Positions 1-64,000 of a stretch of 64,000 nt of DNA are shown piece after piece. Origin of the DNA: an uncultured Rickettsiales bacterium (GTDB lineage Bacteria; Myxococcota_A; UBA796; UBA9615; CAYRNR01). The notes beneath the pieces were generated by a model that was not told where the DNA came from, made no database searches, and saw nothing but the letters and a program-made list of their open reading frames with translations. Numbering within the stretch: position 1 is the stretch's first letter; each line of letters starts with the position of its first letter. Location of the stretch: positions 1,254-65,253 of the forward strand of contig CAZXHG010000012.1 in the NCBI GenBank assembly GCA_964639985.1, written 5' to 3'. The translations under genes were made by a program, and so were the position numbers.

Positions 1-2598
1 ATCGCTTCGGCGATGTTCGAGGGATTCAGCGGCGATATCAACGCCTCGCTGTGCAACAAGGGCCCCGGTGTCAAGGAGATCGGCACGAACCAGGAACGCG
101 TGGGGCGCTACGCGCGCATGGGGCGAGCCTCCCTGCGGTTCCCGGTCGAGCGCATCGTGGCCTACCTGCAGCACTACTTCTGCTATCACGCGACCCTGGA
201 TCTCGTGGAGGGCCACCTCTCCCGCACGGACAAGCTCGAGGTGCTCGTCGAGCGGTTCACGGCAGACGCCTCGTCCTATGTGCGGCGGAACTTCACCACG
301 CCGGCACCGATCACCTTCGAGCAGCTCGGAGACAACGACTTCGACACGCCGTTCGACAGCGAGATGAAGGACCGGATCAACGCTGTCATCGACTCCATCC
401 ACTCCAACCACACCCAGATCGAGAAGCAGCTTCTGGGGTTGACCGGCTGTCGCGGGGAGTCGGGGCTGGAGATCCAGATCGGGCTGGCCAGGGAGCTGTT
501 GATCCAGCTCGTCGAGACCAACGGCATCGAGTACGCCTTGGCGGCCATCGACAACCTCATCCAGCAACTCCACCTCCGCGGTGCGGCCGCCCGCGGCCGC
601 ATCGGCGGCGTCCCCGCGGACCTGGGGCGCGAGGAGCACGGTCCCGCGCTCGAGGCGTACATCGAAGAGCTCTACGGAGTCGATTCGCAGCCCTACCGGG
701 ACGGGTCCCACGCCGGGTTCGAGAACATCCGCAGCCGGCTCGAGGCCGACCGGAAATCCTGGGAGAAGAAGCGGAACTTCATGCAGAAGCTGCGGCTCGT
801 CGGGAATCCGCCGCGGACAATCACCCAGGATTCCCAGCGGGCCATCGAGAGCCTGAACACCGACTTCCAGCAGAACGTGGTCACCAAGCTGTGCACGGCG
901 CTGGCCGTGCAGTGCGAGATCCAGTTCAACCTGCGGTTCGAGAGTGAGCTGAGCGGCTTTGCTGCCAACCTCCGCCAGAGCCTCGAGACGCTGAGGTGCG
1001 ACGACGAGTACAACCAGGAATTCGGACTGATCCGGGACTACCGCCGCGCCATGGACGAGGTGGCCCTCCGGCCCATGAATCCCACGGACATCTACGTGGA
1101 CTGCAAGAGCCGCGCTGAATGCGAGGCCTTCGCGGATGACTTCCGTCAGCGGTACTCCGACATCGAATCGGTGCTGCAGGCCGTGGTGAACGATGGCGTG
1201 GTGCCGGGCATCCTCGACGGAGCGATCTCCGCGGAGACGGTCCGGCGGGTGCTGGAACCCGCGGTGAAGCGGCAGGTCGCGGACAACGCCAAGGGACTCA
1301 GCATCTCGCACTACTTCAAGAGACTGTTCGAGAGCAACAGACGCGAGCGGATCGACCACCTCTGGGAGATGCTCTACCGCACCGGCGGCTGGATGGGCAC
1401 GGTGGACATGGCTCGAGTGAAGGCCGAGAGCAAGGCCCAGTCGAGCTTCAAGAAATTCGAGTTCCTGGAGATGGCCGACCCCGATCTGTTCCAGCAGGTT
1501 CGAGGTTCAGCGGGGCAGAGCTTTGGCAACCAGGTTCGCGTGCACGGCGACCCCGAGCTACGTGAGACCATCGTGTTCACGCGCTACCAGTTCGAGCTGC
1601 CGCTGTTCGTGATCGACTCGATCTACAACACCTGGGAGCGATACGATTCGCTGGTCCGAGGGCACGACGAGGTCGACCAGGCCGCGGCCGTGCTCGCGAT
1701 GTACCATACATCCAAGGACTACTTCTATCTGGACGAGCCCCTCGCTCGGGTCACCCTCATCCCCGAGTCCGAGGAGTCCTGCACGATCAACCTGATGCTG
1801 CACCTGGGAGTGCTCTCCTCCGACTCCGAAGGAGTACTCGTCTGTCCTCCCCGTGCATCGCGAGGCGCGTCCACCGTCGGGCGCTGGCTCGAGGACGAGC
1901 ACGATTCATCCAGTGGCCTGCTGTTCGACGTCTACAGCCAGAACACCGCGGCCTATCCGGATCTGACGCAGCACCTGCTCAACCAGACGGCCGAGCGGTT
2001 GTTCGAGCTGGCCGATCCGACCGAGGACGCGTATCGGGACGAGATGCACCGTCACCTCGACGGCTACCTGGTGGACATCAAGTACCCGCTGGTGCCGCAG
2101 ACCCTGCTGGAGAACCGCCTGCGCCGGCGGTCGAACCAGCCCGGCTTCCAGAACTTCTTCACCCAGCGGAAGGACAAGTATGCGCGCAAGCTCGTCAAGG
2201 CCATGAAGAAGAGCAACCTGATCCAGCTGTATCGGTCAAGCGACGAGCTGGTCGCGGCCGGCTTCGCGGATCCGGCGGACCTGCACGCCTACTTCCTCAA
2301 CCCGCTGGTCTCGGGGCTGTCCCGCGGAGTGGTGAACACGACGATCGAGGAGGAGGACACGTCGGAGCCGTCGCTCGTCCCCCCGAAGCTGGACGACGAG
2401 CCCTCACCCGATGCCGTCCCTCCCAAATCGGTTGATGGTGAGCCTGATGGCCCTGAGACCGTCCCCCCCCCCATCAACGATGTGATCGAACAGCTGGAGC
2501 GCCTCGTGAAGCTCAAGGCGGCCGGTGAGCTCGACGAGGACTCGTTCCAGCTGATGAAGGCGAGTCTGATGCAGTCGCTCACGGGAGGCGCGTCCTGA
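1..2598 (+). CDS. Large hypothetical protein, 5' end probably outside the window, with a C-terminal SHOCT-like short oligomerisation motif
   Basis: ORF 13-2598 is open back to nt 1 in the same frame. C-terminus DVIEQLERLVKLKAAGELDEDSFQLMKASLMQSL fits the SHOCT pattern. TGA stop lies 1 nt before the ATG of the next gene. No other recognisable motif. Confidence 0.5.
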   Translation: MASAMFEGFSGDINASLCNKGPGVKEIGTNQERVGRYARMGRASLRFPVERIVAYLQHYFCYHATLDLVEGHLSRTDKLEVLVERFTADASSYVRRNFTTPAPITFEQLGDNDFDTPFDSEMKDRINAVIDSIHSNHTQIEKQLLGLTGCRGESGLEIQIGLARELLIQLVETNGIEYALAAIDNLIQQLHLRGAAARGRIGGVPADLGREEHGPALEAYIEELYGVDSQPYRDGSHAGFENIRSRLEADRKSWEKKRNFMQKLRLVGNPPRTITQDSQRAIESLNTDFQQNVVTKLCTALAVQCEIQFNLRFESELSGFAANLRQSLETLRCDDEYNQEFGLIRDYRRAMDEVALRPMNPTDIYVDCKSRAECEAFADDFRQRYSDIESVLQAVVNDGVVPGILDGAISAETVRRVLEPAVKRQVADNAKGLSISHYFKRLFESNRRERIDHLWEMLYRTGGWMGTVDMARVKAESKAQSSFKKFEFLEMADPDLFQQVRGSAGQSFGNQVRVHGDPELRETIVFTRYQFELPLFVIDSIYNTWERYDSLVRGHDEVDQAAAVLAMYHTSKDYFYLDEPLARVTLIPESEESCTINLMLHLGVLSSDSEGVLVCPPRASRGASTVGRWLEDEHDSSSGLLFDVYSQNTAAYPDLTQHLLNQTAERLFELADPTEDAYRDEMHRHLDGYLVDIKYPLVPQTLLENRLRRRSNQPGFQNFFTQRKDKYARKLVKAMKKSNLIQLYRSSDELVAAGFADPADLHAYFLNPLVSGLSRGVVNTTIEEEDTSEPSLVPPKLDDEPSPDAVPPKSVDGEPDGPETVPPPINDVIEQLERLVKLKAAGELDEDSFQLMKASLMQSLTGGAS

Positions 2599-2599
2599 C

Positions 2600-5500
2600 A
2601 TGGCGCGGAAGGGCACGCTTCGAGGGCGACATGCGGCGCGGCTGGCCGGGGGCGTGCTGTCCGTTGCAGCTCTCCTGCTGTTGCCCTGGCCTGCGACCGC
2701 TGCGGCCAGCCGCATCGCGATCGTGGTCGACAACTCGGGCAGCATGTACGGGAATTGCTCGCCTGGTCCCTGCGAGGACATCTCGCCCGATGTCAAGCAC
2801 GCCCTGCGGATCATCCTCGAGCTGACCGACGCCTACAACGCCGACAAGGCCGAGGCAGACCAGGTCGATGTCGTGCTGACCCTGTTCGGCGGCGCGAAAT
2901 CCAAGGACGACCCGGGACAGCCAGAATTCCAGGAGGTGGAGCTGTCCGGTGTTCTCTCCACGGACCTGACCACCCTCGAGCGTGAGATCCAGCGCGACAG
3001 GGGATACCACGGCACGGACTTCACCACGGGCTTCCGGGGGACGGCAGAGGCCCTCGCGCGCCGTGGCCGTGCGGACACGAGCATCTTCCTGACCGATGCC
3101 AGGAACCACGGCACGGGAGCTGCGGACGGGATCGATCTCACGCTGTTCGGCAGGACATACCTCTACGGTTTCCGGGCGGAGGCCCGGACCCTGGACCAGT
3201 GGGAGGGGTATTTCGAGGACCAGGGAGGCCACGCCGAGGTACACCCCCTCAGGTACGGCTGGCAGGTCAGCGATTCGTTCATCACCGTGTTCGTGAAGCT
3301 GCTGGCGTCCCAGGCCGGCCAGCGGTACCTCACGAGGCAGGCGCTCGAGGTCGGTCCGGGCAACGCCCAGGTCGATGTTCGCAAGCTTGGTGACGGGGCG
3401 GCGACGCTGTTCCTCGTACACGCGCAGGAAGCACTTCGCCTCTCCGGCGTCCAGCGTGGCGATCAGCCTGTGGACCCTTCCGCCTACACCAGCCGTTCGG
3501 GCACGAGCCTGTTGACGCTCCAGCTGGCGGAAGGTTCGGAAGCCGGGGTGTACTCGCTGCTGTTCGAGTCGCCGAAGCACTCGCAGGTCGTGACCGCCAT
3601 CCTCATCGACGGAGTGTCCCTCGTCCTCGTCGACCGGCTCCATCTGCCGGGGACCGCGGAAGAGCACAAGCGGAACGAGGAGGTCGGGTTCCACTTCGGC
3701 TTCGCGGCTGCCTCGGCTCCCGAGGGCGTCCTGCTCGACGCCGAGAGCGAACGGTCGTTCCTCGACCTGATCGACATCCGGATCGTCGCGTCGGAGAGCG
3801 AAGGAACGGACCTGTGGGACGTCGAGGATCCCGGGTCGTCATTGCAGCGGACCCACGTGTTCGCCCCCTCCGTCACCGGGGATTCCCGCTACGCCGTGCA
3901 GACCGGATGGAGCTACGTGTCGGCCGTGCCCGAAGCGAGCTTCCAGGCTGGCGAGTTCGTCCTGTCGGAGTTCCCCGCTCAGGAGCTGAGGCTCTCCTTC
4001 GCCTCGGATCGTGGCGCTGACATCTGGGAGGCCCGCGACGTGCGCGCCTCGGCCCGCTGGGTCGAGGGGCCGGATCCGATAAGGGACGAACACCTCAACG
4101 CACGCGAGATTCGACTCCGGCACGAATCCAGCGGTAGGGAATTCGTCCTCTCTCGGTCCGACGACGAGTCGCCCTACAGCGGAGACCTGGGGGGAGACCT
4201 CGGCCCCGGGACACACACCTTTGCCTTGCTGGCGCCGGATCCTGGCGAGACCCCCGGAATCGTGCTGACTGGCCGGGAACTCAAGATCCAGCCGCGAGCC
4301 ATCCGGGTCAACCTCCGCGAGACCTTTGCGCGAGAGGCCCTCCCCGAAGAGGAGAAGCTGATCGCGCGCATCCGCGCCGGGTTGAGGTTCCTGCTGGGCA
4401 AGGCCGGGGGAGAGACCGAGACGCGGGAGGTCGTGCTCGACTCATTCCCCCAGGAGCTGGAAGTGCTGCTGCTGTACTACGGTGCAGCGGAACACGAGCT
4501 GGTGTTCAGCCTCGAGATCGATCCCGTGTTCGAGGACGAGACGCCGACCGTGGGCGCCGCCCTCTCCGGCAACCGTGCGTTCGACGCCAGGGACGCCTGG
4601 CAGCCTCGCCTGTTCGGCCTCTCGCGGGGACGAAAGACGACGGTCGAGGACGCGCTGGCCATCGATCTGGACCCGGATCCTCCCGCGGGGACCCCTGGCC
4701 AGACCACCACGGTCAAGCTGGTGAAGGCCAACTGCGACTGGAACATCAAGATCCCGCTCGCGCCCGCCCCGGAGCTGACGTACGAGCCCGCTCTGGAGCG
4801 TGCGGGCGTGGTCCGGGAGCTGGAACCGGCCGTGATCCGGCTCAGCGTGAAGACGCGCCCGCTCGATCAACAGATCATCAACGCCCTGCGCAAGTCGGCC
4901 ATCACGGCGCTGCTCTTCATCGCCCTGTTGATCGTGCTGACCATCCTCGCCCTGCTGATGGCCTGGCGTGCCCGTGACGTGTCCAAGATGGAGGTCTGGA
5001 ACGACCTCCTCAAGCGAGCCCCCTGGGACTTCTGCCGCCGCGAGCTGGTGGGGACACACTTCCCCAAGGGGGCCTTCCGGCGGCTCGAGAAGTTCGTGGA
5101 GGATGAGCCCTCCGAGAAGCCGTACCAGCGGATGCGCAAGCTGATCACGAGCAGCGATCCTGCCGACCGGAAGGAGCTGCGCCGGCTTCGCTGGGCGTCG
5201 CGCAAGAGCGAACTCGAGGCCCTGCGCGCGCGCTGCAAGCAGCAGAACCTCAAGGCCTCGTGGGAGTTCGACCTGGCACCGTCCCAGTCCGTGGCCGTCT
5301 GCGGGACGGACGCCGATCAGGACGAGCGGGCCGTGCGGTTGCGAGACCGACGGCACCTCCGGTCCGACCAGGGCCGGGTCGCCCTGGTCTCGGAGAGGGG
5401 GAGGGGCGGCGCTGCCCCGCGGTATCTCGTCTCGTACCACCCCAGCGAGCACGTCACCTGCCGCGTGAAGGGGGGTGAGGTCGAGGTCCCGCCGCACCGG

Positions 5501-5623
5501 GGGCCGCTGGAGATCGAACCGGGGTCCTACGTCGACATCGGTCCGGATGCCGCCAATCTCAGGATCCGCCTCTCGGCGTCCTACATCGACGGTCGCATCA
5601 CGGTGACCACCACTCCGCTCTGA
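2600..5623 (+). CDS. von Willebrand factor A (vWA) domain protein: signal peptide, extracytoplasmic vWA domain, C-terminal TM helix and cytoplasmic tail
   Basis: N-terminal signal-like LAGGVLSVAALLLLPWPATAAAS. MIDAS DxSxS motif IAIVVDNSGSMYG with downstream T and D residues (TDFTTGF, LTDARNHG). TM helix ITALLFIALLIVLTILALLMAW near residue 770. GGGAGG SD upstream of ATG 2600. Confidence 0.7.
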   Translation: MARKGTLRGRHAARLAGGVLSVAALLLLPWPATAAASRIAIVVDNSGSMYGNCSPGPCEDISPDVKHALRIILELTDAYNADKAEADQVDVVLTLFGGAKSKDDPGQPEFQEVELSGVLSTDLTTLEREIQRDRGYHGTDFTTGFRGTAEALARRGRADTSIFLTDARNHGTGAADGIDLTLFGRTYLYGFRAEARTLDQWEGYFEDQGGHAEVHPLRYGWQVSDSFITVFVKLLASQAGQRYLTRQALEVGPGNAQVDVRKLGDGAATLFLVHAQEALRLSGVQRGDQPVDPSAYTSRSGTSLLTLQLAEGSEAGVYSLLFESPKHSQVVTAILIDGVSLVLVDRLHLPGTAEEHKRNEEVGFHFGFAAASAPEGVLLDAESERSFLDLIDIRIVASESEGTDLWDVEDPGSSLQRTHVFAPSVTGDSRYAVQTGWSYVSAVPEASFQAGEFVLSEFPAQELRLSFASDRGADIWEARDVRASARWVEGPDPIRDEHLNAREIRLRHESSGREFVLSRSDDESPYSGDLGGDLGPGTHTFALLAPDPGETPGIVLTGRELKIQPRAIRVNLRETFAREALPEEEKLIARIRAGLRFLLGKAGGETETREVVLDSFPQELEVLLLYYGAAEHELVFSLEIDPVFEDETPTVGAALSGNRAFDARDAWQPRLFGLSRGRKTTVEDALAIDLDPDPPAGTPGQTTTVKLVKANCDWNIKIPLAPAPELTYEPALERAGVVRELEPAVIRLSVKTRPLDQQIINALRKSAITALLFIALLIVLTILALLMAWRARDVSKMEVWNDLLKRAPWDFCRRELVGTHFPKGAFRRLEKFVEDEPSEKPYQRMRKLITSSDPADRKELRRLRWASRKSELEALRARCKQQNLKASWEFDLAPSQSVAVCGTDADQDERAVRLRDRRHLRSDQGRVALVSERGRGGAAPRYLVSYHPSEHVTCRVKGGEVEVPPHRGPLEIEPGSYVDIGPDAANLRIRLSASYIDGRITVTTTPL

Positions 5624-5643
5624 GCGATGGGAGGGACAGCACG

Positions 5644-8166
5644 ATGAGTGCTCTGCTGGACAACAGGTACAGGCTGACCATCATCGCCGTCCTCGTCGGC
5701 CTGCTCGTGCTGTGCCTGCTGCTCGCGGTGGCTCTGTACCGACCCTGGGACTTCCGGCAGCCTCCTGAGGACGAGGGCCTGACGACGGAAGATGTGCAGC
5801 AGGCCATCGACGAGCGGGGGTACGAGTGGACGGCCGAGGACAACAAGTTCACGGACATGAGTGAGGAGGAACGACAGCGCTGGCTCGGTGTGTTGCCATC
5901 GGATGATGAGGTGCCCGTCGGGGATGATGACGACTCCAGTGAGGGCGAAGGGACTCCCGACGGCGACGATGACGACTCCTCCGAACCACCCCCGAGTGCG
6001 AGCATGCTGCCCCCGGCCCGGGACGCCCCGCCTGCGCTGGACTTCCGGCCGCTGGCGTCGCCGATCCGGAATCAGGCGGGCTGCGGCAGCTGCTGGGCCT
6101 ACTCCGCGCTGAGTCCGGTCGAATCCAAGTACAACGAGGCATGCGAGGCCGTGGGGCGAGGGCAGGCCGATCTCTCGGAGCAGTACCTCCTGTCCTGCGA
6201 GGGGAGCTGCCGGGGCCACTTCATGGTCCCCACCTTCGAGTACATGGAGGACGAGGGCTTTCCGCGCGAGCCCTGCTGCCCCTATCGAGCGCTGGGGGCC
6301 CGGTCGTACTGCTCCACCTCGTGTGACCCGGGCGAGCTGTACCGGATCACCGGCTTCACCAAGCACCGCGGTCGACCCTGGCCCGGGTTGACGGGCAACC
6401 CGGGGCCAGCGAGTCAGGAGTGGATCGACGGCGTGAAGGAACTTCTGGTCGAGCACGGGCCGCTTTCGACCACGTTGAGGGTGCAGGCAGATTTCTGGCA
6501 TTTTGGCGACGGCGTGGGCAGCAACGGTGTCTACCGGTCGACCACGCCGGTGACGAACGGCTACCACGCCGTCGCGCTGCATGGATACGACACCGCAGGC
6601 CGGTACTGGATCGCACGCAACAGTTGGGGGGAGGACTGGGGCGAGGACGGTTACTTCCGGATCAGCTGGGACGACGAGTACTCCGCCTTCGGCGCGGAAA
6701 TGTACTCTGTCGAGGTGGACACATCGGGGAACCTGCCGTGCAGCACCCCGCCCCCGCCGCCTCCGCCCCCGGATCCCTGTTCGGAGCACGCGGCAGACCT
6801 GCCGCGAGGTGTGGAGTTCTCGGACACCACGAAGGAGGCCATCGCGGGCTTCGGAGAGTCCATCCGGGTTCCGTGTACGGAGGAGGGGGCACGGGAGATC
6901 CCTGGCCTGGACATCGAGGCCGTGATCGATGGCGGGCCCGGTGACCGGGACGCGGTCGCTCGCGCGACCCGGACCGACCTCGTCGTGAACGGTGGCTTGG
7001 CCGTGGAACTCGAGCCCGACGGTGAGGTCCTGCGAGGAACCCTGACGTGGAACGATGCGCTGGTGCCCGTCAACGACATGGTGTTCGAGTTGCGGTCTCG
7101 CTACCGGCCCGACCCGGCCGAGGAGGCATGGTGCTCGTTGCCTCCGGATTCCCAGGCCATCACCCTTCCGTCGGCGCTGGAGAGGACCTCGGCGTCGGTC
7201 GAGCCGCTCTCGACCCGCATGCGTGTGGAGGATGGCATGCTCGTCGGCGAGGTGAGCGTGCCCGTCGCCGACTACCTGGACTGGGCGGACGACTGTGCGG
7301 ACCTCGAGATCTCGCCGCGACTGTCCCTCCCCGATGACGGCGTTTTCGTGCTGGGATCGGTCGTCCCGGATACCATCGGGCTGGCGCAGGGTGACATCGA
7401 CATCACCCTCGAGGCCCTTCCCAGTCGAGAGGGTGCGAGGCTCGGCGAGGCGACGGTCGTGCTGGTCCTCCCGCCGCCTGCGGGCGCTGGGGATGTCGAA
7501 CCGATCGAGATCCCGGTCGACGTCCGCTGGAGTGTGGGCTACACGCAGTACATCCTGCTGGGTGCCGCGTTGGTGTGGATCATCGTTGCCACACTGATCA
7601 TCATCCACGCGACCACGGTGGACAAACGCAACTACTGGTATCGCTACCTGCGGCCGAGGTGGCCGGAGGACTTCCGGGGTGATCCCGACGCCTTCCGCGG
7701 TGACAGCCTGGACGTGTTCGAGTCGGAAGACGAGCTGATCGCGGCGTTCCGCAACCCGGCCTTGCCGGTGATGATGAAGTTCCTGCGGCGGCAGCGCTGG
7801 AAGGACCTGCGCGCCCTGTTCGAGCGTTGTCGTCGGTCGTTCCCCGGTCCCCTGGTCTTCCCGAGGAACGGTGGCGCCGTGGAGCTGTCATCGACCACCG
7901 GGGGAGACCGGGTGTACCGCACGCGAATCCGCGAACTGCCCGGGCCGTTTGCCCGCATCGTGGACGACGGTTCGTCGGATGCGCCTTATCTGATGCCCCT
8001 GGAGGGGTACTTCGAGGATGTCGAGGGGCGGTTCCTGCAGCGGCGCACGCCCGTGCCGCTCGAGGGACAGCTCCAATTCAGGGTGGGGCTGTCCTCGGCC
8101 AACGTGGCTCTGATCAGCGTCGCAGTGGGGACGGATGTGATCACGGTGACGTGTACGGCGTTGTGA
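5644..8166 (+). CDS. Membrane-anchored papain-like cysteine peptidase (family C1) with poly-Pro linker, second TM helix and cytoplasmic tail
   Basis: N-terminal TM IIAVLVGLLVLCLLLAVALY. Catalytic Cys motif NQAGCGSCWAYSAL, His in GYHAVALHGYD, Asn/Trp in YWIARNSWGEDWGEDGYFRI. Linker PPPPPPPPDP. Second TM YILLGAALVWIIVATLIIIHA. GGGAGGG SD upstream. Confidence 0.75.
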   Translation: MSALLDNRYRLTIIAVLVGLLVLCLLLAVALYRPWDFRQPPEDEGLTTEDVQQAIDERGYEWTAEDNKFTDMSEEERQRWLGVLPSDDEVPVGDDDDSSEGEGTPDGDDDDSSEPPPSASMLPPARDAPPALDFRPLASPIRNQAGCGSCWAYSALSPVESKYNEACEAVGRGQADLSEQYLLSCEGSCRGHFMVPTFEYMEDEGFPREPCCPYRALGARSYCSTSCDPGELYRITGFTKHRGRPWPGLTGNPGPASQEWIDGVKELLVEHGPLSTTLRVQADFWHFGDGVGSNGVYRSTTPVTNGYHAVALHGYDTAGRYWIARNSWGEDWGEDGYFRISWDDEYSAFGAEMYSVEVDTSGNLPCSTPPPPPPPPDPCSEHAADLPRGVEFSDTTKEAIAGFGESIRVPCTEEGAREIPGLDIEAVIDGGPGDRDAVARATRTDLVVNGGLAVELEPDGEVLRGTLTWNDALVPVNDMVFELRSRYRPDPAEEAWCSLPPDSQAITLPSALERTSASVEPLSTRMRVEDGMLVGEVSVPVADYLDWADDCADLEISPRLSLPDDGVFVLGSVVPDTIGLAQGDIDITLEALPSREGARLGEATVVLVLPPPAGAGDVEPIEIPVDVRWSVGYTQYILLGAALVWIIVATLIIIHATTVDKRNYWYRYLRPRWPEDFRGDPDAFRGDSLDVFESEDELIAAFRNPALPVMMKFLRRQRWKDLRALFERCRRSFPGPLVFPRNGGAVELSSTTGGDRVYRTRIRELPGPFARIVDDGSSDAPYLMPLEGYFEDVEGRFLQRRTPVPLEGQLQFRVGLSSANVALISVAVGTDVITVTCTAL

Positions 8167-8244
8167 GCTGTGCGGTTCGCGGCAGGTGAACAGGCGGGGG
8201 GCCGGGATCGGGCGGAGGTCCGCCGGGAGGAGGGGAGCACACGC

Positions 8245-11200
8245 ATGAACAAGATCGTTGTAGCGGCCTGCCTGGTCTTCGTTTGCTCGTGCTTCGCCGT
8301 CGAGGTCCGTGCGGCCGATCTGTACCGGATTGCGGAGATCGTCGTTCGCGGTGAACCGAGGGACAGCTCCGACGCTGCCATCGTACTGGAGGGGGCGGAG
8401 GAAGTCGAAATCCACGTCGGTATGGAGCTGTATGGCGGCGACACGATCCGTGTCTGGGTGCCGGGCGTGCGTGTTCGGCTGGTTGGGGACGGTGGGGACA
8501 CGTTCGCCGTGGAGCACGGCCGAGATGGCCCGGCCGACTACACGGTCGGCGAGCCCGATAGTTGCTGGCAACGAGCGGGGAAGGTGACGTACGGCGTCTT
8601 CGAGCGAGCTGCGGAGACCTTCGAGTGCCTCGTCGGTCCAGAAGATCGGGCGATCCCGCTGGGGGTCGAGGGGACCCGCTTTTCGGTCGACGTACTCGAC
8701 AATGGACTGGAGGTGACGGTCGCCGACGGTGTGGTCGTCGTTGGTGAACCGGGGTCCCCGCTTCATCGACGGATCGAGAACGGCCGCTTGCTCCGGGTGC
8801 AGGGAGACGACCTGATCGAGGAGGAGGTCGACCGGGAGACGGTGGTCCGCGTTCGTGACTCGCTCGTGGAGGTGACCGTTCGCGAGACCGAGGGCGACGC
8901 GACCGGTTTTATCCTCCTGGGTGACAAGGGGGGATTCGAGCGACGGACCGTGGAGACGGTGCGCGTCGTGCGGTCGACCTTCGGCAATCCGGACAAGAGC
9001 GTGCACGCTGGTGACACTCTGGAACGCTACAGGCAAGAAGGGGTTCCGGGCGTCGACGCGTTCTCTGCGACGGAACTGTGGACCCTCGCTGATGCGCTGT
9101 TCGAGCAGGGGGACTTCGGCACCGCCCTGGAGATCTACACCCGAGCGCATGATTTCCATACGGGCGACGACGCAGGCAGAGCCAGGCTGAAGGCGAACCT
9201 GGGCATCTGCGCGCTCGAGTTGGGCGACTTGCAGGTGGCGGAGCAGCATCTCCTGGCGGCTGATGAGGTGGTCGCCGATGATTACACGGTTCTGGCAGCC
9301 CTGGTCGATCTCTACCAGGACCGCCGCAATCCGCGGCTCCGGCAGGCCAACGAGTTCATGGATCGCCTGCTGGCCGTGAGGGGGCGCAGTGCCCTGGAGT
9401 GCCGGATGGCCGGCCGGCAAGCCCTGGATCTGTGGAGGTTCGAGGAGGCCGCCGTCCTGTACGAGGAGGCGGCCAGCCATTACCAGGCGGTGGAGGATCG
9501 GCACGGGCTGATCTGGTCCTGGATCGGACTGGGTGATGCCGTTCGGGATGTCGGGCGATACGACGACGCTACGAGGTACTACCAGCGAGCTTGCGATCTG
9601 GCGGACAACACGGAGTGCGGATCGGAGGTCTCCGAGGAGATGGCTCGCGACGAGCTCGTGGCCCACGAGAGGATGGGGACGGTGCTCTGCTACCAGGGCA
9701 GGACCCGGGAAGGGCTGGAGCACTACCGTCTGGCCCTGGCCATCCAGCAGCAGGTCGTAGCGGCGGATCCAGACCGCGCGAAGCTGAGCCGGGAACTCAT
9801 GATCTCGTACGAGAACATGGGAGATGTACTTGCCGACCTTGGCGAGACGCAGCAGGCGCTGGAGTACTATGAAATCGCGGAGGACATCGCGGACCTAAGG
9901 TACCGGATTGTCCTTGCGTCGGAACTTGCCTGTCTCCGCCAAGAGGAGCGGACCGATGGGACAAAATTCAGCAGGAAGCGGAAGATCGATCCGCCTACGC
10001 CGGAGCTCAGGGCCCGGACTGGTAGGGACGCGTCACGTCTATTACGGAAGTCCGCCTCCGTCCACCAATCTCTGGGCCTGACGGAGGAGGCGATAGAGCG
10101 CCGCAGCTTGTCGCTGGAGATCATGCAGTGGCTGGCTTCCAGGGCGCCTGACGATGTGAAGACCCAGCTGGGGCTGGGGGCCGCGCACCTCGAACTGGGC
10201 AACACACTCGGACGGGCGGGCGACAGTGAGGGTTCGCTGGCCCACCACCGCTCGGCGCTGCAAATCACCCAGCAGCTGGTCCAGCAAGACCCCTGCGTGG
10301 ATCTGTTGCATGCACGACTCGCTACGCACCTCATGGCAACGGCCGATGTGATGGCCGAACTGGGTATGTCCGACGAGGCTCTCGAACACTACGAACGGTG
10401 TCTGGAGATCCGAGAGAGGCTGTCCGCGGCGTCTCCTCATCAGACAGGTCGTCTGGCACGGTTGGCCAACACGCACAGCGACATCGGCATCGCGAAGAGC
10501 AATGTCGGGCTGATGGATGCGGCACTGGATCACTATCGAAGGGCGATCGAAATCCGGCAGGGCCTGGCGGCGGTGGAGCCGGAACGAACCGACTTCCAGC
10601 TTTCACTCGCCCATGCTCATCGAGCCCTCGGCACCGCCCTGGAGCAGAAGGGCAGGACGAATGAGGCCCTGGTGCACTATCAACTCAGCCTGGAGGTCAC
10701 CGCGAGTCTGGTGGAGACGGAGCCGGAGCGGTCCGACTTCCAGGGCGCACTGGCCAGGTCGGCCATGAAGGTTGGCTGGGTACACGAGGTTCAGGGGGAA
10801 TCCCAGGCAGCTCTGGAACAGTACCTCCGTGCTCTCGAGATTCGCGGGCGACTGGTCGAATCCTCGCCTAGCAGGCAGGACTACAAGGAAGCGCTGGCCA
10901 GCGCTCACTGCAGTGTCGGTGAGGGTCATTTTCCCCAGGGATTGTACGAGGAGGGAATCTCGCACCTCAAGCACGCGCTGGCACTCCGCCAAGCGGTTGT
11001 GGATGCAGACCCGTTGAACACCGACTCGCAGCGAGTGCTAGCGGTCTCCCATGGCTTGCTCGGTTACCGCTTGGAAGACTTGGGCGAGGAGACGGCTGCT
11101 CTTACCCACTACCACAGCAGCGCGGGCATCCTAGCTCGCTTGGCCGAAGCCGAGCCAGATCGACGGGATTTCCAGTACGATCTAGCCATCTCTCTGGGGC

Positions 11201-12060
11201 AGATCGGGTACATCCTTCGTTGTCGAGGAGAGCTGGATGAAGCCCTGGGCCAATACGGACGTGCGCTGACGATTCGTGAGCGGCTCGTGAGCGACGAGCC
11301 GGATCGGCTCCGCAACCAAGTCCGGCTGACGATCTCGTACGAGGCCATCGGCGAGCTACACGAGATCGGGGGCGACCTGGAAACAGCGCTCGAACACTAC
11401 CTTCGTGCCCTGTCGATCCGTGAGGGCTTGGTCGAAGCGGAACCAGCCCGGACGGATCTCCAGTGGCGAGTCTCGCAGGTCGAGCAGAGGATCGGAAACC
11501 TCCAGGAGTCCATCGGGGACCGCGAGCTGGCCCTGGGGCATCACGGTCGAGGGCTCGCCATTCTCCAGGCGCTCACCCAGGCCGAGCCAGATCGGACAGA
11601 CTTCAAGGGGGATCTGGCATGGTTGCTTGCGGACATCTCCGCCGTGCAGGACCCGGAATCTGGTGAGGCGAGCCTGGCCAAGGCGGTGGCGATCAGCGGC
11701 CAGATCGTTGCGGCCGGCGGTGCCCCTCCAGCTATCCAACTGCGTCACGGCCACTACCTGCTCCTCGCAGGACGCCTGGAGGAGGCCCGCGAGCACATGG
11801 AGAGCCTGTACCAGCGCACTCCCGAGACAAACGCGATTCATGGTCAACTGGCTGGTCAGCTCGCCGTCTTGAACCTGCTCGAGGGGAACCTCGATCGCGT
11901 GTCGGACTACATGCAGCCGCTGGAGGACGAGCCCGTCATCCGCTGGCAGCTCGTCAGACAGCTTGCCCAGATGCGCCGGCGGGGGTTCCCTGACGAGGGT
12001 TTCGCGCAGTTCGAGGCGCAGCTGCTGGGCCTGGGGCCCTTGCCGACCTTCTCCGACTAG
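8245..12060 (+). CDS. Secreted FecR-like / tetratricopeptide-repeat (TPR) protein
   Basis: Probable true start ATG 8245 (MNKIVVAACLVFVCSCFAVEVRA signal peptide, GGAGG SD ~10 nt upstream); the ORF opens at 8170. N-terminal FecR-like beta region. Then >20 degenerate TPR-like 34-aa repeats (recurring Y-x-x-A-L-x-I and ALEHY motifs). Confidence 0.7.
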   Translation: MNKIVVAACLVFVCSCFAVEVRAADLYRIAEIVVRGEPRDSSDAAIVLEGAEEVEIHVGMELYGGDTIRVWVPGVRVRLVGDGGDTFAVEHGRDGPADYTVGEPDSCWQRAGKVTYGVFERAAETFECLVGPEDRAIPLGVEGTRFSVDVLDNGLEVTVADGVVVVGEPGSPLHRRIENGRLLRVQGDDLIEEEVDRETVVRVRDSLVEVTVRETEGDATGFILLGDKGGFERRTVETVRVVRSTFGNPDKSVHAGDTLERYRQEGVPGVDAFSATELWTLADALFEQGDFGTALEIYTRAHDFHTGDDAGRARLKANLGICALELGDLQVAEQHLLAADEVVADDYTVLAALVDLYQDRRNPRLRQANEFMDRLLAVRGRSALECRMAGRQALDLWRFEEAAVLYEEAASHYQAVEDRHGLIWSWIGLGDAVRDVGRYDDATRYYQRACDLADNTECGSEVSEEMARDELVAHERMGTVLCYQGRTREGLEHYRLALAIQQQVVAADPDRAKLSRELMISYENMGDVLADLGETQQALEYYEIAEDIADLRYRIVLASELACLRQEERTDGTKFSRKRKIDPPTPELRARTGRDASRLLRKSASVHQSLGLTEEAIERRSLSLEIMQWLASRAPDDVKTQLGLGAAHLELGNTLGRAGDSEGSLAHHRSALQITQQLVQQDPCVDLLHARLATHLMATADVMAELGMSDEALEHYERCLEIRERLSAASPHQTGRLARLANTHSDIGIAKSNVGLMDAALDHYRRAIEIRQGLAAVEPERTDFQLSLAHAHRALGTALEQKGRTNEALVHYQLSLEVTASLVETEPERSDFQGALARSAMKVGWVHEVQGESQAALEQYLRALEIRGRLVESSPSRQDYKEALASAHCSVGEGHFPQGLYEEGISHLKHALALRQAVVDADPLNTDSQRVLAVSHGLLGYRLEDLGEETAALTHYHSSAGILARLAEAEPDRRDFQYDLAISLGQIGYILRCRGELDEALGQYGRALTIRERLVSDEPDRLRNQVRLTISYEAIGELHEIGGDLETALEHYLRALSIREGLVEAEPARTDLQWRVSQVEQRIGNLQESIGDRELALGHHGRGLAILQALTQAEPDRTDFKGDLAWLLADISAVQDPESGEASLAKAVAISGQIVAAGGAPPAIQLRHGHYLLLAGRLEEAREHMESLYQRTPETNAIHGQLAGQLAVLNLLEGNLDRVSDYMQPLEDEPVIRWQLVRQLAQMRRRGFPDEGFAQFEAQLLGLGPLPTFSD

Positions 12061-12100
12061 CGGGAACCGGGTTCGCCCCGGGCCCTCCCACGCGGTGGCC

Positions 12101-14041
12101 CTACTCCCTCGTGTGTCCTTGCTCCTCCAGCCAGGCGGCGAGCCTGTCCAGGTAGTCGACACAGCCCCGTACCAGCGTGCGCTGCAGCGCGATCCGGCTC
12201 GCCGCGGTCGAGGCCTCGGGCTCGCCGCAACAGGCGCGAAGTGCATCGTGCCCCAGACGTGCGGCGTGGGGCTTGATCGCGCTGTGGGCCCACAGGTTGC
12301 GGATTCGGCGTAGAGCCGTACCGCAGAACGTCTCGCACAGCTCGTCCGCCTTTGCGACGGGCGCCTCGTCCCGTTCACGGCTGCCTCCGGGAGACTCTCC
12401 AGCGCCATGACCCGAGCTGCGGGTCCCCGCTTCGCCAGCCGTGGGCTCGAGCCAGCCGTGCTGCGCGAAGAACATCCGGGGGATGGCCTGCTGAAAGGTC
12501 CTGCCCGCGCGATCCTCGACCAGGGCGGCGTGCAGGCCGGAGACCACTGCGATGATGCCCTTGCGGTCGACCGCCGGGGAGGCGAGCACCTGGAACAGGC
12601 AATCCGGTCCCCCGGGGGGCAATCGGACCAGGGCTGACGAACCCTGTTGCCGTGTGAGATCGTCCACGCGAACCAGCGCATCCACCAGGCGGCGGGCGCG
12701 CCGGCGAACGGGCAGCCCCAGCAGGGACCATGAGAGCGCTGCCGCGAGTGCTGCGGCAATCACACCGGCCACCGGGTACACCACCGGTGAGGTCCATGTG
12801 GCGGCCACCGCCGCGATCACCATCCCCACACCCAGCAGCTGCGGCCATGGCCAGATGTGCATCACCGCCTCGAGCACGGATGCGGGTCGCGCAGAGGCGT
12901 AGATCTCGGGGAGCGAGCCTCTGCGTCGCGCCATCAGCGCCGGTGGCAAGGACGCCAAGACAGCCGCGACCACGATCAGGAGCAGCGACCAGGCTCCCGC
13001 CCGGCGGACGTAGGACCTGGCCTGCAGCTGGTTGAACGCGGCTGCCTGGACGAACACCCCGTAGGTGTCCCTCGCTGTACAGCCGTCCTCGACGCAGGTG
13101 AGTTGCCCCTCGGGCACGAACGGCAGCTGCCACACGTCGCTGGCCGCCCAGCGGCCGACCAGGCCGACGAACACGGTCCGTCCCCGGATATCCTCGATCA
13201 ACTTCTCGGGCTCGGCCAGCAGCACGTGGCTGTGGGGCAACACCCGGTGAGCGCGTCGAGGGTACCGGATCAGCAGCTCCGCACCGGTGGGGAGACCCGG
13301 GGGGGCGACGACCCGCCCCCATTCGGCGGTGGCCGGTGACCTCGTCTCCGCCAGCGAGAATGCCTGCAGGAAGAGGGAGGGTGCGGGCTGTCCGCCCAGC
13401 TCACCCAGCAGCGCCGTGGACGCCAGGAGGCCGGTTCGGCTGTCACGCCTCGCGTCCAGGATCGCCGCGTGGCTTCGCCCGGACTCGTAGAGCGCGTGCG
13501 GCGGCGCCCCCTGGTGCGTTCCGAGGACCACGGGCACGCCAGCGGCGGCAGCGCGATCGAGGGCTGCGATGAATTCGGTGGTCCGATCGGGGGCCGCGTC
13601 GGTGAAGTACATGTCGAAGGCAACGCACGCCGGTTCCGCGAGGACGAGCTGGTCGAGCAGGCGTGCGTGGAGCGCGCGCCAGGCGAGCGGGTCCTCGTCG
13701 AAGTCCGGGATGGGGATCGGACCCGCCGGCCCGGCCCGGACCGCCTGCGACGTCAGTACGCCCCTGTCCTCCTCGGACAGGGTGACGACCACGGCGCCGC
13801 CCAGGTCATCGATGCTCATGAACCGTTGCCGCGCAGCGTGGATCGAACTCTCCAGGGGGCGGGCAGCCACGGCTCCCGCGAGCGAGAGCGGAATGATCAG
13901 CAGGCCGAGCTTGACGTGGGGGTGCACGGTGCTGTCCCCTCCTGGGATCCAGTCGGTTTGAGAAGCCGTGGTGTCGAAGCACCGCGCATCACATGGCCAC
14001 CCCGATGCAGACGAACATCGCCAATACGCCGAACCAGACAA
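12101..14041 (-). CDS. CHASE2-like extracytoplasmic sensor membrane protein with short cytoplasmic C-terminal region
   Basis: N-terminal signal/TM HVKLGLLIIPLSLAGAVAA; a likelier start is the internal GTG near 13927. CHASE2-like features: VAFDMYF, TVFVGL, TCVEDGCTARDTYGVFVQAAAFNQL. Then 3-4 TM helices (WSLLLIVVAAVLASL, LLGVGMVIAAVAATW, VAGVIAAALAAALSW). Last gene of the long - strand array. Confidence 0.45.
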   Translation of the reverse strand: MSGSAYWRCSSASGWPCDARCFDTTASQTDWIPGGDSTVHPHVKLGLLIIPLSLAGAVAARPLESSIHAARQRFMSIDDLGGAVVVTLSEEDRGVLTSQAVRAGPAGPIPIPDFDEDPLAWRALHARLLDQLVLAEPACVAFDMYFTDAAPDRTTEFIAALDRAAAAGVPVVLGTHQGAPPHALYESGRSHAAILDARRDSRTGLLASTALLGELGGQPAPSLFLQAFSLAETRSPATAEWGRVVAPPGLPTGAELLIRYPRRAHRVLPHSHVLLAEPEKLIEDIRGRTVFVGLVGRWAASDVWQLPFVPEGQLTCVEDGCTARDTYGVFVQAAAFNQLQARSYVRRAGAWSLLLIVVAAVLASLPPALMARRRGSLPEIYASARPASVLEAVMHIWPWPQLLGVGMVIAAVAATWTSPVVYPVAGVIAAALAAALSWSLLGLPVRRRARRLVDALVRVDDLTRQQGSSALVRLPPGGPDCLFQVLASPAVDRKGIIAVVSGLHAALVEDRAGRTFQQAIPRMFFAQHGWLEPTAGEAGTRSSGHGAGESPGGSRERDEAPVAKADELCETFCGTALRRIRNLWAHSAIKPHAARLGHDALRACCGEPEASTAASRIALQRTLVRGCVDYLDRLAAWLEEQGHTRE

Positions 14042-14945
14042 GTGCCAGCCAGGCGGCAGCCGGGAGCAACTGGTTTTCGTGAAGGGCTGCCGCGCCGTCG
14101 GGCAGTGGCGCAGACGCGGCAGGCAGGTACGGTCTCAGCATCACGGATCCCATGGCCAGGTGCCTCACCCACCGGACCAGGACCGCCTCCACGAAGGCGA
14201 TCGCGATGCCCGCGGCGATCGACAGCACGAACACCAGCGTACTCGCGTGGTCCAGGATTTCCATGGGAGAGTGACCCTTCTCGAACAGCTCGTTCCAGCC
14301 CAGGATCCAGTCCGTCCACTCCAGCGCGGAATCGAGCACGCCGCCGCCGAGCATGGCGCCTGCACCCATGCCCAGGACGTCGCCCACCGCACCCAGGCCG
14401 CACAGCAGGACCGCGTATCCCACCACACCGATGCACCCGCAGCCCGTCCCCCCCGTGGCACAGCCCGCGCGCAGGTCGCCGGATTCCTCGGCCACGGCCA
14501 GCCCGCCCGCGATGCCCAGGGCCACGGCGACCACCGCGGGCAGGACGAATGACAACCAGATCACCACTTGGACGACGAAGGCCACCACCAGCACGACCAG
14601 CCACACGATCCAGCAGACCAGCGCCACCACCCACGAGGCCAGGTATCCGAGCACGAACAGGACGAACATCAAGGCTGCGGGAAGGAACACCACGAGCAGG
14701 GTGATCCCGGCCAGCTCGACATTGACGAGCAACTCGCCCCGGAACGTCTCCCTCGGTCTGATCGCAAGCCCGAGCACAGGCCCCACGGCCATGGGCAGCA
14801 GGATCACCGCCGTCCACCCGAGAAGCAGTGCGTCGAAACCGTCCAGGCTGAGAACGCACTCCCAGCCCATCCAGACCAGTCCCGTGACCACGACCACGGC
14901 GGTGATCAGGGCCAGCGTCCTCCGACGTGTCCAGGACCATTTCAC
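13989..14945 (-). CDS. Polytopic integral membrane protein, paralog A (about 8 TM helices), unknown function
   Basis: Highly hydrophobic 318 aa. Motif RPRETFRGELLVNVELAGITLL. C-terminal LRPYLPAASAPLPDGAAALHENQ. About 35% identical by eye to the 15270-16175 product. Confidence 0.55.
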   Translation of the reverse strand: MKWSWTRRRTLALITAVVVVTGLVWMGWECVLSLDGFDALLLGWTAVILLPMAVGPVLGLAIRPRETFRGELLVNVELAGITLLVVFLPAALMFVLFVLGYLASWVVALVCWIVWLVVLVVAFVVQVVIWLSFVLPAVVAVALGIAGGLAVAEESGDLRAGCATGGTGCGCIGVVGYAVLLCGLGAVGDVLGMGAGAMLGGGVLDSALEWTDWILGWNELFEKGHSPMEILDHASTLVFVLSIAAGIAIAFVEAVLVRWVRHLAMGSVMLRPYLPAASAPLPDGAAALHENQLLPAAAWLALVWFGVLAMFVCIGVAM

Positions 14946-14985
14946 GGTGTCGAGCAGACCTCCTCGGGCCGTCGCGCGAGCACGC

Positions 14986-15273
14986 TCATCCGCGTATGTG
15001 CAGCTCGACCGGCCTCACGCAGCGCGTGATCAGCAGCGCCGCGATCGCGATTGGATACAGCATCCAGTAGGCGCCCCAGAGCATCGCGAAGGCCCCGAAC
15101 GCGATGGGCAGTCCCCACCACGGGTGGCGCACGGCAAAGCGATCGATGCCGTGCTGGACCAGATGCACCTCGTAGTTGCCGCGGCGGAGAGCGAGCGAGA
15201 CGAGATCGAAGGACGTCTGCACGCCGAACCCGTCGATGATCGAACGATGGTCCTCTTGGTCGGATGCGCTCAT
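14986..15273 (-). CDS. Small membrane protein (~95 aa), translationally coupled to the upstream membrane protein
   Basis: Internal start MSASDQEDHRSIIDGF... of ORF 14986-15966. Its ATG overlaps the TGA of gene 15270-16175 (ATGA). C-terminal hydrophobic helices WWGLPIAFGAFAMLWGAYWMLYPIAIAALLI. Confidence 0.4.
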   Translation of the reverse strand: MSASDQEDHRSIIDGFGVQTSFDLVSLALRRGNYEVHLVQHGIDRFAVRHPWWGLPIAFGAFAMLWGAYWMLYPIAIAALLITRCVRPVELHIRG

Positions 15274-16175
15274 GCCTCTCCCCAGGTGGAAACGATGACC
15301 GTGGCCAGCGTGGCCGACCACACGAGCATCAGCCAGGCGGTCGCAGGAATGGACTGACGTTCGTCCAGCACGCTGACGCCATCGGGCAGCGGGGCGGATG
15401 CAGACGGCAGGAAGGGACGCAACCACAGCAACCGCATCATCGCGAGTCGCGCCCACCGCGACGACAGCGCCGCCGTGAAGGCGAGGGTCACGCCCAGTCC
15501 AGCGGTACACATCGCCGAGAAGATGGCGTGGTGGTTTGCCCTCGCGATGGTGCCCCTCATGAAATCGAACAGGAACCCCCACTCGGGTATCCAGCCCGTC
15601 CACTGGCGCGCGGCCACCACCACGTGTCCGTTGAAGGCATCCAGCCAGTGGCTGTCGAGGGAGGCCGTGACCCGGTGGGTGACAAGTGCGAGTAGCACAA
15701 CCCCGACGAGCGTGACCACGACGCCAATCCAGGGTTCCCCGGACCCATCCGATGCCAGGAACCCCGCCACGACGGAGCCGATGGCGGCCGCGTAGACCAG
15801 CAGCTGCAGCACCAGGGCGAGCAGCAGGACGATGATCCAGAACAGCCAGCAGGCAGCAACGGCGACGATCGAGCTGCCGTAGGTGAGCGCATAGACGACG
15901 AGGCCCAGCGCCCCTGGAGCGAAGATGGCCAGCAACGCCAGCTGCAGCAGCTCGAGGTTGACCCACGCCTCGCCGCGCACGGTCTCTCGGGGCCTCATGC
16001 TCAGCCCCATCAGCGCTCCGACGCCGGCGAGCGACACGACGATGCCGACGCCGATGCGGGGCGACATCATTCCCCCGCGGAGGTGATTCTCCAGGACGAG
16101 CCAGCCCATGCCCCCGCTCACGACGAGGATCGTCAGGATCGCCCAGTCGCGGTGGGAGGTGTGCCGGACGTTCAT
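15270..16175 (-). CDS. Polytopic integral membrane protein, paralog B
   Basis: 301 aa, about 8 TM helices. Motif RPRETVRGEAWVNLELLQLALL. C-terminal LRPFLPSASAPLPDGVSVLDERQ. Paralogous to 13989-14945. 4-nt overlap with upstream gene 16172-19105. Confidence 0.55.
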   Translation of the reverse strand: MNVRHTSHRDWAILTILVVSGGMGWLVLENHLRGGMMSPRIGVGIVVSLAGVGALMGLSMRPRETVRGEAWVNLELLQLALLAIFAPGALGLVVYALTYGSSIVAVAACWLFWIIVLLLALVLQLLVYAAAIGSVVAGFLASDGSGEPWIGVVVTLVGVVLLALVTHRVTASLDSHWLDAFNGHVVVAARQWTGWIPEWGFLFDFMRGTIARANHHAIFSAMCTAGLGVTLAFTAALSSRWARLAMMRLLWLRPFLPSASAPLPDGVSVLDERQSIPATAWLMLVWSATLATVIVSTWGEA

Positions 16176-19105
16176 CTCCAGTGCCTGTCGATCAATGCCC
16201 GAACCTCGCCCTTGCTCATGCGCTCGGTGGTGAAGCAGAGCAGCTCGAGCGGGGAGTCGATCTCCTGGCCGAACGGATCGTCGTCACCCAGCACCAGCGA
16301 ACCCAGCGATCGCGCAGCCCGGCCGAGGAGCGGTGGTTTCCTGAGACTCTCCCGGACCTCCCCGAGCGTCGTGCCTTCCCGGCGAACGCGGTGCAGAGCG
16401 AGCGCAGCCAGCCGCCTCAGCAGGTGATCTGCGTGCCTGCCGCGGGCCAGGCGGGCGAGCCAGGCCAGCTGATCGTAGTCGGGTGGGTGGTCGTACAGAT
16501 CCCGCCGGTTGATATGGTCGAGCTGGGCTCGCGGTGGGTAGTACCAGGCGCGTTGCAGGACGAGGAGCAACTGGGCGCCCGACAGGGAGTCCAGCGCACG
16601 TTGCTCCACAGCACACATGGATTCGTAGTCGTGTTCAGCGGCCCAGGCATCGGTCCTCGTGGCCAGGTTCCAGAGGAATCGCCATGCATTCCGATCCTGC
16701 AGCCCCTGCCTACGGATCGTGTCCTTCCAGTACTCTCGGACCTCTTCCGAGCCGACCATCCCCAGGATCAGCAGCTTCAGCGGCCCTGGCGGAGGCGTCA
16801 CGGGAGCATCGTCCGGCAGGAGCTCGAACACGGCTCGGAATCCTCCTTCCGAGTCAGCGTTGGCCAGCAGGACGCCGAGGTCGGGAGGGGAGGGCATCGC
16901 CCGGAACACCAGCGCGATCTGCGTCATCTCCTCGGCGGTGAGTGTGACCCTGGGCATCGGCCGACCTCGTAGCAGGGCGGACATCGCTCGGAAGATGTCG
17001 GGGAGCCCGGCCGTGGCGCGGCGCGAGGTTCCCAGCCACGCCTCGATCAGCTGAAGCGTCGCCCGCTCGCAGGATGCGGTCGGATGGGGTCCCGAACCAG
17101 AGCAACACTCGGCCAGCCGGCCAATGGTCGTCTCGTCCCGATCGCCAAGTCGCTGCAGGCACAGCTCGTTTCCCAGGGCTGCCAGGTCGCCGTTTTCGGC
17201 TCCGTCGCGCACGCCGAGCAGCAGCCACCGGATCGGCTGACCGAGCCGGGGTCCCAGGGCCGCGTCCACGCTCGCCTTCTGTCGTACGCCGAGCTCGCTC
17301 CATCCAGCCAGCAGTACCCGGGCCATGCCGGCGTCCATCTGTGGACTGCCGGCGTCAACGGCCTCAATCAGATTGCGTAGGACTCGCCTGAACCAGGCCT
17401 CCCTTGTGAGCGCCCGGGACGTCAGCTGCCTGAGGAGGAGCACGTCATGTCCAGCCCGACCGGCCAGGTCCGCCAGCACGAAGGCGCCGAGCGTGGAGCC
17501 GTCTCCGTCGCGCAGTGAGGCGATCAGGAAGTCGAGTTCGGGTGCCGAGCCTGTGCCGCCAGGCAATGCCTGGACGAGCGCGGCCCCGTCGGCGGCTTCC
17601 GGGGATCGCCCCTCGGAGAGGGTGAGGTACGCCCTGCCTGCGGGGGTTCCGCCGAGCGCCGAGAACAGACGAGTGCTGGTTCGTCCGTTCACGCGAGCGA
17701 CGCGTACCGCAGCCCAGAACAGCGTCCCGGCCGAGGCCTGGCGCCAGGCAGACAGCCAGGCCGCGTCGTCGGGATCGGGCAGGAACAGGTCCGCCCAGAT
17801 GTCGTGGGTCTCTCCCAGGGAGTGTCCTGCGGTCACGGCGGTATCGAGTCGCTGGCCTGCCTTGCGGGCCACGTGGTCCGGGAGGGGAAGGGTTCTCCAC
17901 AGGTTGGCTGCGTGCGGGACGCTGCCCTTGACCAGGCCGAGCAGGACGGCCAGCTCCTCGTGGTAGTTGTCGCGGTCTCGCGCGCAGGCCTCCAGCCAGG
18001 CGGGCTGCCAGGTGGTGTTCACCAGCTCAGGGAGGAAATCGCGGCCGCGGTCCTCGATGGCGTGGAGGATCGCGACGAGTGCCTCGACCTTCAGCACATC
18101 GAAGTCGAGGGCTGGTCGCTGATCGGTCGTGCGTGACAGCCATGCCTCGAGGTCCTGGAGCTGGGCCGACTCGCCGAGCACACCGCTGACGAGCCGGGCC
18201 GCCTCCTGCCACGACGCCTCGATGGGGATGGCGTCGTACGCCGCGTGCAACGGCAGGGCGGACGCCACGGCTTCGGTCAGCTGTCTGGGAGTCGAGCAGT
18301 CCCTGGCGACCTGCTCGAGCCATGCCACATACCGCCTGCCGGGCGTCAGGTCGATGTCATCGTCGCCGCGCCGCTCGCCTGCGATGACACGGACGCCGTC
18401 CATGGCCCGCATCCCGTTGGCGATGGCAACGGAGCCGTCCATCTCGATGAGCCCCGTTCCCACGGTCACGCGCCAGGCCATGGCGCGTGGCAAGGCGCAG
18501 AGGCACAGGCTGGCGAGATCCAGGAACTCCGCGTGTTCGCGCTTCCAGTCCTGCACGCTGAGCCCGTGGCCCGACATGAGCACTTCGAGCACGTCTCCGG
18601 CTTCAGTCAGCCAGTCCGGGGGCAGGTCGCCGTCCAGGAACATGTCGTCGTCGGTCGTGACAGCTGGAAGGTCCTTCTCGATCCCGGTGGTCGGTTCGGC
18701 ACGCAGGACCTGGTCGAGTTGGGAGGCCGAGGCGGCACTCCACGCCGACGCGGATACCACGAGGTAGTGGGCCTGCGTGAAGATCCTCCCCGGCAATCCC
18801 CTTCCCCCTTCGGACAGCCCACGAACCCGGCAGGCGACGACCCACGACGCCCCCTCGACCTCGAGGGGCTTCACGATGATGCCGCCACCGCGTTCGAACC
18901 AGGGGTGGTCCTGCCAGATGAACTGCTCGGATGCGCCGATGCCCACGACATCGGGACGGCAGTGGTCCTCCAGGGAACGAGCGAAGCCCACAGAGAATCC
19001 CGTGACGTCGTGCTCGGATCCCTTCACGATCGGACCATCGACGGTCTGGACGATCTTGCCGTATCGACACTGTTCCCAGATCACACGATCACTCCCTCGA
19101 AACAA
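16172..19105 (-). CDS. Large soluble hypothetical protein (977 aa), Ala/Leu-rich helical
   Basis: Long ORF with strong GC3 bias and no recognisable catalytic motif. Start lies just after the stop of GTPase gene 19110-19946. Confidence 0.55.
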   Translation of the reverse strand: MFRGSDRVIWEQCRYGKIVQTVDGPIVKGSEHDVTGFSVGFARSLEDHCRPDVVGIGASEQFIWQDHPWFERGGGIIVKPLEVEGASWVVACRVRGLSEGGRGLPGRIFTQAHYLVVSASAWSAASASQLDQVLRAEPTTGIEKDLPAVTTDDDMFLDGDLPPDWLTEAGDVLEVLMSGHGLSVQDWKREHAEFLDLASLCLCALPRAMAWRVTVGTGLIEMDGSVAIANGMRAMDGVRVIAGERRGDDDIDLTPGRRYVAWLEQVARDCSTPRQLTEAVASALPLHAAYDAIPIEASWQEAARLVSGVLGESAQLQDLEAWLSRTTDQRPALDFDVLKVEALVAILHAIEDRGRDFLPELVNTTWQPAWLEACARDRDNYHEELAVLLGLVKGSVPHAANLWRTLPLPDHVARKAGQRLDTAVTAGHSLGETHDIWADLFLPDPDDAAWLSAWRQASAGTLFWAAVRVARVNGRTSTRLFSALGGTPAGRAYLTLSEGRSPEAADGAALVQALPGGTGSAPELDFLIASLRDGDGSTLGAFVLADLAGRAGHDVLLLRQLTSRALTREAWFRRVLRNLIEAVDAGSPQMDAGMARVLLAGWSELGVRQKASVDAALGPRLGQPIRWLLLGVRDGAENGDLAALGNELCLQRLGDRDETTIGRLAECCSGSGPHPTASCERATLQLIEAWLGTSRRATAGLPDIFRAMSALLRGRPMPRVTLTAEEMTQIALVFRAMPSPPDLGVLLANADSEGGFRAVFELLPDDAPVTPPPGPLKLLILGMVGSEEVREYWKDTIRRQGLQDRNAWRFLWNLATRTDAWAAEHDYESMCAVEQRALDSLSGAQLLLVLQRAWYYPPRAQLDHINRRDLYDHPPDYDQLAWLARLARGRHADHLLRRLAALALHRVRREGTTLGEVRESLRKPPLLGRAARSLGSLVLGDDDPFGQEIDSPLELLCFTTERMSKGEVRALIDRHWR

Positions 19106-19109
19106 GCGA

Positions 19110-19946
19110 TCATCGGTTTAGACGCGAACGCCAGCATACGCCTCGGGCCAGGAACTCGATGGGCTCGTAGACCCGGTAGGGCCACCAATCCCGGTAGGCA
19201 TTCTCACCATCGAGGTGCCAGCCCTCCGGCCCCTGGATGGCCGCTCTCGCGCCCGTTCTCCGATCGAACCCGAACGCCGAGACCAGGAAGTAGCCGTCAC
19301 CCCCGGGCGCGACCGCATGGCGGACGACCTCGACGAAGGACTGCCCCAGCGCCTCGCGCACGGTCGATGCCGGCTTCAGCTGTTCCACCTTGCCGACGAC
19401 GTCCCGTGTGCCGGGGGCCACGTGCAGCTCGGCCATGGTCAGCGTGATCGCCATCCTGAGGAAGGCAGGGCGACCGCCCTGGATGCCCTTGCGCTCCCTG
19501 ACGAGATCGAGCAGCTCCGCGAAGCGGTCGATCAGGTTCGGGGGCCGCAGCTCCTGGTCTCCGGGAACCACGAAGAGCAAGGCGTCAGCCTGGGCCAGAT
19601 CGTCGAGCACGTCGTCGGAGAATCGCTGCTCCGGCGAGGGCACGCAGCCGCCTCCGGGCACGTCGACCATGGTCAGCTGGATGGATTCCTTGCCGAGTCC
19701 GAAGAACACGGAGCCAGGCAGGTCCGCGACGAACGAGTAGCGGTTCACCGCCGATGTGGCCACGATCAGCCTGCCCATCAGCACGTCGATCGCCCGGTCG
19801 TAGAGCCGGAACGCTGGCTCGTTGTCGGGTTCGGGCCGCACCTGCAGCGGCCTCGACGTCCTGCCCATGGCGTCGGACGCCAGCAGCAGGCTCGCGAGGT
19901 ACACGGTCTTGCCCGACCGTGTCGGGCCAGCGACGGCGACTCGCAT
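19110..19946 (-). CDS. P-loop GTPase (TRAFAC-like), first of a tandem pair
   Basis: Probable start MRVAVAGPTRSGKT (Walker A/G1 GPTRSGKT). G3-like MVDVPGGG. Start codon lies 2 nt after the stop of the preceding GTPase gene. Confidence 0.6.
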   Translation of the reverse strand: MRVAVAGPTRSGKTVYLASLLLASDAMGRTSRPLQVRPEPDNEPAFRLYDRAIDVLMGRLIVATSAVNRYSFVADLPGSVFFGLGKESIQLTMVDVPGGGCVPSPEQRFSDDVLDDLAQADALLFVVPGDQELRPPNLIDRFAELLDLVRERKGIQGGRPAFLRMAITLTMAELHVAPGTRDVVGKVEQLKPASTVREALGQSFVEVVRHAVAPGGDGYFLVSAFGFDRRTGARAAIQGPEGWHLDGENAYRDWWPYRVYEPIEFLARGVCWRSRLNR

Positions 19947-19948
19947 CG

Positions 19949-20889
19949 TCAGAGGTCCTTCGCCGCGATGACGGTGAAGCCCCTGCGACACACCAGCCCG
20001 GTCGCGACGTAGACGAACGGATCCAGCACCTGGAACGGTCTCCAGGCGTCGATCACGTCCTTGTAGTCACACGCCTCCTCCTGGACCACCAGCATCGAGT
20101 CCGTGGTCGGGTTGTAGTTGGGCAGACCGCTCTGATCCGGCAGGAAGCCGTACGCCGAGACGAAGCCGAGGGCGACCTGTGTTTCGGGCTGCAGCGAGTT
20201 GCGAAGCCTCGCCAGCGTTGGCTGGGCGAGCGTCTTCCTGAGGAACGCGACCGGGTCGGTGTCCCACACGTGCTCCAGCGCGCTGCACTTGCCCTGGGTC
20301 TCCTTCTGCGCCCACTTGTCGGCCTTGGTGAAGCAGATGGCGACGCGGTCGTATGGCAGCCGGTCGTACCCCACCTCGTAGATGAGCTTCGGCAGCTGGG
20401 TGAAGAAGGTCATCGCGTCGGGATCGTCAGCGCTGATGCAGAGGATCAGTCCATCGCCGTCATGCATCTCCGCGACGACCCGCTTCCTGAACTCCTCGAT
20501 CTGCTTGTGATCGACGTCCGCGGCGTTGGAGTCGGGGAACATCACGCCGCCGGGGCCGTCCCACATGACGAACGTCGTCTCGAGCTCCCTCTTGACCTTG
20601 GTGAAGAAACCACTCTCGACCCAGGAGACCGCCAGCTTGAAGGAGTACTTCTGCATACCCTGGGTCGCGCCCATGGGCAGTACGCCATTCCTCAGGGTGT
20701 TCTTCACCGTCGAGAACAGCTCCACCAGTTCGTCGGAGCGGGGGTACACGACCACGTTCTGGGGGTGGAACCTCCTGGGCTGGGTATCGCCGGCGAGCTC
20801 CAGTGTCGACAGCAGGCCGGTCTTCCCGACCTTGGTCGGACCGATGACGATGTAGCGCTTGGAGGACTCGATCTTCTCGACCTTCATGA
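19949..20889 (-). CDS. P-loop GTPase (TRAFAC class), second of the tandem pair
   Basis: Start MKVEKIESSKRYIVIGPTKVGKTG (G1). G3 WDGPGG. G4-like ICFTKADK (N/TKxD). ATG overlaps the TGA of the upstream radical-SAM-like gene (ATGA). Confidence 0.6.
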
Positions 20890-21600
20890 GTTCCCTCTTG
20901 TGATCTGTTCTTCGGTAGCGGGTGGGAGTCGCATCGCCACCATGGTTTCGACTCGCTTCGCAGCGTCTCTCGTCTGCAGTCCCGAGATCGACACGGCACC
21001 GGTAGGGTCGACCCGGATGGAGAAACCCTTGCGTTGCCGCTCCCAGGCCTCGTCCAGGGTGGCCTGGTCGTACCGGCTGCTCAGGCAGTGGATACGCTGG
21101 TTGGTGGAGCCTCGCCAGCGCGCCGTGTCGGCGTAGCTCCCCTGCTGGAACGGACCATCGACCAGCAGGTCGGTCGAGGCGAGCCAGCGCGCCGTGCCAT
21201 GGTCCGTCCTGCGGTTCAGCTGCTCGAGGGTGTATCCCGTGTAGACCATGCACGAGAGTCCCAGGGCCCGAGCGCCCTGGAGGAGTGTGGCCAGGGCCTC
21301 CGGCTGTTCGGACGGTTCCCCGCCGAGCACGGTGATGCCCTCGACCGGTCTGCCCGATTCGCGACACACGAGCCGTAGTCGGTCGAGGATGTCCGTGACG
21401 CGGATCTCGGACCCACCCGCCGGATCCAGCAGCCTCGGTGTGAGGCAGACCTCGGTGCACCTCGACGTGCAACCCTGGAACCACAGCGGGACCCTCCAGC
21501 CCGGCCCGTTGTGCAGGGTTGGCCGCAGGCTGTCGAGTCCATGTCCCAGGCGGACCGAATCGTCGGGGTCGTGAGCCTGATCGTGTGCCGCGTCCGTCAT
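20884..21600 (-). CDS. Radical-SAM-like 4Fe-4S single-cluster protein (NrdG/QueE activase-like) with atypical cysteine spacing
   Basis: VPLWFQGCTSRCTEVC resembles the NrdG/QueE cluster-binding loop but is spaced CX3CX3C. Size (238 aa) and the ITVLGGEP glycine-rich SAM-binding-like segment fit this family. Confidence 0.5.
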   Translation of the reverse strand: MTDAAHDQAHDPDDSVRLGHGLDSLRPTLHNGPGWRVPLWFQGCTSRCTEVCLTPRLLDPAGGSEIRVTDILDRLRLVCRESGRPVEGITVLGGEPSEQPEALATLLQGARALGLSCMVYTGYTLEQLNRRTDHGTARWLASTDLLVDGPFQQGSYADTARWRGSTNQRIHCLSSRYDQATLDEAWERQRKGFSIRVDPTGAVSISGLQTRDAAKRVETMVAMRLPPATEEQITRGNS

Positions 21601-21616
21601 GCCTCCCTCGCGCGGT

Positions 21617-23548
21617 CTAGGGTGTGAGCCCCACCTTTGGAGGCTGGTCTAGATCGATGGGCGGCCGCGCGTCGGTCCGGCTGAGCAGGGCCTCGCAGTC
21701 CTCCTCGAACGTCTCCTGCTCGTCGGCGAACTTCGCCACCAGGTTCCGGGTGTTGTCGTCCTGCGGGTTCCGCCGCATCCACCTCCGGACGTAGGCCTCG
21801 TCGATCTCCAGGGTGTCGTTGTAGAGCAGGTCGTCTTCCAGCTTGCCGAAGAACACCTTGACCATTCGCCGCGCTGACTGACCGGCCATCAGATCCGCCA
21901 AGCGGTCTTCGTCGAGTCCGCCCACCAGCTGCACGTCGCCCCCCAGCTTTCGAAGGCAGCCGTGGATGATCGCCAGCCTGCCGCGGCGCGAGGGCAGGCC
22001 GATGTAGAGGTGGGAGCGGAACCTCTCCTTGATCGCCGCGTCGATCCGTTCAGGGTCGTTGGTGTCGGCGATGTAGATGATGTTGGTGTCGATGCGTCCC
22101 GAGGGAGGCTCGAAGATGGTCTTGAACGCGTTGACCAGCCCCGCCATGTTCTCGTTGCGCTTGGAGAGGTACTCGTCGGCCTCGTTGAAGTAGACGATGA
22201 GCTGCTCCTTCTCCTTCCATCCCCGGTACAGGGCATCGAGCTTGTCCAGGCTGACATCTTGCAACCCCCCCGTGCTCAGGTCAGCGGCCTCGACCACCTC
22301 GATGGAGATCCGGCCCTCCAGCGCCGTCATCAGGGATTGCGCCAGCGTGGTCTTGCCGGTCCCCGGGGGTCCGTACACGAGCGCGGAGCATCGCTTGAAC
22401 GAGTTCTCGTAGGTCTTCAGGGTCTCCAGTCGGGCCTTCTCCGTCTCGCCGAACAGGCGTTGCTTCCGCTCGTGGATACGATCCATCACCTCCTCGCGAC
22501 GGAGCATCATGTGCCTGACCCGATGGATGTAATTCCAGACCTGTGACGGGGCGACGTACTCCTCGAGCGGGAAGCCCCTCATCTCGTCGCTCTCCACCTG
22601 TCCGGTTCGCCGCAGCGAGGGTGGGATCTCGCGCATGGCGGCGTACAGGGTGGAGTCGCTGGCCGATTTGGCGAACAGGGGGCCGTGGGGCTCCTGGACG
22701 GACAGCGGCTTGAGAAGCACCGGGATGCAGTGCTCGAGTCTCAGGTCTGGAAGCTGCTCCACCAGGTCCGGGGGGAGCCGGCGATCCTCCAGCCCCGCGC
22801 ACACGAACCCCCCCGTGGCCAGCCTCTCGACCGTTTCCTTCTCGCGCGTGAGGATGACGACATCGACCGGAGTGCTCTCGCACAACCCGGGGAGCTTGGA
22901 GAAGCGGTCCTCGAGCATGCCTCGTTCCCTGTGCTCGGGGATCTCCTGCTCCAGCCGGAACCTGTCCGGCATCAGGAACGCGTCGTCCACCAGCACGAGC
23001 GTGCGGCTCGTGGCCCCGTGAGGGATGGGATCGTGGTGCGAGAGGTTCCACTCCAGCCCGCAGCGCTCCTCCACGACCGCGAGCAGTTCCCTCAGCCGGT
23101 CCGGGAGCGTGTTGCCGTCGCGTGGCGGCGTCCAGATGATGCGGTCCGGGGTGCTGCGGATCCCCACGTCGCTCATCAGGCTGCCGAGGTCGAGGTCGTG
23201 CTCACGTCGATCCGCCGCGCCGGAGCGAGCCGTCGAATCATCGCGGCCCGCGGTCCCGTCCTCCTTCCCGCGGAAACGCCAGATCCCGGTCCAGGAGCGC
23301 AGCGCCGTCCGGGTGGCGATCGGGATGTCCGGCAGGTGGTTTCCACCGGTCGTGGCGACGACGATCTCGGTGTACGGGCAGGGCGCCAGGAAGGTCAGCA
23401 CGCACTCAAGCGGCGTCCTGGCCGGGGGACGGCGACAGCCCGCGTAGTGGAGGCCCTCCGCGCCGACGACGACCGCGACCCGTCCGCCCTCTCCCTCGCC
23501 GATGGAGCGCAGCTTGGTGAGACTCTGCCGGGTGTGCGCGTCGCTCAC
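21617..23548 (-). CDS. AAA+ ATPase (classical AAA family) with ~350-aa N-terminal domain
   Basis: Walker A VYGPPGTGKTTLAQSL. Walker B LIVYFNEADE. Classical AAA second-region-like IKERFRSHLYIGLPS. Confidence 0.7.
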   Translation of the reverse strand: MSDAHTRQSLTKLRSIGEGEGGRVAVVVGAEGLHYAGCRRPPARTPLECVLTFLAPCPYTEIVVATTGGNHLPDIPIATRTALRSWTGIWRFRGKEDGTAGRDDSTARSGAADRREHDLDLGSLMSDVGIRSTPDRIIWTPPRDGNTLPDRLRELLAVVEERCGLEWNLSHHDPIPHGATSRTLVLVDDAFLMPDRFRLEQEIPEHRERGMLEDRFSKLPGLCESTPVDVVILTREKETVERLATGGFVCAGLEDRRLPPDLVEQLPDLRLEHCIPVLLKPLSVQEPHGPLFAKSASDSTLYAAMREIPPSLRRTGQVESDEMRGFPLEEYVAPSQVWNYIHRVRHMMLRREEVMDRIHERKQRLFGETEKARLETLKTYENSFKRCSALVYGPPGTGKTTLAQSLMTALEGRISIEVVEAADLSTGGLQDVSLDKLDALYRGWKEKEQLIVYFNEADEYLSKRNENMAGLVNAFKTIFEPPSGRIDTNIIYIADTNDPERIDAAIKERFRSHLYIGLPSRRGRLAIIHGCLRKLGGDVQLVGGLDEDRLADLMAGQSARRMVKVFFGKLEDDLLYNDTLEIDEAYVRRWMRRNPQDDNTRNLVAKFADEQETFEEDCEALLSRTDARPPIDLDQPPKVGLTP

Positions 23549-25200
23549 AGGTCGTCCTCCAGCTTATCCAGCCCCTTGGTCACTCCTCGCCAGGCGTCCG
23601 CGTCGACCTGGTTGGCGGCTTCGGCGGCCGTGGTCACGCACGCCTCGGACCGGTTCTGGGTGTCCACCTGCTGCTCGGTGACCTCACCCTCGGCCTGCAT
23701 CGCCCGGACGACCGCCTGAGCGCGGCTGCCGCAGGTCCGGTTGGAGGCGTGACCGTAGCCGTCCACCGTGTAGGAGCCATCGATGTCGAGGTGGACGTCG
23801 ACTCCCACGCCATCGAAGTTGCACTCGACGATCTTGGCGGACTTGGGATCATGAGGGGTTGCGTAGCGCTGTTCCACGCCGGTCAGGGGGCCGTAGATGT
23901 CGGCGAGGCGCTTGACGACCGTTGGCGCCACCTCGGCCCGATCCCGTGCTTGCCTGCGGACGATGGGCGTGGTGGCGTTGATGACCAGCGCCTGCTCCTC
24001 GAGCTTGTCGAGCTGCCGCTCGTGCCGGTCGGCCTGCACATCCAGCCGGCCGTAGCGGTCGTAGCTCTCGGCGGCCTCGCGCTCGATCCGCGCGGCGATC
24101 CGCCGGGCCTGGCCGGCCTCGGCCTCGAAGTATTCCTGGATGGCCTCATCCTCCAGGGAGCCCGCGACCTCCTGTGATCGCTGCATGAGCCGCTCCCGCA
24201 TGTCCACCAGCTCCGCCTCTCGCCGCATGGCTCGATAGGTCAGGGAGCGGGCCCCCGTCATGGCGCCGTGGGCCGCTGCCAGGGCTGCGGCCGTGTTGTT
24301 GGTCTCCAGCAGCTCGAAGACCTCCAGCTGCTTCAGCTCCGCCTGGTTCCGCTCTCCATCGAGCCGCAGGCGCTGGCAGTGGGCGTCATCGTGCTGCTGC
24401 GTCTCCTCCTGCGCCATGGTGACCAGCACTCGCGCTCGTGAAGCCTCGTCCTGCTCCTTGGCGAGGCGCTCTGCCCGGTCCTTCTCCAGCTCTGCCTCCA
24501 CGCGGTCGATCTCGGCCTGGAGCCGTCGCTCGGTCTCCTCTCTGCGACGTTCGGCCTCCTCGAGCCCCTCGGCCATCTCGTGGCGGACGTCGACGAACTC
24601 CCGGCGCACGGCCTCGACGTGCTGCCGGTGCGCGACATCCAGCGCGTCGATCTCCGCGGCCTGCTGTTGCAGCTCGCCGTGCACGGCGCGGAACTCCTGC
24701 TCGGTCCAGCGGGCCACGCCCTCGATCTCGCTGCCGAGTGCCTGGATGTCGGCTCCCTGGCGCTCGATCTCGTCCGTGACCTCGCCGATGGCCTGGCGGG
24801 TGGATTCCCCGAGGGCGTCGAGATCCCCGGCCAGCTGGATCTGGTTCGCTGCCAGGCCATGCAGCTCACCCTGCTGTCGCGTGAGCTCGCTGCGGGTCTC
24901 CTGGTAGCGCCGGTTCGCCTGCTCCGTGGCCCGTTCCTGGGCTCGCGCCAGGCGGCTCTGCGTATCCGAGATGGCTCGAACGTCGTTCTGGACGCCCTGG
25001 TTGACGCGGATCTGTCTCTGCAGATCCCCGCGCGTCCGGCCGAGCTCCTCCATGCGATTCCGCAGCTGGTTGCCCAGCGAGGTCGCTCTGCGGCGATACT
25101 GCTCGGCCTCGGCAGCGGCCTCCTCCTCCGCCAGCCGCCGCCTTGCCGCATCCCGCTCGGCGATGGAGTGGTAGATACATCCGTTGACCGTGTAGCTCAT
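23545..25200 (-). CDS. Coiled-coil protein (~550 aa) with a C-terminal globular region
   Basis: Probable start MSYTVNGCIYHS at 25200, with AGGAAAGGAA SD; the ORF opens at 25254. Long heptad-like Q/E/R/L-rich stretch. 4-nt overlap with the AAA gene. Confidence 0.5.
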   Translation of the reverse strand: MSYTVNGCIYHSIAERDAARRRLAEEEAAAEAEQYRRRATSLGNQLRNRMEELGRTRGDLQRQIRVNQGVQNDVRAISDTQSRLARAQERATEQANRRYQETRSELTRQQGELHGLAANQIQLAGDLDALGESTRQAIGEVTDEIERQGADIQALGSEIEGVARWTEQEFRAVHGELQQQAAEIDALDVAHRQHVEAVRREFVDVRHEMAEGLEEAERRREETERRLQAEIDRVEAELEKDRAERLAKEQDEASRARVLVTMAQEETQQHDDAHCQRLRLDGERNQAELKQLEVFELLETNNTAAALAAAHGAMTGARSLTYRAMRREAELVDMRERLMQRSQEVAGSLEDEAIQEYFEAEAGQARRIAARIEREAAESYDRYGRLDVQADRHERQLDKLEEQALVINATTPIVRRQARDRAEVAPTVVKRLADIYGPLTGVEQRYATPHDPKSAKIVECNFDGVGVDVHLDIDGSYTVDGYGHASNRTCGSRAQAVVRAMQAEGEVTEQQVDTQNRSEACVTTAAEAANQVDADAWRGVTKGLDKLEDDL

Positions 25201-25273
25201 CTCGATTCCTTTCCTGACCGGCCAGGGGGGCGAGCGATGGGCCGCTCCGGGCAAGTCCGCCCCAGCATGGGTA

Positions 25274-25734
25274 TCAATCCTCGCTCGAGGACGGGGCGGC
25301 CGCGCGGCTGAGGCTGTCGAGGAGGTCCGTCCAGCCGACGAGGACAGTCACTCGCGAGTCGGTTCGCTCGCACTCGTCGTGGAGTTGCTCCCGGCGTCTG
25401 GCGGCATCGTCGACCTCTGCGGTGTACGCGGCGAGCTCTCCCTCGACGTCCTCGGCCAGCGTCGGGCCGATGATGCGGTCCGTCCACTGCCCGACGAGGT
25501 CGACGAGTCTGCGGTCACATCCCGTGGGTAGGGGCACATCGCCCAGCGTCATCTCCCGGCGGATCACCTCGGCGTTGACTCGTGCCGTACCATCGGGGAG
25601 CTGGCCGTCCATACCCTCGGTGGATTCGAAGACCTCACGCTCGAGCCGCAGCAGCGCGTCCTCGACATCCTCCCCGGACTGGAAACGACTCCTCAGCTCC
25701 TCGAATCGCGCCCGCAGCTTGTCAATCGTCATGA
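25274..25734 (-). CDS. Small acidic/coiled-coil hypothetical protein (~153 aa)
   Basis: Internal start MTIDKLRARFEELRSRFQSG of ORF 25274-26311; the N-terminal extension is arginine-rich artefact. Overlaps the stop of the upstream gene by ~13 nt. Confidence 0.4.
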
Positions 25735-26462
25735 CGCACCTCGGCCAGGACGTCCTTGGGGATGCTCCATGTCTCCTCCAGGTGTGCGTCGGCGAGGCGA
25801 GGCTCCACGAAATCGGACAGGAGGCGGCGGGCGTGCACATCCGGCAGGTCGGCCAGGGCCTGCATGACCGCCGGATCGATGCGGTGCCAGTCCTCAAGGC
25901 GGCTCCGGGTCTCCCTCTCCTCACGCTCCAGGCTCTGCTTGCGCTCCTCGAGCGCTTCCTCCTCGGCCAGGACATCCTGGATCTCGGCCGACCGTAGGGC
26001 AGCCGCTTGAACTCGGGAGGCGACTCGCGCACGGTACTCGCCCAGGACCGGGGCGAGCTGCGTGATGCGCGCCTCCACCATGGCGGCAGGTTGTCTGTCG
26101 ATGTCCCTCCATTCCAGGAACCGCCCGGCCTCCTCGACGATCTCGGCATCCAGCGCGGCCTGACAGGACGCCAATCGGTGCTCGATCCCATCCGCGACAG
26201 CCTGCGTCCGCGCGCGTATGGTCTGCTCCGCAGCCTGCTCGGTCTCGGCGATCGCCTCCACGAGTGATGCCCTGTCGATCCTCGTTTGCTGCAGCTCGCG
26301 CTGGAGAGCATCCCTGCGAGATTCCATCTCGTCGGGCCGTTGCAGCTCGCTCAGCCTCGCTCGCAGCTGGCTGACCTCGGCTTCGAGACGCTGTTCCACC
26401 TCCCGCGTCCGGCCTCCGAGCAGTGACGCGACCCGCTCCACCCAGGCTTCGGCCTCGCCCAT
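25722..26462 (-). CDS. Coiled-coil hypothetical protein (~246 aa)
   Basis: Start MGEAEAWVERV. Its ATG overlaps the TGA of the upstream gene (TGATG). E/R/A/L-rich heptads. Confidence 0.4.
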   Translation of the reverse strand: MGEAEAWVERVASLLGGRTREVEQRLEAEVSQLRARLSELQRPDEMESRRDALQRELQQTRIDRASLVEAIAETEQAAEQTIRARTQAVADGIEHRLASCQAALDAEIVEEAGRFLEWRDIDRQPAAMVEARITQLAPVLGEYRARVASRVQAAALRSAEIQDVLAEEEALEERKQSLEREERETRSRLEDWHRIDPAVMQALADLPDVHARRLLSDFVEPRLADAHLEETWSIPKDVLAEVRHDD

Positions 26463-26911
26463 CAGGTCCCCCCTTCCCCCCTCAACCGCCGCTGGATGGC
26501 CCCCAGCTTCGCGGTCAGGTCCGCGACCTCCAGCTTCGCCCTGTCCACGGAAGTCCTGAGCGCGTCGACCTCGGCCTCGATCCGCTTGGCTCGCTCCGAC
26601 GCGGCCAGGGCTCGCTCGATGCCCGCCTCGAGCTCGCGCCGCTCCCCGCGGAGCTGCGAGATCCGGGGCGTCTCCACGTGCGCCTCCGGTGCGCTGTCGC
26701 CTACTCCAGCCAGCGATATCAGCGCGCTGAACTCCCGGCTCTCCGAGGAGCTCATGAGGAACCCCTGCATCCACTTGACCGCCGACTTGTGCAGGTCGAC
26801 GTCGTCCGGGCCGGCTGCCGCGATCGACTCGCGCATCTGCGTCAGGCAGGCATCTGCACCCTCCTGCCGGTAGACCTCGACCCAGGCCGCAGCCATCTCC
26901 CTGTGTGTCAT
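26462..26911 (-). CDS. Coiled-coil hypothetical protein (~149 aa)
   Basis: Start MTHREMAAAWVEVYRQEG, directly after the stop of the upstream gene. C-terminal ELEAGIERALAASERAKRIEAEVDALRTSVDRAKLEVADLTAKL coiled coil. Confidence 0.4.
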   Translation of the reverse strand: MTHREMAAAWVEVYRQEGADACLTQMRESIAAAGPDDVDLHKSAVKWMQGFLMSSSESREFSALISLAGVGDSAPEAHVETPRISQLRGERRELEAGIERALAASERAKRIEAEVDALRTSVDRAKLEVADLTAKLGAIQRRLRGEGGT

Positions 26912-26913
26912 GG

Positions 26914-28536
26914 TCACCCCTCCAGCCCGACCACCTGGATCGCGCTCGTCTGATCCGGGGAACGGCTGATCCGCTCCACGGCCAGCCGCATCCCCTCGTG
27001 CACTCCGCTGCGATCGGCGGCCGCGCTGATCAGGTACACCGTCGCTGCCAGGGCATCGCGGACCCGGGCCTGCACCCTCTTGTACGTCTCGAAATTCTTG
27101 GCAGCCTTGTCGTCGCAGTGGTCGTGCTGCAGGAACAGGTAGACGACGGGGATGCCGATTTCTCGGGCGAGCCTCAGCTGGTCCTTCCACACCGTCGACG
27201 TGTGTCGAACCGAGGTCATGAAGCCGAGGGAGTTCGCCACGGGCAGGAACGGATCGTCCCTCGTCAACAGCGGGGTGGGTGGTGAATTCCCCACGATCAC
27301 GATGCCGCATTCGTGCGCCCGGGTGTGGGAGAGGGTTTCGACCGCCTGCGCCAGTCCCTCCTCCATCGGATCCCAGATGTCGAGCCCTGGAGACCACGAC
27401 GCCTGGCCCAGCAGGCGGTCGGTGTCGCCGGCCTTGCCCTCGCCCGCCGGGGCCACGGCGAAGTCCGGTAGGACCACTCCTTGGGGCTGCGCCATTCCAC
27501 GCCCGGCCGTGTCTGCGACCCACCACACGTGCACCCTGTCCACGTCCTCGAGCAGGGTCTCGGTGGCCTCGGCCAGCGCCGTCCGGATCTCGAGGTTGAA
27601 GTCCTGCCAGGGCGTGGGACCGTTGGCCGAGTCGTCCCGGGGGCCCTCGGCGTTGGCCGGCGAGGCCTTGTACTCGTCGTGCACCTCGCTCGACGAGCCC
27701 CCGGACAGCATCGTCTCCCATGCTGCCGTCCAGTGCCTGCCATCCACGCAGGTGCGGTCGAACACCAGCGCCACACGATCCAGGGATCGTCTGGGCCGCT
27801 TCCTCGTCGTCGGGTCCTGGATCCTGCGGGGTGTTCGTGCCTCGCCGTTCAGTGCGACGATGGACAGGTGCCAGCGGTCCACGCCCTGTGCGCGTGGACG
27901 GAGATCCACGACGAGGGTTCCCCGACCGTGCGCCGGTATCCGAATCCAGATCGGTTTCGGCAGATGAGCGTGCTCCGACTCTGCCTCGATGCCGATGATC
28001 AGGGGCGCCTCGTCTGACGGTTCCGAGTCGATCCGTACCCGGAGGGGCAGGTCCTGGTTGTCGAACTGGCGCGTCTGCCTGCCGTGCACGCGCACCGTGG
28101 TCGAACGGCTCAAGTCGATGGATGCCAGGGCATCGAATTCCAGGCTCATGCCACGATCGAGGAGCGTTCCGTGCTCGTCGCACGAGAGGATCACGGTACC
28201 TTCGGCGCGCACCAGCTCGCTCGCCAGCTCGATGTGGGCGTCGGCCTCTACACCCGCGCCGGCAACGTCTCGCACCATGACGATGCGCGTGTCGAACCTC
28301 ATGATGTCGGCGGCCATCACGCGGGGATTCGGCTGCTCTCCCTCGAACAGGCGCTCGGCTCGATACCCGCCGACGGCCCAGGGACGACAGAAACCCTGGT
28401 AGACCGCGACGGTCGTCCCCCGGAGATCCACGATGATGAAGAACTCGCCGAGTTCGAATTCCTCGGCCAGCATGCGGAGGATGATCGGCGCATCGATCGG
28501 CGCTCTTCCTTCCGCGCTCTCACAACCTGGAGTCAC
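26914..28536 (-). CDS. Hypothetical protein (~520-540 aa), unknown domains
   Basis: C-terminal part of ORF 26914-30102; the >500-aa R/G-rich N-terminal extension is rejected. Start is ATG 28473 (MLAEEFELGEFF) or GTG 28536, directly after stop 28542 of the upstream gene. Confidence 0.45.
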   Translation of the reverse strand: MTPGCESAEGRAPIDAPIILRMLAEEFELGEFFIIVDLRGTTVAVYQGFCRPWAVGGYRAERLFEGEQPNPRVMAADIMRFDTRIVMVRDVAGAGVEADAHIELASELVRAEGTVILSCDEHGTLLDRGMSLEFDALASIDLSRSTTVRVHGRQTRQFDNQDLPLRVRIDSEPSDEAPLIIGIEAESEHAHLPKPIWIRIPAHGRGTLVVDLRPRAQGVDRWHLSIVALNGEARTPRRIQDPTTRKRPRRSLDRVALVFDRTCVDGRHWTAAWETMLSGGSSSEVHDEYKASPANAEGPRDDSANGPTPWQDFNLEIRTALAEATETLLEDVDRVHVWWVADTAGRGMAQPQGVVLPDFAVAPAGEGKAGDTDRLLGQASWSPGLDIWDPMEEGLAQAVETLSHTRAHECGIVIVGNSPPTPLLTRDDPFLPVANSLGFMTSVRHTSTVWKDQLRLAREIGIPVVYLFLQHDHCDDKAAKNFETYKRVQARVRDALAATVYLISAAADRSGVHEGMRLAVERISRSPDQTSAIQVVGLEG

Positions 28537-28541
28537 GAGCC

Positions 28542-31130
28542 TCAAGCCTGGTCCTCCCCGGGAGTCGTCTCCTGTTCGTCTGTCTCCGTTTCGCCGCCGG
28601 CCCGCTTCCACGACTCCCAGCCGGGGAGCTCGGCGACCGCCGCGATCCAGTCGGGACGAAGCCGGCACCAGCGTGCTGTCGGTGGCGGTGGTGCTGCCAT
28701 GGCGGTCGACGTGGCGAGTCGCGGTACGAGCTGGTCCAGCAGGTCTGCTTCCGACTCGTGGAGGCCGGGATCGTGGAGGATGGGCCTCAGTACGTCCCGC
28801 ACAGGATCGAGCAGGGGCAGCAGCGCCAGCATCTCGTCCGCGCCCATGGGCGGGATCGGCCCGTGGGGCGCGCAGGCCGTGAGCTCGGCCCTCAGCCACC
28901 GGCCGAGCGAATCGCGCAATCCCCTCGCGCCGAGGATTGCCTCGATGGCCTCGTCGCGTTCCGCCCCCCGTGTACCGGCCCACTGCACGGCCTGAGCACA
29001 CAGGGCGGTGCCAGGCAAGGCATGGACGCAGATCCGGAGAGCCCGCAGGGACAGCCGGTGACGCGAGGCAAGGGCGCGTCCTATCTCGTCGACCAGCGCT
29101 GCATTGCGCTGGCCAGCCAGCTCGCTGACGAGCCAGTTCACGAGATCCGCGCGGATTCCGCCTGACCAGCGCCGCCAGAAGGTCTCCTCCTCGACCTGTC
29201 GAGCCAGCGCAGGCGTCAGCTGCGCGGGCCAGTCCCTGGGAGGCCTCGCCGGTGGGAACGCGCCGGTGTCGAGCAGCGCGATGGCCTCGCCCGGCATGTC
29301 GATCGCCCGTAGCACGTCGCAGGGCGCGCCATGCTCCACCGCGTCGTAGATGTCGGTTGCCCGCAGGGCGCCGACATGGACGAAGAGCCGCAGGTTCTCG
29401 AGATCCCGCTCCTGCGCCGCAGAGGCATCGAGGTTCCGACCTTGCGCCTCCATCACCCGGATCCCGAGCACTGCGCGGACCATCCTGCCCGGCTGCATCC
29501 CGATCGCGCACAGAAGCTTGACCAGCGCGGGCCCATCGGGCGATGGATCGCCCGCAAGCTGGGCCTCCCTCCACCATCGCACGAACGTCGCCGTCGCCTG
29601 CTCGCGGGTCACCTCCGCATCGGCGAACGCGGCGAGGAGCCACGTGGCTGCGATCTCGGACCAGGCCCCGTCGAGCGAGGGGATCTGACGTGGCTCGATG
29701 CCCGGATGGATCGCCAGCGCCTGCAGCCACCACGTCCTTGTCTCTCGCTGTCCACACAGGTGACGACCCGCCTCCAGCAACTCCTCGGCGGTGAAGCCGG
29801 ACACCCACAGCGGTTCGGGAGCGGGGAGGGCTGCCGGCGTGGCAGGTAGCGGGGGGGCGGTGAATGGCACGCCGCGGCAGAGGGTGGCCACCAGCGGGGC
29901 GGACAGCCCGGCGTCCTCCAGCGCCCGCTCGAAGCGGGGTTCGACCCAGGCGAGCCGAGCGCGAGCACGCAGCTTCGCCAGGGCGTGCAGCTCGATCCGG
30001 TCCAGCAGCCCGGCATCGGCCAGGCAACGGAGATCCTCGCCTTCGTCCTCGAACGTCCGGCCGTTGGCGTCGGTCCACTCGCCATGGGATAGCCTGTCCC
30101 ACGTCTCCCGCGCGGCAGGCGGAAGGAGCCGGTCTGCGCCCGGTGCTTCCGGGCCCACCAGGTCGATGAAGCGGTCGAGTGCGCGCGGCTCACCGGCGAG
30201 CACGGCCGCCAGATGGGGGCCGTCCTCGGCCTCGATCCGCCCCTGGACCGCCGGTAGGTCCGCGGCGGTCAGCAGGCCCCGCTTCAGCCAGCTGGAGACC
30301 CTGCTGGCATCCGCCTCCGCCAGCGCGTTCGCCCGACCGTTCCTCGTCGTGATCAGCCAGTCGAGCGCCCCGGGGAGAGCGGCGATCGCGGGCGTCAACT
30401 GCTTTCCTGCGGCGAACCCGAGCAGGTCCATTCGCTGCGCCGCCGTGGTCCGTGTACCCGCCAGCGCCGCGAGGTCGGCCTCGGCCAGTGCCGTGCGGGC
30501 GTCCGGCCTGGCGATGAGTCGCTGCACGGCGCGGGGGGGAGACCACGGGGTCGTCGAGATGACGAGACCGGGTTCGGCTGGAAATCTCGGAGGCAGCCGC
30601 TTGGGCAGGAGCGCGACGAACGTCACCGGACCATCGGCCCCCAGGGCCTGCAGGATCCTCGATGCGGTCCCCGCACGCCGTACCACGACCAGCGGTGCCG
30701 CCGCGGTCAGCAGGCATATCGCCGCGCCGAGGTATTGCTCGAGGTCTGCCTCGTCGGCGGCCGGGAGCACCACGGAGTCCCCGTCGCGCGTGGTCCGGCC
30801 GGGTTCGTCGACCTGGTAGGCGCCATGGACCAGCAGGGGCAGGTCTTCGGGGGCGAGCGGCACGGCCACGCGGGCGAACGCGAGGTGGCACAGCTGGCGG
30901 CCGGCGTTGTCCGTGCCCGCCTCGTCGCAGGCTCGCAGCAACCACCACGCGTCGTCGACGAATGCCACGGTCACCGACTGCGGATTCCCGGCGCTGATGT
31001 GCACCTGCAGCCACTCCCCGGCGATCCGGAGGACCTCCCTGGATGCGTGGGTGCCGGCGATCTGCTGGAAGTCCTCCGCCGGAGACGGCTTGGCCAACAG
31101 CCCGACCGAGTCGAGAATCACTCTGGCCAT
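28542..31130 (-). CDS. Large Ala/Leu-rich helical-repeat hypothetical protein (~863 aa)
   Basis: Start MARVILDSVGLL at 31130, 7 nt after the stop of the Ras-like GTPase gene, with a G-rich SD. Long alpha-helical repeat-like sequence. Confidence 0.5.
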   Translation of the reverse strand: MARVILDSVGLLAKPSPAEDFQQIAGTHASREVLRIAGEWLQVHISAGNPQSVTVAFVDDAWWLLRACDEAGTDNAGRQLCHLAFARVAVPLAPEDLPLLVHGAYQVDEPGRTTRDGDSVVLPAADEADLEQYLGAAICLLTAAAPLVVVRRAGTASRILQALGADGPVTFVALLPKRLPPRFPAEPGLVISTTPWSPPRAVQRLIARPDARTALAEADLAALAGTRTTAAQRMDLLGFAAGKQLTPAIAALPGALDWLITTRNGRANALAEADASRVSSWLKRGLLTAADLPAVQGRIEAEDGPHLAAVLAGEPRALDRFIDLVGPEAPGADRLLPPAARETWDRLSHGEWTDANGRTFEDEGEDLRCLADAGLLDRIELHALAKLRARARLAWVEPRFERALEDAGLSAPLVATLCRGVPFTAPPLPATPAALPAPEPLWVSGFTAEELLEAGRHLCGQRETRTWWLQALAIHPGIEPRQIPSLDGAWSEIAATWLLAAFADAEVTREQATATFVRWWREAQLAGDPSPDGPALVKLLCAIGMQPGRMVRAVLGIRVMEAQGRNLDASAAQERDLENLRLFVHVGALRATDIYDAVEHGAPCDVLRAIDMPGEAIALLDTGAFPPARPPRDWPAQLTPALARQVEEETFWRRWSGGIRADLVNWLVSELAGQRNAALVDEIGRALASRHRLSLRALRICVHALPGTALCAQAVQWAGTRGAERDEAIEAILGARGLRDSLGRWLRAELTACAPHGPIPPMGADEMLALLPLLDPVRDVLRPILHDPGLHESEADLLDQLVPRLATSTAMAAPPPPTARWCRLRPDWIAAVAELPGWESWKRAGGETETDEQETTPGEDQA

Positions 31131-31137
31131 CGCCCCC

Positions 31138-31947
31138 TCACCCCTTCTCGTTTCCCGGCCGGCACACACCCAGCTCCCCCAGGAGGTACGCCAGCGGAGC
31201 GGCCACGCCCTGGGGCCGCACCCCGAACGGGAGTGCCTGACCGAACTCGCTGAGGATGATGGCGGGATCGCCGGTGGACCCGCTGTATCCATAGGCGGTC
31301 GACGGCCAGATCCTGTCGTCGAACCACTCCTTGAGTTCATCTTCCCGGCGCAGGCACCACTCCTCCCCGTGCCACCAATCCTGGGTCCGCGACCACGCCG
31401 GGTGGTTCTGGGGCAGGTGACGCTCGCACTTGGTGAAGGTCAGCGCTCGAGGCTTGGTACCCCAGAACTGGTGGCTGTTACGGATCGCGTCGATCTGCCG
31501 GGCGACCTCCCGGGCTCTCCATTCGAGCAGGAACAGGAACGCGTCGGCCTCCTCGAGCTGTTCCTGGACCCAGGGTTGCTGGATCTCCTGGGTGATCTGG
31601 CCGCGGACGTCGCGGATACGGACGATGCCGCCGTCACTCAGCGTGAGATCGAGATCGATGTGCTCCTCGCTCGTGGGTCGGACCCACCGCTCGGTGTTGA
31701 GCCGTTGCCAGTGCTGGGCGACGACGCGGACCGTGGCGCCACCGCACCGCGACCAGTCGATCCCCGGGAGCTTCACCTTCTGGTCGGTGTGGTACAGCGC
31801 GGTCGCGAGCAGGGACGTCTTGCCCACCTGGGTGTCCCCCCAGAGCAGGATCGTCCGTACTTCGCCGTCTGGGTCTCGAGCCGCTGCCGCGGCTTTTCGT
31901 GTCGACTTGGTTCTTGCCCTGGTCACAGCTCTATCCCGGCTCCCCAC
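31138..31947 (-). CDS. Ras/Roc-like small GTPase
   Basis: G1 LLWGDTQVGKTSLL. G3 DVRGQ (canonical DxxGQ of Ras-like GTPases). G4-like FTKCE. 269 aa. Confidence 0.65.
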   Translation of the reverse strand: MGSRDRAVTRARTKSTRKAAAAARDPDGEVRTILLWGDTQVGKTSLLATALYHTDQKVKLPGIDWSRCGGATVRVVAQHWQRLNTERWVRPTSEEHIDLDLTLSDGGIVRIRDVRGQITQEIQQPWVQEQLEEADAFLFLLEWRAREVARQIDAIRNSHQFWGTKPRALTFTKCERHLPQNHPAWSRTQDWWHGEEWCLRREDELKEWFDDRIWPSTAYGYSGSTGDPAIILSEFGQALPFGVRPQGVAAPLAYLLGELGVCRPGNEKG

Positions 31948-32026
31948 TGCCCTGTGGCGCAGTCCTGATCATTCAGCTCGATTCCCGCGACCCCACGAAC
32001 CGCCGCGACACCGCCTCGGTACCGGA

Positions 32027-32056
32027 GCAGGGCTCCCGTCCCCGGCGGTACCGGAG
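32027..32056. promoter_or_regulatory. Two direct copies of CGGTACCGGAG (each holding the palindrome CGGTACCG) 19 bp apart, upstream of the Ras-like GTPase gene
   Basis: Copies at 32027-32037 and 32046-32056, in the 144-bp intergenic gap between 32092 and 31947. This is the only sizeable gap inside the long - strand array. Confidence 0.35.
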
Positions 32057-32091
32057 GGCGAGCACCATCGTACACGCGCACCTGCGGGCTC

Positions 32092-35000
32092 TCAAACGAC
32101 GCGAAGATGCGCCCTGGCGGCGGCCGCGCCGGGAGGAACCAGACCGTGCTGGTCGAGCAGCTGGTGGAGAGCCTCCCCTTGATGAGTCCCTTCCACTTCC
32201 AGGGCCTGGGGAGGTTGCCCAGGGGCCAGAACCGACGGCTCGATTCCCAGCGCTGCCCAGGCGCTGTTCAACCAGGCGAGGGTCTGCTCGAACCCGCCCC
32301 CGCGCGGTAGAGCCTCCGGGGGCAGGCTCGAGCGGGCTGCCTCCTGGAGGTCCGAGACGCGCTGCTGCAGGATGCCGCGGAGCTGCCGCAGGACATCCGT
32401 GGTCGAATGGAAGCTACCTGTACCCGCCTCCAGCACCTCCAGCGCCCGGTCCGTGGCCTCGCTCGCGGCGGCAAGACCCTCGAGCGAGCCGAGCGGGTCG
32501 GTCAGCAGGTGCCGACTGCTCTGGTCGGCTTCCATGAGGGACATCATCGGCTCATCGTCCGGGCACAGCCACAGGAAGTCCTTGAGCGGCGGCTTCTGGG
32601 GTCCGTCGAGCGCGAGGCGAGAACGCCTGTCGAGGATCGCCTCGATGGCCTGGCTCGACTCCAGGGCGACGGCCAGGTCGTCCCAGTGGCGTTCGACGAG
32701 GAGCGCCTCGAGGAATGCGGAGTAGCTGTCGCGTCGATGGGTCGGGATGGCCTCGAGCACGGTCGACATTCGCTTCCGAGCGTGCTGGGTCAGCTCCATC
32801 CTCACCTTGTCGACCGACTGCTGGAGCTTGCTCACCCCGCGATGTGAAGCGAGGATCACGTTCGTCGTGTCCCGGGCCTGGCTTGCCTCGAGGGCGTCCC
32901 CGAGGTCGAACAGGTCCAGCGTGCCCTTGCGAGCTCGCGTCAGCCGGTTGGCCAGTCGCTTCACACCGAGCACCCGGCTGCCGGCCACCAGTGTTGCGAG
33001 ATCCTCCAGCAGCGGCGTGGCCCGTTCCCTGATCTCCTCGAGCACGGCCTCGGCCCGTGCGAGGATTCGAGCCTCGATCTGATCCACGGGCATGCTGCGA
33101 TCGATCTCGAGGCCATCGCGAATCTCCGCGGGGACCGATTCGAGATGAGCCATCCAGTCCGCCTGCTTCTCCGCATCCTGGATGATCGCCCGATCTGCAC
33201 TGGAGCAGAGCCGCTCACCACCCGCGAGACTCTGCACGCCGCTGTAGTTCTCGGCGATCAGCTCTTCCAGCCTGGGAGCCCACCGTGTCCGCGTGGTTTC
33301 GGTGGCGAACCGCAGGCGGTCGGTCAGGTCCCGGGCCCGGCCCCGCAGGTGATCCCAGGCCGCCGGGCCGAGATGCCGGACCACGAAGCGCCCCGCGGAG
33401 CCCTCCAGCCATCGAGTGCAGTCTCCGATCCCCTCGGTGGCAGCCCCATACCAGGCCTCGGCCGGAAAGGACGTCAGGGCTGTCGCAGCCGATCGACACC
33501 GCTTCATGCCATCCAGCAGCAGCGCCTGCGCCAGGTCACTCTGCGCGTCGAGGCCCATGGTGGCCAGGTGCTCGACAGCAGGGGCAGCGGGGATCCCCTC
33601 CCATGCCTGCTGGAGGCTGCCGAGCAGGGCTTTCGGGTCGATATCCTGCTCGGTGTCGCGTCCCGTGGAGGGCCACGGCGGAATCCGGCTCTCGCCGGCC
33701 AGCGTATCCAGCCAGCACAGGGCCTCGTGGGCCAGGCGGTCGTGCCGCTCCAGCTCCGCCCGGTGGCGAGTGAACGTGAGTCCGTCGACCCGGAGGTGGA
33801 CGTCATCCGCTCCATCGGTGACCGGTGGAGCCCCGTGGGCAACCTCCGTCGCGTGTCTCTCCGCAGCCGTCAGCGCCTCGAATCCCTGCGAGGCCGAGAT
33901 GCGCAGCCGCCTGGAGACCTGCCCCAGGTCCCCCCACCACGAGGGAAACGGAGGCCGACGGCCCGCGAGATCTTCGATTTCCAGCGCCGTGGCATGGGCC
34001 AGTTGCGCGACCTGATCTCGTGCCCCGATGACCTCGTCGCCCGATCCTCCTTCCTCGATGACTCGCCGTCTCCTCGCATCGCAGGCCTCGGCGTCCGCCC
34101 TCGGACGGCAGCCTAGGAGATAGTGCTCGGGCAGGCCGTCCAGCGCCGGGTCGATCAGCAGTCGGTACGCCTCCTGCACGCAGAGAAAGTCGTCGGGCTC
34201 CACCTGGATCCGGCGTGTTACGAGCTCCGGCAAGGAGCCCAGGCTTGCACCGCTCGTGGCCAGCGACAGCCACCGCTCGACCTCCGTGGGAGGGAGGCCC
34301 TCGAGCCACGCCGCGACATCTGCCGAGTCGTCCCCGATGGCGTGGCGCAGCATCGCCGGGGCATCCAGCGGGCCCGCTCCGGCTGGAAGTCCCAGCAGAC
34401 CCACCGGGCCGCACAGATCGGGATTCCAGATGAGCCCCTGAACCACCTGCGGGTGGGCCCACAACGCCGCCAGCAGATCGCCGATCGTGTCGTCGACCTC
34501 GAGGATGTCCGCCACGTCGGACCGCTCGCCCGATTCGAGGACCTCCAGCAGGATCTCCAGCGCGGCCGTGGGTGTCCTGGCGAGCGCCTGGCAGAGGTCG
34601 GGATCTCCCAGCTGATCCGCCAGCTCGAGCTCGATCAGCCGGCGCACGAATCCTGGAATGCGCACACACAGGTCGACCACGGTCTGGCCTGGATCGGCGA
34701 TGAGCTGCTCCAGCTCCCGGAGCAGCGCCTGGATGTCGGGTGGGAGAGGCGGCTCACATGACGAGGGGCGCCAGTCGTCCAGCGAGACGAAGGGGACCTT
34801 GCCGATGGTCGACAGGTACTCGACGAAGGGTCCGGGGAGCTCGACACAGCGCCCCGCCGCTGCGTCGACGCCGACGGTCAACAGCACGCTGGCCGGCGCG
34901 ATGATCGCCACGCGGTCCTTGAAATGCAGCCCGTCCAGGGGGAGGGTGTGGGAGCCAGCGCCCAGCTGATGGCTCCACAGGCTCTCCGCACCGCCGGCCT

Positions 35001-35667
35001 GGAGGCGCCAGCGCACGATGGTCAGGGGCACCCCGAGGTCACCGGCCGAGGCGTCGACCCTCGCCTTGATGTGGGGCGGCCGTCCGCCGATACCAGCATG
35101 GAAGTGCGCGTGGATGGTGCAGGCCGCCGGCCCGAGCCAGCTCGCGGCCGAGGGTCCCACCACGCCGTCGCGGATCGGGGTGGCGACCTCTTCCCTCCAG
35201 CCGCCTCGTTCCCACGCGAGCGGGTCTTCTTCGCAAGGCAGGTCGGTGGGCGGGACGACGCCGTCCAGCGTGAACCACCGTTGCTCGACGGAACCGAGGG
35301 GCCACCGCGTCATGCAGACGCTGCCCGGGATACCTCCAGCGATCACCCCTTCCGGTTCGTCCGTGGTGTCGATCTCCGCCTGCGTCGAGAAATCGAACCG
35401 CCATCGCTCCAGACATCGATGGTTCGAACGCAGCTCCACCTCGAACGGGCCCGAACCGGGGGCCGGTAGCAGTGCCAGGGTTCGACCACTCGGGAGCGAA
35501 AGCGCTTCTTCGAGATCGCCGTCGGGAACCGGCAGCCTGGCACCACTCTTCCCGCCAGCCCACCGTGTGCCCCGAACCCAGATCGACAGGGGAATGTCCA
35601 CCGCCCCGGGCAAGCGCATCACCAGGACGCCGAGGTCACGGTGCCAGTGCCATCGCGCGTAGGTCAT
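32092..35667 (-). CDS. Very large hypothetical protein (1191 aa), first gene of the GTPase-centred array
   Basis: Uninterrupted ORF with strong GC3 bias. Helical Ala/Leu-rich C-terminal two thirds. No recognisable catalytic motif. Confidence 0.55.
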   Translation of the reverse strand: MTYARWHWHRDLGVLVMRLPGAVDIPLSIWVRGTRWAGGKSGARLPVPDGDLEEALSLPSGRTLALLPAPGSGPFEVELRSNHRCLERWRFDFSTQAEIDTTDEPEGVIAGGIPGSVCMTRWPLGSVEQRWFTLDGVVPPTDLPCEEDPLAWERGGWREEVATPIRDGVVGPSAASWLGPAACTIHAHFHAGIGGRPPHIKARVDASAGDLGVPLTIVRWRLQAGGAESLWSHQLGAGSHTLPLDGLHFKDRVAIIAPASVLLTVGVDAAAGRCVELPGPFVEYLSTIGKVPFVSLDDWRPSSCEPPLPPDIQALLRELEQLIADPGQTVVDLCVRIPGFVRRLIELELADQLGDPDLCQALARTPTAALEILLEVLESGERSDVADILEVDDTIGDLLAALWAHPQVVQGLIWNPDLCGPVGLLGLPAGAGPLDAPAMLRHAIGDDSADVAAWLEGLPPTEVERWLSLATSGASLGSLPELVTRRIQVEPDDFLCVQEAYRLLIDPALDGLPEHYLLGCRPRADAEACDARRRRVIEEGGSGDEVIGARDQVAQLAHATALEIEDLAGRRPPFPSWWGDLGQVSRRLRISASQGFEALTAAERHATEVAHGAPPVTDGADDVHLRVDGLTFTRHRAELERHDRLAHEALCWLDTLAGESRIPPWPSTGRDTEQDIDPKALLGSLQQAWEGIPAAPAVEHLATMGLDAQSDLAQALLLDGMKRCRSAATALTSFPAEAWYGAATEGIGDCTRWLEGSAGRFVVRHLGPAAWDHLRGRARDLTDRLRFATETTRTRWAPRLEELIAENYSGVQSLAGGERLCSSADRAIIQDAEKQADWMAHLESVPAEIRDGLEIDRSMPVDQIEARILARAEAVLEEIRERATPLLEDLATLVAGSRVLGVKRLANRLTRARKGTLDLFDLGDALEASQARDTTNVILASHRGVSKLQQSVDKVRMELTQHARKRMSTVLEAIPTHRRDSYSAFLEALLVERHWDDLAVALESSQAIEAILDRRSRLALDGPQKPPLKDFLWLCPDDEPMMSLMEADQSSRHLLTDPLGSLEGLAAASEATDRALEVLEAGTGSFHSTTDVLRQLRGILQQRVSDLQEAARSSLPPEALPRGGGFEQTLAWLNSAWAALGIEPSVLAPGQPPQALEVEGTHQGEALHQLLDQHGLVPPGAAAARAHLRVV

Positions 35668-35708
35668 GGAGCCATCCTACCGCATGCCGGCCGAGGGCTG
35701 ACCCGGTC

Positions 35709-35729
35709 GGGTTGGCAGACTGGCAACCC
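35709..35729. promoter_or_regulatory. Imperfect 10-bp inverted repeat GGGTTGGCAG-A-CTGGCAACCC between the ABC operon and the first gene of the GTPase array
   Basis: Seen in the 137-bp intergenic region 35668-35804. One mismatch. Could be a terminator stem for the ABC operon or an operator for the downstream array. Confidence 0.3.
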
Positions 35730-35804
35730 TCGGACAGGGCCTGTTGATCATGGGGGTGTCATGTGGATCGTACGGCCCCGGCTTTTTAGGTAGCGGCTCG
35801 TGAT

Positions 35805-36575
35805 TCAGAGAGATCGGAATCGATGGATCAGGTCGGCTCGGTGCCGAATGAACTCGGGGTCGAAGCGCATGTCGGGGTCACGCGGACCTGACAGGGGATT
35901 CACCGCCTGATGAGCGACGCGAGCTGGCCGGGGTCCGAGCATCACGATGCGGTCCCCGAGGAACAGCGCCTCCTCGATGTCGTGGGTGACGAACAGCATC
36001 ATCTTCGGCTCTTCGTCGAGCAGCGCGCAGAGCTCTTCCTGGATGCGCTGCTTGGTGTGCGTGTCGAGCGCCCCGAAGGGCTCGTCCATCAGCAGGATGC
36101 GTGGCCCACTGGCCAGCGTGCGGGCCAGCGCAACCCGCTGGCGCATGCCGCCGGAGAGCTGGTCGGGATACTTGTCCTCGTGACCGGTCAGCCCCACGAG
36201 GTCGATGTACCGGCGAATCCGATCCTCGACTTCGGGTGAGGGAGCTCCCTGCATGGACAGCCCGAAAGCCACGTTCTGCCGCACGTCGAGCCACGGAAAC
36301 GACGTGTAGGCCTGGAACACCATCCCCCTGTCCGTACCGGGTTCCGTGATGGTCTTGTCATCCAGGCGCACCCGGCCCCGTGTAGGTGTCTGCAGTCCGG
36401 CGACCAGATACAGCAAGCTGCTCTTTCCACACCCCGATGGACCGAGGATGACCAGCGTCTCGGTGCCCGACACCTCGAGGTCGATGTCCTGGAGGACGAA
36501 GTCCTCCGACCTGGCCCCATCCTCGTAGGTGAACCAGACAGATTCGAAACCCAGCCTCGGCGTCTGTTCGCTCAT
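35805..36575 (-). CDS. ABC transporter ATP-binding protein (nitrate/sulfonate/taurine SsuB/TauB family)
   Basis: Walker A GPSGCGKSS. Signature LSGGMRQRVALARTL. Walker B LLMDEPFGALD. H-loop VTHD. Confidence 0.85.
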   Translation of the reverse strand: MSEQTPRLGFESVWFTYEDGARSEDFVLQDIDLEVSGTETLVILGPSGCGKSSLLYLVAGLQTPTRGRVRLDDKTITEPGTDRGMVFQAYTSFPWLDVRQNVAFGLSMQGAPSPEVEDRIRRYIDLVGLTGHEDKYPDQLSGGMRQRVALARTLASGPRILLMDEPFGALDTHTKQRIQEELCALLDEEPKMMLFVTHDIEEALFLGDRIVMLGPRPARVAHQAVNPLSGPRDPDMRFDPEFIRHRADLIHRFRSL

Positions 36576-37339
36576 CGTTGCCGCACCGCCCAGGGAAAGA
36601 ACACGCCCTTGAGTGCGTTGAAGATCTGGTCGTAGAGAACCCCGATCAACCCGATGGTCAGGATCGCGGCGAACACCTCCGCGGTGTTCAGGTACCTCTG
36701 CGACTCGATGATGACGTGGCCAATTCCGCTCGCCGCTGCCACCAGTTCAGCGACCACCAGGTAGGACCAGGCCCAGCCGATACACACACGTAGCGCGTCG
36801 TAGATGCCGGGGAGAGACGCCGGCAGCATGACGTGGGTCAGGCGCTGCAGCGGGGTCAGCCCGAGGGTCGACGACAGGTCCAGGTAGGTCCTGGGCACGG
36901 CCAGTGCCGCGTCTCGGACCATGACGGTCAGCTGAAAGAACACCCCTAGGAAGATCACCGCGATCTTCTGGGGGTTGCCGATACCGATCCACAGGATGCA
37001 CAACGGGACCAGGGCGGGCACGGGCAGGTAGCGGAGAAATCCGACCAGGGGATCGACGAACCGCTGAGCGCGGACGGAGGAGCCCGTCCAGAGACCGAGG
37101 GGCACTGCCAGCAAGGCGGCGAGAATGAAACCCGCCTGCACGCGGTAGATGCTGGCGCCGATGTCGTACAGGAAGTGCTCGTCGACGAAGAGCCGGAGCA
37201 GCGCCTGCACCACGGAGAGGGGGCTGGGCAGGAAGGTGGGCGGGATGGTGCCCGAAAGGGTGAGCGCCGTCCACACGACGAGCACCACACCGAACGCCAC
37301 GACCGCGCTGATCCTGTTGCTGTCGAGTCGCCGCGTCAT
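36572..37339 (-). CDS. ABC transporter permease (SsuC/TauC-like)
   Basis: Six hydrophobic segments. EAA-like region ALAVPRTYLDLSSTLGLTPLQRLTHVMLPASLP. 4-nt overlaps with neighbours. Confidence 0.8.
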   Translation of the reverse strand: MTRRLDSNRISAVVAFGVVLVVWTALTLSGTIPPTFLPSPLSVVQALLRLFVDEHFLYDIGASIYRVQAGFILAALLAVPLGLWTGSSVRAQRFVDPLVGFLRYLPVPALVPLCILWIGIGNPQKIAVIFLGVFFQLTVMVRDAALAVPRTYLDLSSTLGLTPLQRLTHVMLPASLPGIYDALRVCIGWAWSYLVVAELVAAASGIGHVIIESQRYLNTAEVFAAILTIGLIGVLYDQIFNALKGVFFPWAVRQR

Positions 37340-37351
37340 CTCCGTACACCC

Positions 37352-38341
37352 CTAGAGGTAGTCATGGGCCACCACCTCGGGCAGGGGATGGAAGGCGACG
37401 GTGACGCCGTTGTTGAGGTAGATGCGGTTGATCGAGGCCACCAGATCGAGGATCTCACCCGGGGCGTCCAGCGTGCCCATGATCGCCGCGCTGTCGACCG
37501 TGTCGAGGTAGCGCAGTCCACTGATCATGGCGGCGAATTCCTCCGTTTCCAGGCCGTAGTGTGCGGCCATCAGGGCGTTTGCCTGATCGGGGTTTTCGCG
37601 CCAGAAATGGACCGCGTCGTTCCAGCTGGCCACCACCGCCCGTACGTCGTCGCCGCGATCGCGGAGCGTGGATGGTCGGAAGGCGAGGACGTCGACGATC
37701 ACCGTGTCGCGTCCGGCTGAGGAGGCCAGCAGATGGCCTCCCTCGCGCTGCGCTGCGTTGGTCAGCCAGGGCTCCCAGGTCACCGCGGCATCGACCTTGC
37801 CGGCCACGAATGCGGCCCCGGCATCGCCGGAGTCCATGTGGCGGCCGTCGATGTCGTCGATGGTCATGCCCCCACGATCCAGGTGGTATAGCAGGAAGAA
37901 GTGGCTGGGTGTGGCGGGCTGAAAGGCAACCGTCCTGCCTCGCAGCGAGCCCACCGAACGGATTTCTTCCGCAGCGACGATGCCGTCGCCGCCCTTGCTG
38001 CGGTCCAGCAGCAGCACGGCCACCGACTCGATCCCCTGGTCCACCTGCATCAGGATCGTGTCCAGCGAGGTGGTCTGGCCGTCCACCTCGCCGGCGGCGA
38101 GGGCAGCCCGCATCTCCTCCGCGCCCTTCATCGTGAGCAGCTCGACCTCGACGCCGTGTGATCCGTAGTACCCCTGGTCCTGGGCCAGGTACAGGGGCGC
38201 GAACCCAACCCAGATGTCCGTCGCGATGCGGATCGGCCGGGCGCGGCCCGAGCAACCGTAATCCTCGTAGAGAACGGACAGTCCGAAGGTCCCGAGGACC
38301 GCGGTGAGGGCGAGGAACAGGGCCAAGCGACGGTGACGCAT
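37352..38341 (-). CDS. Periplasmic substrate-binding protein (NMT1/SsuA/TauA-like)
   Basis: Start MRHRRLALFLALTAVLGTFG (signal peptide) inside ORF 37352-38545. NMT1-like fold hallmarks IRIATDIWVGFAPLYLA... Confidence 0.7.
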   Translation of the reverse strand: MRHRRLALFLALTAVLGTFGLSVLYEDYGCSGRARPIRIATDIWVGFAPLYLAQDQGYYGSHGVEVELLTMKGAEEMRAALAAGEVDGQTTSLDTILMQVDQGIESVAVLLLDRSKGGDGIVAAEEIRSVGSLRGRTVAFQPATPSHFFLLYHLDRGGMTIDDIDGRHMDSGDAGAAFVAGKVDAAVTWEPWLTNAAQREGGHLLASSAGRDTVIVDVLAFRPSTLRDRGDDVRAVVASWNDAVHFWRENPDQANALMAAHYGLETEEFAAMISGLRYLDTVDSAAIMGTLDAPGEILDLVASINRIYLNNGVTVAFHPLPEVVAHDYL

Positions 38342-38609
38342 CGGGATTTCTCGGACAGGAGGATTCAGATCTCTTCCAGGTCGCCCTAGCGACGAGGGTT
38401 GCGCGCAGCATACATCGGGCTGGTGCGGGTTGCATCCAGCGCTGATCGACCCCCTCGAATCCCGCTCTCCCCCCGAGGAGTCGACGTCTGTTCTCCGGTA
38501 TACTGCCGCGGGCGAGGTGCGTGGGCGAGGGGCAGCCGTGGCCACGGTTGGCCGGATGCCGGAGCCTCAACCCCAGTGCCTCTCGTCAGGCGGGCGGATA
38601 CTACCGACG

Positions 38610-40480
38610 TGAAAGACCGACCGACCATACTCGGATTGAATGCCGTCTACGGCCAGAGTTCTGCGGCCCTGGTGCGGGACGGTCAACTTGTGGCCGCCGT
38701 GGAGGAGGAGCGGTTCAACCGGATCTCCCACGCCAAGGCAGCCGAGGTGGACAACACCCCCGACCTCCCCTATGCCTCCATCGACTACTGCCTGGACGAG
38801 GCGGGGATCGAGTTCGAGGACATCGATCTGATCGGCTACTCCTTCGACGTCGGTGTGCGCCGTGAGCAGCGAAGTCGGTTGATGGAGTACGGCCCGGTGC
38901 TGCCCGGGGGGTACAAGACACCGGAGGGCGAGCGACGATTCGAGTCGTTCGTGATGCTGGTGCCGGAACTGCTGGCCGCACGCTACGGCTTGCACCCCGG
39001 TGACGTCTGGCGCCGCTTTCGGTTTCTCGAGCACCACCTCTGTCACCTGGCAGCCGCGTACTACGCGTCCCCGTACGACAGCGCCGCGGTAATGGCGATC
39101 GACGGTATCGGCGAGGCTGCCACCGTCTCTTTCGCACGGGCCGAGGGAAACGCACTGACGATCCTGCGCCAGATCGACTACCCCCACTCCGTCGGGTTCA
39201 TCTGGGAGCTGATTACGTCGTTCCTTGGCTTCAGGGGGGACCACGACGAGAGCAAGGTGATGGGACTGGCAGCCTACGGGGATCCTGAGCGGTTTGCCCG
39301 CCAGCTGTCCACGTTCCTGCGCATCACCGCGACCGGAGTCGAGGTGAGCGGATTCAAGCGACAGGACCGGCAGGAACTGCTTCGCCGTGACTACCACGCA
39401 CTGGAACGATATCTCGGTATCCAGCGCCGCCTACCCTACGAACCGTTGGCCTTCGAGGGGTCGAAGCGCGATCACGCCGATCTGGCTGCGGCCTTGCAGC
39501 GGCGGACCGAGGAGGTCTTCCTGCACCTCGGTGGCCTGCTGCACCGGGAGACCGGCGAGAGCCGGCTGGCCATGGCTGGCGGCGTCGCCCTCAACTGCGT
39601 GGCCAATGCACGGTTGGCCGAAGAGGGGCCGTTCGACGAGTTGTGGGTCCAGCCAGCGGCTGGCGACGCCGGGACGAGCCTGGGCGCTGCCTTGCTACTG
39701 CATTGCCATCCCGATCCCCGTCTGGGCGCTGGTGCGGGCCGCGTCCGGATGGACAGCGTCTACCTTGGCCCCGAATTCTCCGATGCCGAGATCAGCAACA
39801 CGTTGTGGCGCTATCGTCTGGTCCACCAGCGAGTGGACGATCCGGCCCGGACCGCAGCCGAGTTGCTCGCCGATGGCAAGATCATCGGCTGGTTCCAGGG
39901 GCGGATGGAATTCGGACCGCGGGCGCTGGGCAACCGCTGCCTGCTCGCGCATCCGGGTCGATACGAGATGCGCGAACGGCTCAACCTGCGCGTCAAGCAT
40001 CGCCACCCTTTCCGTCCATTCTGCCCTACCATGCGCGCCGAAGTGGCGTCCGAGTGGCTCCAATCGAGCCGGCCGGCATGCGACGCGGCGCAGTACATGC
40101 TCGCCGCCTACGCGATCAAGGAGGGACGCCGGGCCGAGATCCCGGCCGTGGTACACGCCGATGGCACGGCCCGGCTACAGGTGCTCCAACGAGAGCAGAA
40201 CCCGCTGTACTACGAACTGATCCGGCACTTCGAGCGGCTGACCGGCCTGCCTTTCGTGCTGAACACTTCGTTCAACGACCGCGAGCCCATCGTCTGTTCG
40301 CCGGATCATGCGGCTGAGTGCTTCCTCAAGACCGACTTCAGCGCCATGTTCCTTGGCCACTACCTTGTCGAGGGCCCCAAGCCCTGGGAGCGAGAGGAGG
40401 GAGAGAGCGCCACTTTCAGCGAGGTGCTCGAGGACTTCTACCGCAGTGGCCACAAGAATCGTGGGGGGGGGGAGCTACCG
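38610..40480 (+). CDS. Carbamoyltransferase (NodU/CmcH family); as given it reads through in frame into the next gene
   Basis: Probable GTG start 38610 (VKDRPTILGLNAVYGQSSAALVRDGQLVAAVEEERFNRISH, the NodU/CmcH N-terminal signature); ORF opens at 38399. C-terminal carbamoyltransferase region ...VLNTSFNDREPIVCSPDHAAECFLKTDFSAMFLGHYLVEG. No stop before ATG 40481 because of a G10 tract. Confidence 0.8.
40463..40472 (+). repeat. G10 homopolymer tract at the carbamoyltransferase / HEPN-kinase junction
   Basis: Ten consecutive G read as GGG GGG GGG G-AG. With G9 the frame becomes ...AGC TAC CGA TGA, placing a TGA stop overlapping ATG 40481. Confidence 0.9.
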
Positions 40481-43174
40481 ATGAGCGATGAACGCTTCGT
40501 GGTCAGTGATCATGCGATGTTCACGGTCGAGCAGTATCCCTTGCCGATCGGGGACGCTGCCAGGGATTTCAATCAGGGTTTCAGGAGTCTGAGCGACCGG
40601 GAACTTCAGAAGCAATGGCGAGACCAGTTCCTCGACTACGTCAACATCGCGGAGGATTGTTTCAGGCTGGCAACCAACGTGATGTTGGCCGAACTGTCCG
40701 TACGAGGTGACCTGGCCGATCTGAGGGAGTTCTTCACCAGCTACATGACCGAGACCATGACACTCGGCAGGTGGATTGACTCCACGTTCATGCTGGCGCA
40801 GAAGCCCACGGCTGACCAGGCGCGGAGTGAGCTGGCCGGAGGACGCTCCAGCGAACCTCGCTTCAGGAACCTGGTCGTCATCGGGTTCCCACGGAAGCAC
40901 AGCCGGCGGCAACATGCCCTCAAGATGCGTGACTATCGCAACAAGGTCGCTCACCGAAAGGGAAAGAGACAGAAAGCCAGACAAACCCCGCTGACAGATA
41001 TCCTGCGGATGCGTGACATCATGCTGGACGTGATGTCCGGCGGATTCTCCTTCCTTCGGCACTTCACACTCATTCAGGTATGCGCAAACGGGCAATGCAG
41101 GTTCATCTCCGACCTGGGTTCCTTCAGGGAATCACCCGTGCCCATCGAGAAGTTGTTCAAACACAATGATCTTGAGGAACTGATCGACGTCAGCAGGAAT
41201 GATGATCTTCTGCTGTTCGACGCCGTCCATAACTCGATCATGACCTTGTTTCCGTTCGTGGTTCTGAATCCGGCAAACAAGAAGGTGCCTGCGGTTTCCT
41301 GTTTGCATACGATTCATGGCATCGATGATCCTGCAGGAGCGACCTTCAGGTATTTCGATGGCGAGACGGACGGAGAGGACTGGCGACCCTCGACTGACCA
41401 GGAGGATCGCGCCCGAGGGTGGTTGCGAACCGTACTGCAAGCGAAGGCGCCGCCCGCAACACGGGGGGTCTTCCTGAGAAATGACCGCTGGCGAGTGCCC
41501 GGGCTCTTCGAACAGAAGATGTACGATACCAGTAGGAGGCAGAACAGGGAGTTGGCGACTCTCACCAGCGATGTTATCCCGGAAGGTACTGATGAGGCAG
41601 ATGTTGTTGGAAAGCCGTACAGGGTTGACGAGTACTTGGGGGAAGGCGCGCACGCGATAGTGTGGGGTGTCAGTGAGGTCGACGACCTCAGTAAGCGCTA
41701 TGCACTCAAGGTACTGCGACTGTGCTACGGGGAGGACAAGGTGCTCTCCCGATTCAAGCGGGAGGCCCGTGTGTTGCGCCGGTACACCATGGACGACAGG
41801 TGGTCTCCCTATCTCATCGATTGCTATGATCACGGATTCAACGAGAATGGCATGCAATGTCAATTGCTCGAAAAGGCGAAGTGGTCTCTCAAGGACAAGA
41901 TCGAGGAGTACGACCGAAGAGGAAACGAGTTGGCGGGGTGGAGCATCCCGCGGTGCATCCGTGAGTTCGATCGGTGCCGGTCAGAGCATCACGCGCGAAA
42001 CGTCGACCTTCTCGTGTCGGTTTTCTTGCGGCTGATGTTCGCCCTGTCGTGTGTCCGGAACATCCTGAGTGCGCTGGAGAAACTGCACGAAGGTGGCGTC
42101 GTGCACAGGGATATCAAGCCAGCGAATATCCTGTTCCTCCAGAGAGGCCAGATCAAGCTTGCCGATCTCGGCGCGTTGCACATTGAGAAGGAGGACTTTG
42201 AACAGACGCCTCTGGACAACATGGGGTCGACCCAGAGAAGCGAGATCATTGGGACCCATGGCTACATGCCACCGAACAGTTTCGAGTTGGCCGAGCCCAG
42301 GAATTTCAAGGCGGATGTCTTCTCTACAGGTGTCGTATTTCGAGAGATCCTGTTCGGGCTGCGTGTTACACCTGAGACCTATTTCAGCGACAGTGAAAAG
42401 GAGGTCAGGGAGTTCGGCAAGCTAGATGACCTGATCGTGGAGCAACTCGCATGGGACGGCGAGATGCTCGTCAGCGGGCTCGTCCAGAGCGCCACCAACC
42501 GCAACAAGGAGCGGCGGTGGAGTTCAACGCGGTTCCTCGACGAGGTCGTTGAATTCGAGAAGAAGTACTGCAAGAAGCTGATGCTGTGGGCAAAACGTCT
42601 GGGGTACTCCCAAGAGGGTACGGGGGCCCTGTTCGTCAGGGCGCTCACCAAGATTGGATTCGAGAACAAGACAGGACGCAATCACTGTTTCCTGTTGCCC
42701 AAGCACCCCGAAAGGGGCGAAACCAGGGAGTGTGTATTCAGGAGGAATGTCTCCAGCTTGAAGTCAACCAGTGTTGCCGCCAGGTTGTACACAAAATACA
42801 ATGTTGGCTCGCAGCAAGGACAGTTGCCACCGGACGCTGACGAACTGGACGTTCTCGAATACCTGGTCGAACACTCGGAAGAGTGCTTCACCGACCTGAT
42901 CGAGCTGGTCACCTATATGTTGGACACCTGTACCGGCTTCTACAATGACTGTCCGGCGCATGAGAAGTCCCGGAGGAACATCTCCAGGCTGCTTAAGAAC
43001 AGGAAGTACACGGACACGAATCCCGCGAAGGAAAGGGTGCGGGAAGTGATCGAGCCCGAGTCCGATGTGCATGGATACCAAGACAGACACCCGCGGCAGG
43101 AGGCCGGCGAAGCCCTCATCCACGCCGTGATGTTCGGCGGTCTCGACCAATCCGTCGAGCCGCAGGAGAGATGA
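40481..43174 (+). CDS. HEPN-like (Rx4H) domain fused to a Ser/Thr protein kinase domain, with unknown middle and C-terminal regions (897 aa)
   Basis: ATG 40481 (MSDERFVV). N-terminal ~165 aa helical with MRDYRNKVAHRKG (Rx4H, as in Abi_2/Swt1/KEN HEPN nucleases). Kinase: glycine loop LGEGAHAIVWG, Lys in YALKVLRL, catalytic HRDIKPANILF, DLG, GTHGYMPPN. Markedly lower GC than flanks. Confidence 0.6.
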   Translation: MSDERFVVSDHAMFTVEQYPLPIGDAARDFNQGFRSLSDRELQKQWRDQFLDYVNIAEDCFRLATNVMLAELSVRGDLADLREFFTSYMTETMTLGRWIDSTFMLAQKPTADQARSELAGGRSSEPRFRNLVVIGFPRKHSRRQHALKMRDYRNKVAHRKGKRQKARQTPLTDILRMRDIMLDVMSGGFSFLRHFTLIQVCANGQCRFISDLGSFRESPVPIEKLFKHNDLEELIDVSRNDDLLLFDAVHNSIMTLFPFVVLNPANKKVPAVSCLHTIHGIDDPAGATFRYFDGETDGEDWRPSTDQEDRARGWLRTVLQAKAPPATRGVFLRNDRWRVPGLFEQKMYDTSRRQNRELATLTSDVIPEGTDEADVVGKPYRVDEYLGEGAHAIVWGVSEVDDLSKRYALKVLRLCYGEDKVLSRFKREARVLRRYTMDDRWSPYLIDCYDHGFNENGMQCQLLEKAKWSLKDKIEEYDRRGNELAGWSIPRCIREFDRCRSEHHARNVDLLVSVFLRLMFALSCVRNILSALEKLHEGGVVHRDIKPANILFLQRGQIKLADLGALHIEKEDFEQTPLDNMGSTQRSEIIGTHGYMPPNSFELAEPRNFKADVFSTGVVFREILFGLRVTPETYFSDSEKEVREFGKLDDLIVEQLAWDGEMLVSGLVQSATNRNKERRWSSTRFLDEVVEFEKKYCKKLMLWAKRLGYSQEGTGALFVRALTKIGFENKTGRNHCFLLPKHPERGETRECVFRRNVSSLKSTSVAARLYTKYNVGSQQGQLPPDADELDVLEYLVEHSEECFTDLIELVTYMLDTCTGFYNDCPAHEKSRRNISRLLKNRKYTDTNPAKERVREVIEPESDVHGYQDRHPRQEAGEALIHAVMFGGLDQSVEPQER

Positions 43175-43177
43175 CCG

Positions 43178-45193
43178 ATGCTGAATACACGTGGAATCCA
43201 GTACCCGGATGACTACCCGCTCGCGATCCAGCGCCTGCAGCAGGCTTTGGTGATGCTGCGCGAGACGAGGGTCGCCCTGCTGGACAAATGGAAGCGCGAC
43301 AACCAGAAATTCCAGGACGAGTTCGTGGTAAAGGAGTCCGGCGGCACGGGTGGCGAGGACGTGCTGCACCTGCCCTTCATCTACGGACTCGAGACGCTGC
43401 TCATGCCCATCGGGTTGATCACGGCGGAGTGCGCAAAGCGCAAGCGGTTGGTGGAAAGCCTGGATGTGCTTGTGCCTGCGCTGAAGGACTTCCGAGTCGA
43501 CGACATCGACGAGAACACGATCAATGATATCAACGGCCTCGTGAAGCAGTTCGACCGGGAGATCGGACCGGCTGTACGCGCCGTCGACTACGAAGGTCTC
43601 AACGCACAGCCGTACTTCAACAAGTGGAACGACGATGCCAACGCATGGGCTACTGCGCTGTTTTTCGATGCCACGGACTACTTGAACTCGGCGGGCCTGA
43701 TCAACCCCGAGCAGTACATCGAACGGGTGAACAACCTATCGATGCTGCTCAAGAAATTTCTCTTTGCGAAGTACGTTGTCGAGTGGAAATCTGACCTGGA
43801 CGAGAACGTCCAGTTGTTCGGATTGACCTGGTACTTCAGCGACGAGTCCCGGCGACGGATCAGTCGATATTTCCAGAAAAGCGGATCCGACTTCGACGGC
43901 CCCGTGGTCCAGGCGTTCATCGAGGACTATTTCGTCTGCGAGACGCGGGCATTCTGCTCCAGGGCCGTCCTGGCGGTCTACGATGTGATCTACGACACCT
44001 TCGGCGATTCGGACATCGCGACCGACGAGATCAAGAAGCTGGTAGGCAGGATCGGGGCGAGGTTCGCCAAGGACCTAGCTCACCGCTATCTCCAGGACAT
44101 GGATAACTCCATCGAGCGAGCCTACTTCGACGATCTGTACCGCACCGACTATCTGGTACAGCTGTGGGGCGTGTACACGTCCTGCCTACACACGGGCATC
44201 ATTGCCGAGAGCCAGGGAGGGGAGGTCGAGATCGATTTGCTCGTCCGCTACCACGACGAGTTCTTGAAGCCTCTGCTCAAGACCATTCGGAGGGAGATTC
44301 GGGACGATCACTCACCCCTGTTCACGACGGTGAAGCCGTTCCTGATCTGGCTGGACGAGCCTGCAGAGATAGAGCCCGCGGACGTCCATCCGGAAGAGAC
44401 GGTGGAGAAGTTGGGGGAGGACCGTTGCCTGGTATTCCCCTACGTCTCCCTGCTCCCGATCATGTTGCGGTCGCTGGCCAACTACGCTGGTGCCCTGAAG
44501 GACATCAAGGATCCGGGGGGCAAGCAGAACGTCCGTCGGATGAGGAACGAAGCCCTCGATTGGATGCACGAGGTCCTGGAAGGTATGACCCAATTCGCCA
44601 TCTCGGACGGGGACGAAGCGGGGCTGTGGGCGTTTTCCGGGCAGTACGAACTGGCCTACACCGCATCCATCGCCGAGGCGCTGACGACCTATGCTTCGCA
44701 GTGTTTCAACGAGGTGGTGGATCTGGGGAGGACCCGGATCGTGGACTTGGCAGAGCCGTTGAGGAAGGCAGGATCGGCAGCTGGAGCGGTCGTATCCGAG
44801 GCAGACTCGGAGGCCGTGCGCGCGTTCAAGGAATTCCGCAAGGTTCTCGACCTGCAGGTCCGACGGATCGTTGCCGAGGAGTTGGACGGTCGTGATCTCC
44901 AGGGGCGGTCAGGTGGGAGCAGCCAGTGGATGGAGATATTCTTCGATATCATCGAGAACAAGGGCAACATGGCGCCTCACTCCAACGACGCCCTGCAGGC
45001 GATGAGGGATCTCATCAGGCTGTCCAAGCGGCTGGATCGGCTGCGGGGGCGCGGAGAACCGGAATGGGAGCAGCTGCGGGATAAGATCAAGTCGGGCTAC
45101 TTCAACAACGAGATAGCCTATGACGTGCTGACCCGGGAGTACCATGGCGACATCGACGACCTGCTGAAGAACAAGACGGACAAGACGAAGTGA
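43178..45193 (+). CDS. Hypothetical protein (671 aa), no recognisable domain; middle gene of the low-GC island
   Basis: Starts 4 nt after the stop of the HEPN-kinase gene. Uninterrupted ORF in the low-GC region. Its TGA overlaps the GTG of the next gene. Confidence 0.55.
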   Translation: MLNTRGIQYPDDYPLAIQRLQQALVMLRETRVALLDKWKRDNQKFQDEFVVKESGGTGGEDVLHLPFIYGLETLLMPIGLITAECAKRKRLVESLDVLVPALKDFRVDDIDENTINDINGLVKQFDREIGPAVRAVDYEGLNAQPYFNKWNDDANAWATALFFDATDYLNSAGLINPEQYIERVNNLSMLLKKFLFAKYVVEWKSDLDENVQLFGLTWYFSDESRRRISRYFQKSGSDFDGPVVQAFIEDYFVCETRAFCSRAVLAVYDVIYDTFGDSDIATDEIKKLVGRIGARFAKDLAHRYLQDMDNSIERAYFDDLYRTDYLVQLWGVYTSCLHTGIIAESQGGEVEIDLLVRYHDEFLKPLLKTIRREIRDDHSPLFTTVKPFLIWLDEPAEIEPADVHPEETVEKLGEDRCLVFPYVSLLPIMLRSLANYAGALKDIKDPGGKQNVRRMRNEALDWMHEVLEGMTQFAISDGDEAGLWAFSGQYELAYTASIAEALTTYASQCFNEVVDLGRTRIVDLAEPLRKAGSAAGAVVSEADSEAVRAFKEFRKVLDLQVRRIVAEELDGRDLQGRSGGSSQWMEIFFDIIENKGNMAPHSNDALQAMRDLIRLSKRLDRLRGRGEPEWEQLRDKIKSGYFNNEIAYDVLTREYHGDIDDLLKNKTDKTK

Positions 45194-46224
45194 ACATCGT
45201 CGCGTATTCGTACAAGGGCGGCTCCGGAAGGACGACCGCGGCGATGAACATCGCCGCCAACCTCTTCCGCCGGGGCAAGATCGTTTGCTGCATCGACTTC
45301 GACATCGGTGCGCCAGGCATGCACATGATCCTGGAAACGACCATTCCGCCGAGGGAAGGCGAAACCGACCTGATCGCTCGGCGGCTCGGTGACGTCTCCC
45401 CGCTTGGAGTGCAGCATTTCTTCAACAACCGTTACCCGCGCCCCGGCGTGGACGAGAGTACGTTCGTCGAGCAGGCGGTGGTCGACTACAAGGAGCATTA
45501 CGCCCAGCTCGCCTGGACGGAAGACGATGCACTCAACAAGAGAGACATGACGCAGGACGCCTTCGACCAGGGCGAGTTGCTGTACCTGGTCGCCTCCCCG
45601 GTTGCCGAATCGATTCGAGCCCTGGATGCCCAGAAGTTCGACATGATGGGATTCCGGCGCCGCTACCGTTCCCTGATGGAGCGGGTCGCCGACTACATCA
45701 ACGACAAGCGCGGCACCGACGAGGTGAGTGCCGAGGACATCTACTTCGTTCTGGATTCGGCGAGTGGCTTGACGCCGTTCAGCCTGCCGGTCCTCTTCCT
45801 GGCGCACGTGGTGCTCGTGTTCTTCCGGTGGAGCCACCAGCACATCGTCGGTACCGAACAGAATGCCGAGATCCTGCACCACAACCTCGACGAGCGGGTC
45901 GACTACTCGAACTGCCGCATCTACAAGGTGGGCTCCTGTTATGTCCCGGCCGGGGACAGCGATACGCTGAATCAGATGAAAGAAGAAGGGGATCTGGCGG
46001 CACGCCGCATCTTCGATCGGGAGACAGAACTTCGGACGGCCCTGGAGTCCGACCGGATGATCCGCTTTATCGATAGCATCCCCGAGCACCCCGCGTTGAA
46101 GTACTACGAGCGAATCGTCGCGCTGGCGATCGACGCGAAGACGAACTACGGCGGTGTCCGCGAGGCGCTGGACAACATCTGCGCACAGCTGGAAGACGAC
46201 CGACTGGTGCTCGACATCGATTGA
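45190..46224 (+). CDS. ParA/MinD-like (SIMIBI) ATPase with degenerate P-loop
   Basis: Deviant Walker A YKGGSGRTTAAMN (KGGxGKT expected; P-loop Lys replaced by Arg). A-prime-like CCIDFDIGAPGMH. GTG start overlaps the upstream TGA (GTGA). Confidence 0.6.
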   Translation: MNIVAYSYKGGSGRTTAAMNIAANLFRRGKIVCCIDFDIGAPGMHMILETTIPPREGETDLIARRLGDVSPLGVQHFFNNRYPRPGVDESTFVEQAVVDYKEHYAQLAWTEDDALNKRDMTQDAFDQGELLYLVASPVAESIRALDAQKFDMMGFRRRYRSLMERVADYINDKRGTDEVSAEDIYFVLDSASGLTPFSLPVLFLAHVVLVFFRWSHQHIVGTEQNAEILHHNLDERVDYSNCRIYKVGSCYVPAGDSDTLNQMKEEGDLAARRIFDRETELRTALESDRMIRFIDSIPEHPALKYYERIVALAIDAKTNYGGVREALDNICAQLEDDRLVLDID

Positions 46225-46253
46225 ACTCGACGACTCTAGCCAGTCGTACTATC

Positions 46254-47282
46254 TCAGCGGACAAAACGGCCCCCCTGGCCGACGTCGTCCGGCGGCGGAT
46301 CCACGCGGTGCAAGCCGCTATCGGCGGCCGCGGCCGCCAGCGTGGCCACCAGTTCGTCGGCGGCGGCAGGCAGGTCGTCGAACAGGTAGCGAGGCAGGAA
46401 CGGGATCAGCTTGAGGGTCAGGTCGGCGTCGATGGCCGCCAGTCGGGCGGCCACAGCTCGGACCTCGAACACGTCGATGTAGCCGGGGACGACCAGGAGT
46501 GAAGGGCGGATCAACTCGACCCGCTCCGCGGGACCGAATTCCGCCCGAAGCCGCTCGATGTTGCGCCACACGCGAGTGTTACCTGTACCGGTGAGGGCAA
46601 GATGGACGGGTTCGGTGCCAGCCTTGAGACCGATGTTGAAGCCACCGCCCGAGTCGTGGACCAGGTGGGCGAATGGCAGCAGGAGATCCCCCGGCGCCGT
46701 CAGGTTGGTCTCGGCGCAGATACGCATCACCCGGTCGGCGTAGCGTTCCCGAACGAGCACGGCGATGCGTGTCACGGCCGCCAGCTGGACATCTGGTGTG
46801 CCCCCACAGAAGCAGACGCACGTCGTACGGTCGTCGATCCAGTCGAGGATCTCGTCGTCGGTGAATCGGGGCTTGGCCGTCTCGGCCATCGTCTTGTGGA
46901 TCCAGTCCTGGCAGAACAGACAGTCGAAGTTGCATCCCGCGGTGAACACCGCGAGGTTACGGCAGCCTGCCTCGACACCGGGACTGACCGCGAAATCAGG
47001 GTACCCGCAACCTGTGGTTCCGGGACACTGCCACGAGGCGATGCAGTTCGCCGGGTGATCGTCGTAGAACCCCATGGCGACCAGCATGTCGTCTTCCGGC
47101 ACAGGTCGTACCGGATCCGGCATGTCGCCAGATTGCCTCAGAGCCTGCCTTCGAGCCTGCTCCACGAGGGGAAGGGCCTGCTTAGGGTCGGTGCGCACGC
47201 AATCGACGCAGCATCCCACCGATCGAGCCACGATCACATCGTGACGACCGCACAGGGCACAGGGGAGAGGGGGGGCGTCCAT
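46254..47282 (-). CDS. Radical SAM enzyme (PflA-activase-like) with N-terminal Cys-rich zinc-ribbon-like motif
   Basis: Start MDAPPLPCALCGRHDVIVARSVGCCVDC. Radical SAM CX3CX2C in AVFTAGCNFDCLFCQDW. Glycine-rich VCFCGGTP. Confidence 0.7.
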   Translation of the reverse strand: MDAPPLPCALCGRHDVIVARSVGCCVDCVRTDPKQALPLVEQARRQALRQSGDMPDPVRPVPEDDMLVAMGFYDDHPANCIASWQCPGTTGCGYPDFAVSPGVEAGCRNLAVFTAGCNFDCLFCQDWIHKTMAETAKPRFTDDEILDWIDDRTTCVCFCGGTPDVQLAAVTRIAVLVRERYADRVMRICAETNLTAPGDLLLPFAHLVHDSGGGFNIGLKAGTEPVHLALTGTGNTRVWRNIERLRAEFGPAERVELIRPSLLVVPGYIDVFEVRAVAARLAAIDADLTLKLIPFLPRYLFDDLPAAADELVATLAAAAADSGLHRVDPPPDDVGQGGRFVR

Positions 47283-47286
47283 CGAT

Positions 47287-47979
47287 CTACCAGAATCCCT
47301 TCCACCACATCGCGAAGATGCTCTGCCACCAGTAGTCCAGGGCCTGGAAGTTCGGCGTGCCGGGAACGCCGGACGTTGCTTCGATGGCAGTCGCAGTTGC
47401 GGCCGTGTCGGCGCCTGCGAGCAGTCGTGTCGGGATGGCAGCGTGTCCGGGATACGGCTCGAACCGGGTGTCCTCGTCCGAATCGAGTTCGGCGCGGGTC
47501 GCCGAACCGAAGAAACGGAAGACGAGCTCGCGCATCTCGCCGTGCAGCTGCGTACGCCGGGCACGGCGCATCGCCGACCACCGCGGTATCTCAGCGCAGA
47601 TCAGATCTGCCAGCCGGCGCGCGGCGAGGTCGCGACGGCCTGGGCGGTATCGCCACTGGTCGGCGACGGAGGCGGTCGCGATGAGGCCGCCCGTCTCGCT
47701 GGCCTGTGAAGCGAGGTCCTGGACGAATTCCGGCCAGGGGCCGCATACGATCCAGGCGCCAGTGTCCGAGAGGTAGGACCGGGTGTTTGTTCCGTGGTCG
47801 AGTGTCACCCGGCCCGGTCCGTCGAGTACCTGTTCCGCAGAACACGCCGATGCCCATGCGCCGGGATCTTCGAGCAACAGGGTCGTCAGATGATGATTGG
47901 CCACCACGACGTGTCGGACGTCATCGTGGTCTATGACCTCGTAACGGCGCCCCTCAACCTTGACTAGGCGAAGCGGCAT
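47287..47979 (-). CDS. Hypothetical protein (230 aa), Trp-rich C-terminus
   Basis: ORF between two radical SAM genes, overlapping both by a few nt. No recognisable motif. Confidence 0.45.
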   Translation of the reverse strand: MPLRLVKVEGRRYEVIDHDDVRHVVVANHHLTTLLLEDPGAWASACSAEQVLDGPGRVTLDHGTNTRSYLSDTGAWIVCGPWPEFVQDLASQASETGGLIATASVADQWRYRPGRRDLAARRLADLICAEIPRWSAMRRARRTQLHGEMRELVFRFFGSATRAELDSDEDTRFEPYPGHAAIPTRLLAGADTAATATAIEATSGVPGTPNFQALDYWWQSIFAMWWKGFW

Positions 47980-49415
47980 GCATCCACCTCGGCGCCGGGG
48001 CCTCTCTCCAGCCGTTGCAGTCGGCCTAGTTCTTCCCGTGCCCTTTTTCGGAGCAAGCCCACGTCCAGATTCGGTCCGTCACCCGTCTGGCTGGTGAACA
48101 GGTTGGCTCTTCCGGTAGTGCTCACCCATCGCTTCGAGAGGATCGATCCAGTGTAGGCCTCGAAGAAGAGCTTCTCCACGTCAGACGGATCGATGCCTGG
48201 ATAGCGAACTACCGACCGCACACCGCTGTACAGCCGGAGGTCGGTGGAGGCCAGGCGGTCCTCGGCCAGGAGAGCCTGGAAGAGCGGCGTTCCGGGAACC
48301 GGGATGAGCAGCGTGAACACGTTGACGCAACCGCGATCCGTGAATTTTTCGGTAGCCCTCAGGCGGCGGTCGAGGCTGGTAGCATCGTCATCGGGCTCGC
48401 CGAGCAGGAACGATGTGGTGGGGAGCATGTCTGCCGCGACGAGCCGGTCCACAGCTCTGAGTGCGGTATCTGCGGCGAGTCCCTTGCTGTACCTGGCCAG
48501 GTTGGACTCCTCCAGCGACTCCACCCCGATCCACATCATCCGGCACCCAGCCTCGTGCAGGAGGGGGAGTAGATCCGCGTGTTGGACCACCCAGGCCGCA
48601 TGCCCGAAACACCACCAGCGGATCTCAAGCGACCGGTCGATCAGACCGCGGCAGATCGCCTCGACGCGGTCGGCACGGACGGTGAACGTGTCGTCCCAGA
48701 TAGACCAGTCGTGGATACCGTGCGTGACCACGCCGTGTTCGACTTCATCCAGCACGGCATCGATCGGTCGGGAGACATACCGTCCCTTGAAGTGTGCCGG
48801 TGTCGCGCAGAACACGCAGCGATGTGGGCAGCCTGTCGCGGTCAGGATGGGGAGGACCGGGAAGACCTCGCTTCCGGGGTCGTCGAGATAGAGGGAACGG
48901 GCGATGCCATAGCTCTCGATCCCTGGAACCAGGCAGGAGAGGCCATCCGCGCGTCGAAATCGAGGGCCATTCACGGGGCTGGGGGCCAGGTGGGAATCCA
49001 TGGCGGCTTCATCTGGAACCAGCCCATCCACGCTCCGGGCATCCTCTGCCGCCAGATCGGGAAAGCGGCGCGGCATGTATCCACCGAGCAGGATCTTCAC
49101 CGTGGGCAGCACCTCTCGTATACCGTGGGACAACTCGAGGTCGTAGGGATATGCTGCGGCGCCCATGAACACGTGTAGGTGGAGTTCCGGGAACGCTCCG
49201 ACGAGCACCAGGTCCGGATCAAGATCCGCCACGCGACTCGCGAGTGTCGGTGCGTCCTCGCGGAGCATCTGCCCGTCGAGGACCGTGACGTCGTGACCAC
49301 GATCCGTCAGCTTGGCGGCAACGCGGCAGGCGCCGTACGGCGGGCTGCTCATCCCCTGCGCGTAGTAGAACCACGAGAGGGCGCGGTTCCAGGCGTTGAC
49401 GAAGACGATCCTCAA
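47964..49415 (-). CDS. B12-binding-domain radical SAM protein (class B)
   Basis: N-terminal Rossmann-like B12-binding region (RIVFVN..., DLVLVGAF, KILLGG). Radical SAM motif LTATGCPHRCVFCATP. Confidence 0.75.
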   Translation of the reverse strand: MRIVFVNAWNRALSWFYYAQGMSSPPYGACRVAAKLTDRGHDVTVLDGQMLREDAPTLASRVADLDPDLVLVGAFPELHLHVFMGAAAYPYDLELSHGIREVLPTVKILLGGYMPRRFPDLAAEDARSVDGLVPDEAAMDSHLAPSPVNGPRFRRADGLSCLVPGIESYGIARSLYLDDPGSEVFPVLPILTATGCPHRCVFCATPAHFKGRYVSRPIDAVLDEVEHGVVTHGIHDWSIWDDTFTVRADRVEAICRGLIDRSLEIRWWCFGHAAWVVQHADLLPLLHEAGCRMMWIGVESLEESNLARYSKGLAADTALRAVDRLVAADMLPTTSFLLGEPDDDATSLDRRLRATEKFTDRGCVNVFTLLIPVPGTPLFQALLAEDRLASTDLRLYSGVRSVVRYPGIDPSDVEKLFFEAYTGSILSKRWVSTTGRANLFTSQTGDGPNLDVGLLRKRAREELGRLQRLERGPGAEVDACRFA

Positions 49416-50326
49416 CGACCATCCCCCTCGGGACCAGGAACAGCTGCCAGCCAGGACCGACTGAAGGCCAGCGTCTCGTCGCGACGGGGGTAGAGACGGC
49501 GGAAGTCGGCCCCCCGCGCGACGACGGCCTCCCGGGCGATGTGTCCGGGAAGCAGGGACCGGATCTCCCGTTTGATCCTCTCCTCGTCGAACGGTCGACA
49601 GGAGAAGAGATCGAGGTAGGCTTCGTCGCGTTCGGGATAGGCGTGCAACGTGATGTGGCTCTCGGCGATCATCGTCATCGCACTGAGCACCGGTCCGTGG
49701 GATGCTGTCTGGTTTCGCACCAGGTACGGGCGCATGATCGGCGTCATGCCCACGGCAGAGGGCAGCCGGTCGAACAGGTCGAAGAGCCGGTCCATGTCGT
49801 CGGGGCCATCGTACTCCTCGATATCCAGGAACAGGTGGGGTCCGAAATCGCTCGCGGGTTGGTGCGGTCGTTCGCTAGGGCTGTTCTGGGTCCGATCGAG
49901 CACGCCAAATTTCACATGTCGGCACGGGAACGCGTCCTGTAGGGCTGAGGCCACCTCCTCCTCGTCGTAGGGATCGGCGCTCACGAGGTCGAAGAAGAAT
50001 TCCTCGCGAAAGGGGAAGGTGTGCAACGTGATGTGCCCTCCGGCCAGGAACAAGAACGAGGAGATGCCTGCGTCCTCCGGCACGACCCCGTTGTAATAGG
50101 GGAGTATGAACGGCGGCATGGCCGGCCGTAGCCCCAATTCGGGGGGGACCTCTTCGAGGAATTCGTACACCAGATGGATGTCGTCGAAACGGGATCGGTA
50201 CCCCTGGATGCCGTCGTAGTGGAGGTGCTTCAAGTCGGTCTCCAGGCTGGGCGTGATCCGGCTGGATGCTGGGCGGCGGTAGGGCCTCGGTTGCCCGGGG
50301 GGTGGTGTCTGGTGAAGCCTGCCCAC
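49412..50326 (-). CDS. Tandem-duplicated S-adenosylmethionine decarboxylase-like (pyruvoyl-dependent) protein
   Basis: Two AdoMetDC(SpeH)-like halves. Half 1 has LFLAGGHITLHTFPF and lacks the processing Ser. Half 2 has MIAESHITLHAYPE, the canonical ES-H self-cleavage/pyruvoyl site. Confidence 0.6.
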   Translation of the reverse strand: MGRLHQTPPPGQPRPYRRPASSRITPSLETDLKHLHYDGIQGYRSRFDDIHLVYEFLEEVPPELGLRPAMPPFILPYYNGVVPEDAGISSFLFLAGGHITLHTFPFREEFFFDLVSADPYDEEEVASALQDAFPCRHVKFGVLDRTQNSPSERPHQPASDFGPHLFLDIEEYDGPDDMDRLFDLFDRLPSAVGMTPIMRPYLVRNQTASHGPVLSAMTMIAESHITLHAYPERDEAYLDLFSCRPFDEERIKREIRSLLPGHIAREAVVARGADFRRLYPRRDETLAFSRSWLAAVPGPEGDGR

Positions 50327-50404
50327 GGCTGGTTCATCGCAGCTTCGCCTTGGTCGGCATTCGCCAGGATGATCGGTGAGGCCATGTCGCGTCTGGCACC
50401 GGGA

Positions 50405-50550
50405 TCAGTCGTCGTACCACAGCGGTATCGAATCGGCCCTCAGGTCGTGCTTGGTGAACCCTGCCAGTTTGGCGTGATCGAAGTGCCAGCGCCGATCAGC
50501 CCTCCGCGCTAGGTCCAGGTGCAGGTAGCCAGCGTCAACGAAGATCATCC
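50405..50550 (-). CDS. Candidate small peptide (47 aa), possible leader/precursor of the radical-SAM cluster
   Basis: ATG preceded by AGGAGGAGG. Peptide MIFVDAGYLHLDLARRADRRWHFDHAKLAGFTKHDLRADSIPLWYDD. The ORF also opens further upstream at GTG 50641. GC3 bias weaker than in neighbours. Confidence 0.25.
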
Positions 50551-50637
50551 TCCTCCTCATACACGATCTCCCAGCGAAGCCCTCGGCGGGTCCGCCACTG
50601 TTGCGAGCTGCAGTATAGACAAGGTCCGGGGAGAGGT

Positions 50638-50907
50638 TCACCCCTCCTGGCTACGGTCAGGAGGAGAGGAGCCTGGAGTACCGCCCAGCCACTCCACAAC
50701 CACCAACCCCAACGGCCCCGCCATCGTCCACACCCCATCCGTGACCATGTCCCACACCTGGTAGCCCAGCCCGAAGTCCTTCCCCACGGCCCAGAAGTCC
50801 CACCAGTCGCGGGCCTCGCTCACGGACTGGATCAGCATCGCCGCCCCGAGCGCCCACAAACAGGTATGGGCGTGCCTCCATGCGACAGCGCGCACCAGCA
50901 GGTACAC
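50638..50907 (-). CDS. Small Trp-rich hypothetical protein (89 aa)
   Basis: Strong GC3 bias. One hydrophobic segment. Its stop overlaps GTG 50641 of the next ORF (GTGA). Confidence 0.3.
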   Translation of the reverse strand: MYLLVRAVAWRHAHTCLWALGAAMLIQSVSEARDWWDFWAVGKDFGLGYQVWDMVTDGVWTMAGPLGLVVVEWLGGTPGSSPPDRSQEG

Positions 50908-50998
50908 CGCCAGTCCGATGATCGCGTGCAGCAGCGGGTCGTCGAGTCCGGTTCTGCTGACCAGCTCCTTGACGTCGGTGATCAGCGCGCCCCCCCCC

Positions 50999-51739
50999 TC
51001 ACCGCACGATCTCGTGTCCCAGGATGGCCACGGTGTCCACGCGCAGGCGCAGGCGCATGTTCTTCTTCTGATCGGTCTCGAACAGCAGGTCGGGGCAGGC
51101 GGACAGGCGCTGGCCCTCGCGCTCCAGCAGGCGGGTCCACCATTGCCGCAGGCGGCTGCGGCTGGTGTAGACGCGGCTGCCCGGGTTGGCCGTGGGGCTG
51201 GTGGGGCCGCCGTAGGCCTCGAGCACCTCGAGCTCGTCCTCCCACGACAGCCAGCCGAAGTCGCGCTGGCCGTCGTAGCACGACGCCAGGGAGCGCAGCA
51301 GGGTCCACTGCTGGCGGCGGATGGTGTTGTCCTCCACCGGGTGGGCGCCGATGGCGATGCGGACCAGGCCGGGCTCGGGCAGGCTGAGGCGGCGGATGCG
51401 GGTGCGGCGGGCGGTGGACTCCACGCCCTGCGGCTCGGGCAGGCCGCGCAGCACGAGCCGGTGGGAGCCGAGCTCGACCACGTCGTCCGGACCCACGTAC
51501 ACGGTAGCGGCCTCCAGCCAGTTGCCGTTGTACAGCGAGCCGTTGGTGGAGATGTCCTGCAGGCACCAGCCGTTGCTCCAGCGCAGCACCAGGTGCAGGT
51601 GGGACACCGTGCGGCCGTCCAGGCGGATGTCCGCGCGCGCGGACCGTCCCATCAGCAGGTAGGGATCGTCCTGTGGGACGCGCCACTCCTCCAGCTCTCC
51701 GTCGACCTCGATCTCGACCACCATGTCCATGGGCTTCAC
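50999..51739 (-). CDS. FHA domain protein
   Basis: FHA core LLMGRSARADIRLDGRTVSHLHLVLRWSNGWCLQDISTNGSLYNGNWL. Confidence 0.75.
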   Translation of the reverse strand: MKPMDMVVEIEVDGELEEWRVPQDDPYLLMGRSARADIRLDGRTVSHLHLVLRWSNGWCLQDISTNGSLYNGNWLEAATVYVGPDDVVELGSHRLVLRGLPEPQGVESTARRTRIRRLSLPEPGLVRIAIGAHPVEDNTIRRQQWTLLRSLASCYDGQRDFGWLSWEDELEVLEAYGGPTSPTANPGSRVYTSRSRLRQWWTRLLEREGQRLSACPDLLFETDQKKNMRLRLRVDTVAILGHEIVR

Positions 51740-51754
51740 CCCTCCTGTCGTTCG

Positions 51755-53857
51755 TCAGCGTCGGTCCAGCTCGCATTCGCGCGCTGACGCGGTTCGTTGC
51801 AGGCTCTTGGCCTCACCCCACGGTACGCCGCGCTGCTCGACGTACTTCAGGCAGCGGTCGCTCTCGCTGTGCTCGCAGGCGAGGAAGGACTCGGCCACGT
51901 CGTCGCACCCCAGCGCGACCATGGTCATGTAGCCGCACATCTCGGCCGTGCCGCCCACGGGCTCGTCCGGGGGCACCGGGATGGCCGGGCCGCCCAGGGC
52001 GCTGCACTCGCGGTGGCCGGAGCGGTGGATGTGGGAGACCACCCGGTCGAAGGTACGGCCGCTACCGTCCCAGTTGTCCAGCATCCAGCGGCTCCAGTGA
52101 AGCCATGCGTCCATGTCCCGGGCGGACGCGGCCGCGCGGGTGCAGTCCTCCACCAGCTCCAGTCCGTTGATGGGGGCGGAGGGCAGCGCAGGTTCGGCCG
52201 CGTCGCAGGCGTCGAGCGCTGCGCTGGCGTGGGCCAGGGCGGCGGCCGCGTTGCCGTCGATCCACTGGCGGTTGGCCTCCGAGGCCTCCATCATCACCAG
52301 CACCCACCACGCCTCCACCTGCAGCCACTCGTCGTCGGTCAGCTCGATCGCGGCCGTGGCCCTCTCCCGCGCCTCGTCGCACCAGGCGCTGCGGTCGTCT
52401 ACCCCGGACTTCAGCAGGCGGCAGGCAGCGCCTGTCAGGGTGGCACGGGCCAGCAGGGCCTCGGGGGTCTCGCCCGCCTCCAGGGCGGCGAGGGTGAGCA
52501 GGTCGCCCTCCTCGAAGCGCTCCTGGGCCCAGCGCGCGTTGGTCAGGTGCCAGCCCTGCTGCCAGATCCGCGCCAGGGTGAGCATGCCCTGGACCTCGGC
52601 CGGAGCCTGCTGGATTGCGCTGGCCTCGGTGTCCGCGATCAGGCTGGCGAGGTACGTGGCGCCGTTGTGCTCGTACACGGTCTTGTGCTCCTCCAGCCTC
52701 GCCTGCAGCGTGTCCACCTGCGCCTGCGCCTCCTGCTCGTGGCGGTGCCGGTCCTGGTCCCGGGCCGCGCCGTGGCCGGCGAGGAACGCCGCGACCACGG
52801 CTGGCGGCGCCAGCAGGACCAGGCCGACCAGCAGCCGGACGGCCCAGCGGGCCAGGCCGGTTGCGGGTTCGTGAACCGTGGATTCACGGGGTTCTTCGTG
52901 CGCGGGTGTCTCGCCGCTGTGCAGCGAGCGGTCGTCGACCGGGTCCGTGTCCGTGCCCGCGGACGGTGGTGTGCGCGGGTCAGGGACCCGGGTGGTGAGC
53001 GCCTCCACCGAGTCGTTGGCCGGATCGCCGAGGTCCGCAGCCTCGCCCGCGGCAGCCCGGAGCACCTCGGCCGTGGGTGGGCGGTCCTGCGGCTTCTCCC
53101 GCAGGCAGGCCCGCATGATGCGATCCCAGGGGGACTGCAGCGGAGGCGGGAAGCCGGGATCGCCCGGGGGCTTCTCGCCCATCAGCAGCGCGACCATGCA
53201 GCCGAACGAGAACAGGTCCGAGGCCAGGTAGGCCATGGACTTGAAGTTCTGCTCGGGTGCGCCGTATCGGCGGGTGAGCAGGAAGATGGGCGACGGCTGG
53301 CCCGCGTGGCCGACCTGGCGCATGGTGTCGAAGTCGATCAGGTGCACGCCGTGGGCGGTCACGATCACGTTCTCGGGCTTGACGTCGCCGTGCAGGGCGT
53401 TGAGCGCGTGTAGCCGGTCGAGCACGGCCGCGAGCTGGCGCAGGATCTCGCCCCGCTGGTCGCGAGCCATGCCCATCCACACGCGGTGCAGGCTCTGGCC
53501 CTCGACCCAGGCCAGGGTGACGTAGGGCAGACCGGTGCCATCACCCAGCGGGGCCAGTCCGCCGTCCAGGATCGGGGGCAGCCCCTCGATATCGCCGATG
53601 GCGGCCCGGACGCGGTAGCCCTCGAAGATCTGGGGGAGGTCGGCCGGGAGGGACGCGGTGGCCCTGGACTCGCCGCGGGCTGCACTGCGCACGAGGGGCT
53701 CGAGCTGCATGTCCAGGGGTACGTGCGTGATCCGGGTCAGGGCGTCCCCGCCCTGGAATCGGGTGCGCAGCACGTCCCGTCCCTGGTCCATGTCGCGCTT
53801 GACGATGTCCAGCAACCCGTAGCGGTCGTCGAGCTGGTAGGGCAGCAACGTCTTCAT
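51755..53857 (-). CDS. Ser/Thr protein kinase (non-RD), single TM, large C-terminal extracytoplasmic helical domain
   Basis: Catalytic loop HGDVKPENVIV. IDFD. YGAPEQ. TM LLVGLVLLAPPAVVAAFLA. Confidence 0.8.
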   Translation of the reverse strand: MKTLLPYQLDDRYGLLDIVKRDMDQGRDVLRTRFQGGDALTRITHVPLDMQLEPLVRSAARGESRATASLPADLPQIFEGYRVRAAIGDIEGLPPILDGGLAPLGDGTGLPYVTLAWVEGQSLHRVWMGMARDQRGEILRQLAAVLDRLHALNALHGDVKPENVIVTAHGVHLIDFDTMRQVGHAGQPSPIFLLTRRYGAPEQNFKSMAYLASDLFSFGCMVALLMGEKPPGDPGFPPPLQSPWDRIMRACLREKPQDRPPTAEVLRAAAGEAADLGDPANDSVEALTTRVPDPRTPPSAGTDTDPVDDRSLHSGETPAHEEPRESTVHEPATGLARWAVRLLVGLVLLAPPAVVAAFLAGHGAARDQDRHRHEQEAQAQVDTLQARLEEHKTVYEHNGATYLASLIADTEASAIQQAPAEVQGMLTLARIWQQGWHLTNARWAQERFEEGDLLTLAALEAGETPEALLARATLTGAACRLLKSGVDDRSAWCDEARERATAAIELTDDEWLQVEAWWVLVMMEASEANRQWIDGNAAAALAHASAALDACDAAEPALPSAPINGLELVEDCTRAAASARDMDAWLHWSRWMLDNWDGSGRTFDRVVSHIHRSGHRECSALGGPAIPVPPDEPVGGTAEMCGYMTMVALGCDDVAESFLACEHSESDRCLKYVEQRGVPWGEAKSLQRTASARECELDRR

Positions 53858-53870
53858 CGGAGACCCTCCC

Positions 53871-55640
53871 TCACTGCAGGTACCCCAGGTCGTGAGCCGC
53901 CTCGATGATGCGAATGGCGGCCGGGCCTGCCGCCTCTGCGCCCCCGCCGCCCCGTGGAACGACCACCGCGATGGCCAGCCGACCGGGGGCGTGGGCGCCG
54001 CAGGCCTCGGCGTCGGCGGGTTCGGCCAGGGCCACGAACCACGAGTGGGGACGAAGACCGGTGGCGCCGGGCTCGTACCCGAAGACCTGTTCGTCGACCA
54101 TGCCCGCGGCGTCGGCGGTGCCGGTCTTGCCGTAGATGCGTACCCCGTCCACGCGGTCGAGCCGGTGGGCGGTGCCGTGTGTCATGGCCCGGCTCATGCC
54201 CGCCAGTACGGCCTGCAGCCCGGGCTCGTGGTCCGTGACCAGGGTCTCCTCGCAGGCGGCGTCGAGCGCGAGGTCCGGCGGGCAGCGCCGATACACACCA
54301 CCGCTGCCGATCGTGGCCACGAGGCGGGCAGCCTGCGACACGTTCAGCGCGGCCGCGCCCTGGCCGAAGGCCGTGGACGCCAGCTGCCTGGAGCCGGCGG
54401 GGCCGGGCTCGAACGTGGTATCCCAGCCCATGTCCACGCCGTCGGCGACCAGCGACTGGAAGGAGGCGGGGCCCAGGTCCAGGCCGAGCTGCCCGAAGTA
54501 CACGTTGCAGCTGTCCTCGAGCGCGCCCACCAGCTCCAGGTCCGCGCCGTGGTTGGCGTCGAGGTGGTGGTCGTGAACCGGCCGCGGCCAGCCCGGTGTG
54601 GTGAAGTAGGGGCCGTCCGCGTCCCTCAGCGTGCACGGGAAGACCCAGCCGGTGCGCACGGCGCAGCCCTGGCCGTGCACGGGGATGCCGTTGCGGACCG
54701 CGGCCAGCGCGGTGAACAGCTTGGCGGCCGAGCCCGCCTGGAAGAACCCCCGCACGCCGGTCTTGTCGGGCCAGGGGCCGTAGATGCCCACGAAGCGCGG
54801 CTCGCCGGCCTCCAGCCGGTCGATCCACGTGCCGCTGGACAGGTCCACGTCCGGGACCTGGACCCGGGCCAGGATCCGGCCGGTGTGAACGTCGAGCACC
54901 ACGGCCGCGGCCGCCTCGCCCTGCTCGGCGGCCTCGTCGAGGATCGCGGCGATCCGGGCCACCAGCCGGGCGTCCAGGGACAGCCGCACCGAGCGCGACG
55001 CCTTGTCCTGGACCACCGCGTCGATCGCGGCCTCGCGATCGACGGGGCGCAGGTGCAGCAGGGGCACGAACGCGGTCAGGTCGGCGGCTGCGTGGGCCAC
55101 CGGCCGCACGGCCGCGCCGTCGGCCAGGGCCTCGGCGCGCTCGCGGCCGTCGTCGGGTTCGGTGCCCTGCTCGACCGCGAGCACCAGGCGCTCGCGGCCG
55201 TCGGGCCCGCGGGTCTTCCACGCGATCACGGGCCGTGCCCGGTCCGGGTACCCGCGCAGGACCGTCTCGTACTGCCGTTCGAGCATCCACGGCTGCCGCA
55301 GGGTGAGGTCGCCGTCCGGGGGTCCCAGCAGGGTACCGATGTCGTCGCCCAGCGGCCAGGTCCTGCTGCCGTCCGGCGCGGTCCCCGCGAGGACCTCGTC
55401 GTTGCGGTCCAGGATCTCGCCGCGCAGCAACTGGCCGCTGATCGCCTCCAGCCGGGGATCGTTGTCCAGGCGCACGGTGCCGTCGCGCAGGGTGGTGACC
55501 ACGGCCCGCGCCGAGGTGGCCGGTCCGTTCATGACCCCGAGCCACGCCAGCCAGCCCCCGGCCGCCGCCAGGGTGAGCACGCTGGCGACGAGCAGCACCG
55601 ACAGGGTGGCTCGCAGCTCGCGCAGCTCGCGGGTGACCAC
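53871..55640 (-). CDS. Class B penicillin-binding protein (transpeptidase); in frame with the upstream RodA-like gene, boundary approximate
   Basis: TM LSVLLVASVLTLAAAGGWLAWL. SxxK in GSAAKLFTA. SxN in DSCNVYF. KTG in IYGKTGTAD. Confidence 0.7.
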   Translation of the reverse strand: MVTRELRELRATLSVLLVASVLTLAAAGGWLAWLGVMNGPATSARAVVTTLRDGTVRLDNDPRLEAISGQLLRGEILDRNDEVLAGTAPDGSRTWPLGDDIGTLLGPPDGDLTLRQPWMLERQYETVLRGYPDRARPVIAWKTRGPDGRERLVLAVEQGTEPDDGRERAEALADGAAVRPVAHAAADLTAFVPLLHLRPVDREAAIDAVVQDKASRSVRLSLDARLVARIAAILDEAAEQGEAAAAVVLDVHTGRILARVQVPDVDLSSGTWIDRLEAGEPRFVGIYGPWPDKTGVRGFFQAGSAAKLFTALAAVRNGIPVHGQGCAVRTGWVFPCTLRDADGPYFTTPGWPRPVHDHHLDANHGADLELVGALEDSCNVYFGQLGLDLGPASFQSLVADGVDMGWDTTFEPGPAGSRQLASTAFGQGAAALNVSQAARLVATIGSGGVYRRCPPDLALDAACEETLVTDHEPGLQAVLAGMSRAMTHGTAHRLDRVDGVRIYGKTGTADAAGMVDEQVFGYEPGATGLRPHSWFVALAEPADAEACGAHAPGRLAIAVVVPRGGGGAEAAGPAAIRIIEAAHDLGYLQ

Positions 55641-56975
55641 CGCGGCGGGCCCGCGCTCGGCCACGTGCAGCGGCAGCACCGCGGCCACGAGCACCATGGC
55701 CATGCTGCTCTTACCGAACGAGAGGAAGGGGACCACGACCCCGGTGAGCGGCAACAGGCCAGTGGTGCCGCCGAAGATCACGACCCACTGTGCGAGCAGC
55801 AGCAGGGAGCAGCCGCCGGCCAGCAGCGCCCGCTCGGGCGTGCCCGTGCGGGCCGCGACCCACAGCCCGTGCACCACGACCGCGCCGAGCAGGCCCAGGT
55901 AGGTCAGCCCGCCCCACAGCCCGGTCTCCTCGGCGAGGTGGGCGAGGGCCAGGTCGGTGTGGCCGGCCTCCAGCGCGCCGATCATGGCGTGGCCCAGGCC
56001 GCGGCCGTGCAGTCCGCCCGCGGCGATGGCCCACAGGGAGTGGGCGAGCTGGGATCCGAACCGGCGTCCGTTGAGCCACGGGTCGAGCCACATCTGGAAA
56101 CGGGTCTCGAGGGTCGTCGAGCCCGTGATCGACGGATCGGCCGCGATCAGGGCGGTCGCGGCGGCCACGAGCGCGAAGGCCACGACCACCCAGCCCGCGG
56201 ATCGCGTGGCCGCGTAGAACACGCCCAGGAACACCAGCGCCAGGATCAGGGAGGGGCCGAGGTCGTTGACCAGCACCAGCCCGCCGAACACGGCCAGCAG
56301 GAACAGCAGGGAGCCGACGAACAGCGCTGGCCGTGGCACGCGCAGCGGCCCCACCTTGATCCGGTGCCAGCGCAGCCGGGCCGCGCGGCGGCCCAGGGTG
56401 ACCCCCAGCAGCGCCACGAACAGCAGCTTGACCGCCTCCAGCGGCTGCACCATGGCGCCGCCGAGGGCCAGGTTGATGTGCGTGTCCGTTCCCGCGGGGC
56501 CGGTGCCGGCGAAGCGAAGCAGCACGGCGCCGATCCCGGCGGTGACGGCCAGGGGGACGCGGAAGCGGTGCAGGACCTCGGTGAGGTCCCAGGGCTGTAC
56601 GACCAGGGCCGCGGCCAGCAGGCAGGCCAGCCCCACGCCGTGGGCGAACCCGGGACCGGGCCAGTCCTGGGCGTGGATCGGGTCGCCGTAGCCCATCTGC
56701 ACGATCAGGCCCAGCCCGGCTGCGCCCGCGACCGCGGGCAGGAACAGGGGCACGGCCAGCGGCGATGCTGCCCGCCGCAGGCTCCAGGCGCGGGCCCCGG
56801 CGAGCACGGCGAAGCCCGCGGCAAAGGCGAGCATCGCGAGCCGGGCCTCGGCCTCGGCCGCGGCCGCGTCGCGCACCAGCGGCCCGGCGCGCAGGGCGGC
56901 CTGCTCCAGCGTGCGATCCAGGGCGATGTCGGCGCCGACGCACGCGCCGATCACGACCAGGGCCAGGGCGACCAT
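55640..56975 (-). CDS. SEDS-family RodA/FtsW-like peptidoglycan polymerase
   Basis: Start MVALALVV near 56975; upstream ORF sequence to 57554 is R/G-rich artefact. About 10 TM helices. Conserved SEDS segments (GLGHAMIGALEAGHTDLALAHLAEETG, PLTGVVVPFLSFGKSS). Confidence 0.7.
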
Positions 56976-56989
56976 CTCGCCGATGCGGA

Positions 56990-58438
56990 TCACGGTCGTC
57001 CCTCCTCGTCGAGTGCGGCCACCCTCAGCCCCGTGGGGCGGACCGCCGGCTCCAGGTTGGTGGAACCGACGAACACGTCGCCCCCGGCGACGACCAGCGC
57101 GCCGTCGACGTGGCCGAACACGTCGAGGGACGCGAGGTCGAGGGTGCAGTCCAGGAGCTGCACGGCGCTGTCCGCGCCCAGCAGGTCGATGGTGACGGCG
57201 GTCTGCGGCGCACGGATCAGGGCCTGGCGCAGCACCAGCGTGGCTCCGGGCTCGACCGCGATGTCCCAGGCATGATCCCCCTGGGGCGGGAACGCCAGCT
57301 CCAGCCCGCGGATCTCCACGGGCTCGGCCTCCGTGTCCTCGAGGGTGTCGGTGTGCCGGGGCCGGGCCACGGTGGTCTGGTGGTGGCCTGCTGCGGCCTC
57401 GAGCCGACCGAGCGGGACCAGCGGGCCGGGGGACAGCACGCCGTCCAGTCCAGCCGGCCCGGGCAGCACCAGGCCGAACCCGTGCGACGCCGTGACCAGG
57501 CCCGCGTCCGCGGGCACGAGCTCCCGGGGTGCCTGCACCGGGGTGCGGGGCCACAGCAGGTGTCCGGCGACGAATGCCAGCGCCCCGGCCAGGGCCGTCA
57601 GGCCCCAGCGCCGGGCGGCCCGCAGGACGCGGGGGGGGGCATGGTCCGCCGGGCTACCGACCTTGTCGGGCACGACGACCGTGTCTGGACGGGACGGGCG
57701 CATGACCACCACGGCGGTGACGTTGTCCCGCCCGCCCCGCTCCAGGGCCAGATCCACCAGCGAGTCGACCACCTCGATGGCGGTGCGATCGTCCTGGTGG
57801 GCCTCCTGCAACCACGGGTACAGCTCGCTGCTGGGTACCAGGTCGTGCAGACCATCGCTGCACAGCAGCAGCAGGTCCCCCGGCCCGAAGGGCACCGTGC
57901 TACGGTCGATCCACGAGGCGTCCATGGCCGCGTCGCCGCCCACGTCCCGGGTGACCTGGTGCTGGTCGGGCAGCTGCCGGGCCGCGGCCTCGGTGAGCGC
58001 GAGTCGCTCCTGCTCCTCGGCCACCACGGTGTGGTCGCGGGTCAGCAGCTGGCACCCCGAGTCGCGGACGAGGTAGGCGCGGGTGTCGCCCACGTGGGCC
58101 AGATCGAGTTGGTCGTCGGTCAGCAGCGCGGCAGTCACCACACAGCCCATGCCCTGCTGCTCGGGATTCTCGTGGCCGCGCTGCACGATCTGGCGGTTGG
58201 CCTCGAGGATGGCCTCGCCGAGGTCGGGCGAGGCCAGCAGGCAATCCCGGGTGATCTCGGCGGCCACGTCTCCGGCTTGCTCGCCGCCCATGCCGTCGAT
58301 CACGGCGAACAGGCCGAGCTCCTCGTCGCTGACGTACCGGTCCTCGTTGAGCTTGCGCACGCGTCCGGCGTCGGTCCGCGCGGCCGACTCCATGTCCGTG
58401 GCGGGCTCGCGTTCTCCCTGCTTGAACAGGCTGCTCAT
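56990..58438 (-). CDS. PP2C-family Ser/Thr phosphatase with TM and extracytoplasmic C-terminal domain
   Basis: TDAGRVRKLNEDRY. FAVIDGMGG. GDTRAYLV. LLLCSDGL. DNVTAVVV. Then TM GLTALAGALAFVAGHLLW. Confidence 0.8.
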   Translation of the reverse strand: MSSLFKQGEREPATDMESAARTDAGRVRKLNEDRYVSDEELGLFAVIDGMGGEQAGDVAAEITRDCLLASPDLGEAILEANRQIVQRGHENPEQQGMGCVVTAALLTDDQLDLAHVGDTRAYLVRDSGCQLLTRDHTVVAEEQERLALTEAAARQLPDQHQVTRDVGGDAAMDASWIDRSTVPFGPGDLLLLCSDGLHDLVPSSELYPWLQEAHQDDRTAIEVVDSLVDLALERGGRDNVTAVVVMRPSRPDTVVVPDKVGSPADHAPPRVLRAARRWGLTALAGALAFVAGHLLWPRTPVQAPRELVPADAGLVTASHGFGLVLPGPAGLDGVLSPGPLVPLGRLEAAAGHHQTTVARPRHTDTLEDTEAEPVEIRGLELAFPPQGDHAWDIAVEPGATLVLRQALIRAPQTAVTIDLLGADSAVQLLDCTLDLASLDVFGHVDGALVVAGGDVFVGSTNLEPAVRPTGLRVAALDEEGRP

Positions 58439-58439
58439 C

Positions 58440-59327
58440 TCAGATCACGTCCAGGATCAGCCGCACGTGCCTGGTCAGCAGGATCTCGGCGGGGAAGCGG
58501 TCCACGTGCATCTGCCGGCCCTTGGCCACCATCTCACCGTTGACCTGCAGGGCGTTGGCCGTGTCGTGTTCGGGGCGGGTGATCATGGCGCCCGTCTCGA
58601 GCACCTCGATGCGGAATGCCTGCCGGCTGACCGTGGTGGTGTCCACCGGGATGCCCACGTGGTTGGCTGACGGGGGCGGCGTGTGCTCGCGGCCCACGGT
58701 CCACAGCACGCCCTTGCCCAGCGCGAAGCTGTGCTGTCTGTCCTCGGTGTGCAGCACGAGGCCGGGCAGGGGGCCCTCGGGGATCACGGACGGCGCGGTT
58801 GCAACCGCTGGGGCTGACGGCGCCGGGGGCGTGGCCGGCGGTGGGGCCAGCGGTCGCTGCCGGGCGCGCACCGTGTACTCGCCGTCCAGGGGATCCGCCA
58901 GGTCCAGGTCCGGGTTGTCCTTGCACGCGGTGTGCACGATGCCGTGGTGCGGCAGGACCTCCTCTCCCTCGTCCGACACCAGCCGCAGCACGAAGTCGCC
59001 GATGGGCTTCGCGCGCAGGCGCCGAGCCACCTTGCCCAGGTGTTCGCCACACTGCGCCTCGAGCCGCCGTCCAAGGTAGGCGAAGTCGTCGTGATCATCT
59101 GGGGTGAGGAAGATCAGGAACTCGTTCCACACCAGCCGGCCGTCCGAGTCGGCCATGTCGCAGTGCTTCATCACCTCGGTCAGGGCGTCGAGAACGAGCT
59201 TCGGGTCGAGCTCGAGGGTCTCCGGATCCACGGCGCGCCAGCGCCGGTACCACGGCCGGGTCTGTTGCTTGAGGGCCAGGAAGTCCACCTCGAACGTGCG
59301 CTTGCCGGTCTGGATCACGGCGGGCAT
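58440..59327 (-). CDS. FhaA-like protein (DUF3662-like N-terminal domain plus C-terminal FHA)
   Basis: N-terminal VWNEFLIFLTPDDHDDFAYLGRRLEAQCGEHL...GDFVLRLVSDEG resembles the FhaA N-domain. Pro-rich linker. FHA WTVGREHTPPPSANHVGIPVDTTTVSRQAFRIEV...QVNGEMV. Confidence 0.65.
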   Translation of the reverse strand: MPAVIQTGKRTFEVDFLALKQQTRPWYRRWRAVDPETLELDPKLVLDALTEVMKHCDMADSDGRLVWNEFLIFLTPDDHDDFAYLGRRLEAQCGEHLGKVARRLRAKPIGDFVLRLVSDEGEEVLPHHGIVHTACKDNPDLDLADPLDGEYTVRARQRPLAPPPATPPAPSAPAVATAPSVIPEGPLPGLVLHTEDRQHSFALGKGVLWTVGREHTPPPSANHVGIPVDTTTVSRQAFRIEVLETGAMITRPEHDTANALQVNGEMVAKGRQMHVDRFPAEILLTRHVRLILDVI

Positions 59328-59331
59328 CCGG

Positions 59332-60066
59332 TCACCTCCCCTCGGCGTCGGGCACGGAGCCGAGCACCTTCAGCACCAGGTGCTCCTCCTCGGCGTCGCC
59401 GAGGATCTCGATCCGGCCTTCCATGCCGATCTCGGCCCGACCCGAGGGCACCCGCGCGGGACGGACCGTGCGGCCGTTCCAGAGCACGCAGAGGCGGTCA
59501 TCCTGGTCCAGCGCGGTCACGATGAGCCGGGAGCCGCACCGCTCGAGTCGCGCTGCGCGGCGGCTGACGAAGCGGGCGGAGGTCGGGAGTTGCAGGTCGT
59601 TGCGCTGCTGGTCGCCGCGGCCGTGCCATGGCCCGCGTCCCAGCGTGAACACCCGCCGTCCGGTCGGCAGGTCCAGGGAGTCGTCGTCCCACGTGTACGG
59701 GGCGCCGTGGTCCGAGGCGAGCAGGTACAGCTCGTCGGGCATCGCCGTGGGGCTGTCGTCGATCTCCACCCCGTCGCGGTCCGCGGGCACGGCCCGGAAC
59801 TCCAGCATCGGAAGGCTGGCCGGGGTGGCGCGCGTGAGCCGGTTGAGCAGGGCCTCCCGCACATCCCGCGCGAATGCCGGATCGTCGGCGAACCGCTGCG
59901 CGGTTGCCGCCGGCCCCGTGCCGACCAGGAACAGCACGGAGAGGAACGGGGGGAACATCTCCACCCCCGCCGGATCGTAGGCCTTCTGTTGCAGGATCCT
60001 GGCCACGGCCATGGACCGCATGCCGTCCCAGCTCCAGTCCTTCTTCTTGGCGAACCAGTGCACCAC
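59332..60066 (-). CDS. FHA-domain protein (degenerate FHA), second FhaA/FhaB-like gene
   Basis: C-terminal FTLGRG...NDLQLPTSARFVSRRAARLE...LWNGRTV. Confidence 0.55.
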   Translation of the reverse strand: MVHWFAKKKDWSWDGMRSMAVARILQQKAYDPAGVEMFPPFLSVLFLVGTGPAATAQRFADDPAFARDVREALLNRLTRATPASLPMLEFRAVPADRDGVEIDDSPTAMPDELYLLASDHGAPYTWDDDSLDLPTGRRVFTLGRGPWHGRGDQQRNDLQLPTSARFVSRRAARLERCGSRLIVTALDQDDRLCVLWNGRTVRPARVPSGRAEIGMEGRIEILGDAEEEHLVLKVLGSVPDAEGR

Positions 60067-60170
60067 CGACCTCCTCGCTGTCCATCCTTACATCGCTTTC
60101 CGGCGTTTCTTCCGGTGGTCAGGTGGCGGTCAGGAATAAGCGACGAATGGTGCAGTAACCTCGGAGGCGC

Positions 60171-62780
60171 ATGGGGTTCAGGGACCAGCGGGGCATCGAG
60201 TACACACCGGACGGCGGCATCGTCCGTACCGGGGGGCAGGCGATCGTCCACAAGGCCACGGCTCCCGACGGTAGACCCTGGGCCATCCGCCAGGCCCGCG
60301 AGTCCGACGACAACGAGTGGTTCGCGCGAGAGCGGGACGAGCTGCTGCGCGTGCACGCCGCGGATCCCCTGCTGCGCGAACACCTGGTCGAGGTGGTCGA
60401 CTGGGGCGTCACCGACGACGGCCTGATCTTCCTGGTGCTGCCGTGGTTCGAGCACGACATGGTGCACTGGCTGGAGGGCAAGGGGGGGCCTCCCGGTAGC
60501 GTAGGGCCGCCCGGCCTCGAACGACGGTTGCTCGCCGCGGAGCTGGCCGCGCGGGCCGTGGTCCGTTGCCACGCCGCCAACGCGGAGTCGGGCGCCGTGC
60601 TGGTCCACCGCGACGTCAAGCCGAGCAACCTGCTGGTCGTGGACGACGGCGACCAGCTGAGGGTGGTGCTGGCGGACTTCGGCTACTCCAAGCGGATCGC
60701 CGCGGACTCCACCGGGCGCCACACCACCGTCTTCCAGCCCGGCTACTCGCCGCCGGAACAGGCGCTGCAGCTCGGCCTGAGACCCGCGCCCGAGGGGGAT
60801 ACCTTCGCGCTGGCCGCCACGGTGTTCACCATGATCACGCACCGGCGGCTGTCCGCGGCCGAGCGGGCCCAGGACATCGACCTGCTCACGCCGACCGGGC
60901 GGCAGCTGCACGACCTGGCGCGGCGGGCCCAGGGGGGAGAGCAGCTGGCCGATGGCGACGCGCAGCGGCTGCGGACGATGGTGAAGCAGCCGCTGGCGTC
61001 CCTGATCGAGCTGCACCGGGTCCCGCACCTGCTGACCGTGGACCACGAGCGTATCGAGCGCGCGTTCCGCGCCGGCCTGCCCGGGGAGCATCCGGACCGC
61101 GACCGCGCGGCGCGCGCGCTGCGAGACCAGGCCATGGGCTGGATGTGGCACTTCACCCACCCCGAGCCCTGGCGTCGTGGTTCGCCCGCCATGGTGCTGA
61201 CCTGCTGCCAGCAGCTGCGCCGGCGCCTGCGCTGGGAGTGTCGCGGATCGGCCAGCGACTCGTCCGTCGCCGATCCGGTCACGGTGGTCGAGCTGCCGGA
61301 GGAGACCACGCAGGTCGTGCACGACCTGCCCTCGGGATCGCAGCGGCTGGGGATCGTGCTGGCGCTGTGCATCCTCGCGATCATCGTCGCGTGTGCGGTC
61401 CAGAGACACCTGCAGAACCACGCCCCCAGGGACGTGACCGTGCACTACCCCGGCCTGTTCGGCGGGACGCCCGTGGCGTTGCAGCTGCCGGGCCGGGAGT
61501 GGACGTCGCTGCAGCCGGGGAGCACGATCCTCGAGGCCGTGCCCGTGGGAGACGTGGACTACGTCCTGCTCGCCGGGGAGGGGTGCAGCATCGACCTGTG
61601 TCCGGGCGACGAGTGCCCCCTGTGCTGTTCCACGACCGCGGGCGTGCTGTCGGTTCCCCCGGGCATGGGCACCATCGACCTGGAGGTGGCCGTTCCCGCG
61701 CCGCCCGGGGTCTGCCAGGTCGAGCTGACGCTGCCGTACCTGTCGCCCGAGCACGGGACGGTCACGTTGCTGGACGGGGAGCCACCGGTCACGACCACCG
61801 GTCCCGATCTGCTCTTCGGGCCCCAGCACGGCGGTACACGCCAGCTGAGCTACCGCGCAGGCGTGCGTTGCGAGGCGTGCGTGGATGCGTCTCGCCGGCA
61901 CTGCTGTCCCACCCACCTGATCCCGGTGGAGATCACCGGCCAGTGGACGCCGTACGAGCTGATCGTGGGCTTCCCACCCGCGCCTCCGCCGTGTCCGACC
62001 GTGGTGCAGGACTACCGGATGGTGGAGATCCCCGCGGGGCAGCTCGAGCGCGAGGCTGGCGATGCTCGGCAGACCATGCGTTTCGCGGAGCCGTTCTGGC
62101 TGGGCGAGACCGAGGTGACCGAGGCGCTCTGGGCCGATGTGATGGACGAACCGGTGCGGGCCGGGGCTGCGCCGACGTGGCCCCGCCACAGCATCACCCG
62201 CGACCGGGCCATCGAGCTGTGTAACCGGCTGTCGGCGCGGGAGAGGCTGGCTCCCGCCTACGTGGAGAAGGGGGGCGAGTGGCACTGGGACCCGTCGGCC
62301 GAGGGGTACCGACTCCCCACGGACGCGGAGTGGGAGTACGCGTCCCGCGCGCGACCCGACTCGACCTTCGCAGGCACCGACGATCCCGAAGCATTGTGCG
62401 AGTTCTCCAACATCTCCAACACCCCCACCGATGGGGGGCAGCCGCTGTGCGTCGATGGGTACGGTGGAGTCGCGCCGGTCAAGTCCTTCCAGCCCAACGG
62501 TCGCGGCCTGTTCGACATGACGGGCAACCTGCGCGAGTGGGTCTGGGACTCCGAGATGACCTACCTCGCGGGTGATCACGACAGCCACGAGCGGTGGACC
62601 GGCGGCAAGGCCAACGTCACGCGTGGAGGATCCCATGGTCACTCCAGGCCCGAACATCTCGCGCTGTCGGTCAGGCACGCCCCGCCCACGGAGCCGAACT
62701 CGATGGGCTGGGGATTCGTCGGTGTCCGCCTGGCGCGAAACGCACGCGGAGCCGCGTCCGGACACCAGCCCGTCGAGTAG
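60171..62780 (+). CDS. Ser/Thr protein kinase fused to a C-terminal formylglycine-generating-enzyme (FGE-sulfatase/SUMF1-like) domain
   Basis: HRDVKPSNLLV, ADFG, PGYSPPEQ. TM LGIVLALCILAIIVACAV. FGE domain RMVEIPAG..., YRLPTDAEWEYASRAR, GNLREWVWD, RGGSHGHS. GGAGG SD upstream. Confidence 0.8.
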   Translation: MGFRDQRGIEYTPDGGIVRTGGQAIVHKATAPDGRPWAIRQARESDDNEWFARERDELLRVHAADPLLREHLVEVVDWGVTDDGLIFLVLPWFEHDMVHWLEGKGGPPGSVGPPGLERRLLAAELAARAVVRCHAANAESGAVLVHRDVKPSNLLVVDDGDQLRVVLADFGYSKRIAADSTGRHTTVFQPGYSPPEQALQLGLRPAPEGDTFALAATVFTMITHRRLSAAERAQDIDLLTPTGRQLHDLARRAQGGEQLADGDAQRLRTMVKQPLASLIELHRVPHLLTVDHERIERAFRAGLPGEHPDRDRAARALRDQAMGWMWHFTHPEPWRRGSPAMVLTCCQQLRRRLRWECRGSASDSSVADPVTVVELPEETTQVVHDLPSGSQRLGIVLALCILAIIVACAVQRHLQNHAPRDVTVHYPGLFGGTPVALQLPGREWTSLQPGSTILEAVPVGDVDYVLLAGEGCSIDLCPGDECPLCCSTTAGVLSVPPGMGTIDLEVAVPAPPGVCQVELTLPYLSPEHGTVTLLDGEPPVTTTGPDLLFGPQHGGTRQLSYRAGVRCEACVDASRRHCCPTHLIPVEITGQWTPYELIVGFPPAPPPCPTVVQDYRMVEIPAGQLEREAGDARQTMRFAEPFWLGETEVTEALWADVMDEPVRAGAAPTWPRHSITRDRAIELCNRLSARERLAPAYVEKGGEWHWDPSAEGYRLPTDAEWEYASRARPDSTFAGTDDPEALCEFSNISNTPTDGGQPLCVDGYGGVAPVKSFQPNGRGLFDMTGNLREWVWDSEMTYLAGDHDSHERWTGGKANVTRGGSHGHSRPEHLALSVRHAPPTEPNSMGWGFVGVRLARNARGAASGHQPVE

Positions 62781-62786
62781 CCGGGA

Positions 62787-63455
62787 TCACCGCCCCACGT
62801 AGTCGCCGCCGTTCTGCTGGGCCAGATCGTGGAGGAAATCGTACAGCTCGTTCACGTTGTTCTCGGGCAGCCCCACCATGACCACGTCGATCTGCACGTC
62901 GCGCACGTTGGCTGCGGCCACGTCGTCCAGGATCTGCTGGGGTCTCTGCACCCCCGCGCTGGGTGCGCCGTCGGTGATCAGGAAGATGACCTCCACCTCG
63001 GGTTCGGCCAGGGCCCACATCAACGCCTCGTGGGTGTCGGTCATGCCCGGTGGCTCGTCGACCAGCCGGTCGATCCGGTAGCGCAGCCGGTCGGCGGTCA
63101 TCTCCTTGTTCGCCCGCGTGCCCTCGAGCCAGCCGTGGGGCCAGTGGGGCGCGTCGGAGTACACCTCGCTGTCGAAGAACGCGAACCGGAAACGGTCCAG
63201 CTCCAGGTTGGTCACCAGGGACATGGCCGTGTCCACCAGCCGCTCCTCCTGGCCCTCCATGCTCTGGGACACGTCCACCAGGAACAGCGCATCCTCGGTC
63301 TCCAGGGGGATGCCGAACAGCATGGGGTCGCCCTTGCTGGCCGTGGTCGCCACCAGCACGAACAGGATCACCACCGCCCCCAGCGCGGATGTGATCACGT
63401 CCAGCATGGACAGGTTGAAGACCTGGATGTCCTCGGCACGGCGGATCTTCATCGG
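62787..63455 (-). CDS. Small membrane-anchored vWA domain protein
   Basis: Start MKIRRAEDIQ (ORF opens at 63683). TM VITSALGAVVILFVLVATT. MIDAS LFLVDVSQSMEG. Confidence 0.6.
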   Translation of the reverse strand, partial: PMKIRRAEDIQVFNLSMLDVITSALGAVVILFVLVATTASKGDPMLFGIPLETEDALFLVDVSQSMEGQEERLVDTAMSLVTNLELDRFRFAFFDSEVYSDAPHWPHGWLEGTRANKEMTADRLRYRIDRLVDEPPGMTDTHEALMWALAEPEVEVIFLITDGAPSAGVQRPQQILDDVAAANVRDVQIDVVMVGLPENNVNELYDFLHDLAQQNGGDYVGR

Positions 63456-63991
63456 TTCGCACCCCCACGGCGCACGGTGAGCCGGGCCGCGCCGTCGCCG
63501 ATCTCCAGTTCCAGACCCCCTGCGATGGCCGTCCACTCGCCGGCCCGCAGCGGACGGCCGCCGAGCCGGCTGCCGCACTCCGACCAGGTGTCCCGGACCT
63601 CGGGCAGTCCGTGGGGTCCGATCCGGACCTCGGCGTGGCGCAGGGCCACGGACGACTCGTCGGCCGGCACGAGCACGTCGCACACGTCCGCAGAGCGGCC
63701 GAGGGTGATCGGCGCGTGGCCCACGGGTGTGTCCAGGTGCCGCAACGCGCCGGATACACCCCGCAGGCGCCAGCCCGGGGGCGCGGGGCCCGTGCCTGGC
63801 CCCACGATGCCCTGGGCCACGCCAGGATTGCCGAGGCCGTCCAGGGCCCGCCGCCCCACGGATACGACTCCCAGCGCGATCAGCCCGACCAGCGCGCCCA
63901 GCAGGGCGCCGGGGAAGCCTCGCGTGGCCCCGGCCTGGCAGCGGGTGCCGTCCACGTCCACGCTGGTCTCGTGCTCTGCCAGCAGGTCCAT
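63449..63991 (-). CDS. FHA-domain membrane protein (start at or beyond the window edge)
   Basis: TM GALLGALVGLIALGVVSV. FHA ITLGRSADVCDVLVPADESSVALRHAEVRIG. 7-nt overlap with the vWA gene. Confidence 0.55.
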   Translation of the reverse strand: MDLLAEHETSVDVDGTRCQAGATRGFPGALLGALVGLIALGVVSVGRRALDGLGNPGVAQGIVGPGTGPAPPGWRLRGVSGALRHLDTPVGHAPITLGRSADVCDVLVPADESSVALRHAEVRIGPHGLPEVRDTWSECGSRLGGRPLRAGEWTAIAGGLELEIGDGAARLTVRRGGANR

Positions 63992-64000
63992 CAGCTCGCT

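Follow-up and report, generated by a model that had tools for sequence, protein, structure and literature searches.

Described relatives of the cluster

FtsZl1-vWA operons, in which an FtsZl1 protein of ~1100-1200 aa is encoded beside a vWA protein that is secreted or membrane-bound and has an intact MIDAS, were described by Makarova and Koonin (2010; PMC2875224), and in these operons the vWA gene usually precedes that encoding FtsZl1. The supplementary table of FtsZl1 neighbourhoods in that study includes FHA in 3 and TPR in 4 of the 56 neighbourhoods as well as one C1-type cysteine protease (COG4870), which is that next to FtsZl1 in Bacteroides caccae (PMC2875224); the words 'protease' and 'FHA' do not occur in its main text. 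GAP1-N2 GTPase-centric conflict systems, reported from Firmicutes and Actinobacteria, contain a tubulin-family protein with a C-terminal helical extension and membrane-bound proteins with extracellular vWA domains and beta-rich domains that are uncharacterised; neither a C1 peptidase nor paired FHA tails are described for these systems (Kaur et al., 2020; PMC7159879).

The stretch of DNA analysed here (64,000 nucleotides, hereafter the window) contains four co-directional genes on the + strand, as initially annotated, which end at position 12060 and encode FtsZl1, a vWA membrane protein, a papain-like (C1) peptidase and a TPR protein; the next gene (12101-14041, - strand) is convergent. The size of FtsZl1, the adjacent vWA gene and the intact MIDAS are shared with the FtsZl1-vWA operons, but here the vWA gene follows that for FtsZl1, the cluster is without OmpA, MotA, GTPase or kinase genes, and the vWA protein and the C1 protease each end in a fused cytoplasmic tail with an FHA fold. 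The tubulin-family protein and the extracellular vWA and beta-rich domains likewise recall the GAP1-N2 systems; however, no GAP1-N2 GTPase, which defines those systems, and no FNIII-repeat component were found in the window cluster. The combination had been considered unusual in the initial annotation. Because the cluster, with its conserved order FtsZl1, vWA, C1, can be counted as a subtype among the FtsZl1-vWA operons (Makarova and Koonin, 2010; PMC2875224), it is not unprecedented; it represents a rare variant of the FtsZ-like-1/vWA gene cluster, a kind of system that is still uncharacterised.

Products of the three conserved genes

The window contains the 3' part (865 codons; positions 1..2598; + strand, as for all features below) of an FtsZl1/Tubulin_2 tubulin-like GTPase gene (Pfam PF13809). 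Its reading frame is open up to base 1, with no stop before base 13, and the gene is truncated by the window start. The complete gene starts 998 nt ahead of the window (L001:320-3916) and encodes a polypeptide of 1198 aa, which matched the Pfam model PF13809 (Tubulin_2/FtsZl1) with E=4e-31 and a score of 109 bits (cutoff 27). The GTP-binding motifs T1 (GGTG) and T4 (GGGTGRG) are intact and invariant across 4 orthologs; T6-H7 elements were not identifiable by Makarova and Koonin, and polymerisation of FtsZl1 has never been demonstrated (PMC2875224). Close to the C-terminus, direct sequence inspection identified a linker that is acidic, rich in proline and presumably disordered (2347..2472), and a low-conservation linker of comparable kind is present in FtsZl1 orthologs. 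The protein had been described as SHOCT-tailed, and a SHOCT-like C-terminal helix (2473..2571; Pfam SHOCT E=5e-4) was indeed found, limited to the last ~30 aa and, at 20.1 bits, under the Pfam threshold of 27, with the pattern L..L...G.I.eeE/F...K kept in loci L007, L008, L009 and L013. The protein as a whole, however, is a tubulin-like GTPase, which could not be recognised earlier because the tubulin-like domain falls outside the window.

The vWA gene (2600..5623) starts 1 nt past the FtsZl1 stop codon and encodes a single-pass membrane protein of 1007 aa, with a predicted signal peptide, one transmembrane (TM) helix and a tail of 218 aa, in agreement with the topology initially proposed. The signal peptide (aa 1-36; 2600..2707) comprises a hydrophobic stretch after 4-5 Lys/Arg and ends in ATAAAS; aa 1-35 had low confidence in the AF2 model. 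Our analysis supports both the fold of the extracytoplasmic vWA domain (aa 38-238; 2711..3313) and its MIDAS site, with residues D44, S46, S48, T139 and D166 intact. AF2 secondary structure (pLDDT mostly 70-90) indicated that about five beta-sandwich domains form a stalk (aa 242-752; 3323..4855), for which weak TIG matches were obtained in two orthologs. The TM helix (predicted at aa 768-786 and annotated as aa 767-789; 4898..4966; hydropathy 3.13) is spanned by an uninterrupted helix from aa 754 to 804 in the AF2 model.

The third gene (5644..8166) encodes a membrane-anchored C1 peptidase of 840 aa. An outward-facing enzyme with a TM helix at aa 636-654 (7549..7605; hydropathy 2.77, Lys/Arg after the helix) and a tail of 186 aa is predicted, as had been suggested, but this TM helix is not the only one: an N-terminal TM/signal-anchor (aa 13-31; 5680..5736; hydropathy 3.35), preceded by a conserved R(H)RYT motif, is kept in orthologs. 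A short segment, GYEWTAEDNKFTDMSEEERQRWLG (5818..5889), is kept in all six C1-type sequences and is possibly, judging from its sequence, a remnant of an I29-type propeptide, although Pfam gave no I29 match in the peptidase. The Peptidase_C1 catalytic domain (aa 129-345; 6028..6678; Pfam E=3.4e-36) contains Gln144 and Cys150 (6070-6096), His308 (6559-6579) and Asn326 (6616-6630) in papain motifs, and these four residues are kept in every C1 ortholog whose sequence extends to them. The domain aligned to the structure of human DPP1 (3pdf; E=3.7e-21), the alignment covering Cys150 and the His308 and Asn326 motifs, which bears out the papain-like identity first assigned. These data support a peptidase that is catalytically intact and has a predicted outward-facing topology.

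FtsA and ZipA act as membrane anchors for FtsZ and, by analogy, a pair of single-pass anchors with cytoplasmic tails would suit a membrane-remodelling or vesicle machine in which membrane deformation is brought about by FtsZl1 filaments and the two membrane proteins are mere anchors or cargo. Such a machine has been proposed for FtsZl1-vWA operons (Makarova and Koonin, 2010; PMC2875224). Here it appears quite unlikely: none of the components that prompted the hypothesis (OmpA, MotA/TolQ, GTPase) is present, FtsZl1 filament formation has not been demonstrated (PMC2875224), and a conserved extracellular protease with intact catalytic residues and an intact MIDAS would be left unexplained.

Cytoplasmic tails of the vWA protein and the peptidase

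A similarity between the ends of the two tails had been noted initially, and formal alignment placed it beyond chance and over the entire tail, not just the last strand. BLASTP aligned the tails with 28% identity across 154 aa (E=0.001), the Smith-Waterman score was 59 compared with 31.2+/-4.9 for shuffled sequences (0 of 2000 shuffles reached 59), and hhalign of the two tail ortholog profiles gave a probability of 97.3% (E=2.7e-11, 178 columns). On this evidence, homology between the vWA and C1 tails extends from end to end, across about 185-215 aa. The merely modest pairwise BLASTP value might suggest unrelated neighbours with tails alike through compositional bias or a generic beta-strand, a scarcely credible reading that is refuted by the shuffles, the profile-profile comparison and synteny in five deep lineages. 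Described before as basic, the tails are only mildly so (net +8 and +2), and it is the ectodomains that are strongly charged, being acidic (-42 and -70).

Each tail consists of a helical bundle and an FHA-fold beta-sandwich, always C-terminal to a TM helix (vWA-tail model pLDDT 91.2, pTM 0.83). In the vWA protein, the helical half (aa 790-881; 4967..5242; helices at tail residues 2-91) carries a juxtamembrane W..L...PWDF motif and an L..L..RC helix, and the beta-sandwich (aa 886-1006; 5255..5617) holds the invariant VRLR motif (5330-5347). The corresponding motifs of the peptidase tail (aa 655-840; 7606..8163) are WPEDF (7660-7674) and VYRTR (7912-7926). P19, D21, F22, L83, L86 and C90 (tail numbering) are conserved in both subfamilies. 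A profile built from both window tails retrieved only 11 clusters among 1.84 billion representatives, which makes the tail family very rare; all of them are vWA-type or C1-type proteins with the tail placed C-terminally behind a TM helix, and the representative search assigned the peptidase tail to the same family with E=8e-84. Neither Pfam nor NCBIfam has a model for the family, and an 11-sequence tail HMM gave no further match in ORFs of the window and the other loci. Tail identity was 25-27% within the vWA type versus 18-21% between types; the two subfamilies are thus distinct, indicating an old duplication retained in each lineage. Of the shared cytoplasmic docking module suggested initially, the module is a genuine homologous domain, present in both families and in five deep lineages; docking is inferred.

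FHA domains that bind phosphothreonine are defined by the motifs GR, SxxH and NG (PMC3162421). When these positions were mapped by eye, using the alignment together with the model secondary structure, the beta-domain of the tails showed no invariant Ser, His or Asn, and the G-R position was G-S/T or deleted; the Pfam FHA model did not match the tails even at E=10. The FHA fold has, according to this by-eye mapping, lost all three motifs, for which MxiG-N and EssC-N, FHA folds without phosphothreonine binding, are precedents (PMC3162421, PMC4925161). Conventional phospho-dependent tails, reading a mark placed by Ser/Thr kinases on FtsZl1 or another target, are very unlikely given the missing motifs and the lack of kinase or phosphatase genes inside or adjoining the module at any locus, even though both tail subfamilies share the invariant arginines R124 and R126 (tail numbering), the window encodes several kinases as well as a PP2C phosphatase, and Ser/Thr kinases are the commonest non-vWA neighbours of FtsZl1 (8 of 56 neighbourhoods; PMC2875224).

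Cytoplasmic FHA-fold domains of single-pass components are also found in type III (SctD: MxiG-N, YscD, PrgH) and type VII (EssC/YukB) secretion systems. These domains are N-terminal, in contrast to the C-terminal position after a helical bundle found here, their partner is a sorting platform or an ATPase where here it is presumably the tubulin-like protein, and there is no sequence relationship with the tails (6-13% identity). In Sulfolobus, ArnA (FHA) and ArnB (vWA) are separate soluble cytoplasmic proteins, whereas in the window a single polypeptide carries both folds, one on each side of the membrane. Integrins offer an analogy only, and nothing apart from the vWA fold points to shared ancestry: they are linked to actin via talin, while the partner here would be tubulin-like, and the tail here is a folded domain of 200 aa instead of a short peptide.

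Gene order, distribution and possible function

The order FtsZl1, vWA, C1 is common to five deep lineages with <=41% identity and GC contents of 39-66%. Orthologs of the vWA gene lie directly 3' of FtsZl1 in L006, L007, L008, L009 and L011, and C1 orthologs directly 3' of the vWA gene in L006, L009, L010, L011, L012 and L013; in L013, the ORF upstream of vWA is merely a SHOCT-like C-terminal fragment. C1 is missing from the L007 module, although an IS element interrupts the vWA gene there. The fourth gene of the window (8245..12060) encodes a secreted protein of 1271 aa with a signal peptide, a beta-rich N-terminal region and TPR repeats (TPR_12 E=5e-54). While the TPR assignment was corroborated, the FecR label was not (Pfam E=0.21 over 26 residues only; no relevant match in a PDB sequence search). 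A TPR gene was found 3' of C1 solely in the window lineage, C1 being followed by a convergent CvpA gene in L010 and a lipoprotein-like ORF in L011, with the TPR gene absent from both. It is lineage-specific and may not belong to the module, and the functional vWA/C1/TPR trio proposed initially gives way to FtsZl1, vWA and C1 as the conserved unit.

Starting from the established domain identities, predicted topology, tail homology and conserved gene order, we give an even chance to a three-gene FtsZl1 module with an appended lineage-specific TPR gene, in which the paralogous FHA-fold tails couple surface proteins to FtsZl1. FtsZl1 would be a cytoplasmic tubulin-like GTPase assembling beneath the membrane, one membrane protein would hold a MIDAS vWA domain outside the cell on its stalk of around five beta-sandwich domains, and the other would present a presumably active papain-like protease there. 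Both tails probably dock to FtsZl1, as phospho-independent modules that would tether the vWA protein and the C1 protease to the FtsZl1 assembly, much like the FHA-fold domains of SctD/MxiG and EssC in the secretion systems, although their partner could instead be the other tail, the membrane or an unlinked protein. The GTP-dependent state of FtsZl1 might thereby be coupled to ligand binding by vWA and proteolysis by C1 at the surface, the protease substrate being whatever the vWA domain binds, or the vWA protein itself. Surface remodelling, adhesion or conflict are candidate roles.

With regard to conflict, Kaur et al. interpret tubulin-centred neighbourhoods with extracellular membrane vWA and beta-rich domains as conflict systems (PMC7159879), and in an anti-invader system the vWA domain would sense an invader-derived peptide, the tubulin-like NTPase would set a multimerisation threshold and the protease would be the effector. 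The sporadic and very rare occurrence of the module in genomes of widely differing GC, the decay of one locus via IS insertion, and the presence elsewhere in the window of AAA/STAND-like genes and of a kinase with a fused FGE-sulfatase domain would fit this explanation. It is nevertheless unlikely, since GAP1-type GTPase, HSP70 and EAD were not found in the operon or its visible flanks, PADLOC matched 0 of the 3 core proteins, searches of the phage and plasmid collections yielded no relatives, and an outward-facing putative effector is atypical of abortive-infection logic.

The most likely start of the TPR gene is the ATG at 8245, which is also the called start, with the Shine-Dalgarno sequence GGGAGGAGGGGAG upstream and the signal peptide then at the N-terminus. 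With this start the gene spacings are 1, 20 and 78 nt; the third thus exceeds the 1- to 20-nt range initially reported. The junction between FtsZl1 and vWA is a 1-nt gap in the window, L007 and L011 and a 4-nt overlap in L009, which suggests translational coupling.

Gene content and conservation of the FtsZl1-vWA-C1 module

Bases 1–12060 of the window carry four co-directional genes on the forward strand, and since the next gene (12101–14041, reverse strand), encoding a CHASE2 protein, is convergent, the run ends at 12060. The reading frame of gene 1 (1–2598) has no stop codon before base 13, indicating that the window start truncates the gene. Five metagenome contigs (L001–L005, from JGI and ENA metagenomes) with identical genes from the same organism were retrieved by exact match to the vWA protein encoded by gene 2 (2600–5623), and on them the complete gene 1 comprises 1198 codons and starts 998 nt upstream of the window. 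The complete L001 protein matched Pfam Tubulin_2 (PF13809) over amino acids 9–395 (109 bits, cutoff 27; E=4e-31), a domain that is absent from the in-window portion and that has been equated with the FtsZ-like 1 (FtsZl1) family (PMC9871819) of Makarova and Koonin (2010; PMC2875224). What the initial annotation described as a SHOCT-tailed protein is thus a tubulin-like GTPase, of which the window encodes the C-terminal two thirds. Its nucleotide-binding loops T1 (GLGGTGH) and T4 (SLGGGTGRG) were invariant in four orthologs; the T6–H7 elements of FtsZl1 could not be identified by Makarova and Koonin (PMC2875224). PDB sequence searches with FtsZl1, including a profile search, revealed no relevant solved relative, a 16.6-bit match to a TetR-type regulator being dismissed as chance. 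The C-terminus scored 20.1 bits against SHOCT (PF09851), under the gathering score of 27; despite this, the SHOCT-like helix pattern was kept at the C-terminus of the orthologs, as was the acidic, proline-rich linker preceding it. In the related locus L009 the ortholog has not one but two SHOCT-like helices at its end (9600–9875).

The vWA protein itself scored below the cutoff of 27 for Pfam VWA_2 (14.1 bits, E=0.073), and four of its five orthologs matched this model (best E=0.0012). It has the alpha/beta fold of vWA domains and a MIDAS motif (DxSxS...T...D), with D44, S46, S48, T139 and D166 invariant in five orthologs. The product of gene 3 (5644–8166) is, by its sequence, unambiguously a papain-family enzyme, matching Pfam Peptidase_C1 with 125.8 bits (cutoff 20.7, E=3.4e-36). 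Its catalytic residues Q144, C150 (CGSCW), H308 (YHAV) and N326 (NSWG) sit in papain motifs; human DPP1 aligns with Cys150 and with the motifs of His308 and Asn326, and every ortholog that reaches the four residues has kept them, so the assignment as a papain-like peptidase withstood the comparison of catalytic Cys, His and Asn on which it had been made to depend. No Pfam I29 match was obtained for the peptidase, which contains only a conserved 24-amino-acid segment that, in our reading, may resemble the end of an I29 propeptide. Hydropathy and charge distribution agreed with the topology proposed initially: the vWA protein has a signal peptide and one transmembrane (TM) helix, the peptidase two TM helices, the first of them N-terminal. 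Both proteins have acidic ectodomains, with Lys and Arg next to the membrane on the cytoplasmic side. The C-terminal cytoplasmic tails, described as basic, are only mildly so, with net charges of +8 and +2.

Scans and look-ups identified eight further loci besides the window (L006–L013), alignment-based scans contributing one genome locus and three metagenome loci; a scan of genome contigs with a single FtsZl1 protein found no related locus. By identity and GC content the loci fall into five deep lineages, with no more than 41% identity between them and a GC content of 39–66%: the window; L006, L007 and L011, probably with L008; L009; L010 and L013; and L012. FtsZl1 was located directly upstream of the vWA gene wherever the junction was visible (window, L006, L007, L008, L009 and L011); in L013 the ORF at this position is visible only as a C-terminal fragment, which is SHOCT-like. 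With a spacing of 1 nt in the window, L007 and L011 and a 4-nt overlap in L009, the two genes appear to be translationally coupled. The C1 peptidase gene lies directly downstream of the vWA gene in all five lineages, the sole exception being locus L007, in which a Mutator-family IS element interrupts the vWA gene and a lipoprotein-like ORF comes next. The insertion of ~2.6 kb (L007, 5537–8186) carries an HTH ORF and a Mutator/MULE-family transposase. Since the vWA gene is split and the C1 gene missing, the module appears to be decaying in L007. Such recurrence of one gene order across deep lineages, together with the homology of the tails, excludes the reading that these genes are neighbours by chance.

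The TPR gene (gene 4, ending at 12060) was seen only in the lineage of the window. A convergent CvpA gene follows C1 in L010 and a lipoprotein-like ORF follows it in L011; the TPR gene was therefore rejected as a conserved member and is an add-on or an unrelated neighbour. The conserved module is FtsZl1-vWA-C1, and not the trio of vWA protein, peptidase and TPR protein proposed before, a framing made with the tubulin-like gene out of view. Searches for a mobile-element or phage origin gave no sign of one, with no match to FtsZl1 or vWA queries by tblastn against plasmids and no relative in scans of viral contigs. The host of L009 is probably diderm, so that the module seems to span cell-envelope types. 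Upstream of the module in L009, a MAG contig, lie genes resembling those of type II secretion pseudopilins, with weak matches to T2SSJ, T2SSK and N_methyl, and a divergently oriented gene for a sigma-70 region-4 protein (575–2115).

Homology and predicted fold of the cytoplasmic tails

Comparison of the parts of the vWA protein and the C1 peptidase that follow the TM helix showed that the two tails are homologous, as judged from their sequences. BLASTP of one tail against the other gave E=0.001 with 28% identity over 154 amino acids, and the Smith-Waterman score of 59 compared with 31.2+/-4.9 for shuffled sequences, none of 2000 shuffles reaching it. A two-tail profile searched against 1.84 billion cluster representatives retrieved only 11 proteins, of two architectures, vWA-type (~980–1007 amino acids) and C1-peptidase-type (~708–846 amino acids); in each of them the tail follows a TM helix and forms the very C-terminus. 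Alignment of the vWA-type and C1-type tail profiles by hhalign resulted in a probability of 97.3% (E=2.7e-11, 178 columns). The similarity first noted for the terminal strand-like element is thus real and stronger than stated, extending over the whole tail. The two subfamilies have in common a PxDF motif next to the membrane, an L..L...C helix, a VRxR strand and, close to the end, a Gly.

Identity to the vWA tail of the window was 25–27% for other vWA-type tails and 18–21% for C1-type tails, indicating that the duplication is old and that both copies have been kept. Recent duplication within the operon, or gene conversion, was rejected as the source of the similarity, since the two types form separate subfamilies in all lineages and share only 18–21% identity. 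Just past the first TM helix of the window peptidase (5737–5760; amino acids 32–39) is a segment Y-R-P-W-D-F (YSPWLF/YPYNRF in orthologs) that resembles the post-TM PWDF/PEDF motif of the tails, yet lies on the outer side by predicted topology.

Word-index protein searches with each tail alone (216–253 amino acids) returned no match, not even the full-length protein of the query, and a search with a five-sequence vWA alignment returned only itself. As such a search misses the query's own protein, its negatives are uninformative for this family, which was recovered only by exhaustive search of cluster representatives. A tail HMM matched no further ORF in the window or in any locus. The tail has no Pfam or NCBIfam model, and none of the three core proteins has an NCBIfam model.

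The tail was modelled with AlphaFold2 from the 11-sequence alignment (pLDDT 91.2, pTM 0.83) as six helices (tail residues 2–91) followed by nine strands (97–217), and in this model the beta-domain is predicted to have the fold of the 11-strand FHA beta-sandwich. Foldseek searches with the model found nothing significant, the sole match with a probability >0.5 being the FHA domain of Dun1 (E=0.078). With E values of up to 10 allowed, neither Pfam FHA nor Yop-YscD_cpl matched a tail among the 11, and PDB sequence searches with the tail and vWA profiles yielded no relevant relative. FHA domains that bind phosphothreonine (pThr) are defined by three motifs, GR following strand 3, SxxH ahead of strand 5 and NG ahead of strand 7 (PMC3162421). 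The tails lack all three: their beta-domain has no Ser, His or Asn that is invariant among the 11 sequences, and the G-R position (register assigned by eye) is G-S/T in vWA-type tails and deleted in C1-type tails. Canonical pThr signalling through the tails is hence very unlikely. FHA folds that lack the pThr-binding residues or do not bind pThr are known from MxiG-N and EssC-N, which belong to single-pass components of trans-envelope machines (PMC3162421, PMC4925161).

A proposed docking model in the context of known FtsZl1 systems

Within the tubulin/FtsZ superfamily FtsZl1 forms the most divergent branch and, since its description in 2010, has had no solved structure or assigned function, with two incompatible hypotheses, membrane remodelling and biological conflict, being available. 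Makarova and Koonin (2010) reported that it is associated with vWA and OmpA-like proteins, with kinases and with a novel GTPase, and suggested that it acts in membrane remodelling (PMC2875224). Their Additional file 5 lists, for 56 neighbourhoods, eight kinases, four TPR and three FHA proteins, and a COG4870 cysteine protease in only one, BACCAC_02058 of Bacteroides caccae (PMC2875224). The present module shares the vWA association, with a vWA gene directly downstream of FtsZl1 wherever the junction is visible, but is without the GTPase, OmpA and kinase components, and we consider pure membrane remodelling a decidedly unlikely account of it.

Kaur et al. (2020) reread tubulin/vWA/GTPase neighbourhoods as conflict systems and drew attention to membrane-bound proteins in which the vWA domain is extracellular, alongside uncharacterised beta-rich domains (PMC7159879), an arrangement recalling the vWA protein described here. 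In contrast to their GAP1-N2 GTPase-centric tubulin systems, no linked GAP1-type TRAFAC GTPase was found; the four genes and the visible flanks of L007, L009 and L011 contained no P-loop GTPase domain. Searches of PADLOC-DB 2.0 gave no match for FtsZl1 (window part), vWA or C1, and gene 4 matched only a generic TPR model. A role in conflict is, on balance, unlikely. The distinctive features of the present module are the cytoplasmic tail of predicted FHA fold on both surface proteins and an active C1 protease as a constant member, neither of which was found described in a literature search. The cluster is a new and rare form of the known, functionally uncharacterised FtsZl1 systems.

Of the two surface proteins only the tails lie in the cytoplasm, and FtsZl1 is the sole cytoplasmic member of the module, making docking of the tails onto FtsZl1 the simplest model, to which we would give an even chance. 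In this model the paralogous, pThr-independent FHA-fold tails would attach both surface proteins to an FtsZl1 assembly and couple its GTP-dependent state to MIDAS-mediated binding and proteolysis outside the cell. The apparent translational coupling of FtsZl1 and vWA, the retention of both tail copies in every lineage and the precedent of FHA-fold domains in secretion machines support it. Of the shared cytoplasmic docking module suggested in the initial annotation, the shared docking-type tail stands, but it was framed around the wrong trio, the tubulin-like gene having been unseen. With three conserved genes the module is unusually simple and offers a compact, testable physical handle on FtsZl1 function, the paralogous, well-folded tails being the only parts of the surface proteins able to reach the tubulin-like protein. 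If the tails bind FtsZl1, the module would be a tractable model for the wiring of a prokaryotic tubulin-like GTPase to extracytoplasmic binding and proteolysis, and the combination of helices and FHA fold in the tail would constitute a new domain family.

By analogy, though improbably, the module might act as a bacterial integrin-like transmembrane coupling device with a tubulin-like GTPase. A vWA MIDAS head on a beta-sandwich stalk would sense a ligand and signal through one TM helix, and the folded FHA-type tail would relay the signal to a polymer of the tubulin-like GTPase, or in the reverse direction, with the co-docked surface protease switched on or positioned by the same polymer. The FtsZl1 branch of the tubulin superfamily would thereby acquire its first physical mechanism, and the FHA fold a new role, independent of pThr, as an adaptor to the cytoskeleton.

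The TPR gene and other regions of the window

The most likely start of gene 4 is ATG 8245, which is preceded by a strong Shine-Dalgarno sequence and gives the product an N-terminal signal peptide. The TPR repeats assigned to its product are solid. The accompanying FecR label is unsupported, the match of the N-terminus to FecR (PF04773) covering 26 residues only (E=0.21; 12.5 bits, cutoff 24) and a PDB sequence search finding nothing relevant to FecR. The adjacent CHASE2 protein (12101–14041, reverse strand) has 646 amino acids, with 40 nt between its stop codon and that of the TPR gene. Periplasmic proteins with a FecR domain are known to share operons with CHASE2 sensor kinases (PMC5192318); if the N-terminus of the TPR protein is truly FecR-like, the protein may belong with the CHASE2 gene and not with the FtsZl1 module.

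The reverse strand at 14000–25300 is occupied by a long run of large ORFs with good coding signal, mostly without Pfam match, such as a 977-amino-acid ORF at 16172–19105, and includes an AAA ATPase with weak STAND-like matches (21617–23548). A lower-GC island (38399–46224, forward strand; 57–61% compared with 65–70% over most of the window) contains three genes, encoding a 1591-amino-acid fusion protein that joins a NodU/CmcH-type carbamoyltransferase to a protein kinase domain, followed by a 671-amino-acid protein without Pfam match and a ParA/MinD-like ATPase. The cluster at 51755–58438 (reverse strand), encoding a Ser/Thr kinase, an FtsW/RodA-transpeptidase fusion (1227 amino acids) and a PP2C phosphatase, is reminiscent of the actinobacterial pknB-pbpA-rodA-pstP region; two ORFs beyond it (58440–60087) had no FHA match. 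At 60171–62780 (forward strand) an 869-amino-acid protein combines a kinase domain with an FGE-sulfatase (formylglycine-generating enzyme-like) domain, the latter highlighted in conflict systems of multicellular bacteria by Kaur et al. (2020; PMC7159879). Two radical-SAM proteins, one of them with a B12-binding domain, are encoded near an S-adenosylmethionine-decarboxylase-like protein at 46254–50326 (reverse strand).

Follow-up and report, generated by a model that had tools for sequence, protein, structure and literature searches.

The described systems closest to the locus reported here belong to the NTP-dependent biological conflict systems, a class named by Kaur, Burroughs, Iyer and Aravind (eLife 2020; PMC7159879). 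Two of its groups are of interest: the DO-GTPase-GAP1 systems, in which the DO-GTPases have a conserved Walker B glutamate and are often present as an adjacent pair of paralogs, with a GAP1 protein encoded downstream, and the FtsH ternary systems (MoxR-vWA subsystem 3), for whose related radical-SAM enzyme the same authors predicted peptide modification. The conflict label of both groups is a computational prediction, and MoxR-vWA and DO-GTPase-GAP1 pairs were stated not to be exchanged between systems (PMC7159879). Here we describe a gene array with ties to both groups, located in a stretch of 64,000 nucleotides (the window).

A conserved array of co-directional genes

Third-codon-position GC frame analysis combined with ORF calls yields 13 minus-strand genes, G1 to G13, which exactly span positions 16172-35667 (Table 1). 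Intergenic distances range from -11 to +16 nt except between G1 and G2 (144 nt) and between G7 and G8 (73 nt, or 19 nt if an alternative TTG start is used), and no terminator-like site was found on the coding strand of the array. A promoter-like site lies in the 144-nt gap; such sites occur at chance frequency. Identical metagenome contigs in public data carry gene calls that match ours, and the ~19-kb co-directional array of 13 tightly coupled genes proposed in the first-pass annotation is thus borne out by gene calls, junctions and public calls alike. With the three conserved or paralogous membrane-protein genes that follow G13 (D1, D1b and D2), of which the conserved D1b had been missing from the earlier gene list, the operon-like array comprises 13-16 genes. 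In its base composition the array does not stand out as anomalous in this genome.

Table 1. Genes of the array and of its downstream flank, with positions in the window
Gene	Product	Position	Strand	Characteristics
G1	1191 aa, beta-rich N-terminus, then long helical remainder	32092..35667	-	GC3 frame
G2	GTPase paralog 1, 269 aa	31138..31947	-	GDTQVGKTS, DVRGQ, TKCE, STAYGY
G3	862 aa, ~250-aa conserved N-terminal alpha/beta domain and helical repeats	28542..31130	-	partner of G2
G4	540 aa: N-terminal domain, beta-rich middle, C-terminal alpha/beta domain	26914..28536	-	orthologs
G5	149 aa, C-terminal coiled coil	26462..26911	-	heptad-like segment 83-147; weak Crescentin-rod match
G6	246 aa, helical or coiled-coil	25722..26462	-	E+R+Q+K+A+L = 62% of residues
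G7	152 aa, coiled-coil	25274..25732	-	heptad-like segments
G8	551 aa, long coiled coil	23545..25200	-	heptad-like fraction 0.50
G9	FtsH-type classical AAA+ ATPase, 643 aa	21617..23548	-	PF00004 7.9e-18, residues 390-517
G10	small NrdG/PflA-activase-type radical-SAM, 238 aa	20884..21600	-	QGCxxxCTxxCLN (CxxxCxxxC)
G11	GTPase paralog 2, 312 aa	19949..20887	-	GPTKVGKT, DGPGG, TKAD, SAYGF, WRPFxVxDP
G12	GTPase paralog 3, 278 aa	19110..19946	-	GPTRSGKT, DVPGG
G13	977 aa, partner of tandem GTPases	16172..19105	-	~280-aa novel N-terminal domain, ~650 aa alpha-helical repeats
D1	301-aa polytopic membrane protein	15270..16175	-	6-8 hydrophobic segments; ATGA overlap with G13 stop
D1b	95-aa membrane protein	14986..15273	-	NYEVHL[VI]QHG; called on public contigs
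D2	318-aa membrane protein	13989..14945	-	D1 paralog (33% identity, 7e-30); hydrophobic segments
D3	CHASE2-domain membrane sensor	12101..14041	-	CHASE2 1.8e-15; co-directional

Rather than being scattered in other genomes, as the first-pass annotation had allowed for, the genes keep the order G2-G3-G4-(G5-G7)-G8-G9-G10-G11-(G12)-G13 in Geomonas, in MAGs of Pirellulaceae and Oligoflexales and in one soil-metagenome contig, and the identical full order, with overlapping stop and start codons, recurs in four loci besides the window, from different phyla and at ~30% identity. Colinear order at 25-53% protein identity extends over at least five distant bacterial phyla. Since such synteny in unrelated phyla is not expected by chance, the clustering is real, and the genes constitute a conserved unit. 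The sequenced isolate Geomonas nitrogeniifigens carries a complete copy (CP077684.1, about 3.265-3.287 Mb), Gemmata MAGs and others carry partial copies, and fragments are found in Spartobacteria and Sericytochromatia. The distribution is sporadic, with single MAGs or species per phylum and not lineage-wide, and viral contigs yielded no copy. Hosts with complex cell plans (planctomycetes, verrucomicrobia, Oligoflexales) are among the carriers.

Several copies differ in composition or surroundings. The divergent loci L018 and L022 keep G7/G8-G9-G10-G11-x-G13, with the G2-like GTPase placed downstream and no G3 or G4 detected; in L008 a G3-like gene is joined directly to G10. In Geomonas, a lipoprotein and a MacB-type ABC exporter, the latter seen in this locus only, are inserted directly after G10, and one GTPase is N-terminally fused to a transmembrane segment. 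The copy in L014 adjoins a tyrosine integrase, a HicB-like gene and a D5-type primase, and that in L006 an NB-ARC STAND NTPase. Conservation is graded along the array: G10 is the most conserved gene (~50% identity between loci), and at the other extreme G1 and the C-terminal half of G13 can hardly be aligned.

GTPases and their large partners

Profile comparison identifies G2, G11 and G12 as paralogs of one TRAFAC family with an extended Ras/Arf/SR-beta fold: the G2 and G11 families align with an hhalign probability of 98% over 237 columns, and G2 carries the same C-terminal motif and extension as the G11/G12 family. Of the Pfam profiles, among them those of the DO-GTPases (PF19975, PF19993), DO-GTPase2 is the best specific match of the family (9 of 15 members, best E 9.4e-7); the individually listed scores are 15.9-24.8 bits, where the cut-off is 27, and one of these matches spans profile positions 5-183 of 226; G12 shows weak DO-GTPase1/2 matches (15.3 bits). 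The three GTPases of the first-pass annotation are hence all members of one TRAFAC family, nearest to DO-GTPase2, and G2 is therefore not the Ras/Roc-like protein it had been labelled. A Ras/Roc assignment of G2 was ruled out by the lack of any Ras or Roc Pfam match, weak AAA_16 matches being the only ones obtained, and by its grouping with G11 and G12. L005, L006 and L009 each have a G2 ortholog (35-37% identity) at the corresponding place. An ortholog of G12 exists only in L009 (45% identity), and G12 and the membrane protein D1 co-occur in both loci having G12. Tandem adjacent GTPase copies occur in the window (G11 and G12) and also in L009 and L010. Walker B reads D-G-P-G-G in most members, with DGPGE only in L006 (alignment A3), and one Gemmata copy contains an inserted E2-like domain.

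G3, with orthologs at 25-34% identity in L005, L006, L009 and L014, has at least 10 representatives in a library of 1.84 billion proteins. Orthologs of G13 lie downstream of GTPase genes in L005, L006, L009, L010, L011, L014, L018, L021 and L022, in L009 and the type-B loci next but one after them. The N-terminal domain of G13 (motifs YGKxVQ, GPI, EH..TG, YPW, RSE.GEG..GR.YT.AH, SG.P.S.QDW and CLPE..AR..SFG.GL) was found in 79 of the 150 best representative matches, including stand-alone forms of ~350 aa; a single-sequence AF2 model of G13 is poor (pLDDT 41) and all-helical after residue ~250. G3 and the N-terminal domain of G13 show a weak, non-significant colinear hhalign match (E 0.01, probability 4%), and this resemblance, together with the paralogy of G2 with G11 and G12, suggests an internal duplication within one system.

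The C-terminal alpha/beta domain of G4 exhibits invariant FDRTCPD, WFAD, PGLDLWD and GNSPP motifs. G4 orthologs share 28-33% identity, and the family counts 61 representatives among the best 150 matches (43-sequence alignment A8). Neither Pfam nor PDB sequence searches gave a match for the G4 family, vWA included, and we think that its C-terminal domain may be a very divergent vWA-like domain. The Geomonas gene at the position of G1 encodes 1019 aa, and BLAST aligns it with G1 in only two segments, colinear but weak (E 0.002 and 0.035); G1 evolves fast, and its membership in the system is tentative. G13 likewise gave no PDB match, and no GAP1 Pfam match was obtained at E<=1 in 8 G13 orthologs or at E<=0.01 in nine scanned proteins with the G13 N-terminal domain. 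Helical repeats in G3 and G13 and the helical remainder of G1 agree with their earlier description as giant helical proteins. Pfam, NCBIfam, PADLOC and the PDB are empty for G1, G3, G4 and G13, and literature searches returned only Kaur et al. 2020 (PMC7159879); the earlier statement that this gene order matches no named system stands.

The AAA+ ATPase and the radical-SAM enzyme

Two products carry significant family matches, G9 (PF00004, confirming the classical AAA ATPase) and G10 (Fer4_12), and not the ATPase alone as had been claimed. G9 is 31% identical to its Geomonas ortholog over 97% of the length; its Walker A motif is GPPGTGKT, and Walker B has NE in the window and DE in most orthologs. 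Alignment of the G9 family with the FtsH of verified FtsH-ternary loci (L032, L039, L052, L054, L063, L066, L069) reaches an hhalign probability of 98.7% over 561 columns, including the ~370-aa N-terminal region, the counterpart of the degenerate first AAA domain in FtsH-ternary ATPases. A Pfam scan found no Peptidase_M41 domain in G9. In PADLOC-DB 2.0, G9 shows only generic AAA similarity to the IetA and TRIP13 models, and the other nine proteins scanned have no match.

For G10, the first-pass designation as an NrdG/QueE-like radical-SAM-like protein holds at the level of the family (Fer4_12 3.8e-26, 92.4 bits against a cut-off of 22; best NCBIfam match NrdG TIGR02491, 1.3e-22, 80.4 bits and thus below the cut-off of 126.1), and its cysteine motif is corrected to CxxxCxxxC. 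This motif is present in the window and in all 20 loci of the G10 clade, and GGEP is invariant in the family; orthologs of G10 at the array's other copies are 48-53% identical to it. The nearest relatives of G10 are the radical-SAM genes of FtsH ternary systems, namely the Fer4_12 genes of L032, L039, L052 and L054 (41-47% identity). In every locus extending upstream of G10, it adjoins the AAA+ gene and G8; G9/G10-type pairs are also found with entirely different partners. These comparisons identify G9 and G10 as homologs of the AAA/radical-SAM pair of the FtsH ternary systems. Pfam scans of the array detected neither a PFL or NrdD family member nor a recognisable SPASM/RRE domain, leader peptidase or precursor peptide, and its products contain no glycyl-radical motif, the sole [RK][VIL]xG[FYW] match being non-C-terminal, in G1.

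Coiled-coil and membrane proteins

In G5, G7 and G8, a crude measure of heptad and helix propensity picks out strong heptad-like segments, and by the same measure G6 is prone to form helices, in line with the coiled-coil proteins first proposed. HMM matches are found at the equivalent position for G5 in L005, L006 and L009, and further matches for G6 in L005, L006, L009 and L014 and for G7 in L005, L006, L009 and L022. In nine loci, divergent variants included, a G8 ortholog immediately precedes the AAA gene. G8 has a conserved N-terminal motif (MS[YW]xxxGxxY) and a small C-terminal globular domain in which D-x-K-S and a single Cys are invariant. Weak Crescentin-rod and APG6 matches occur among these coiled-coil or helical proteins.

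An ortholog of D1 (31% identity) lies between G12 and G13 in L009, and the ORF that follows it is 42% identical to D1b (2e-21). The first-pass annotation had the array continue into paralogous membrane proteins and a CHASE2-like sensor. The paralogy of D1 and D2 and the CHASE2 domain of D3 are confirmed (Table 1), and it is the conservation of D3 elsewhere that fails: D3 is absent downstream of G13 in L006, L009, L014, L018 and L022, and L005 ends ~0.8 kb past G13. Because it is absent from every related locus extending past G13, D3 is probably either an accessory of this locus alone or a neighbour with no relation to the array.

Comparison with described systems

The array shares with DO-GTPase-GAP1 systems, and especially with their GAP1-N2 type, the arrangement of tandem paralogous TRAFAC GTPases followed by a ~1000-aa partner (here G13). 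Further likenesses are DO-GTPase2 as best specific, though sub-threshold, Pfam match, transmembrane-bearing components including the TM-fused GTPase of Geomonas, coiled-coil proteins beside the GTPases, and shared phyla (planctomycetes, verrucomicrobia). However, the Walker B glutamate, whose position in DO-GTPases is taken from the text of the paper, is not conserved in the array (DGPGG), no GAP1-N, GAP1-M, GAP1-C, GASH or FNIII domain is detectable by Pfam, and the array has a third GTPase paralog, which comes with a large partner of its own, as well as an AAA+ and a radical-SAM enzyme, both of which those systems lack.

With FtsH ternary systems, the array has in common an AAA+ of FtsH type whose N-terminal AAA-like region is degenerate, a small NrdG-like radical-SAM encoded next to it, several lineage-restricted alpha-helical proteins and a similar host range. 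It differs in that its AAA+ is devoid of the M41 peptidase present in the FtsH of L052, in its CxxxCxxxC motif as opposed to CxxxCxxCC, and in having GTPases where the MoxR-vWA pair would be: Pfam searches of the array gave no MoxR-type (AAA_3, AAA_5, bpMoxR above noise) or VWA match, whereas bpMoxR is found at 9.4e-60 in the bona fide FtsH-ternary locus L052. For fvmX5, fvmX6 and fvmX7, there is no Pfam match, and hhalign of every array family against locus-derived alignments remained below 30% probability. Likeness to NTP-dependent conflict systems, noted at the outset, can thus be specified as an AAA+/radical-SAM pair like that of the FtsH ternary systems and GTPases nearest to DO-GTPase2.

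Glycyl-radical-enzyme activases (NrdG, PflA; Fer4_12) resemble G10 in size, in the N-terminal Fe-S cysteine region and in the GGEP SAM-binding motif. G10 departs from them by its third cysteine, which is shifted by one residue relative to the canonical CxxxCxxC, by scoring below the NrdG equivalog cut-off, and by having an AAA+ ATPase as conserved partner; its vicinity encodes neither a glycyl-radical enzyme nor an RVxG[FYW] motif. MglA-MglB and other small-GTPase polarity switches, as well as YcjX-YcjF, likewise combine a GTPase with a dedicated partner and membrane components, but the partners in the array are novel proteins of 860-980 aa and its distribution is patchy; no Roadblock/LC7, Ras or DUF463 family match above noise was obtained in the array. 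Nor was any recognisable toxic effector domain (nuclease, protease, TIR or pore-former family) found in it.

Proposed working and alternative explanations

Taken together, the array is best read as one horizontally mobile NTP-dependent conflict system, an undescribed hybrid of two of the classes of Kaur et al., a reading to which we give an even chance. It is suggested by the conserved colinear unit with tight or overlapping junctions and no coding-strand terminator, by the ties of G9, G10 and the GTPases to described predicted conflict systems, and by the tandem GTPases with a large protein, which mirror the DO-GTPase-GAP1 layout, as does the membrane association. The patchy distribution, the mobility or defence neighbours in L014 and L006 (two loci only) and the E2-like insertion in Gemmata point the same way, and the rate gradient from G10 to G1 and the C-terminal half of G13 is typical of arms-race components. 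Counted against this reading are the lack of a toxic effector domain, of a PADLOC system, of a copy on viral contigs, of a compositional anomaly and of GAP1, MoxR or vWA, along with the unconserved Walker B glutamate and the sub-threshold DO-GTPase2 scores.

In such a conflict system, for which we infer a defensive role, an order of events and a substrate of G10, G2 with G3 and G11/G12 with G13 would constitute two GTPase and large-partner modules acting as GTP-gated sensor switches, with recognition surfaces provided by the fast-evolving helical regions of G3 and G13, plus G1. G4 and the coiled-coil proteins G5-G8 would build a scaffold that the AAA+ G9 assembles or remodels, and, as the output or arming step, G10 might use radical chemistry to modify a protein or peptide within the complex. 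D1, D1b and D2 could anchor the machine in the membrane or be terminal membrane effectors, a role that in Geomonas may be filled by the TM-fused GTPase and the ABC exporter. A bolder version, possible though rather unlikely, is an immune-like self-contained machine in which three GTPases with giant sensor partners license AAA+-driven assembly and the output is protein modification by the radical-SAM enzyme. Its chemistry would possibly be of a new glycyl-radical or cross-linking type, at the atypical CxxxCxxxC cluster site, and the machine would rest on at least four families (G1, G3, G4 and the G13 N-terminal domain) without known relatives.

The four coiled-coil or helical proteins with their weak Crescentin-rod and APG6 matches, the fold of the GTPases, the conserved membrane proteins, the complex cell plans of the hosts and the missing toxic effector would also fit a cytoskeleton-like or membrane-remodelling machine serving polarity, compartment or envelope organisation rather than immunity. 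The GTPases and large partners would then form a spatial switch like MglA-MglB and the coiled coils filaments, disassembled by the AAA+ and anchored by the membrane proteins. We consider this unlikely, given the sporadic distribution, the MoxR-vWA 'ternary' loci in which the nearest AAA/radical-SAM relatives reside, the integrase/primase and STAND NTPase neighbours, the very fast divergence of the large subunits and a radical-SAM activase with no obvious part in a cytoskeleton. Less probable again is a pathway that matures and exports a protein or peptide, in which G10 would radical-modify a small product (G5, G7, D1b or the C-terminal domain of G8) that the AAA+ unfolds or presents, with the GTPases as quality control and the product exported or inserted by the membrane proteins or, in Geomonas, by the MacB-type exporter. 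G10 does fall within the glycyl-radical-activase branch that modifies proteins, shows the highest conservation of all the genes and adjoins both the AAA+ and G8 with its invariant Cys; in Geomonas the lipoprotein and exporter directly follow it, and the peptide modification predicted for its relatives (PMC7159879) would agree. Such a pathway, however, leaves ~5 kb of GTPase-partner proteins and the 1191-aa protein hard to account for, its exporter is confined to one locus, and the expected precursor, peptidase, SPASM/RRE domain and glycyl-radical motif were not recognised.

The array may finally not be one system but two or three independent modules (G1-G4; G5-G10; G11-G13 with the membrane proteins) co-located, for example, in a defence island. 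L018 and L022, with G3 and G4 undetectable and the G2-like GTPase moved, the direct junction of a G3-like gene to G10 in L008, the G9/G10 pairs with other partners, and the 144-nt gap with its promoter-like site of chance frequency would be accommodated in this way. We deem it the most improbable of the alternatives, since the full order with overlapping junctions recurs across phyla at ~30% identity and G2 is paralogous to G11 and G12, which together with the colinear, if non-significant, G3-G13 resemblance suggests duplication from within.

Implications

If the hybrid conflict system is real, it links two predicted conflict classes held not to exchange core components, with an FtsH-type AAA+/radical-SAM module working with GTPase modules that replace MoxR-vWA. 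The presence of GTPases in place of MoxR-vWA would then argue that GTPase and MoxR-vWA pairs are functionally interchangeable switches. The array also adds several new protein families, among them that of the ~280-aa G13 N-terminal domain with its many representative-cluster matches, and a radical-SAM clade with a shifted cluster motif. Should the immune-like machine exist, its effector mechanism would be radical-based, a kind so far not known from prokaryotic defence. To our knowledge, the whole predicted class has never been tested experimentally for function, and the complete copy in the isolate Geomonas nitrogeniifigens now makes the function of the class directly testable.

Gene content and layout of the array

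Raw ORF lists for the window are noisy because of its GC content of ~68%. Genes were called from third-position GC and frame transitions, inspection of start codons, and translation, and the interval 16172-35667 proved to be filled by exactly the 13 minus-strand genes proposed in the first-pass annotation (Table); public gene calls on identical JGI and ENA metagenome contigs give the same genes. Gene junctions range from -11 to +16 nt, several being ATGA overlaps, and wider gaps follow G1 (144 nt) and precede G8 (73 nt, or 19 nt with an alternative G8 start). No terminator-like hairpins were found on the coding strand of the array, and neither a compositional anomaly across the array, nor tRNA genes, nor additional paralogs elsewhere were seen within the window. 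Significant matches to curated families were obtained for two products only, namely G9 (AAA, PF00004; 7.9e-18) and G10 (Fer4_12; 3.8e-26).

Table. Features of the array, of its flanks and of related loci (positions are those of the window unless a locus identifier precedes them)
Feature	Position	Strand	Length (aa)	Description
G1		-	1191	
G2		-	269	GTPase
G3		-	862	
G4		-	540	
G5		-	149	Long heptad-like, Pro-free segments (crude measure)
G6		-	246	Strong helix bias (crude measure)
G7		-	152	Long heptad-like, Pro-free segments (crude measure)
G8		-	551	Long heptad-like, Pro-free segments (crude measure)
G9		-	643	AAA+ ATPase
G10		-	238	Radical-SAM protein
G11		-	312	GTPase
G12		-	278	GTPase
G13		-	977	
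D1		-		Polytopic membrane protein; start overlaps G13 stop
D1b	14986-15273	-	95	Membrane protein, motif NYEVHL[VI]QHG
D2		-		Paralog of D1
D3		-		CHASE2 sensor
Protease ORF	5479-8166	+	895	Papain-family (C1) protease protein
TPR ORF	8170-12060	+	1296	TPR protein, convergent on array
Carbamoyltransferase ORF	38399-43174	+	1591	NodU/CmcH-type carbamoyltransferase domains, C-terminal Ser/Thr kinase domain
Kinase ORF	51755-54181	-	808	Ser/Thr kinase protein
FtsW ORF	53871-57653	-	1260	Apparent FtsW-transpeptidase fusion
Kinase-FGE ORF	60159-62780	+		Kinase fused to FGE-sulfatase domain
D1b ortholog	L009:13329-13604			Oligoflexales
Exporter genes	L005:12723-15726			Geomonas; lipoprotein, MacB-type ABC exporter
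STAND gene	L006:15192-19214		1340	Pirellulaceae; NB-ARC STAND NTPase
Integrase region	L014:15048-18939			Soil contig; tyrosine integrase, HicB-like gene, D5-type primase
GTPase with insertion	L010:5217-6821			Gemmata; E2-like insertion

Conservation of gene order

A search of 5.8 billion proteins with the GTPase G11 alone matched only the query itself, its word prefilter missing relatives at ~30% identity. The search with G9 identified a full-length relative (31% identity) in Geomonas nitrogeniifigens, where the locus occupies about 3,265,338-3,287,143 of CP077684.1 and is colinear with the window. G2 to G10 all have orthologs there in unchanged order, and upstream of the G2 ortholog lies a 1019-aa protein with weak similarity to G1. 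The radical-SAM and GTPase genes of Geomonas are separated by a lipoprotein gene and an ABC exporter of the MacB type (ABC_tran + FtsX/MacB_PCD); after these come a G11-like GTPase with three N-terminal hydrophobic (predicted transmembrane) segments, a PPC-domain protein and a G13 ortholog. With the G10 alignment, a scan that covered a single genome of each species added five loci, in MAGs of Pirellulaceae, Gemmata, Oligoflexales, Spartobacteria and Sericytochromatia, and 265 G10 relatives were obtained from metagenomes.

Comparison of these loci by tblastn, BLASTP and family HMMs revealed the full order G2-G3-G4-(G5-G7)-G8-G9-G10-G11-(G12)-G13 at three loci: that of Geomonas, L006 of Pirellulaceae and L009 of Oligoflexales (identical to L013). 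It recurs on a soil contig (L014) on which G2 is lost to the contig end; shorter contigs carry partial copies. L009 additionally retains G12, D1 and, after D1 as in the window, D1b (42% identity, 2e-21). G10 is ~50% identical between loci and most other products 25-37%; similarity is barely detectable for the C-terminal half of G13 and for G1, the comparison of the latter being limited to Geomonas since every other locus ends at or before G2. As the order is kept across phyla at this divergence, the clustering cannot be due to chance: the genes form a linked array and are not scattered in related genomes, scattering being what the first-pass annotation had named as its own refutation. A divergent type (L018, L021, L022) keeps G7/G8-G9-G10-G11-x-G13, with a G2-like GTPase shifted downstream and other large proteins to which no family could be given; G8-G9-G10-GTPase-G13 is thus the core of the system. 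Taken together, we firmly conclude that the array represents a conserved, patchily distributed multi-gene system.

The genes directly after the system in L014 code for a tyrosine integrase, a HicB-like product and a D5-type primase (D5_N/DUF5906), a neighbourhood suggestive of an integrated mobile element; in L006 the same place is taken by a STAND NTPase.

The AAA+/radical-SAM pair

The best NCBIfam matches of G10 are the NrdG and PflA activases, below their cut-offs, and PADLOC returned for G9 only generic AAA similarity to IetA and TRIP13. From the G10 scan, 80 metagenome loci were retained, and in about half of them the G10-like gene has an FtsH-type AAA gene no more than a few kb away; seven loci (L032, L039, L052, L054, L063, L066, L069) are complete, textbook FtsH ternary systems. 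The genes of L052 run radical-SAM, fvmX6, fvmX5, FtsH (AAA + M41), fvmX7 protein and bpMoxR, in agreement with the published description (PMC7159879). G9 aligns with the FtsH proteins of these loci over 561 columns, including the ~370-aa N-terminal region (hhalign, 98.7%), and G10 shares 41-47% identity with their radical-SAM proteins. On these similarities we are confident that the G9/G10 pair is homologous to the pair of the FtsH ternary systems.

G9 was found to be devoid of an M41 peptidase domain; its Walker A motif is intact, and Walker B reads NE in the window and DE in most orthologs. Where the radical-SAM proteins of the FtsH ternary loci carry a CxxxCxxCC motif, QGCxxxCTxxCLN is found in the window and throughout the 20 loci of the G10 clade; in it the canonical third cysteine is gone and the next one retained. 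The G10 alignment shows no variation in GGEP or in other activase motifs; a scan of the array for glycyl-radical motifs gave nothing convincing. The array contains no MoxR, and hhalign indicated no relationship of its other products to fvmX5, fvmX6 or fvmX7. Viral contigs scanned with G10 contained ordinary phage NrdG at ~30% identity and no copy of the system. At L042, L044 and L058, a G10-like radical-SAM, an AAA+ and a helix-hairpin-helix membrane protein occur together.

The GTPases

An alignment of 15 GTPase sequences exhibits the motifs GPxxxGKT, DGPGG, (L)TKAD and SAxGF as well as a family-specific C-terminal motif, WxPFxVxDP..F.ATG. G2 had been described as Ras/Roc-like, yet it has no Ras or Roc match in Pfam and aligns instead with the G11/G12 family (hhalign probability 98%, 237 columns), sharing the TKxE, SAYG and C-terminal motifs. 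The commonest specific Pfam match of the family is DO-GTPase2, recorded for 9 of the 15 sequences with a best E of 9.4e-7; individually inspected members scored 16-25 bits, below the cut-off of 27. DO-GTPases carry a conserved Walker-B glutamate (Kaur et al. 2020, PMC7159879), which the array GTPases lack. Hence, judging from these motifs and profiles, the array GTPases are TRAFAC GTPases and paralogs of one another, most probably distant relatives of the DO-GTPases. One of two tandem GTPase paralogs in the Gemmata MAG contains a ~200-aa insertion that matches the ubiquitin-conjugating E2 fold (UQ_con, E 2e-5) and includes an HPD..C stretch, which hints at a link of the family to Ubl-conjugation chemistry.

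The large proteins

The large proteins G1, G3, G4 and G13 represent new families and have no match in PADLOC, Pfam or NCBIfam. HMMER, run with a chimeric query (G13 residues 1-400, G4, and G3 residues 1-250) against 1.84 billion cluster representatives, gave 271 matches at E<=1e-3 (191 at E<=1e-10); the best 150 of these comprise the G13 N-terminal domain in 79 cases, G4-like proteins in 61 and G3-like proteins in 10. The G13 domain spans ~280 aa and is marked by YGKxVQ, GPI..G.EH..TG, YPW, RSE.GEG..GR.YT.AH, SG.P.S.QDW and CLPE..AR..SFG.GL. It also occurs in stand-alone ~350-aa forms with a ~60-aa low-complexity leader (cluster representatives P0082, P0085, P0090, P0100, P0122 and others) and in one case, the 1377-aa P0053, is joined to WG beta repeats.

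Neither G13 orthologs, nor proteins with the G13 N-terminal domain, nor the G4 family match GAP1 or any other Pfam family, and profile searches of the PDB with the G13, G4 and G13-N alignments gave no sequence relatives. A search with the concatenated G3+G4+G13 alignment yielded nothing significant, 8000 word-sharing candidates having crowded out true relatives. The single-sequence AF2 model of G13 (pLDDT 41) is of unusable quality and at most suggests that the C-terminal two-thirds may be all-helical. The C-terminal motifs FDRTCPD, WFAD and GNSPP of G4 are reminiscent of a degenerate vWA domain, a likeness that stays unsupported: profile searches of Pfam and the PDB gave no such match.

The N-terminal regions of G3 and G13 align colinearly over 172 columns, matching ExGxDxxGR and LP..R.P.G.GL. 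Because this alignment is non-significant (hhalign E 0.01, probability 4%), duplication of a 'GTPase + partner' module (G2/G3 and G11-G13) is only suggested.

Flanking genes

The paralogy of the downstream membrane proteins D1 and D2, already recognized in the first-pass annotation, was borne out (33% identity, 7e-30); its gene list had omitted D1b. The CHASE2 gene, into which the array was said to continue, is present and co-directional, but it is not conserved in related loci. Upstream lies an NMT1-type ABC importer that is unrelated to the array. The GC content of the window falls from ~0.68 to 0.57-0.61 over 40-46 kb, and the carbamoyltransferase-kinase ORF may therefore represent two genes or a foreign insert.

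Discussion

The array resembles two classes of NTP-dependent conflict systems described by Kaur et al. (eLife 2020, PMC7159879). However, in contrast to DO-GTPase-GAP1 systems it is devoid of GAP1, GASH and FNIII, and in contrast to FtsH ternary systems it contains no MoxR or fvmX domain, and no vWA domain was detected. Since the defining features of both are absent, the array is most reasonably classed as a new hybrid form of these conflict systems, outside both described classes. The first-pass interpretation is upheld insofar as it proposed an undescribed multi-component system recalling NTP-dependent conflict systems, and requires revision as to the G2 label, the gene list and the CHASE2 sensor. 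Full-text literature searches retrieved no other description of the system.

By analogy with the model of Kaur et al., the GTPase-partner modules would serve as switches or sensors, the AAA+ ATPase would remodel a coiled-coil scaffold, radical-SAM modification would constitute the output, and the membrane proteins might act as anchor or effector. We give the reading of the array as a conflict system an even chance of being correct. It is likewise possible that the array encodes a cytoskeleton-like or membrane-remodelling machine, or a pathway for the maturation and export of proteins or peptides; possibly, too, separable modules have simply become juxtaposed.

To our knowledge, no conflict system of this computationally predicted kind has been tested experimentally. 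What sets the array apart is the unusual combination of three GTPases with an AAA+ ATPase and a non-canonical radical-SAM enzyme, along with at least four orphan protein families. The complete copy in the genome of a sequenced isolate, Geomonas nitrogeniifigens, makes the system testable.

What the first reader, a model, noticed from the sequence alone, without database searches (positions are those of the whole stretch)
19110..21600. Tandem paralogous TRAFAC GTPases coupled (ATGA overlap) to an NrdG/QueE-like protein with atypical CX3CX3C spacing
A radical-SAM-like single-cluster protein lies directly upstream of two ~280-310-aa GTPases that look like paralogues of each other (GPT(K/R)xGKT, D(G/V)PGG). 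The radical-SAM stop overlaps the first GTPase ATG.

The cluster-binding loop GCTSRCTEVC has one extra residue compared with the canonical CX3CX2C of NrdG/QueE/PflA. It may be a divergent radical SAM (or a non-radical Fe-S or Zn site) that activates or modifies a partner. Candidates are the adjacent AAA ATPase or the GTPases, by analogy with glycyl-radical activases or HydE/HydG plus HydF GTPase logic.
Basis: partly seen in the sequence, partly recalled or inferred. Interest (0 to 1): 0.6.

Follow-up and report, generated by a model that had tools for sequence, protein, structure and literature searches.

The report
Radical-SAM, GTPase pair in unannotated operon
The odd iron-sulfur enzyme and the two GTP-binding proteins are real and sit at the junction of two modules in a 17-gene, almost wholly unannotated operon that looks like a bacterial conflict (immunity-type) system, and the enzyme's shifted cysteine motif marks a whole clade of more than 100 sequences.

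Summary
J (20884-21600, minus strand) is a PflA/NrdG-type radical-SAM protein. Its cluster loop is CX3CX3C. K (19949-20887) and L (19110-19946) are paralogous TRAFAC GTPases, and J and K overlap by ATGA.

- **The shifted motif marks a clade.** All 110 homologues whose cluster loop is present carry C-x3-C-x3-C; five truncated ones lack the loop. The 103 such sequences form one clade. Canonical CX3CX2C relatives lie outside it, and some of those belong to the published FtsH ternary conflict systems.
- **J has a fixed place.** It is the last gene of a conserved cassette: helical protein, GTPase B, C, D, coiled-coil proteins E-H, AAA+ ATPase I, then J. I to J is the constant junction.
- **K and L are ancient paralogues, not a recent duplicate.** K has intact G1-G5 motifs; L has a degenerate G4 (TMAE). 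With M and membrane proteins N and S they also occur alone, without any radical-SAM gene.
- **The GTPase family tracks the clade.** It is found only next to CX3CX3C-type J: 13 of 29 loci against 0 of 78.
- **Almost nothing is annotated.** None of A-H, M, N or O matches Pfam, NCBIfam or PADLOC.

The defence-type function and a protein-directed radical chemistry are inferred, not shown.

The parts
32092..35667 (-). A: 1191-aa protein, first gene of the operon. Its N-terminal ~400 aa are shared with the 452-aa protein that heads the stand-alone K-L-M systems.
   Evidence: ORF and codon-position GC. tblastn to L088, L093 and L094. No Pfam, NCBIfam or PADLOC hit.
31138..31947 (-). B: third P-loop GTPase (GDTQVGKTS, TKCE, AYGY). 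It is a core cassette member and is homologous to the K/L family. Its start codon is uncertain.
   Evidence: hhalign of A4 against A3 gives probability 98.6%, E 8.5e-16, over 226 columns. Orthologues are present in L084 and L087-L091.
28542..31130 (-). C: 862-aa, apparently helical (by composition, not modelled), W/L/R-rich core protein with no known family.
   Evidence: Orthologues in L084 (short), L087 and L089-L091. No family hits. Not homologous to M.
26914..28473 (-). D: ~519-aa core protein. Its C-terminal half looks vWA-like by eye (VAVVFDRTCPD ... LIVGNSPP ... IPVVYLFL), but no profile supports this.
   Evidence: Alignment A5 of 8 orthologues. No Pfam or PDB profile hit.
23545..26911 (-). 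E (26462-26911), F (25722-26462), G (25274-25732) and H (23545-25200/25254): four coiled-coil-type core proteins. H ends in a conserved small domain (KS..VECxF...DGYGH.SN..C).
   Evidence: Conserved order and sizes in 8 loci. Only weak coiled-coil-type hits.
21617..23548 (-). I: 643-aa AAA+ ATPase. It has a cassette-specific N-terminal domain (~1-370) and a classical AAA module (390-517). Its start overlaps H's stop (GTGA), and J follows 16 nt after I's stop.
   Evidence: PF00004 at E 7.9e-18. The N-domain is conserved while the ATPase module differs between loci. The I-J junction is conserved.
20884..21600 (-). J: 238-aa PflA/NrdG-type radical-SAM protein. It carries NGPGWR, C44-x3-C48-x3-C52, GGEP(93-96) and RGSTNQR, plus a ~65-aa family-specific C-terminal extension. 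It is the last gene of the conserved cassette.
19949..20887 (-). K: 312-aa K-type TRAFAC GTPase with G1 GPTKVGKT, G3 DGPGG, G4 TKAD and G5 SAYGF. It overlaps J by ATGA.
19110..19946 (-). L: 278-aa L-type paralogue with G1 GPTRSGKT, G3 DVPGG, a degenerate G4 (TMAE) and G5 SAFGF.
   Evidence: Orthologues next to a K-type gene in L093 and L094.
16172..19105 (-). M: 970-977-aa protein that follows the GTPases wherever they occur. It has a conserved N-terminal ~120-340 aa and no known family.
   Evidence: tblastn and HMM hits in L087, L088, L090, L093-L095, L101 and L102. No Pfam or PDB hit.
13989..16175 (-). N (15270-16175) and O (13989-14945) are paralogous hydrophobic, apparently multi-pass membrane proteins. 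S (14986-15273) is a 95-aa hydrophobic, apparently membrane protein. M/N and N/S overlap by ATGA. Membrane topology was read from the sequences and not run through a predictor.
   Evidence: N and S orthologues follow M in L093 and L094.
12101..13927 (-). P: CHASE2-domain membrane protein and last gene of the run. It is seen only in this organism's contigs.
   Evidence: PF05226 at E 1.8e-15. Gene calls in L081-L083.

Best explanation
The finding is the joint between two modules of one 17-gene, ~23.6-kb minus-strand operon (35667 to 12101). The operon has the anatomy of an NTPase-gated biological-conflict (immunity or abortive-type) system.

**Module 1 (A-J).** This is a conserved cassette:
- a large helical protein (A);
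- a GTPase (B);
- two large proteins (C and D);
- four coiled-coil proteins (E-H);
- an AAA+ ATPase with a cassette-specific N-domain (I);
- always last, the radical-SAM protein J.

J belongs to a monophyletic clade of PflA/NrdG-like activases. In this clade one residue has been inserted between the second and third cluster cysteines (CX3C-T-x2-C). Every other SAM or activase motif is kept. The three-Cys site therefore most likely still holds a site-differentiated [4Fe-4S] cluster that cleaves SAM. I infer that J abstracts a hydrogen atom from a protein or peptide substrate that the AAA+ ATPase I remodels or presents. That step would be the system's effector or arming step.

**Module 2 (K-L-M-N-S, plus O and P here).** This is a self-contained double-GTPase unit:
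- K (canonical GTPase) and L (G4-degenerate) probably work as a heterodimeric switch;
- M is its adaptor or sensor;
- N, S and O are membrane effectors.

The unit exists alone elsewhere. It is also often bolted, with translational coupling, onto the end of module 1.

**Shown:** the anatomy, homologies, motif conservation, synteny and co-occurrence.

**Inferred:** Fe-S and SAM chemistry, a protein substrate, the heterodimer, and the conflict function.
For: **J's identity**
- Fer4_12 at 92 bits; best NCBIfam hits are NrdG and PflA.
- AF2 model with pLDDT 90.9; top Foldseek PDB hits are PflA 8fo0, 3cb8 and 3c8f at E ~3e-8 and 27-28% identity.

**Motif and clade**
- C-x3-C-x3-C is present in all 110 of the 115 listed homologues whose loop is present. 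GGEP is in all, and exactly three Cys are invariant.
- 78 of 80 more distant relatives have CX3CX2C.
- In an NJ tree of 192 sequences, the 103 CX3CX3C sequences form one clade with no canonical member inside.
- All 19 exact DNA-pattern hits in metagenomes are J homologues.

**Synteny**
- The order B-C-D-E-F-G-H-I-J, or most of it, is found in L084 and L087-L092.
- J always follows I. The two overlap in L084 and L088-L092; in L087 J's start call is uncertain.

**GTPases**
- K against L gives E 3e-17.
- The family has 370 cluster representatives among 1.84 billion.
- G1, G3 and G5 columns are invariant or nearly so, and G4 T-K nearly invariant (the Asp varies; degenerate in L-type).
- 30 of 60 members weakly hit Pfam DO-GTPase2; others hit GTP_EFTU or MMR_HSR1.
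- The K model has pLDDT 92.5 and matches Rab, Rag, Arf and MglA at probability 1.0.
- B is homologous to K/L at hhalign probability 98.6%.

**Modularity**
- A'-K-L-M-N-S occurs without J in L093 and L094.
- K/L-family genes are found in 13 of 29 CX3CX3C loci against 0 of 78 canonical loci, Fisher p 4e-9.
- A Clostridia variant (L012) again combines two GTPases, a large protein, coiled coils, J and an I-like AAA.

**Conflict-system flavour**
- The canonical sister radical-SAM sits in FtsH ternary systems (fvmX5/6/7 and FtsH). Kaur et al. 2020 (PMC7159879) describe these as conflict systems.
- The downstream module is variable: GTPase-M, or a vWA-PP2C-kinase triad, or nothing.
- The ATPase module of I is swapped between loci.
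- TIR/TPR, CHAT, integrase and transposase genes are neighbours.
- The gene junctions are tightly overlapping.
Against: - No experiment exists for any component, and nothing here shows defence.
- PADLOC finds nothing except weak IetA-like similarity of the AAA module.
- The altered Cys spacing removes the usual Cx-aromatic-C geometry. SAM cleavage could therefore be impaired or changed, and AF2 cannot judge metal binding.
- No substrate was identified, and I found no glycyl-radical-type motif among the residues invariant across the core-protein alignments. The conserved SAYGF of the GTPases is simply the G5 box.
- About half of the J loci lack K/L, so a direct J-K functional link is not required.
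- Only about 30 loci were sampled, and most are short metagenomic contigs.
- Coiled coils, an AAA+ and GTPases could equally suggest a membrane-remodelling or cytoskeletal machine.
Confidence: 0.55

Rival explanations
1. J is a non-radical iron-sulfur (or zinc) protein. On this view the extra residue has converted an activase into a redox or oxygen sensor, or a structural module, that regulates the AAA+ ATPase.
For: - The spacing between Cys2 and Cys3 is the part kept in HmdB and QueE, two of the listed non-canonical enzymes; the variants listed in PMC4389238 are PhnJ, HmdB, QueE and ThiC.
- The usual aromatic residue before the last Cys is absent.
- The library holds no report of a working CX3CX3C radical-SAM enzyme.
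Against: - The SAM-binding GGE motif, the GPGxR activase loop, D144/D148 and the RGS.NQ motif are all invariant. A mere sensor would not need them.
- Exactly three Cys are conserved, which leaves an open iron site. A four-ligand Zn or closed cluster site would show four.
- The modelled fold is a complete PflA-like core at pLDDT 91.
Confidence: 0.15
2. J makes a small-molecule product, for example a modified (GTP-derived) nucleotide as viperins and QueE do. That product would serve as an antiviral or signalling molecule, with the GTPases and the AAA+ acting as regulators.
For: - After PflA, the next structural matches are QueE and viperin-like enzymes.
- Prokaryotic viperins are defence radical-SAM enzymes (established knowledge).
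- Three GTP-binding proteins are encoded in the same operon.
Against: - Sequence and fold are clearly closest to the protein-directed activases PflA and NrdG.
- The GPGxR loop typical of that group is kept; its typicality is my own recollection of Vey et al. 2008.
- J lacks the larger barrel and nucleotide-binding C-terminal part of viperins (238 aa, about 140 aa aligned).
- No PADLOC viperin hit.
Confidence: 0.15
3. The operon is not a conflict system. It is instead a membrane-remodelling, cytoskeletal or developmental machine (coiled-coil filaments, dynamin- or septin-like GTPases and a Vps4-like AAA), with J as a maturation factor.
For: - There are four coiled-coil proteins and three GTPases.
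- The best NCBIfam hit of I's ATPase module is CdvC.
- Membrane proteins N, S and O and a CHASE2 sensor are encoded downstream.
Against: - The ATPase module of I is replaced by unrelated AAA+ types in orthologous cassettes.
- The downstream modules vary between loci.
- The loci are scattered across Planctomycetes-, Clostridia- and high-GC-type contigs, next to TIR, CHAT, integrase and transposase genes.
- The nearest radical-SAM relatives sit in systems described as conflict systems.
Confidence: 0.15
4. J is an ordinary anaerobic ribonucleotide reductase activase (NrdG) or QueE, and K and L are recent tandem duplicates of a housekeeping GTPase.
For: - JGI annotation pipelines name many homologues 'anaerobic ribonucleoside-triphosphate reductase activating protein'.
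- The best NCBIfam hit is TIGR02491.
Against: - The TIGR02491 score is 80.4 against a cut-off of 126.1.
- No NrdD or other glycyl-radical enzyme was found among the ORFs scanned, which cover the operon, 13-46221 and two downstream ORFs; ORFs in 46-64 kb were only spot-checked.
- The conserved context is the cassette.
- K-type and L-type are separate old subfamilies.
- The family has only about 370 cluster representatives among 1.84 billion.
Confidence: 0.03

Closest known systems
The 'distinctive radical SAM' of the FtsH ternary (FtsH-vWA-MoxR) conflict systems (Kaur, Burroughs, Iyer and Aravind 2020, eLife, PMC7159879)
   Same: - It is a close outgroup relative (the CPLRCPGCC-type sequences are the nearest canonical ones in the search), at about 39-45% identity, with the same Fer4_12/NrdG-like core and GGEP motif.
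- It too is encoded close to, though not adjacent to, a classical AAA (FtsH-type) ATPase (fvmX6 and fvmX5 lie between).
- It is found in the same kinds of bacteria: Planctomycetes, Myxococcota and Actinobacteria.
   Different: - That clade has the canonical CX3CX2C (CPLRCPGCC).
- Its neighbours are fvmX5, fvmX6, fvmX7 and FtsH with a peptidase M41 domain.
- None of the window's proteins hits an fvmX, MoxR or vWA model.
- The GTPase family is absent from all 78 canonical loci.
Glycyl-radical-enzyme activases PflA and NrdG
   Same: - The partial-barrel fold, the GPGxR loop, the GGE motif and the RGS.NQR motif.
- PflA is the best solved structural match, and NrdG is the best curated family.
   Different: - There is one extra residue between Cys2 and Cys3.
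- J falls below the NrdG and PflA equivalog cut-offs.
- It has a ~65-aa C-terminal extension.
- No glycyl-radical enzyme partner is present; the partner is an AAA+ ATPase.
DO-GTPase/GAP1 'GTPase-centric' conflict systems (Kaur et al. 2020; Pfam PF19975 and PF19993)
   Same: - Two paralogous TRAFAC GTPases sit side by side.
- They are followed by a large dedicated partner protein and by membrane components.
- Half of the family members give weak DO-GTPase2 hits.
   Different: - K and L fall below the Pfam cut-offs.
- The Walker B region is DxPGG, without the glutamate said to define DO-GTPases.
- M has no GAP1 domain hit.
- No zinc ribbon motif is visible by eye in K or L (not profile-tested).
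Known non-canonical radical-SAM cluster motifs: ThiC CX2CX4C, HmdB CX5CX2C, QueE CX14CX2C, PhnJ (PMC4389238)
   Same: Each is a family-wide departure from CX3CX2C within an otherwise recognisable SAM-radical enzyme.
   Different: - In J the change is a single residue in the second spacer (X2 to X3), within a classical N-terminal loop.
- No biochemical evidence exists yet.

Membership tests
Radical SAM superfamily, PflA/NrdG-type (Pfam Fer4_12) | Profile match above the curated cut-off | tested here: met
   PF13353 at 92.4 bits against a cut-off of 22, covering 2-137 of 137 profile positions.
Radical SAM superfamily, PflA/NrdG-type (Pfam Fer4_12) | CX3CX2C cluster motif | tested here: not met
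   The loop is C44-TSR-C48-TEV-C52, that is CX3CX3C. The alignment to PflA needs a one-residue gap. The same spacing is seen in all 110 homologues whose loop is present.
Radical SAM superfamily, PflA/NrdG-type (Pfam Fer4_12) | GGE SAM-binding motif and partial (beta/alpha) barrel fold | tested here: met
   G93 G94 E95 P96 are invariant. The AF2 model has pLDDT 90.9, and its top Foldseek hits are PflA at E ~3e-8.
Radical SAM superfamily, PflA/NrdG-type (Pfam Fer4_12) | [4Fe-4S] binding and reductive SAM cleavage | not testable with these tools
   This needs anaerobic reconstitution, EPR and a 5'-deoxyadenosine assay.
NrdG (TIGR02491) / class III RNR activase | Equivalog score at or above the cut-off, and a cognate NrdD | tested here: not met
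   J scores 80.4 bits against a cut-off of 126.1. No NrdD or Gly_radical hit was found in any operon or flank protein scanned. ORFs in 46-64 kb were only spot-checked.
Glycyl-radical-enzyme activase (functional class) | DGxGxR-type loop, and a partner protein with an RVxG[FWY] glycine loop | tested here: inconclusive
   The loop is present as N-G-P-G-W-R, with G32 P33 G34 R36 invariant. No RVxG-type motif is visible among the residues invariant across the B-I alignments, but no motif search was run on the full sequences.
TRAFAC-class GTPase | G1 (GxxxxGK[ST]), G3 (DxxG), G4 ([NT]KxD) and G5 (SA.) motifs, and a Ras-like fold | tested here: met
   K carries GPTKVGKT, DGPGG, TKAD and SAYGF. Its model (pLDDT 92.5) matches Rab, Rag, Arf and MglA at probability 1.0. 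L keeps G1, G3 and G5, but its G4 is TMAE.
DO-GTPase1/2 (Kaur et al. 2020; PF19975, PF19993) | Pfam score at or above 27 bits; glutamate in Walker B; GAP1 protein downstream | tested here: not met
   K gives no hit, and L gives 15.6 and 13.0 bits. The Walker B regions are WDGPGG and VDVPGG. M has no GAP1 or other Pfam hit. A distant relationship is likely, because 30 of 60 family members hit DO-GTPase2, the best at 1e-7.
FtsH ternary system (FtsH-vWA-MoxR) | MoxR ATPase, vWA protein, double-AAA FtsH-type protein and fvmX domains | tested here: not met
   No MoxR, vWA or fvmX model is hit by any of A-P. The fvmX5/6/7 and FtsH models are hit strongly in the sister loci L003 and L007. D's vWA-like look is an impression from the sequence only.
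HydE/HydG-HydF maturation logic | HydF-type GTPase scaffold together with HydE/HydG radical-SAM enzymes and a hydrogenase | tested here: not met
   No Pfam or NCBIfam hit to Hyd families for J, K or L. The GTPase module also occurs without any radical-SAM gene.

The most novel reading that the evidence does not exclude
J and its more than 100 relatives would be a new functional class of radical-SAM enzyme with a fixed CX3CX3C cluster loop. It would work hand in hand with an AAA+ unfoldase to carry out a radical modification or backbone cleavage of a protein. That step would be the execution step of a previously undescribed multi-GTPase-gated immune or cell-death system. The system is found in structurally complex bacteria, with a Firmicute variant.
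Probability: 0.3. Interest if true: 0.8.

Novelty: new variant of a known kind. Interest (0 to 1): 0.62.

Why it matters
- **A clean test case for radical-SAM enzymology.** If J is active, it tests how much the canonical CX3CX2C loop can change. Here a single insertion is fixed across a whole clade, with a canonical sister clade available for comparison.
- **A large block of unannotated biology.** The surrounding 10- to 17-gene cassette has no Pfam, NCBIfam or PADLOC coverage. It combines three paralogous GTPases, an AAA+ ATPase and a radical-SAM enzyme.
- **A possible new conflict-system type.** It would extend the NTPase-gated conflict systems predicted for multicellular-type bacteria, none of which has been characterised experimentally. 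It would also add radical chemistry on proteins to the known effector repertoire.
- **A practical correction.** Automated annotation currently calls these proteins anaerobic RNR activases, and that name is wrong.

Tried and rejected
- **Word-indexed homologue searches for the GTPases.** The search with K found only K itself, and the search with the family profile found three proteins. The exhaustive HMMER search was needed to find the family.
- **Genome-collection scan with the J alignment.** This turned out to be a useful outgroup, but it cost the only genome scan.
- **SAYGF as a glycyl-radical-like target.** I considered that the invariant SAYGF of the GTPases might be such a target for J. 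I rejected this because it is the G5 (SA.) box and J often occurs without K.
- **C and M as paralogues.** This would have made A-B-C a copy of A'-K/L-M. hhalign gave probability 0.1%.
- **vWA identity of D, HEPN identity of P's C-terminus, and any fold for M, A-N, I-N and H-C.** I found no Pfam or PDB sequence support.
- **Literature search for CX3CX3C.** It gave only a typo (NifB) and an unrelated peptide motif. One broad search, 'Fer4_12 defense GTPase', was uninformative.
- **Supplement of Kaur et al.** It holds no listing that could be matched.
- **Organism identity.** The cluster look-up returned no names.
- **afdb50 fold search.** This library was unavailable.


Full report
**1. The observation**

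All genes of interest lie on the minus strand. The window is high in G+C (0.64-0.75 over most of it). I used codon-position GC to pick the real frames among the many overlapping ORFs.

J is 20884-21600 and encodes 238 aa.
- It matches Pfam Fer4_12 over the whole model, at E 3.8e-26 and 92.4 bits against a cut-off of 22.
- Its best curated family is NrdG (TIGR02491), at 80.4 bits. This is below the 126.1-bit equivalog cut-off. PflA-type activases follow.
- The cluster loop reads WFQGC-TSR-C-TEV-C. In the HMMER alignment to E. coli PflA (3c8f), PflA needs a one-residue gap (CLMRCL-YC). The GGE SAM motif aligns, LGGEPSEQ against SGGEAILQ.

K and L follow J directly.
- K is 19949-20887 (312 aa). 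Its ATG overlaps J's TGA as ATGA.
- L is 19110-19946 (278 aa) and starts 2 nt after K's stop.
- K and L align end to end at 25% identity, E 3e-17.

**2. The cysteine spacing marks a clade**

A search of 5.8 billion proteins gave 783 relatives of J at E <= 1e-5.
- Among the 120 best, 5 are N-terminally truncated and lack the loop.
- All 110 of the remaining 115 carry C-x3-C-x3-C. In about 100 of them it is the strict form C-x3-C-T-x2-C. About a dozen weaker hits read CPLRCPGCC, which contains both the canonical CX3CX2C and an extra Cys.
- All carry GGEP.

In a 35-sequence alignment only three cysteines are invariant (C44, C48, C52). Also invariant are G32 P33 G34 R36 (the activase-type GPGxR loop), G93 G94 E95 P96, D144, D148, and W162 G164 S165 N167 Q168.

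The 80 more distant relatives fetched from species-representative genomes (<= 45% identity) behave differently.
- 78 have the canonical CX3CX2C.
- One locus gave no readable motif.
- One Clostridia genome has the intermediate-looking CSIRCCNHC.

A neighbour-joining tree of 192 sequences puts all 103 CX3CX3C sequences in one clade, with no canonical sequence inside it.

I also searched the metagenome collection with an exact degenerate DNA pattern for W.QGC...CT..CLNP. It found 19 places, and all 19 encode J homologues.

The AF2 model of J has pLDDT 90.9. It is most similar to PflA (8fo0, 3cb8, 3c8f; E ~3e-8; 27-28% identity), then to QueE and viperin-like enzymes.

The paper library holds no report of a CX3CX3C radical-SAM class. 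The variants listed in PMC4389238 are PhnJ, HmdB CX5CX2C, QueE CX14CX2C and ThiC CX2CX4C.

**3. What surrounds J**

J is not part of a three-gene unit. It lies in a run of 17 tightly packed minus-strand genes from 35667 to 12101. Several start and stop codons overlap: H/I as GTGA, and J/K, M/N and N/S as ATGA.

I compared contigs that encode J homologues of 44-58% identity (L084, L087-L092). They show the same gene order upstream:
- a ~650-1200-aa protein (A);
- a ~240-aa P-loop protein (B);
- a ~800-aa protein (C);
- a ~510-aa protein (D);
- proteins of ~145, ~245, ~155 and ~470 aa, mostly coiled-coil (E-H);
- a ~570-685-aa AAA+ ATPase (I);
- J, always last.

J's start overlaps I's stop in L084 and L088-L092; in L087 J's called start is uncertain.

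The N-terminal ~370 residues of I are conserved between loci. Its ATPase module is not:
- classical AAA in the window;
- AAA with AAA_lid_6 in L084 and L087-L089;
- AAA_2 or Sigma54-type in L091 and L092.

One contig (L085) has only a vWA gene, a PP2C-AAA fusion and J.

Apart from the AAA module, Fer4_12 and the CHASE2 domain of P, none of the operon's proteins matches Pfam, NCBIfam or PADLOC. This holds even at permissive thresholds and when the domains are cut out and searched alone.

**4. The GTPases**

K had no detectable relatives in the word-indexed search. An exhaustive HMMER search with a K+L profile found 370 cluster representatives at E <= 1e-3 among 1.84 billion proteins, of which 198 were at E <= 1e-10.

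The family has these features:
- an invariant P-loop (G16, K22);
- D110-x-P-G113-G (G3);
- nearly invariant T187-K188 of a TKxD G4 box;
- an S-A-[YF]-G-F G5 box;
- a C-terminal W-x-P motif.

Half of 60 members give weak hits to Pfam DO-GTPase2 (best 1e-7). Others hit GTP_EFTU, MMR_HSR1, SRPRB or Arf. The AF2 model of K (pLDDT 92.5) matches Rab, Rag, Arf and MglA structures at probability 1.0. The TRAFAC GTPase assignment therefore holds.

The motif table separates two subfamilies:
- **K-type:** about 300 aa, G4 TKAD, and WRPFxVLDP.
- **L-type:** about 280 aa, G4 degenerated to TMAE, SMAE or TKSE, and WWPYRVFEP. It has roughly 25 representatives.

L is thus an old paralogue with an altered base-recognition box, not a recent tandem copy.

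B, the second gene of the cassette, also belongs to this superfamily. hhalign gives probability 98.6% and E 8.5e-16 over 226 columns, including the G5 and C-terminal motifs. The operon therefore encodes three paralogous GTPases.

**5. Two modules**

Downstream of J the content varies between loci:
- K+L+M in the window;
- K+M in L087 and L088;
- K+K'+M in L090;
- a vWA-PP2C-kinase-type triad in L084 and L092;
- nothing on the same strand in L089 and L091.

In the 19 metagenome hits, K lies directly downstream of J in 7.

The converse also holds. Two contigs found through L-type proteins (L093, L094) carry a 452-aa protein homologous to the N-terminus of A. It is followed by K, L, M, N and S, with no AAA or radical-SAM gene at all. 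So K-L-M-N-S is a self-contained double-GTPase unit. In the window it is appended, with translational coupling, to the end of the A-J cassette.

The link between the GTPase family and this radical-SAM clade is nevertheless specific. Profile scans of all fetched loci find K/L-type genes in 13 of 29 CX3CX3C loci and in 0 of 78 canonical loci (Fisher p 4e-9). Counting B as well gives 16 of 29.

The Clostridia contig L012 (42% G+C) shows a rearranged version with the same cast: a hydrophobic-N-terminus (apparently membrane-anchored) GTPase, a second GTPase, a 931-aa protein, a coiled-coil protein, J, another coiled-coil protein and an I-like AAA.

**6. Relation to what is known**

The canonical sister clade (CPLRCPGCC) sits in Planctomycete loci. 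Its neighbours hit Pfam fvmX6 (E 1e-148), fvmX5, fvmX7 and an FtsH-type AAA with peptidase M41. This is the FtsH ternary conflict system of Kaur et al. 2020. That paper mentions a 'distinctive' radical-SAM effector predicted to modify a peptide (PMC7159879).

Actinobacterial canonical relatives follow a ~540-aa AAA protein. The AAA-radical-SAM pairing is therefore older than the cassette described here.

The same paper defines the DO-GTPase/GAP1 systems. These have two paralogous TRAFAC GTPases, a dedicated large partner protein and frequent membrane components. K-L-M-N-S resembles these in logic, but it fails the membership tests:
- scores below the Pfam cut-offs;
- no Walker-B glutamate;
- no GAP1 hit for M.

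The window's system is best described as an undescribed relative that combines themes of both published systems.

**7. How it most likely works (inference)**

J keeps everything a PflA/NrdG-type activase needs except the exact loop spacing. It has exactly three conserved cysteines. The simplest reading is a site-differentiated [4Fe-4S] cluster that still binds and cleaves SAM.

Its nearest relatives act on proteins, and its fixed, usually overlapping neighbour is an AAA+ remodelling ATPase. I therefore propose that I presents a protein or peptide, possibly one of the fast-evolving small proteins E or G, or H, for hydrogen abstraction by J.

B would gate the cassette. K and L would gate the appended membrane-effector unit, probably as a dimer with one degenerate partner, as in other dimer-activated GTPases.

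Several features fit a conflict system rather than housekeeping:
- the variable downstream modules;
- the swapped ATPase modules;
- the loci scattered across distantly related lineages (high-GC, Planctomycete and Clostridia contigs);
- neighbours such as TIR-TPR, CHAT-TPR, integrase and transposase genes.

None of this has been tested. I could not identify a substrate or a glycyl-radical-type motif, and the altered loop might abolish SAM cleavage.

**8. Verdict**

- **Right:** J is a divergent activase-type radical-SAM protein with a conserved triad, and the AAA ATPase is its partner.
- **Wrong:** recent tandem duplication and HydF-like logic.

The feature is a new variant of known kinds, both as an enzyme clade and as a system. 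It sits in a large block of unannotated genes and offers a clear set of experiments.

Noticed in passing
window 31138-31947 (-): B is a third, very divergent paralogue of the K/L GTPase family (G4 TKCE, G5 AYGY). It sits near the head of the same operon, 11 kb upstream of K. The operon therefore has three GTPases, not two.
   Followed up: yes
window 21617-23548 (-); L084, L087-L092: The AAA+ protein I keeps its N-terminal ~370-aa domain across loci. Its ATPase module, however, is replaced by different AAA+ types: classical AAA, AAA with lid_6, and AAA_2 or Sigma54-like.
   Followed up: partly
L093:7662-15066 and L094:7709-15066: A stand-alone operon with no radical-SAM or AAA gene. It consists of a 452-455-aa protein homologous to the N-terminus of A, then K-type, L-type, M, N and the small hydrophobic protein S. 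Its neighbours include an integrase and a kinase-FGE-sulfatase fusion.
   Followed up: partly
L012:3275-14395 (uncultured Clostridia MAG, 42% G+C): A rearranged low-GC version of the system. It has a hydrophobic-N-terminus (apparently membrane-anchored) GTPase, a second GTPase, a 931-aa protein, a coiled-coil protein, J with the loop CSIRCCNHC (an extra Cys next to Cys2), another coiled-coil protein and an I-like AAA.
   Followed up: partly
L084:10666-14464; L092:11548-14307; L085:7341-9994: In other loci the GTPase-M module after J is replaced by a vWA + PP2C + kinase-like trio (TerY-P-triad-like). In L085 a PP2C domain is fused to the AAA protein directly upstream of J.
   Followed up: partly
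window 12101-13927 (-): The CHASE2 protein P ends in a cytoplasmic region containing ...LRRIRNLWAHS..., an R-N-x3-H pattern reminiscent of HEPN RNase motifs. No profile supports this.
   Followed up: partly
window 13989-16175 (-): N and O are paralogous hydrophobic, apparently multi-pass membrane proteins. They share RPRET.RGE..VN.EL and LRP[FY]LP.ASAPLPDG. A 95-aa hydrophobic ORF (S, 14986-15273) lies between them. N and S recur after M in L093 and L094, but O does not.
   Followed up: partly
L003:12533-16132: The FtsH-type ATPase of the sister FtsH ternary system in an Isosphaera MAG is interrupted by an intein with a LAGLIDADG domain.
   Followed up: no
L001:8323-10534; L020:8143-10498: In Microbacterium and Amycolatopsis genomes, a canonical-motif relative of J directly follows a ~540-aa classical AAA protein. 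In Amycolatopsis an EspG-family gene (type VII secretion) is nearby. The AAA-radical-SAM pairing therefore predates the cassette.
   Followed up: partly
window 13-12060 (+): Four large plus-strand genes converge on the operon's end: an 861-aa protein with a SHOCT tail, a 1007-aa protein with no hit, an 840-aa papain-family (C1) peptidase and a 1296-aa TPR protein. They may form another conflict-type cluster.
   Followed up: no
window 38399-43174 (+): A single 1591-aa ORF joins carbamoyltransferase N and C domains (77-658) to a Ser/Thr kinase domain (1077-1378). G+C drops to 0.57-0.59 across 40-44 kb.
   Followed up: no
window 51755-53857 (-) and 60171-62780 (+): Two more Ser/Thr kinases, one fused to a formylglycine-generating-enzyme-like (FGE-sulfatase) domain. 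The same kinase-FGE fusion lies near the related loci L085 and L094.
   Followed up: no
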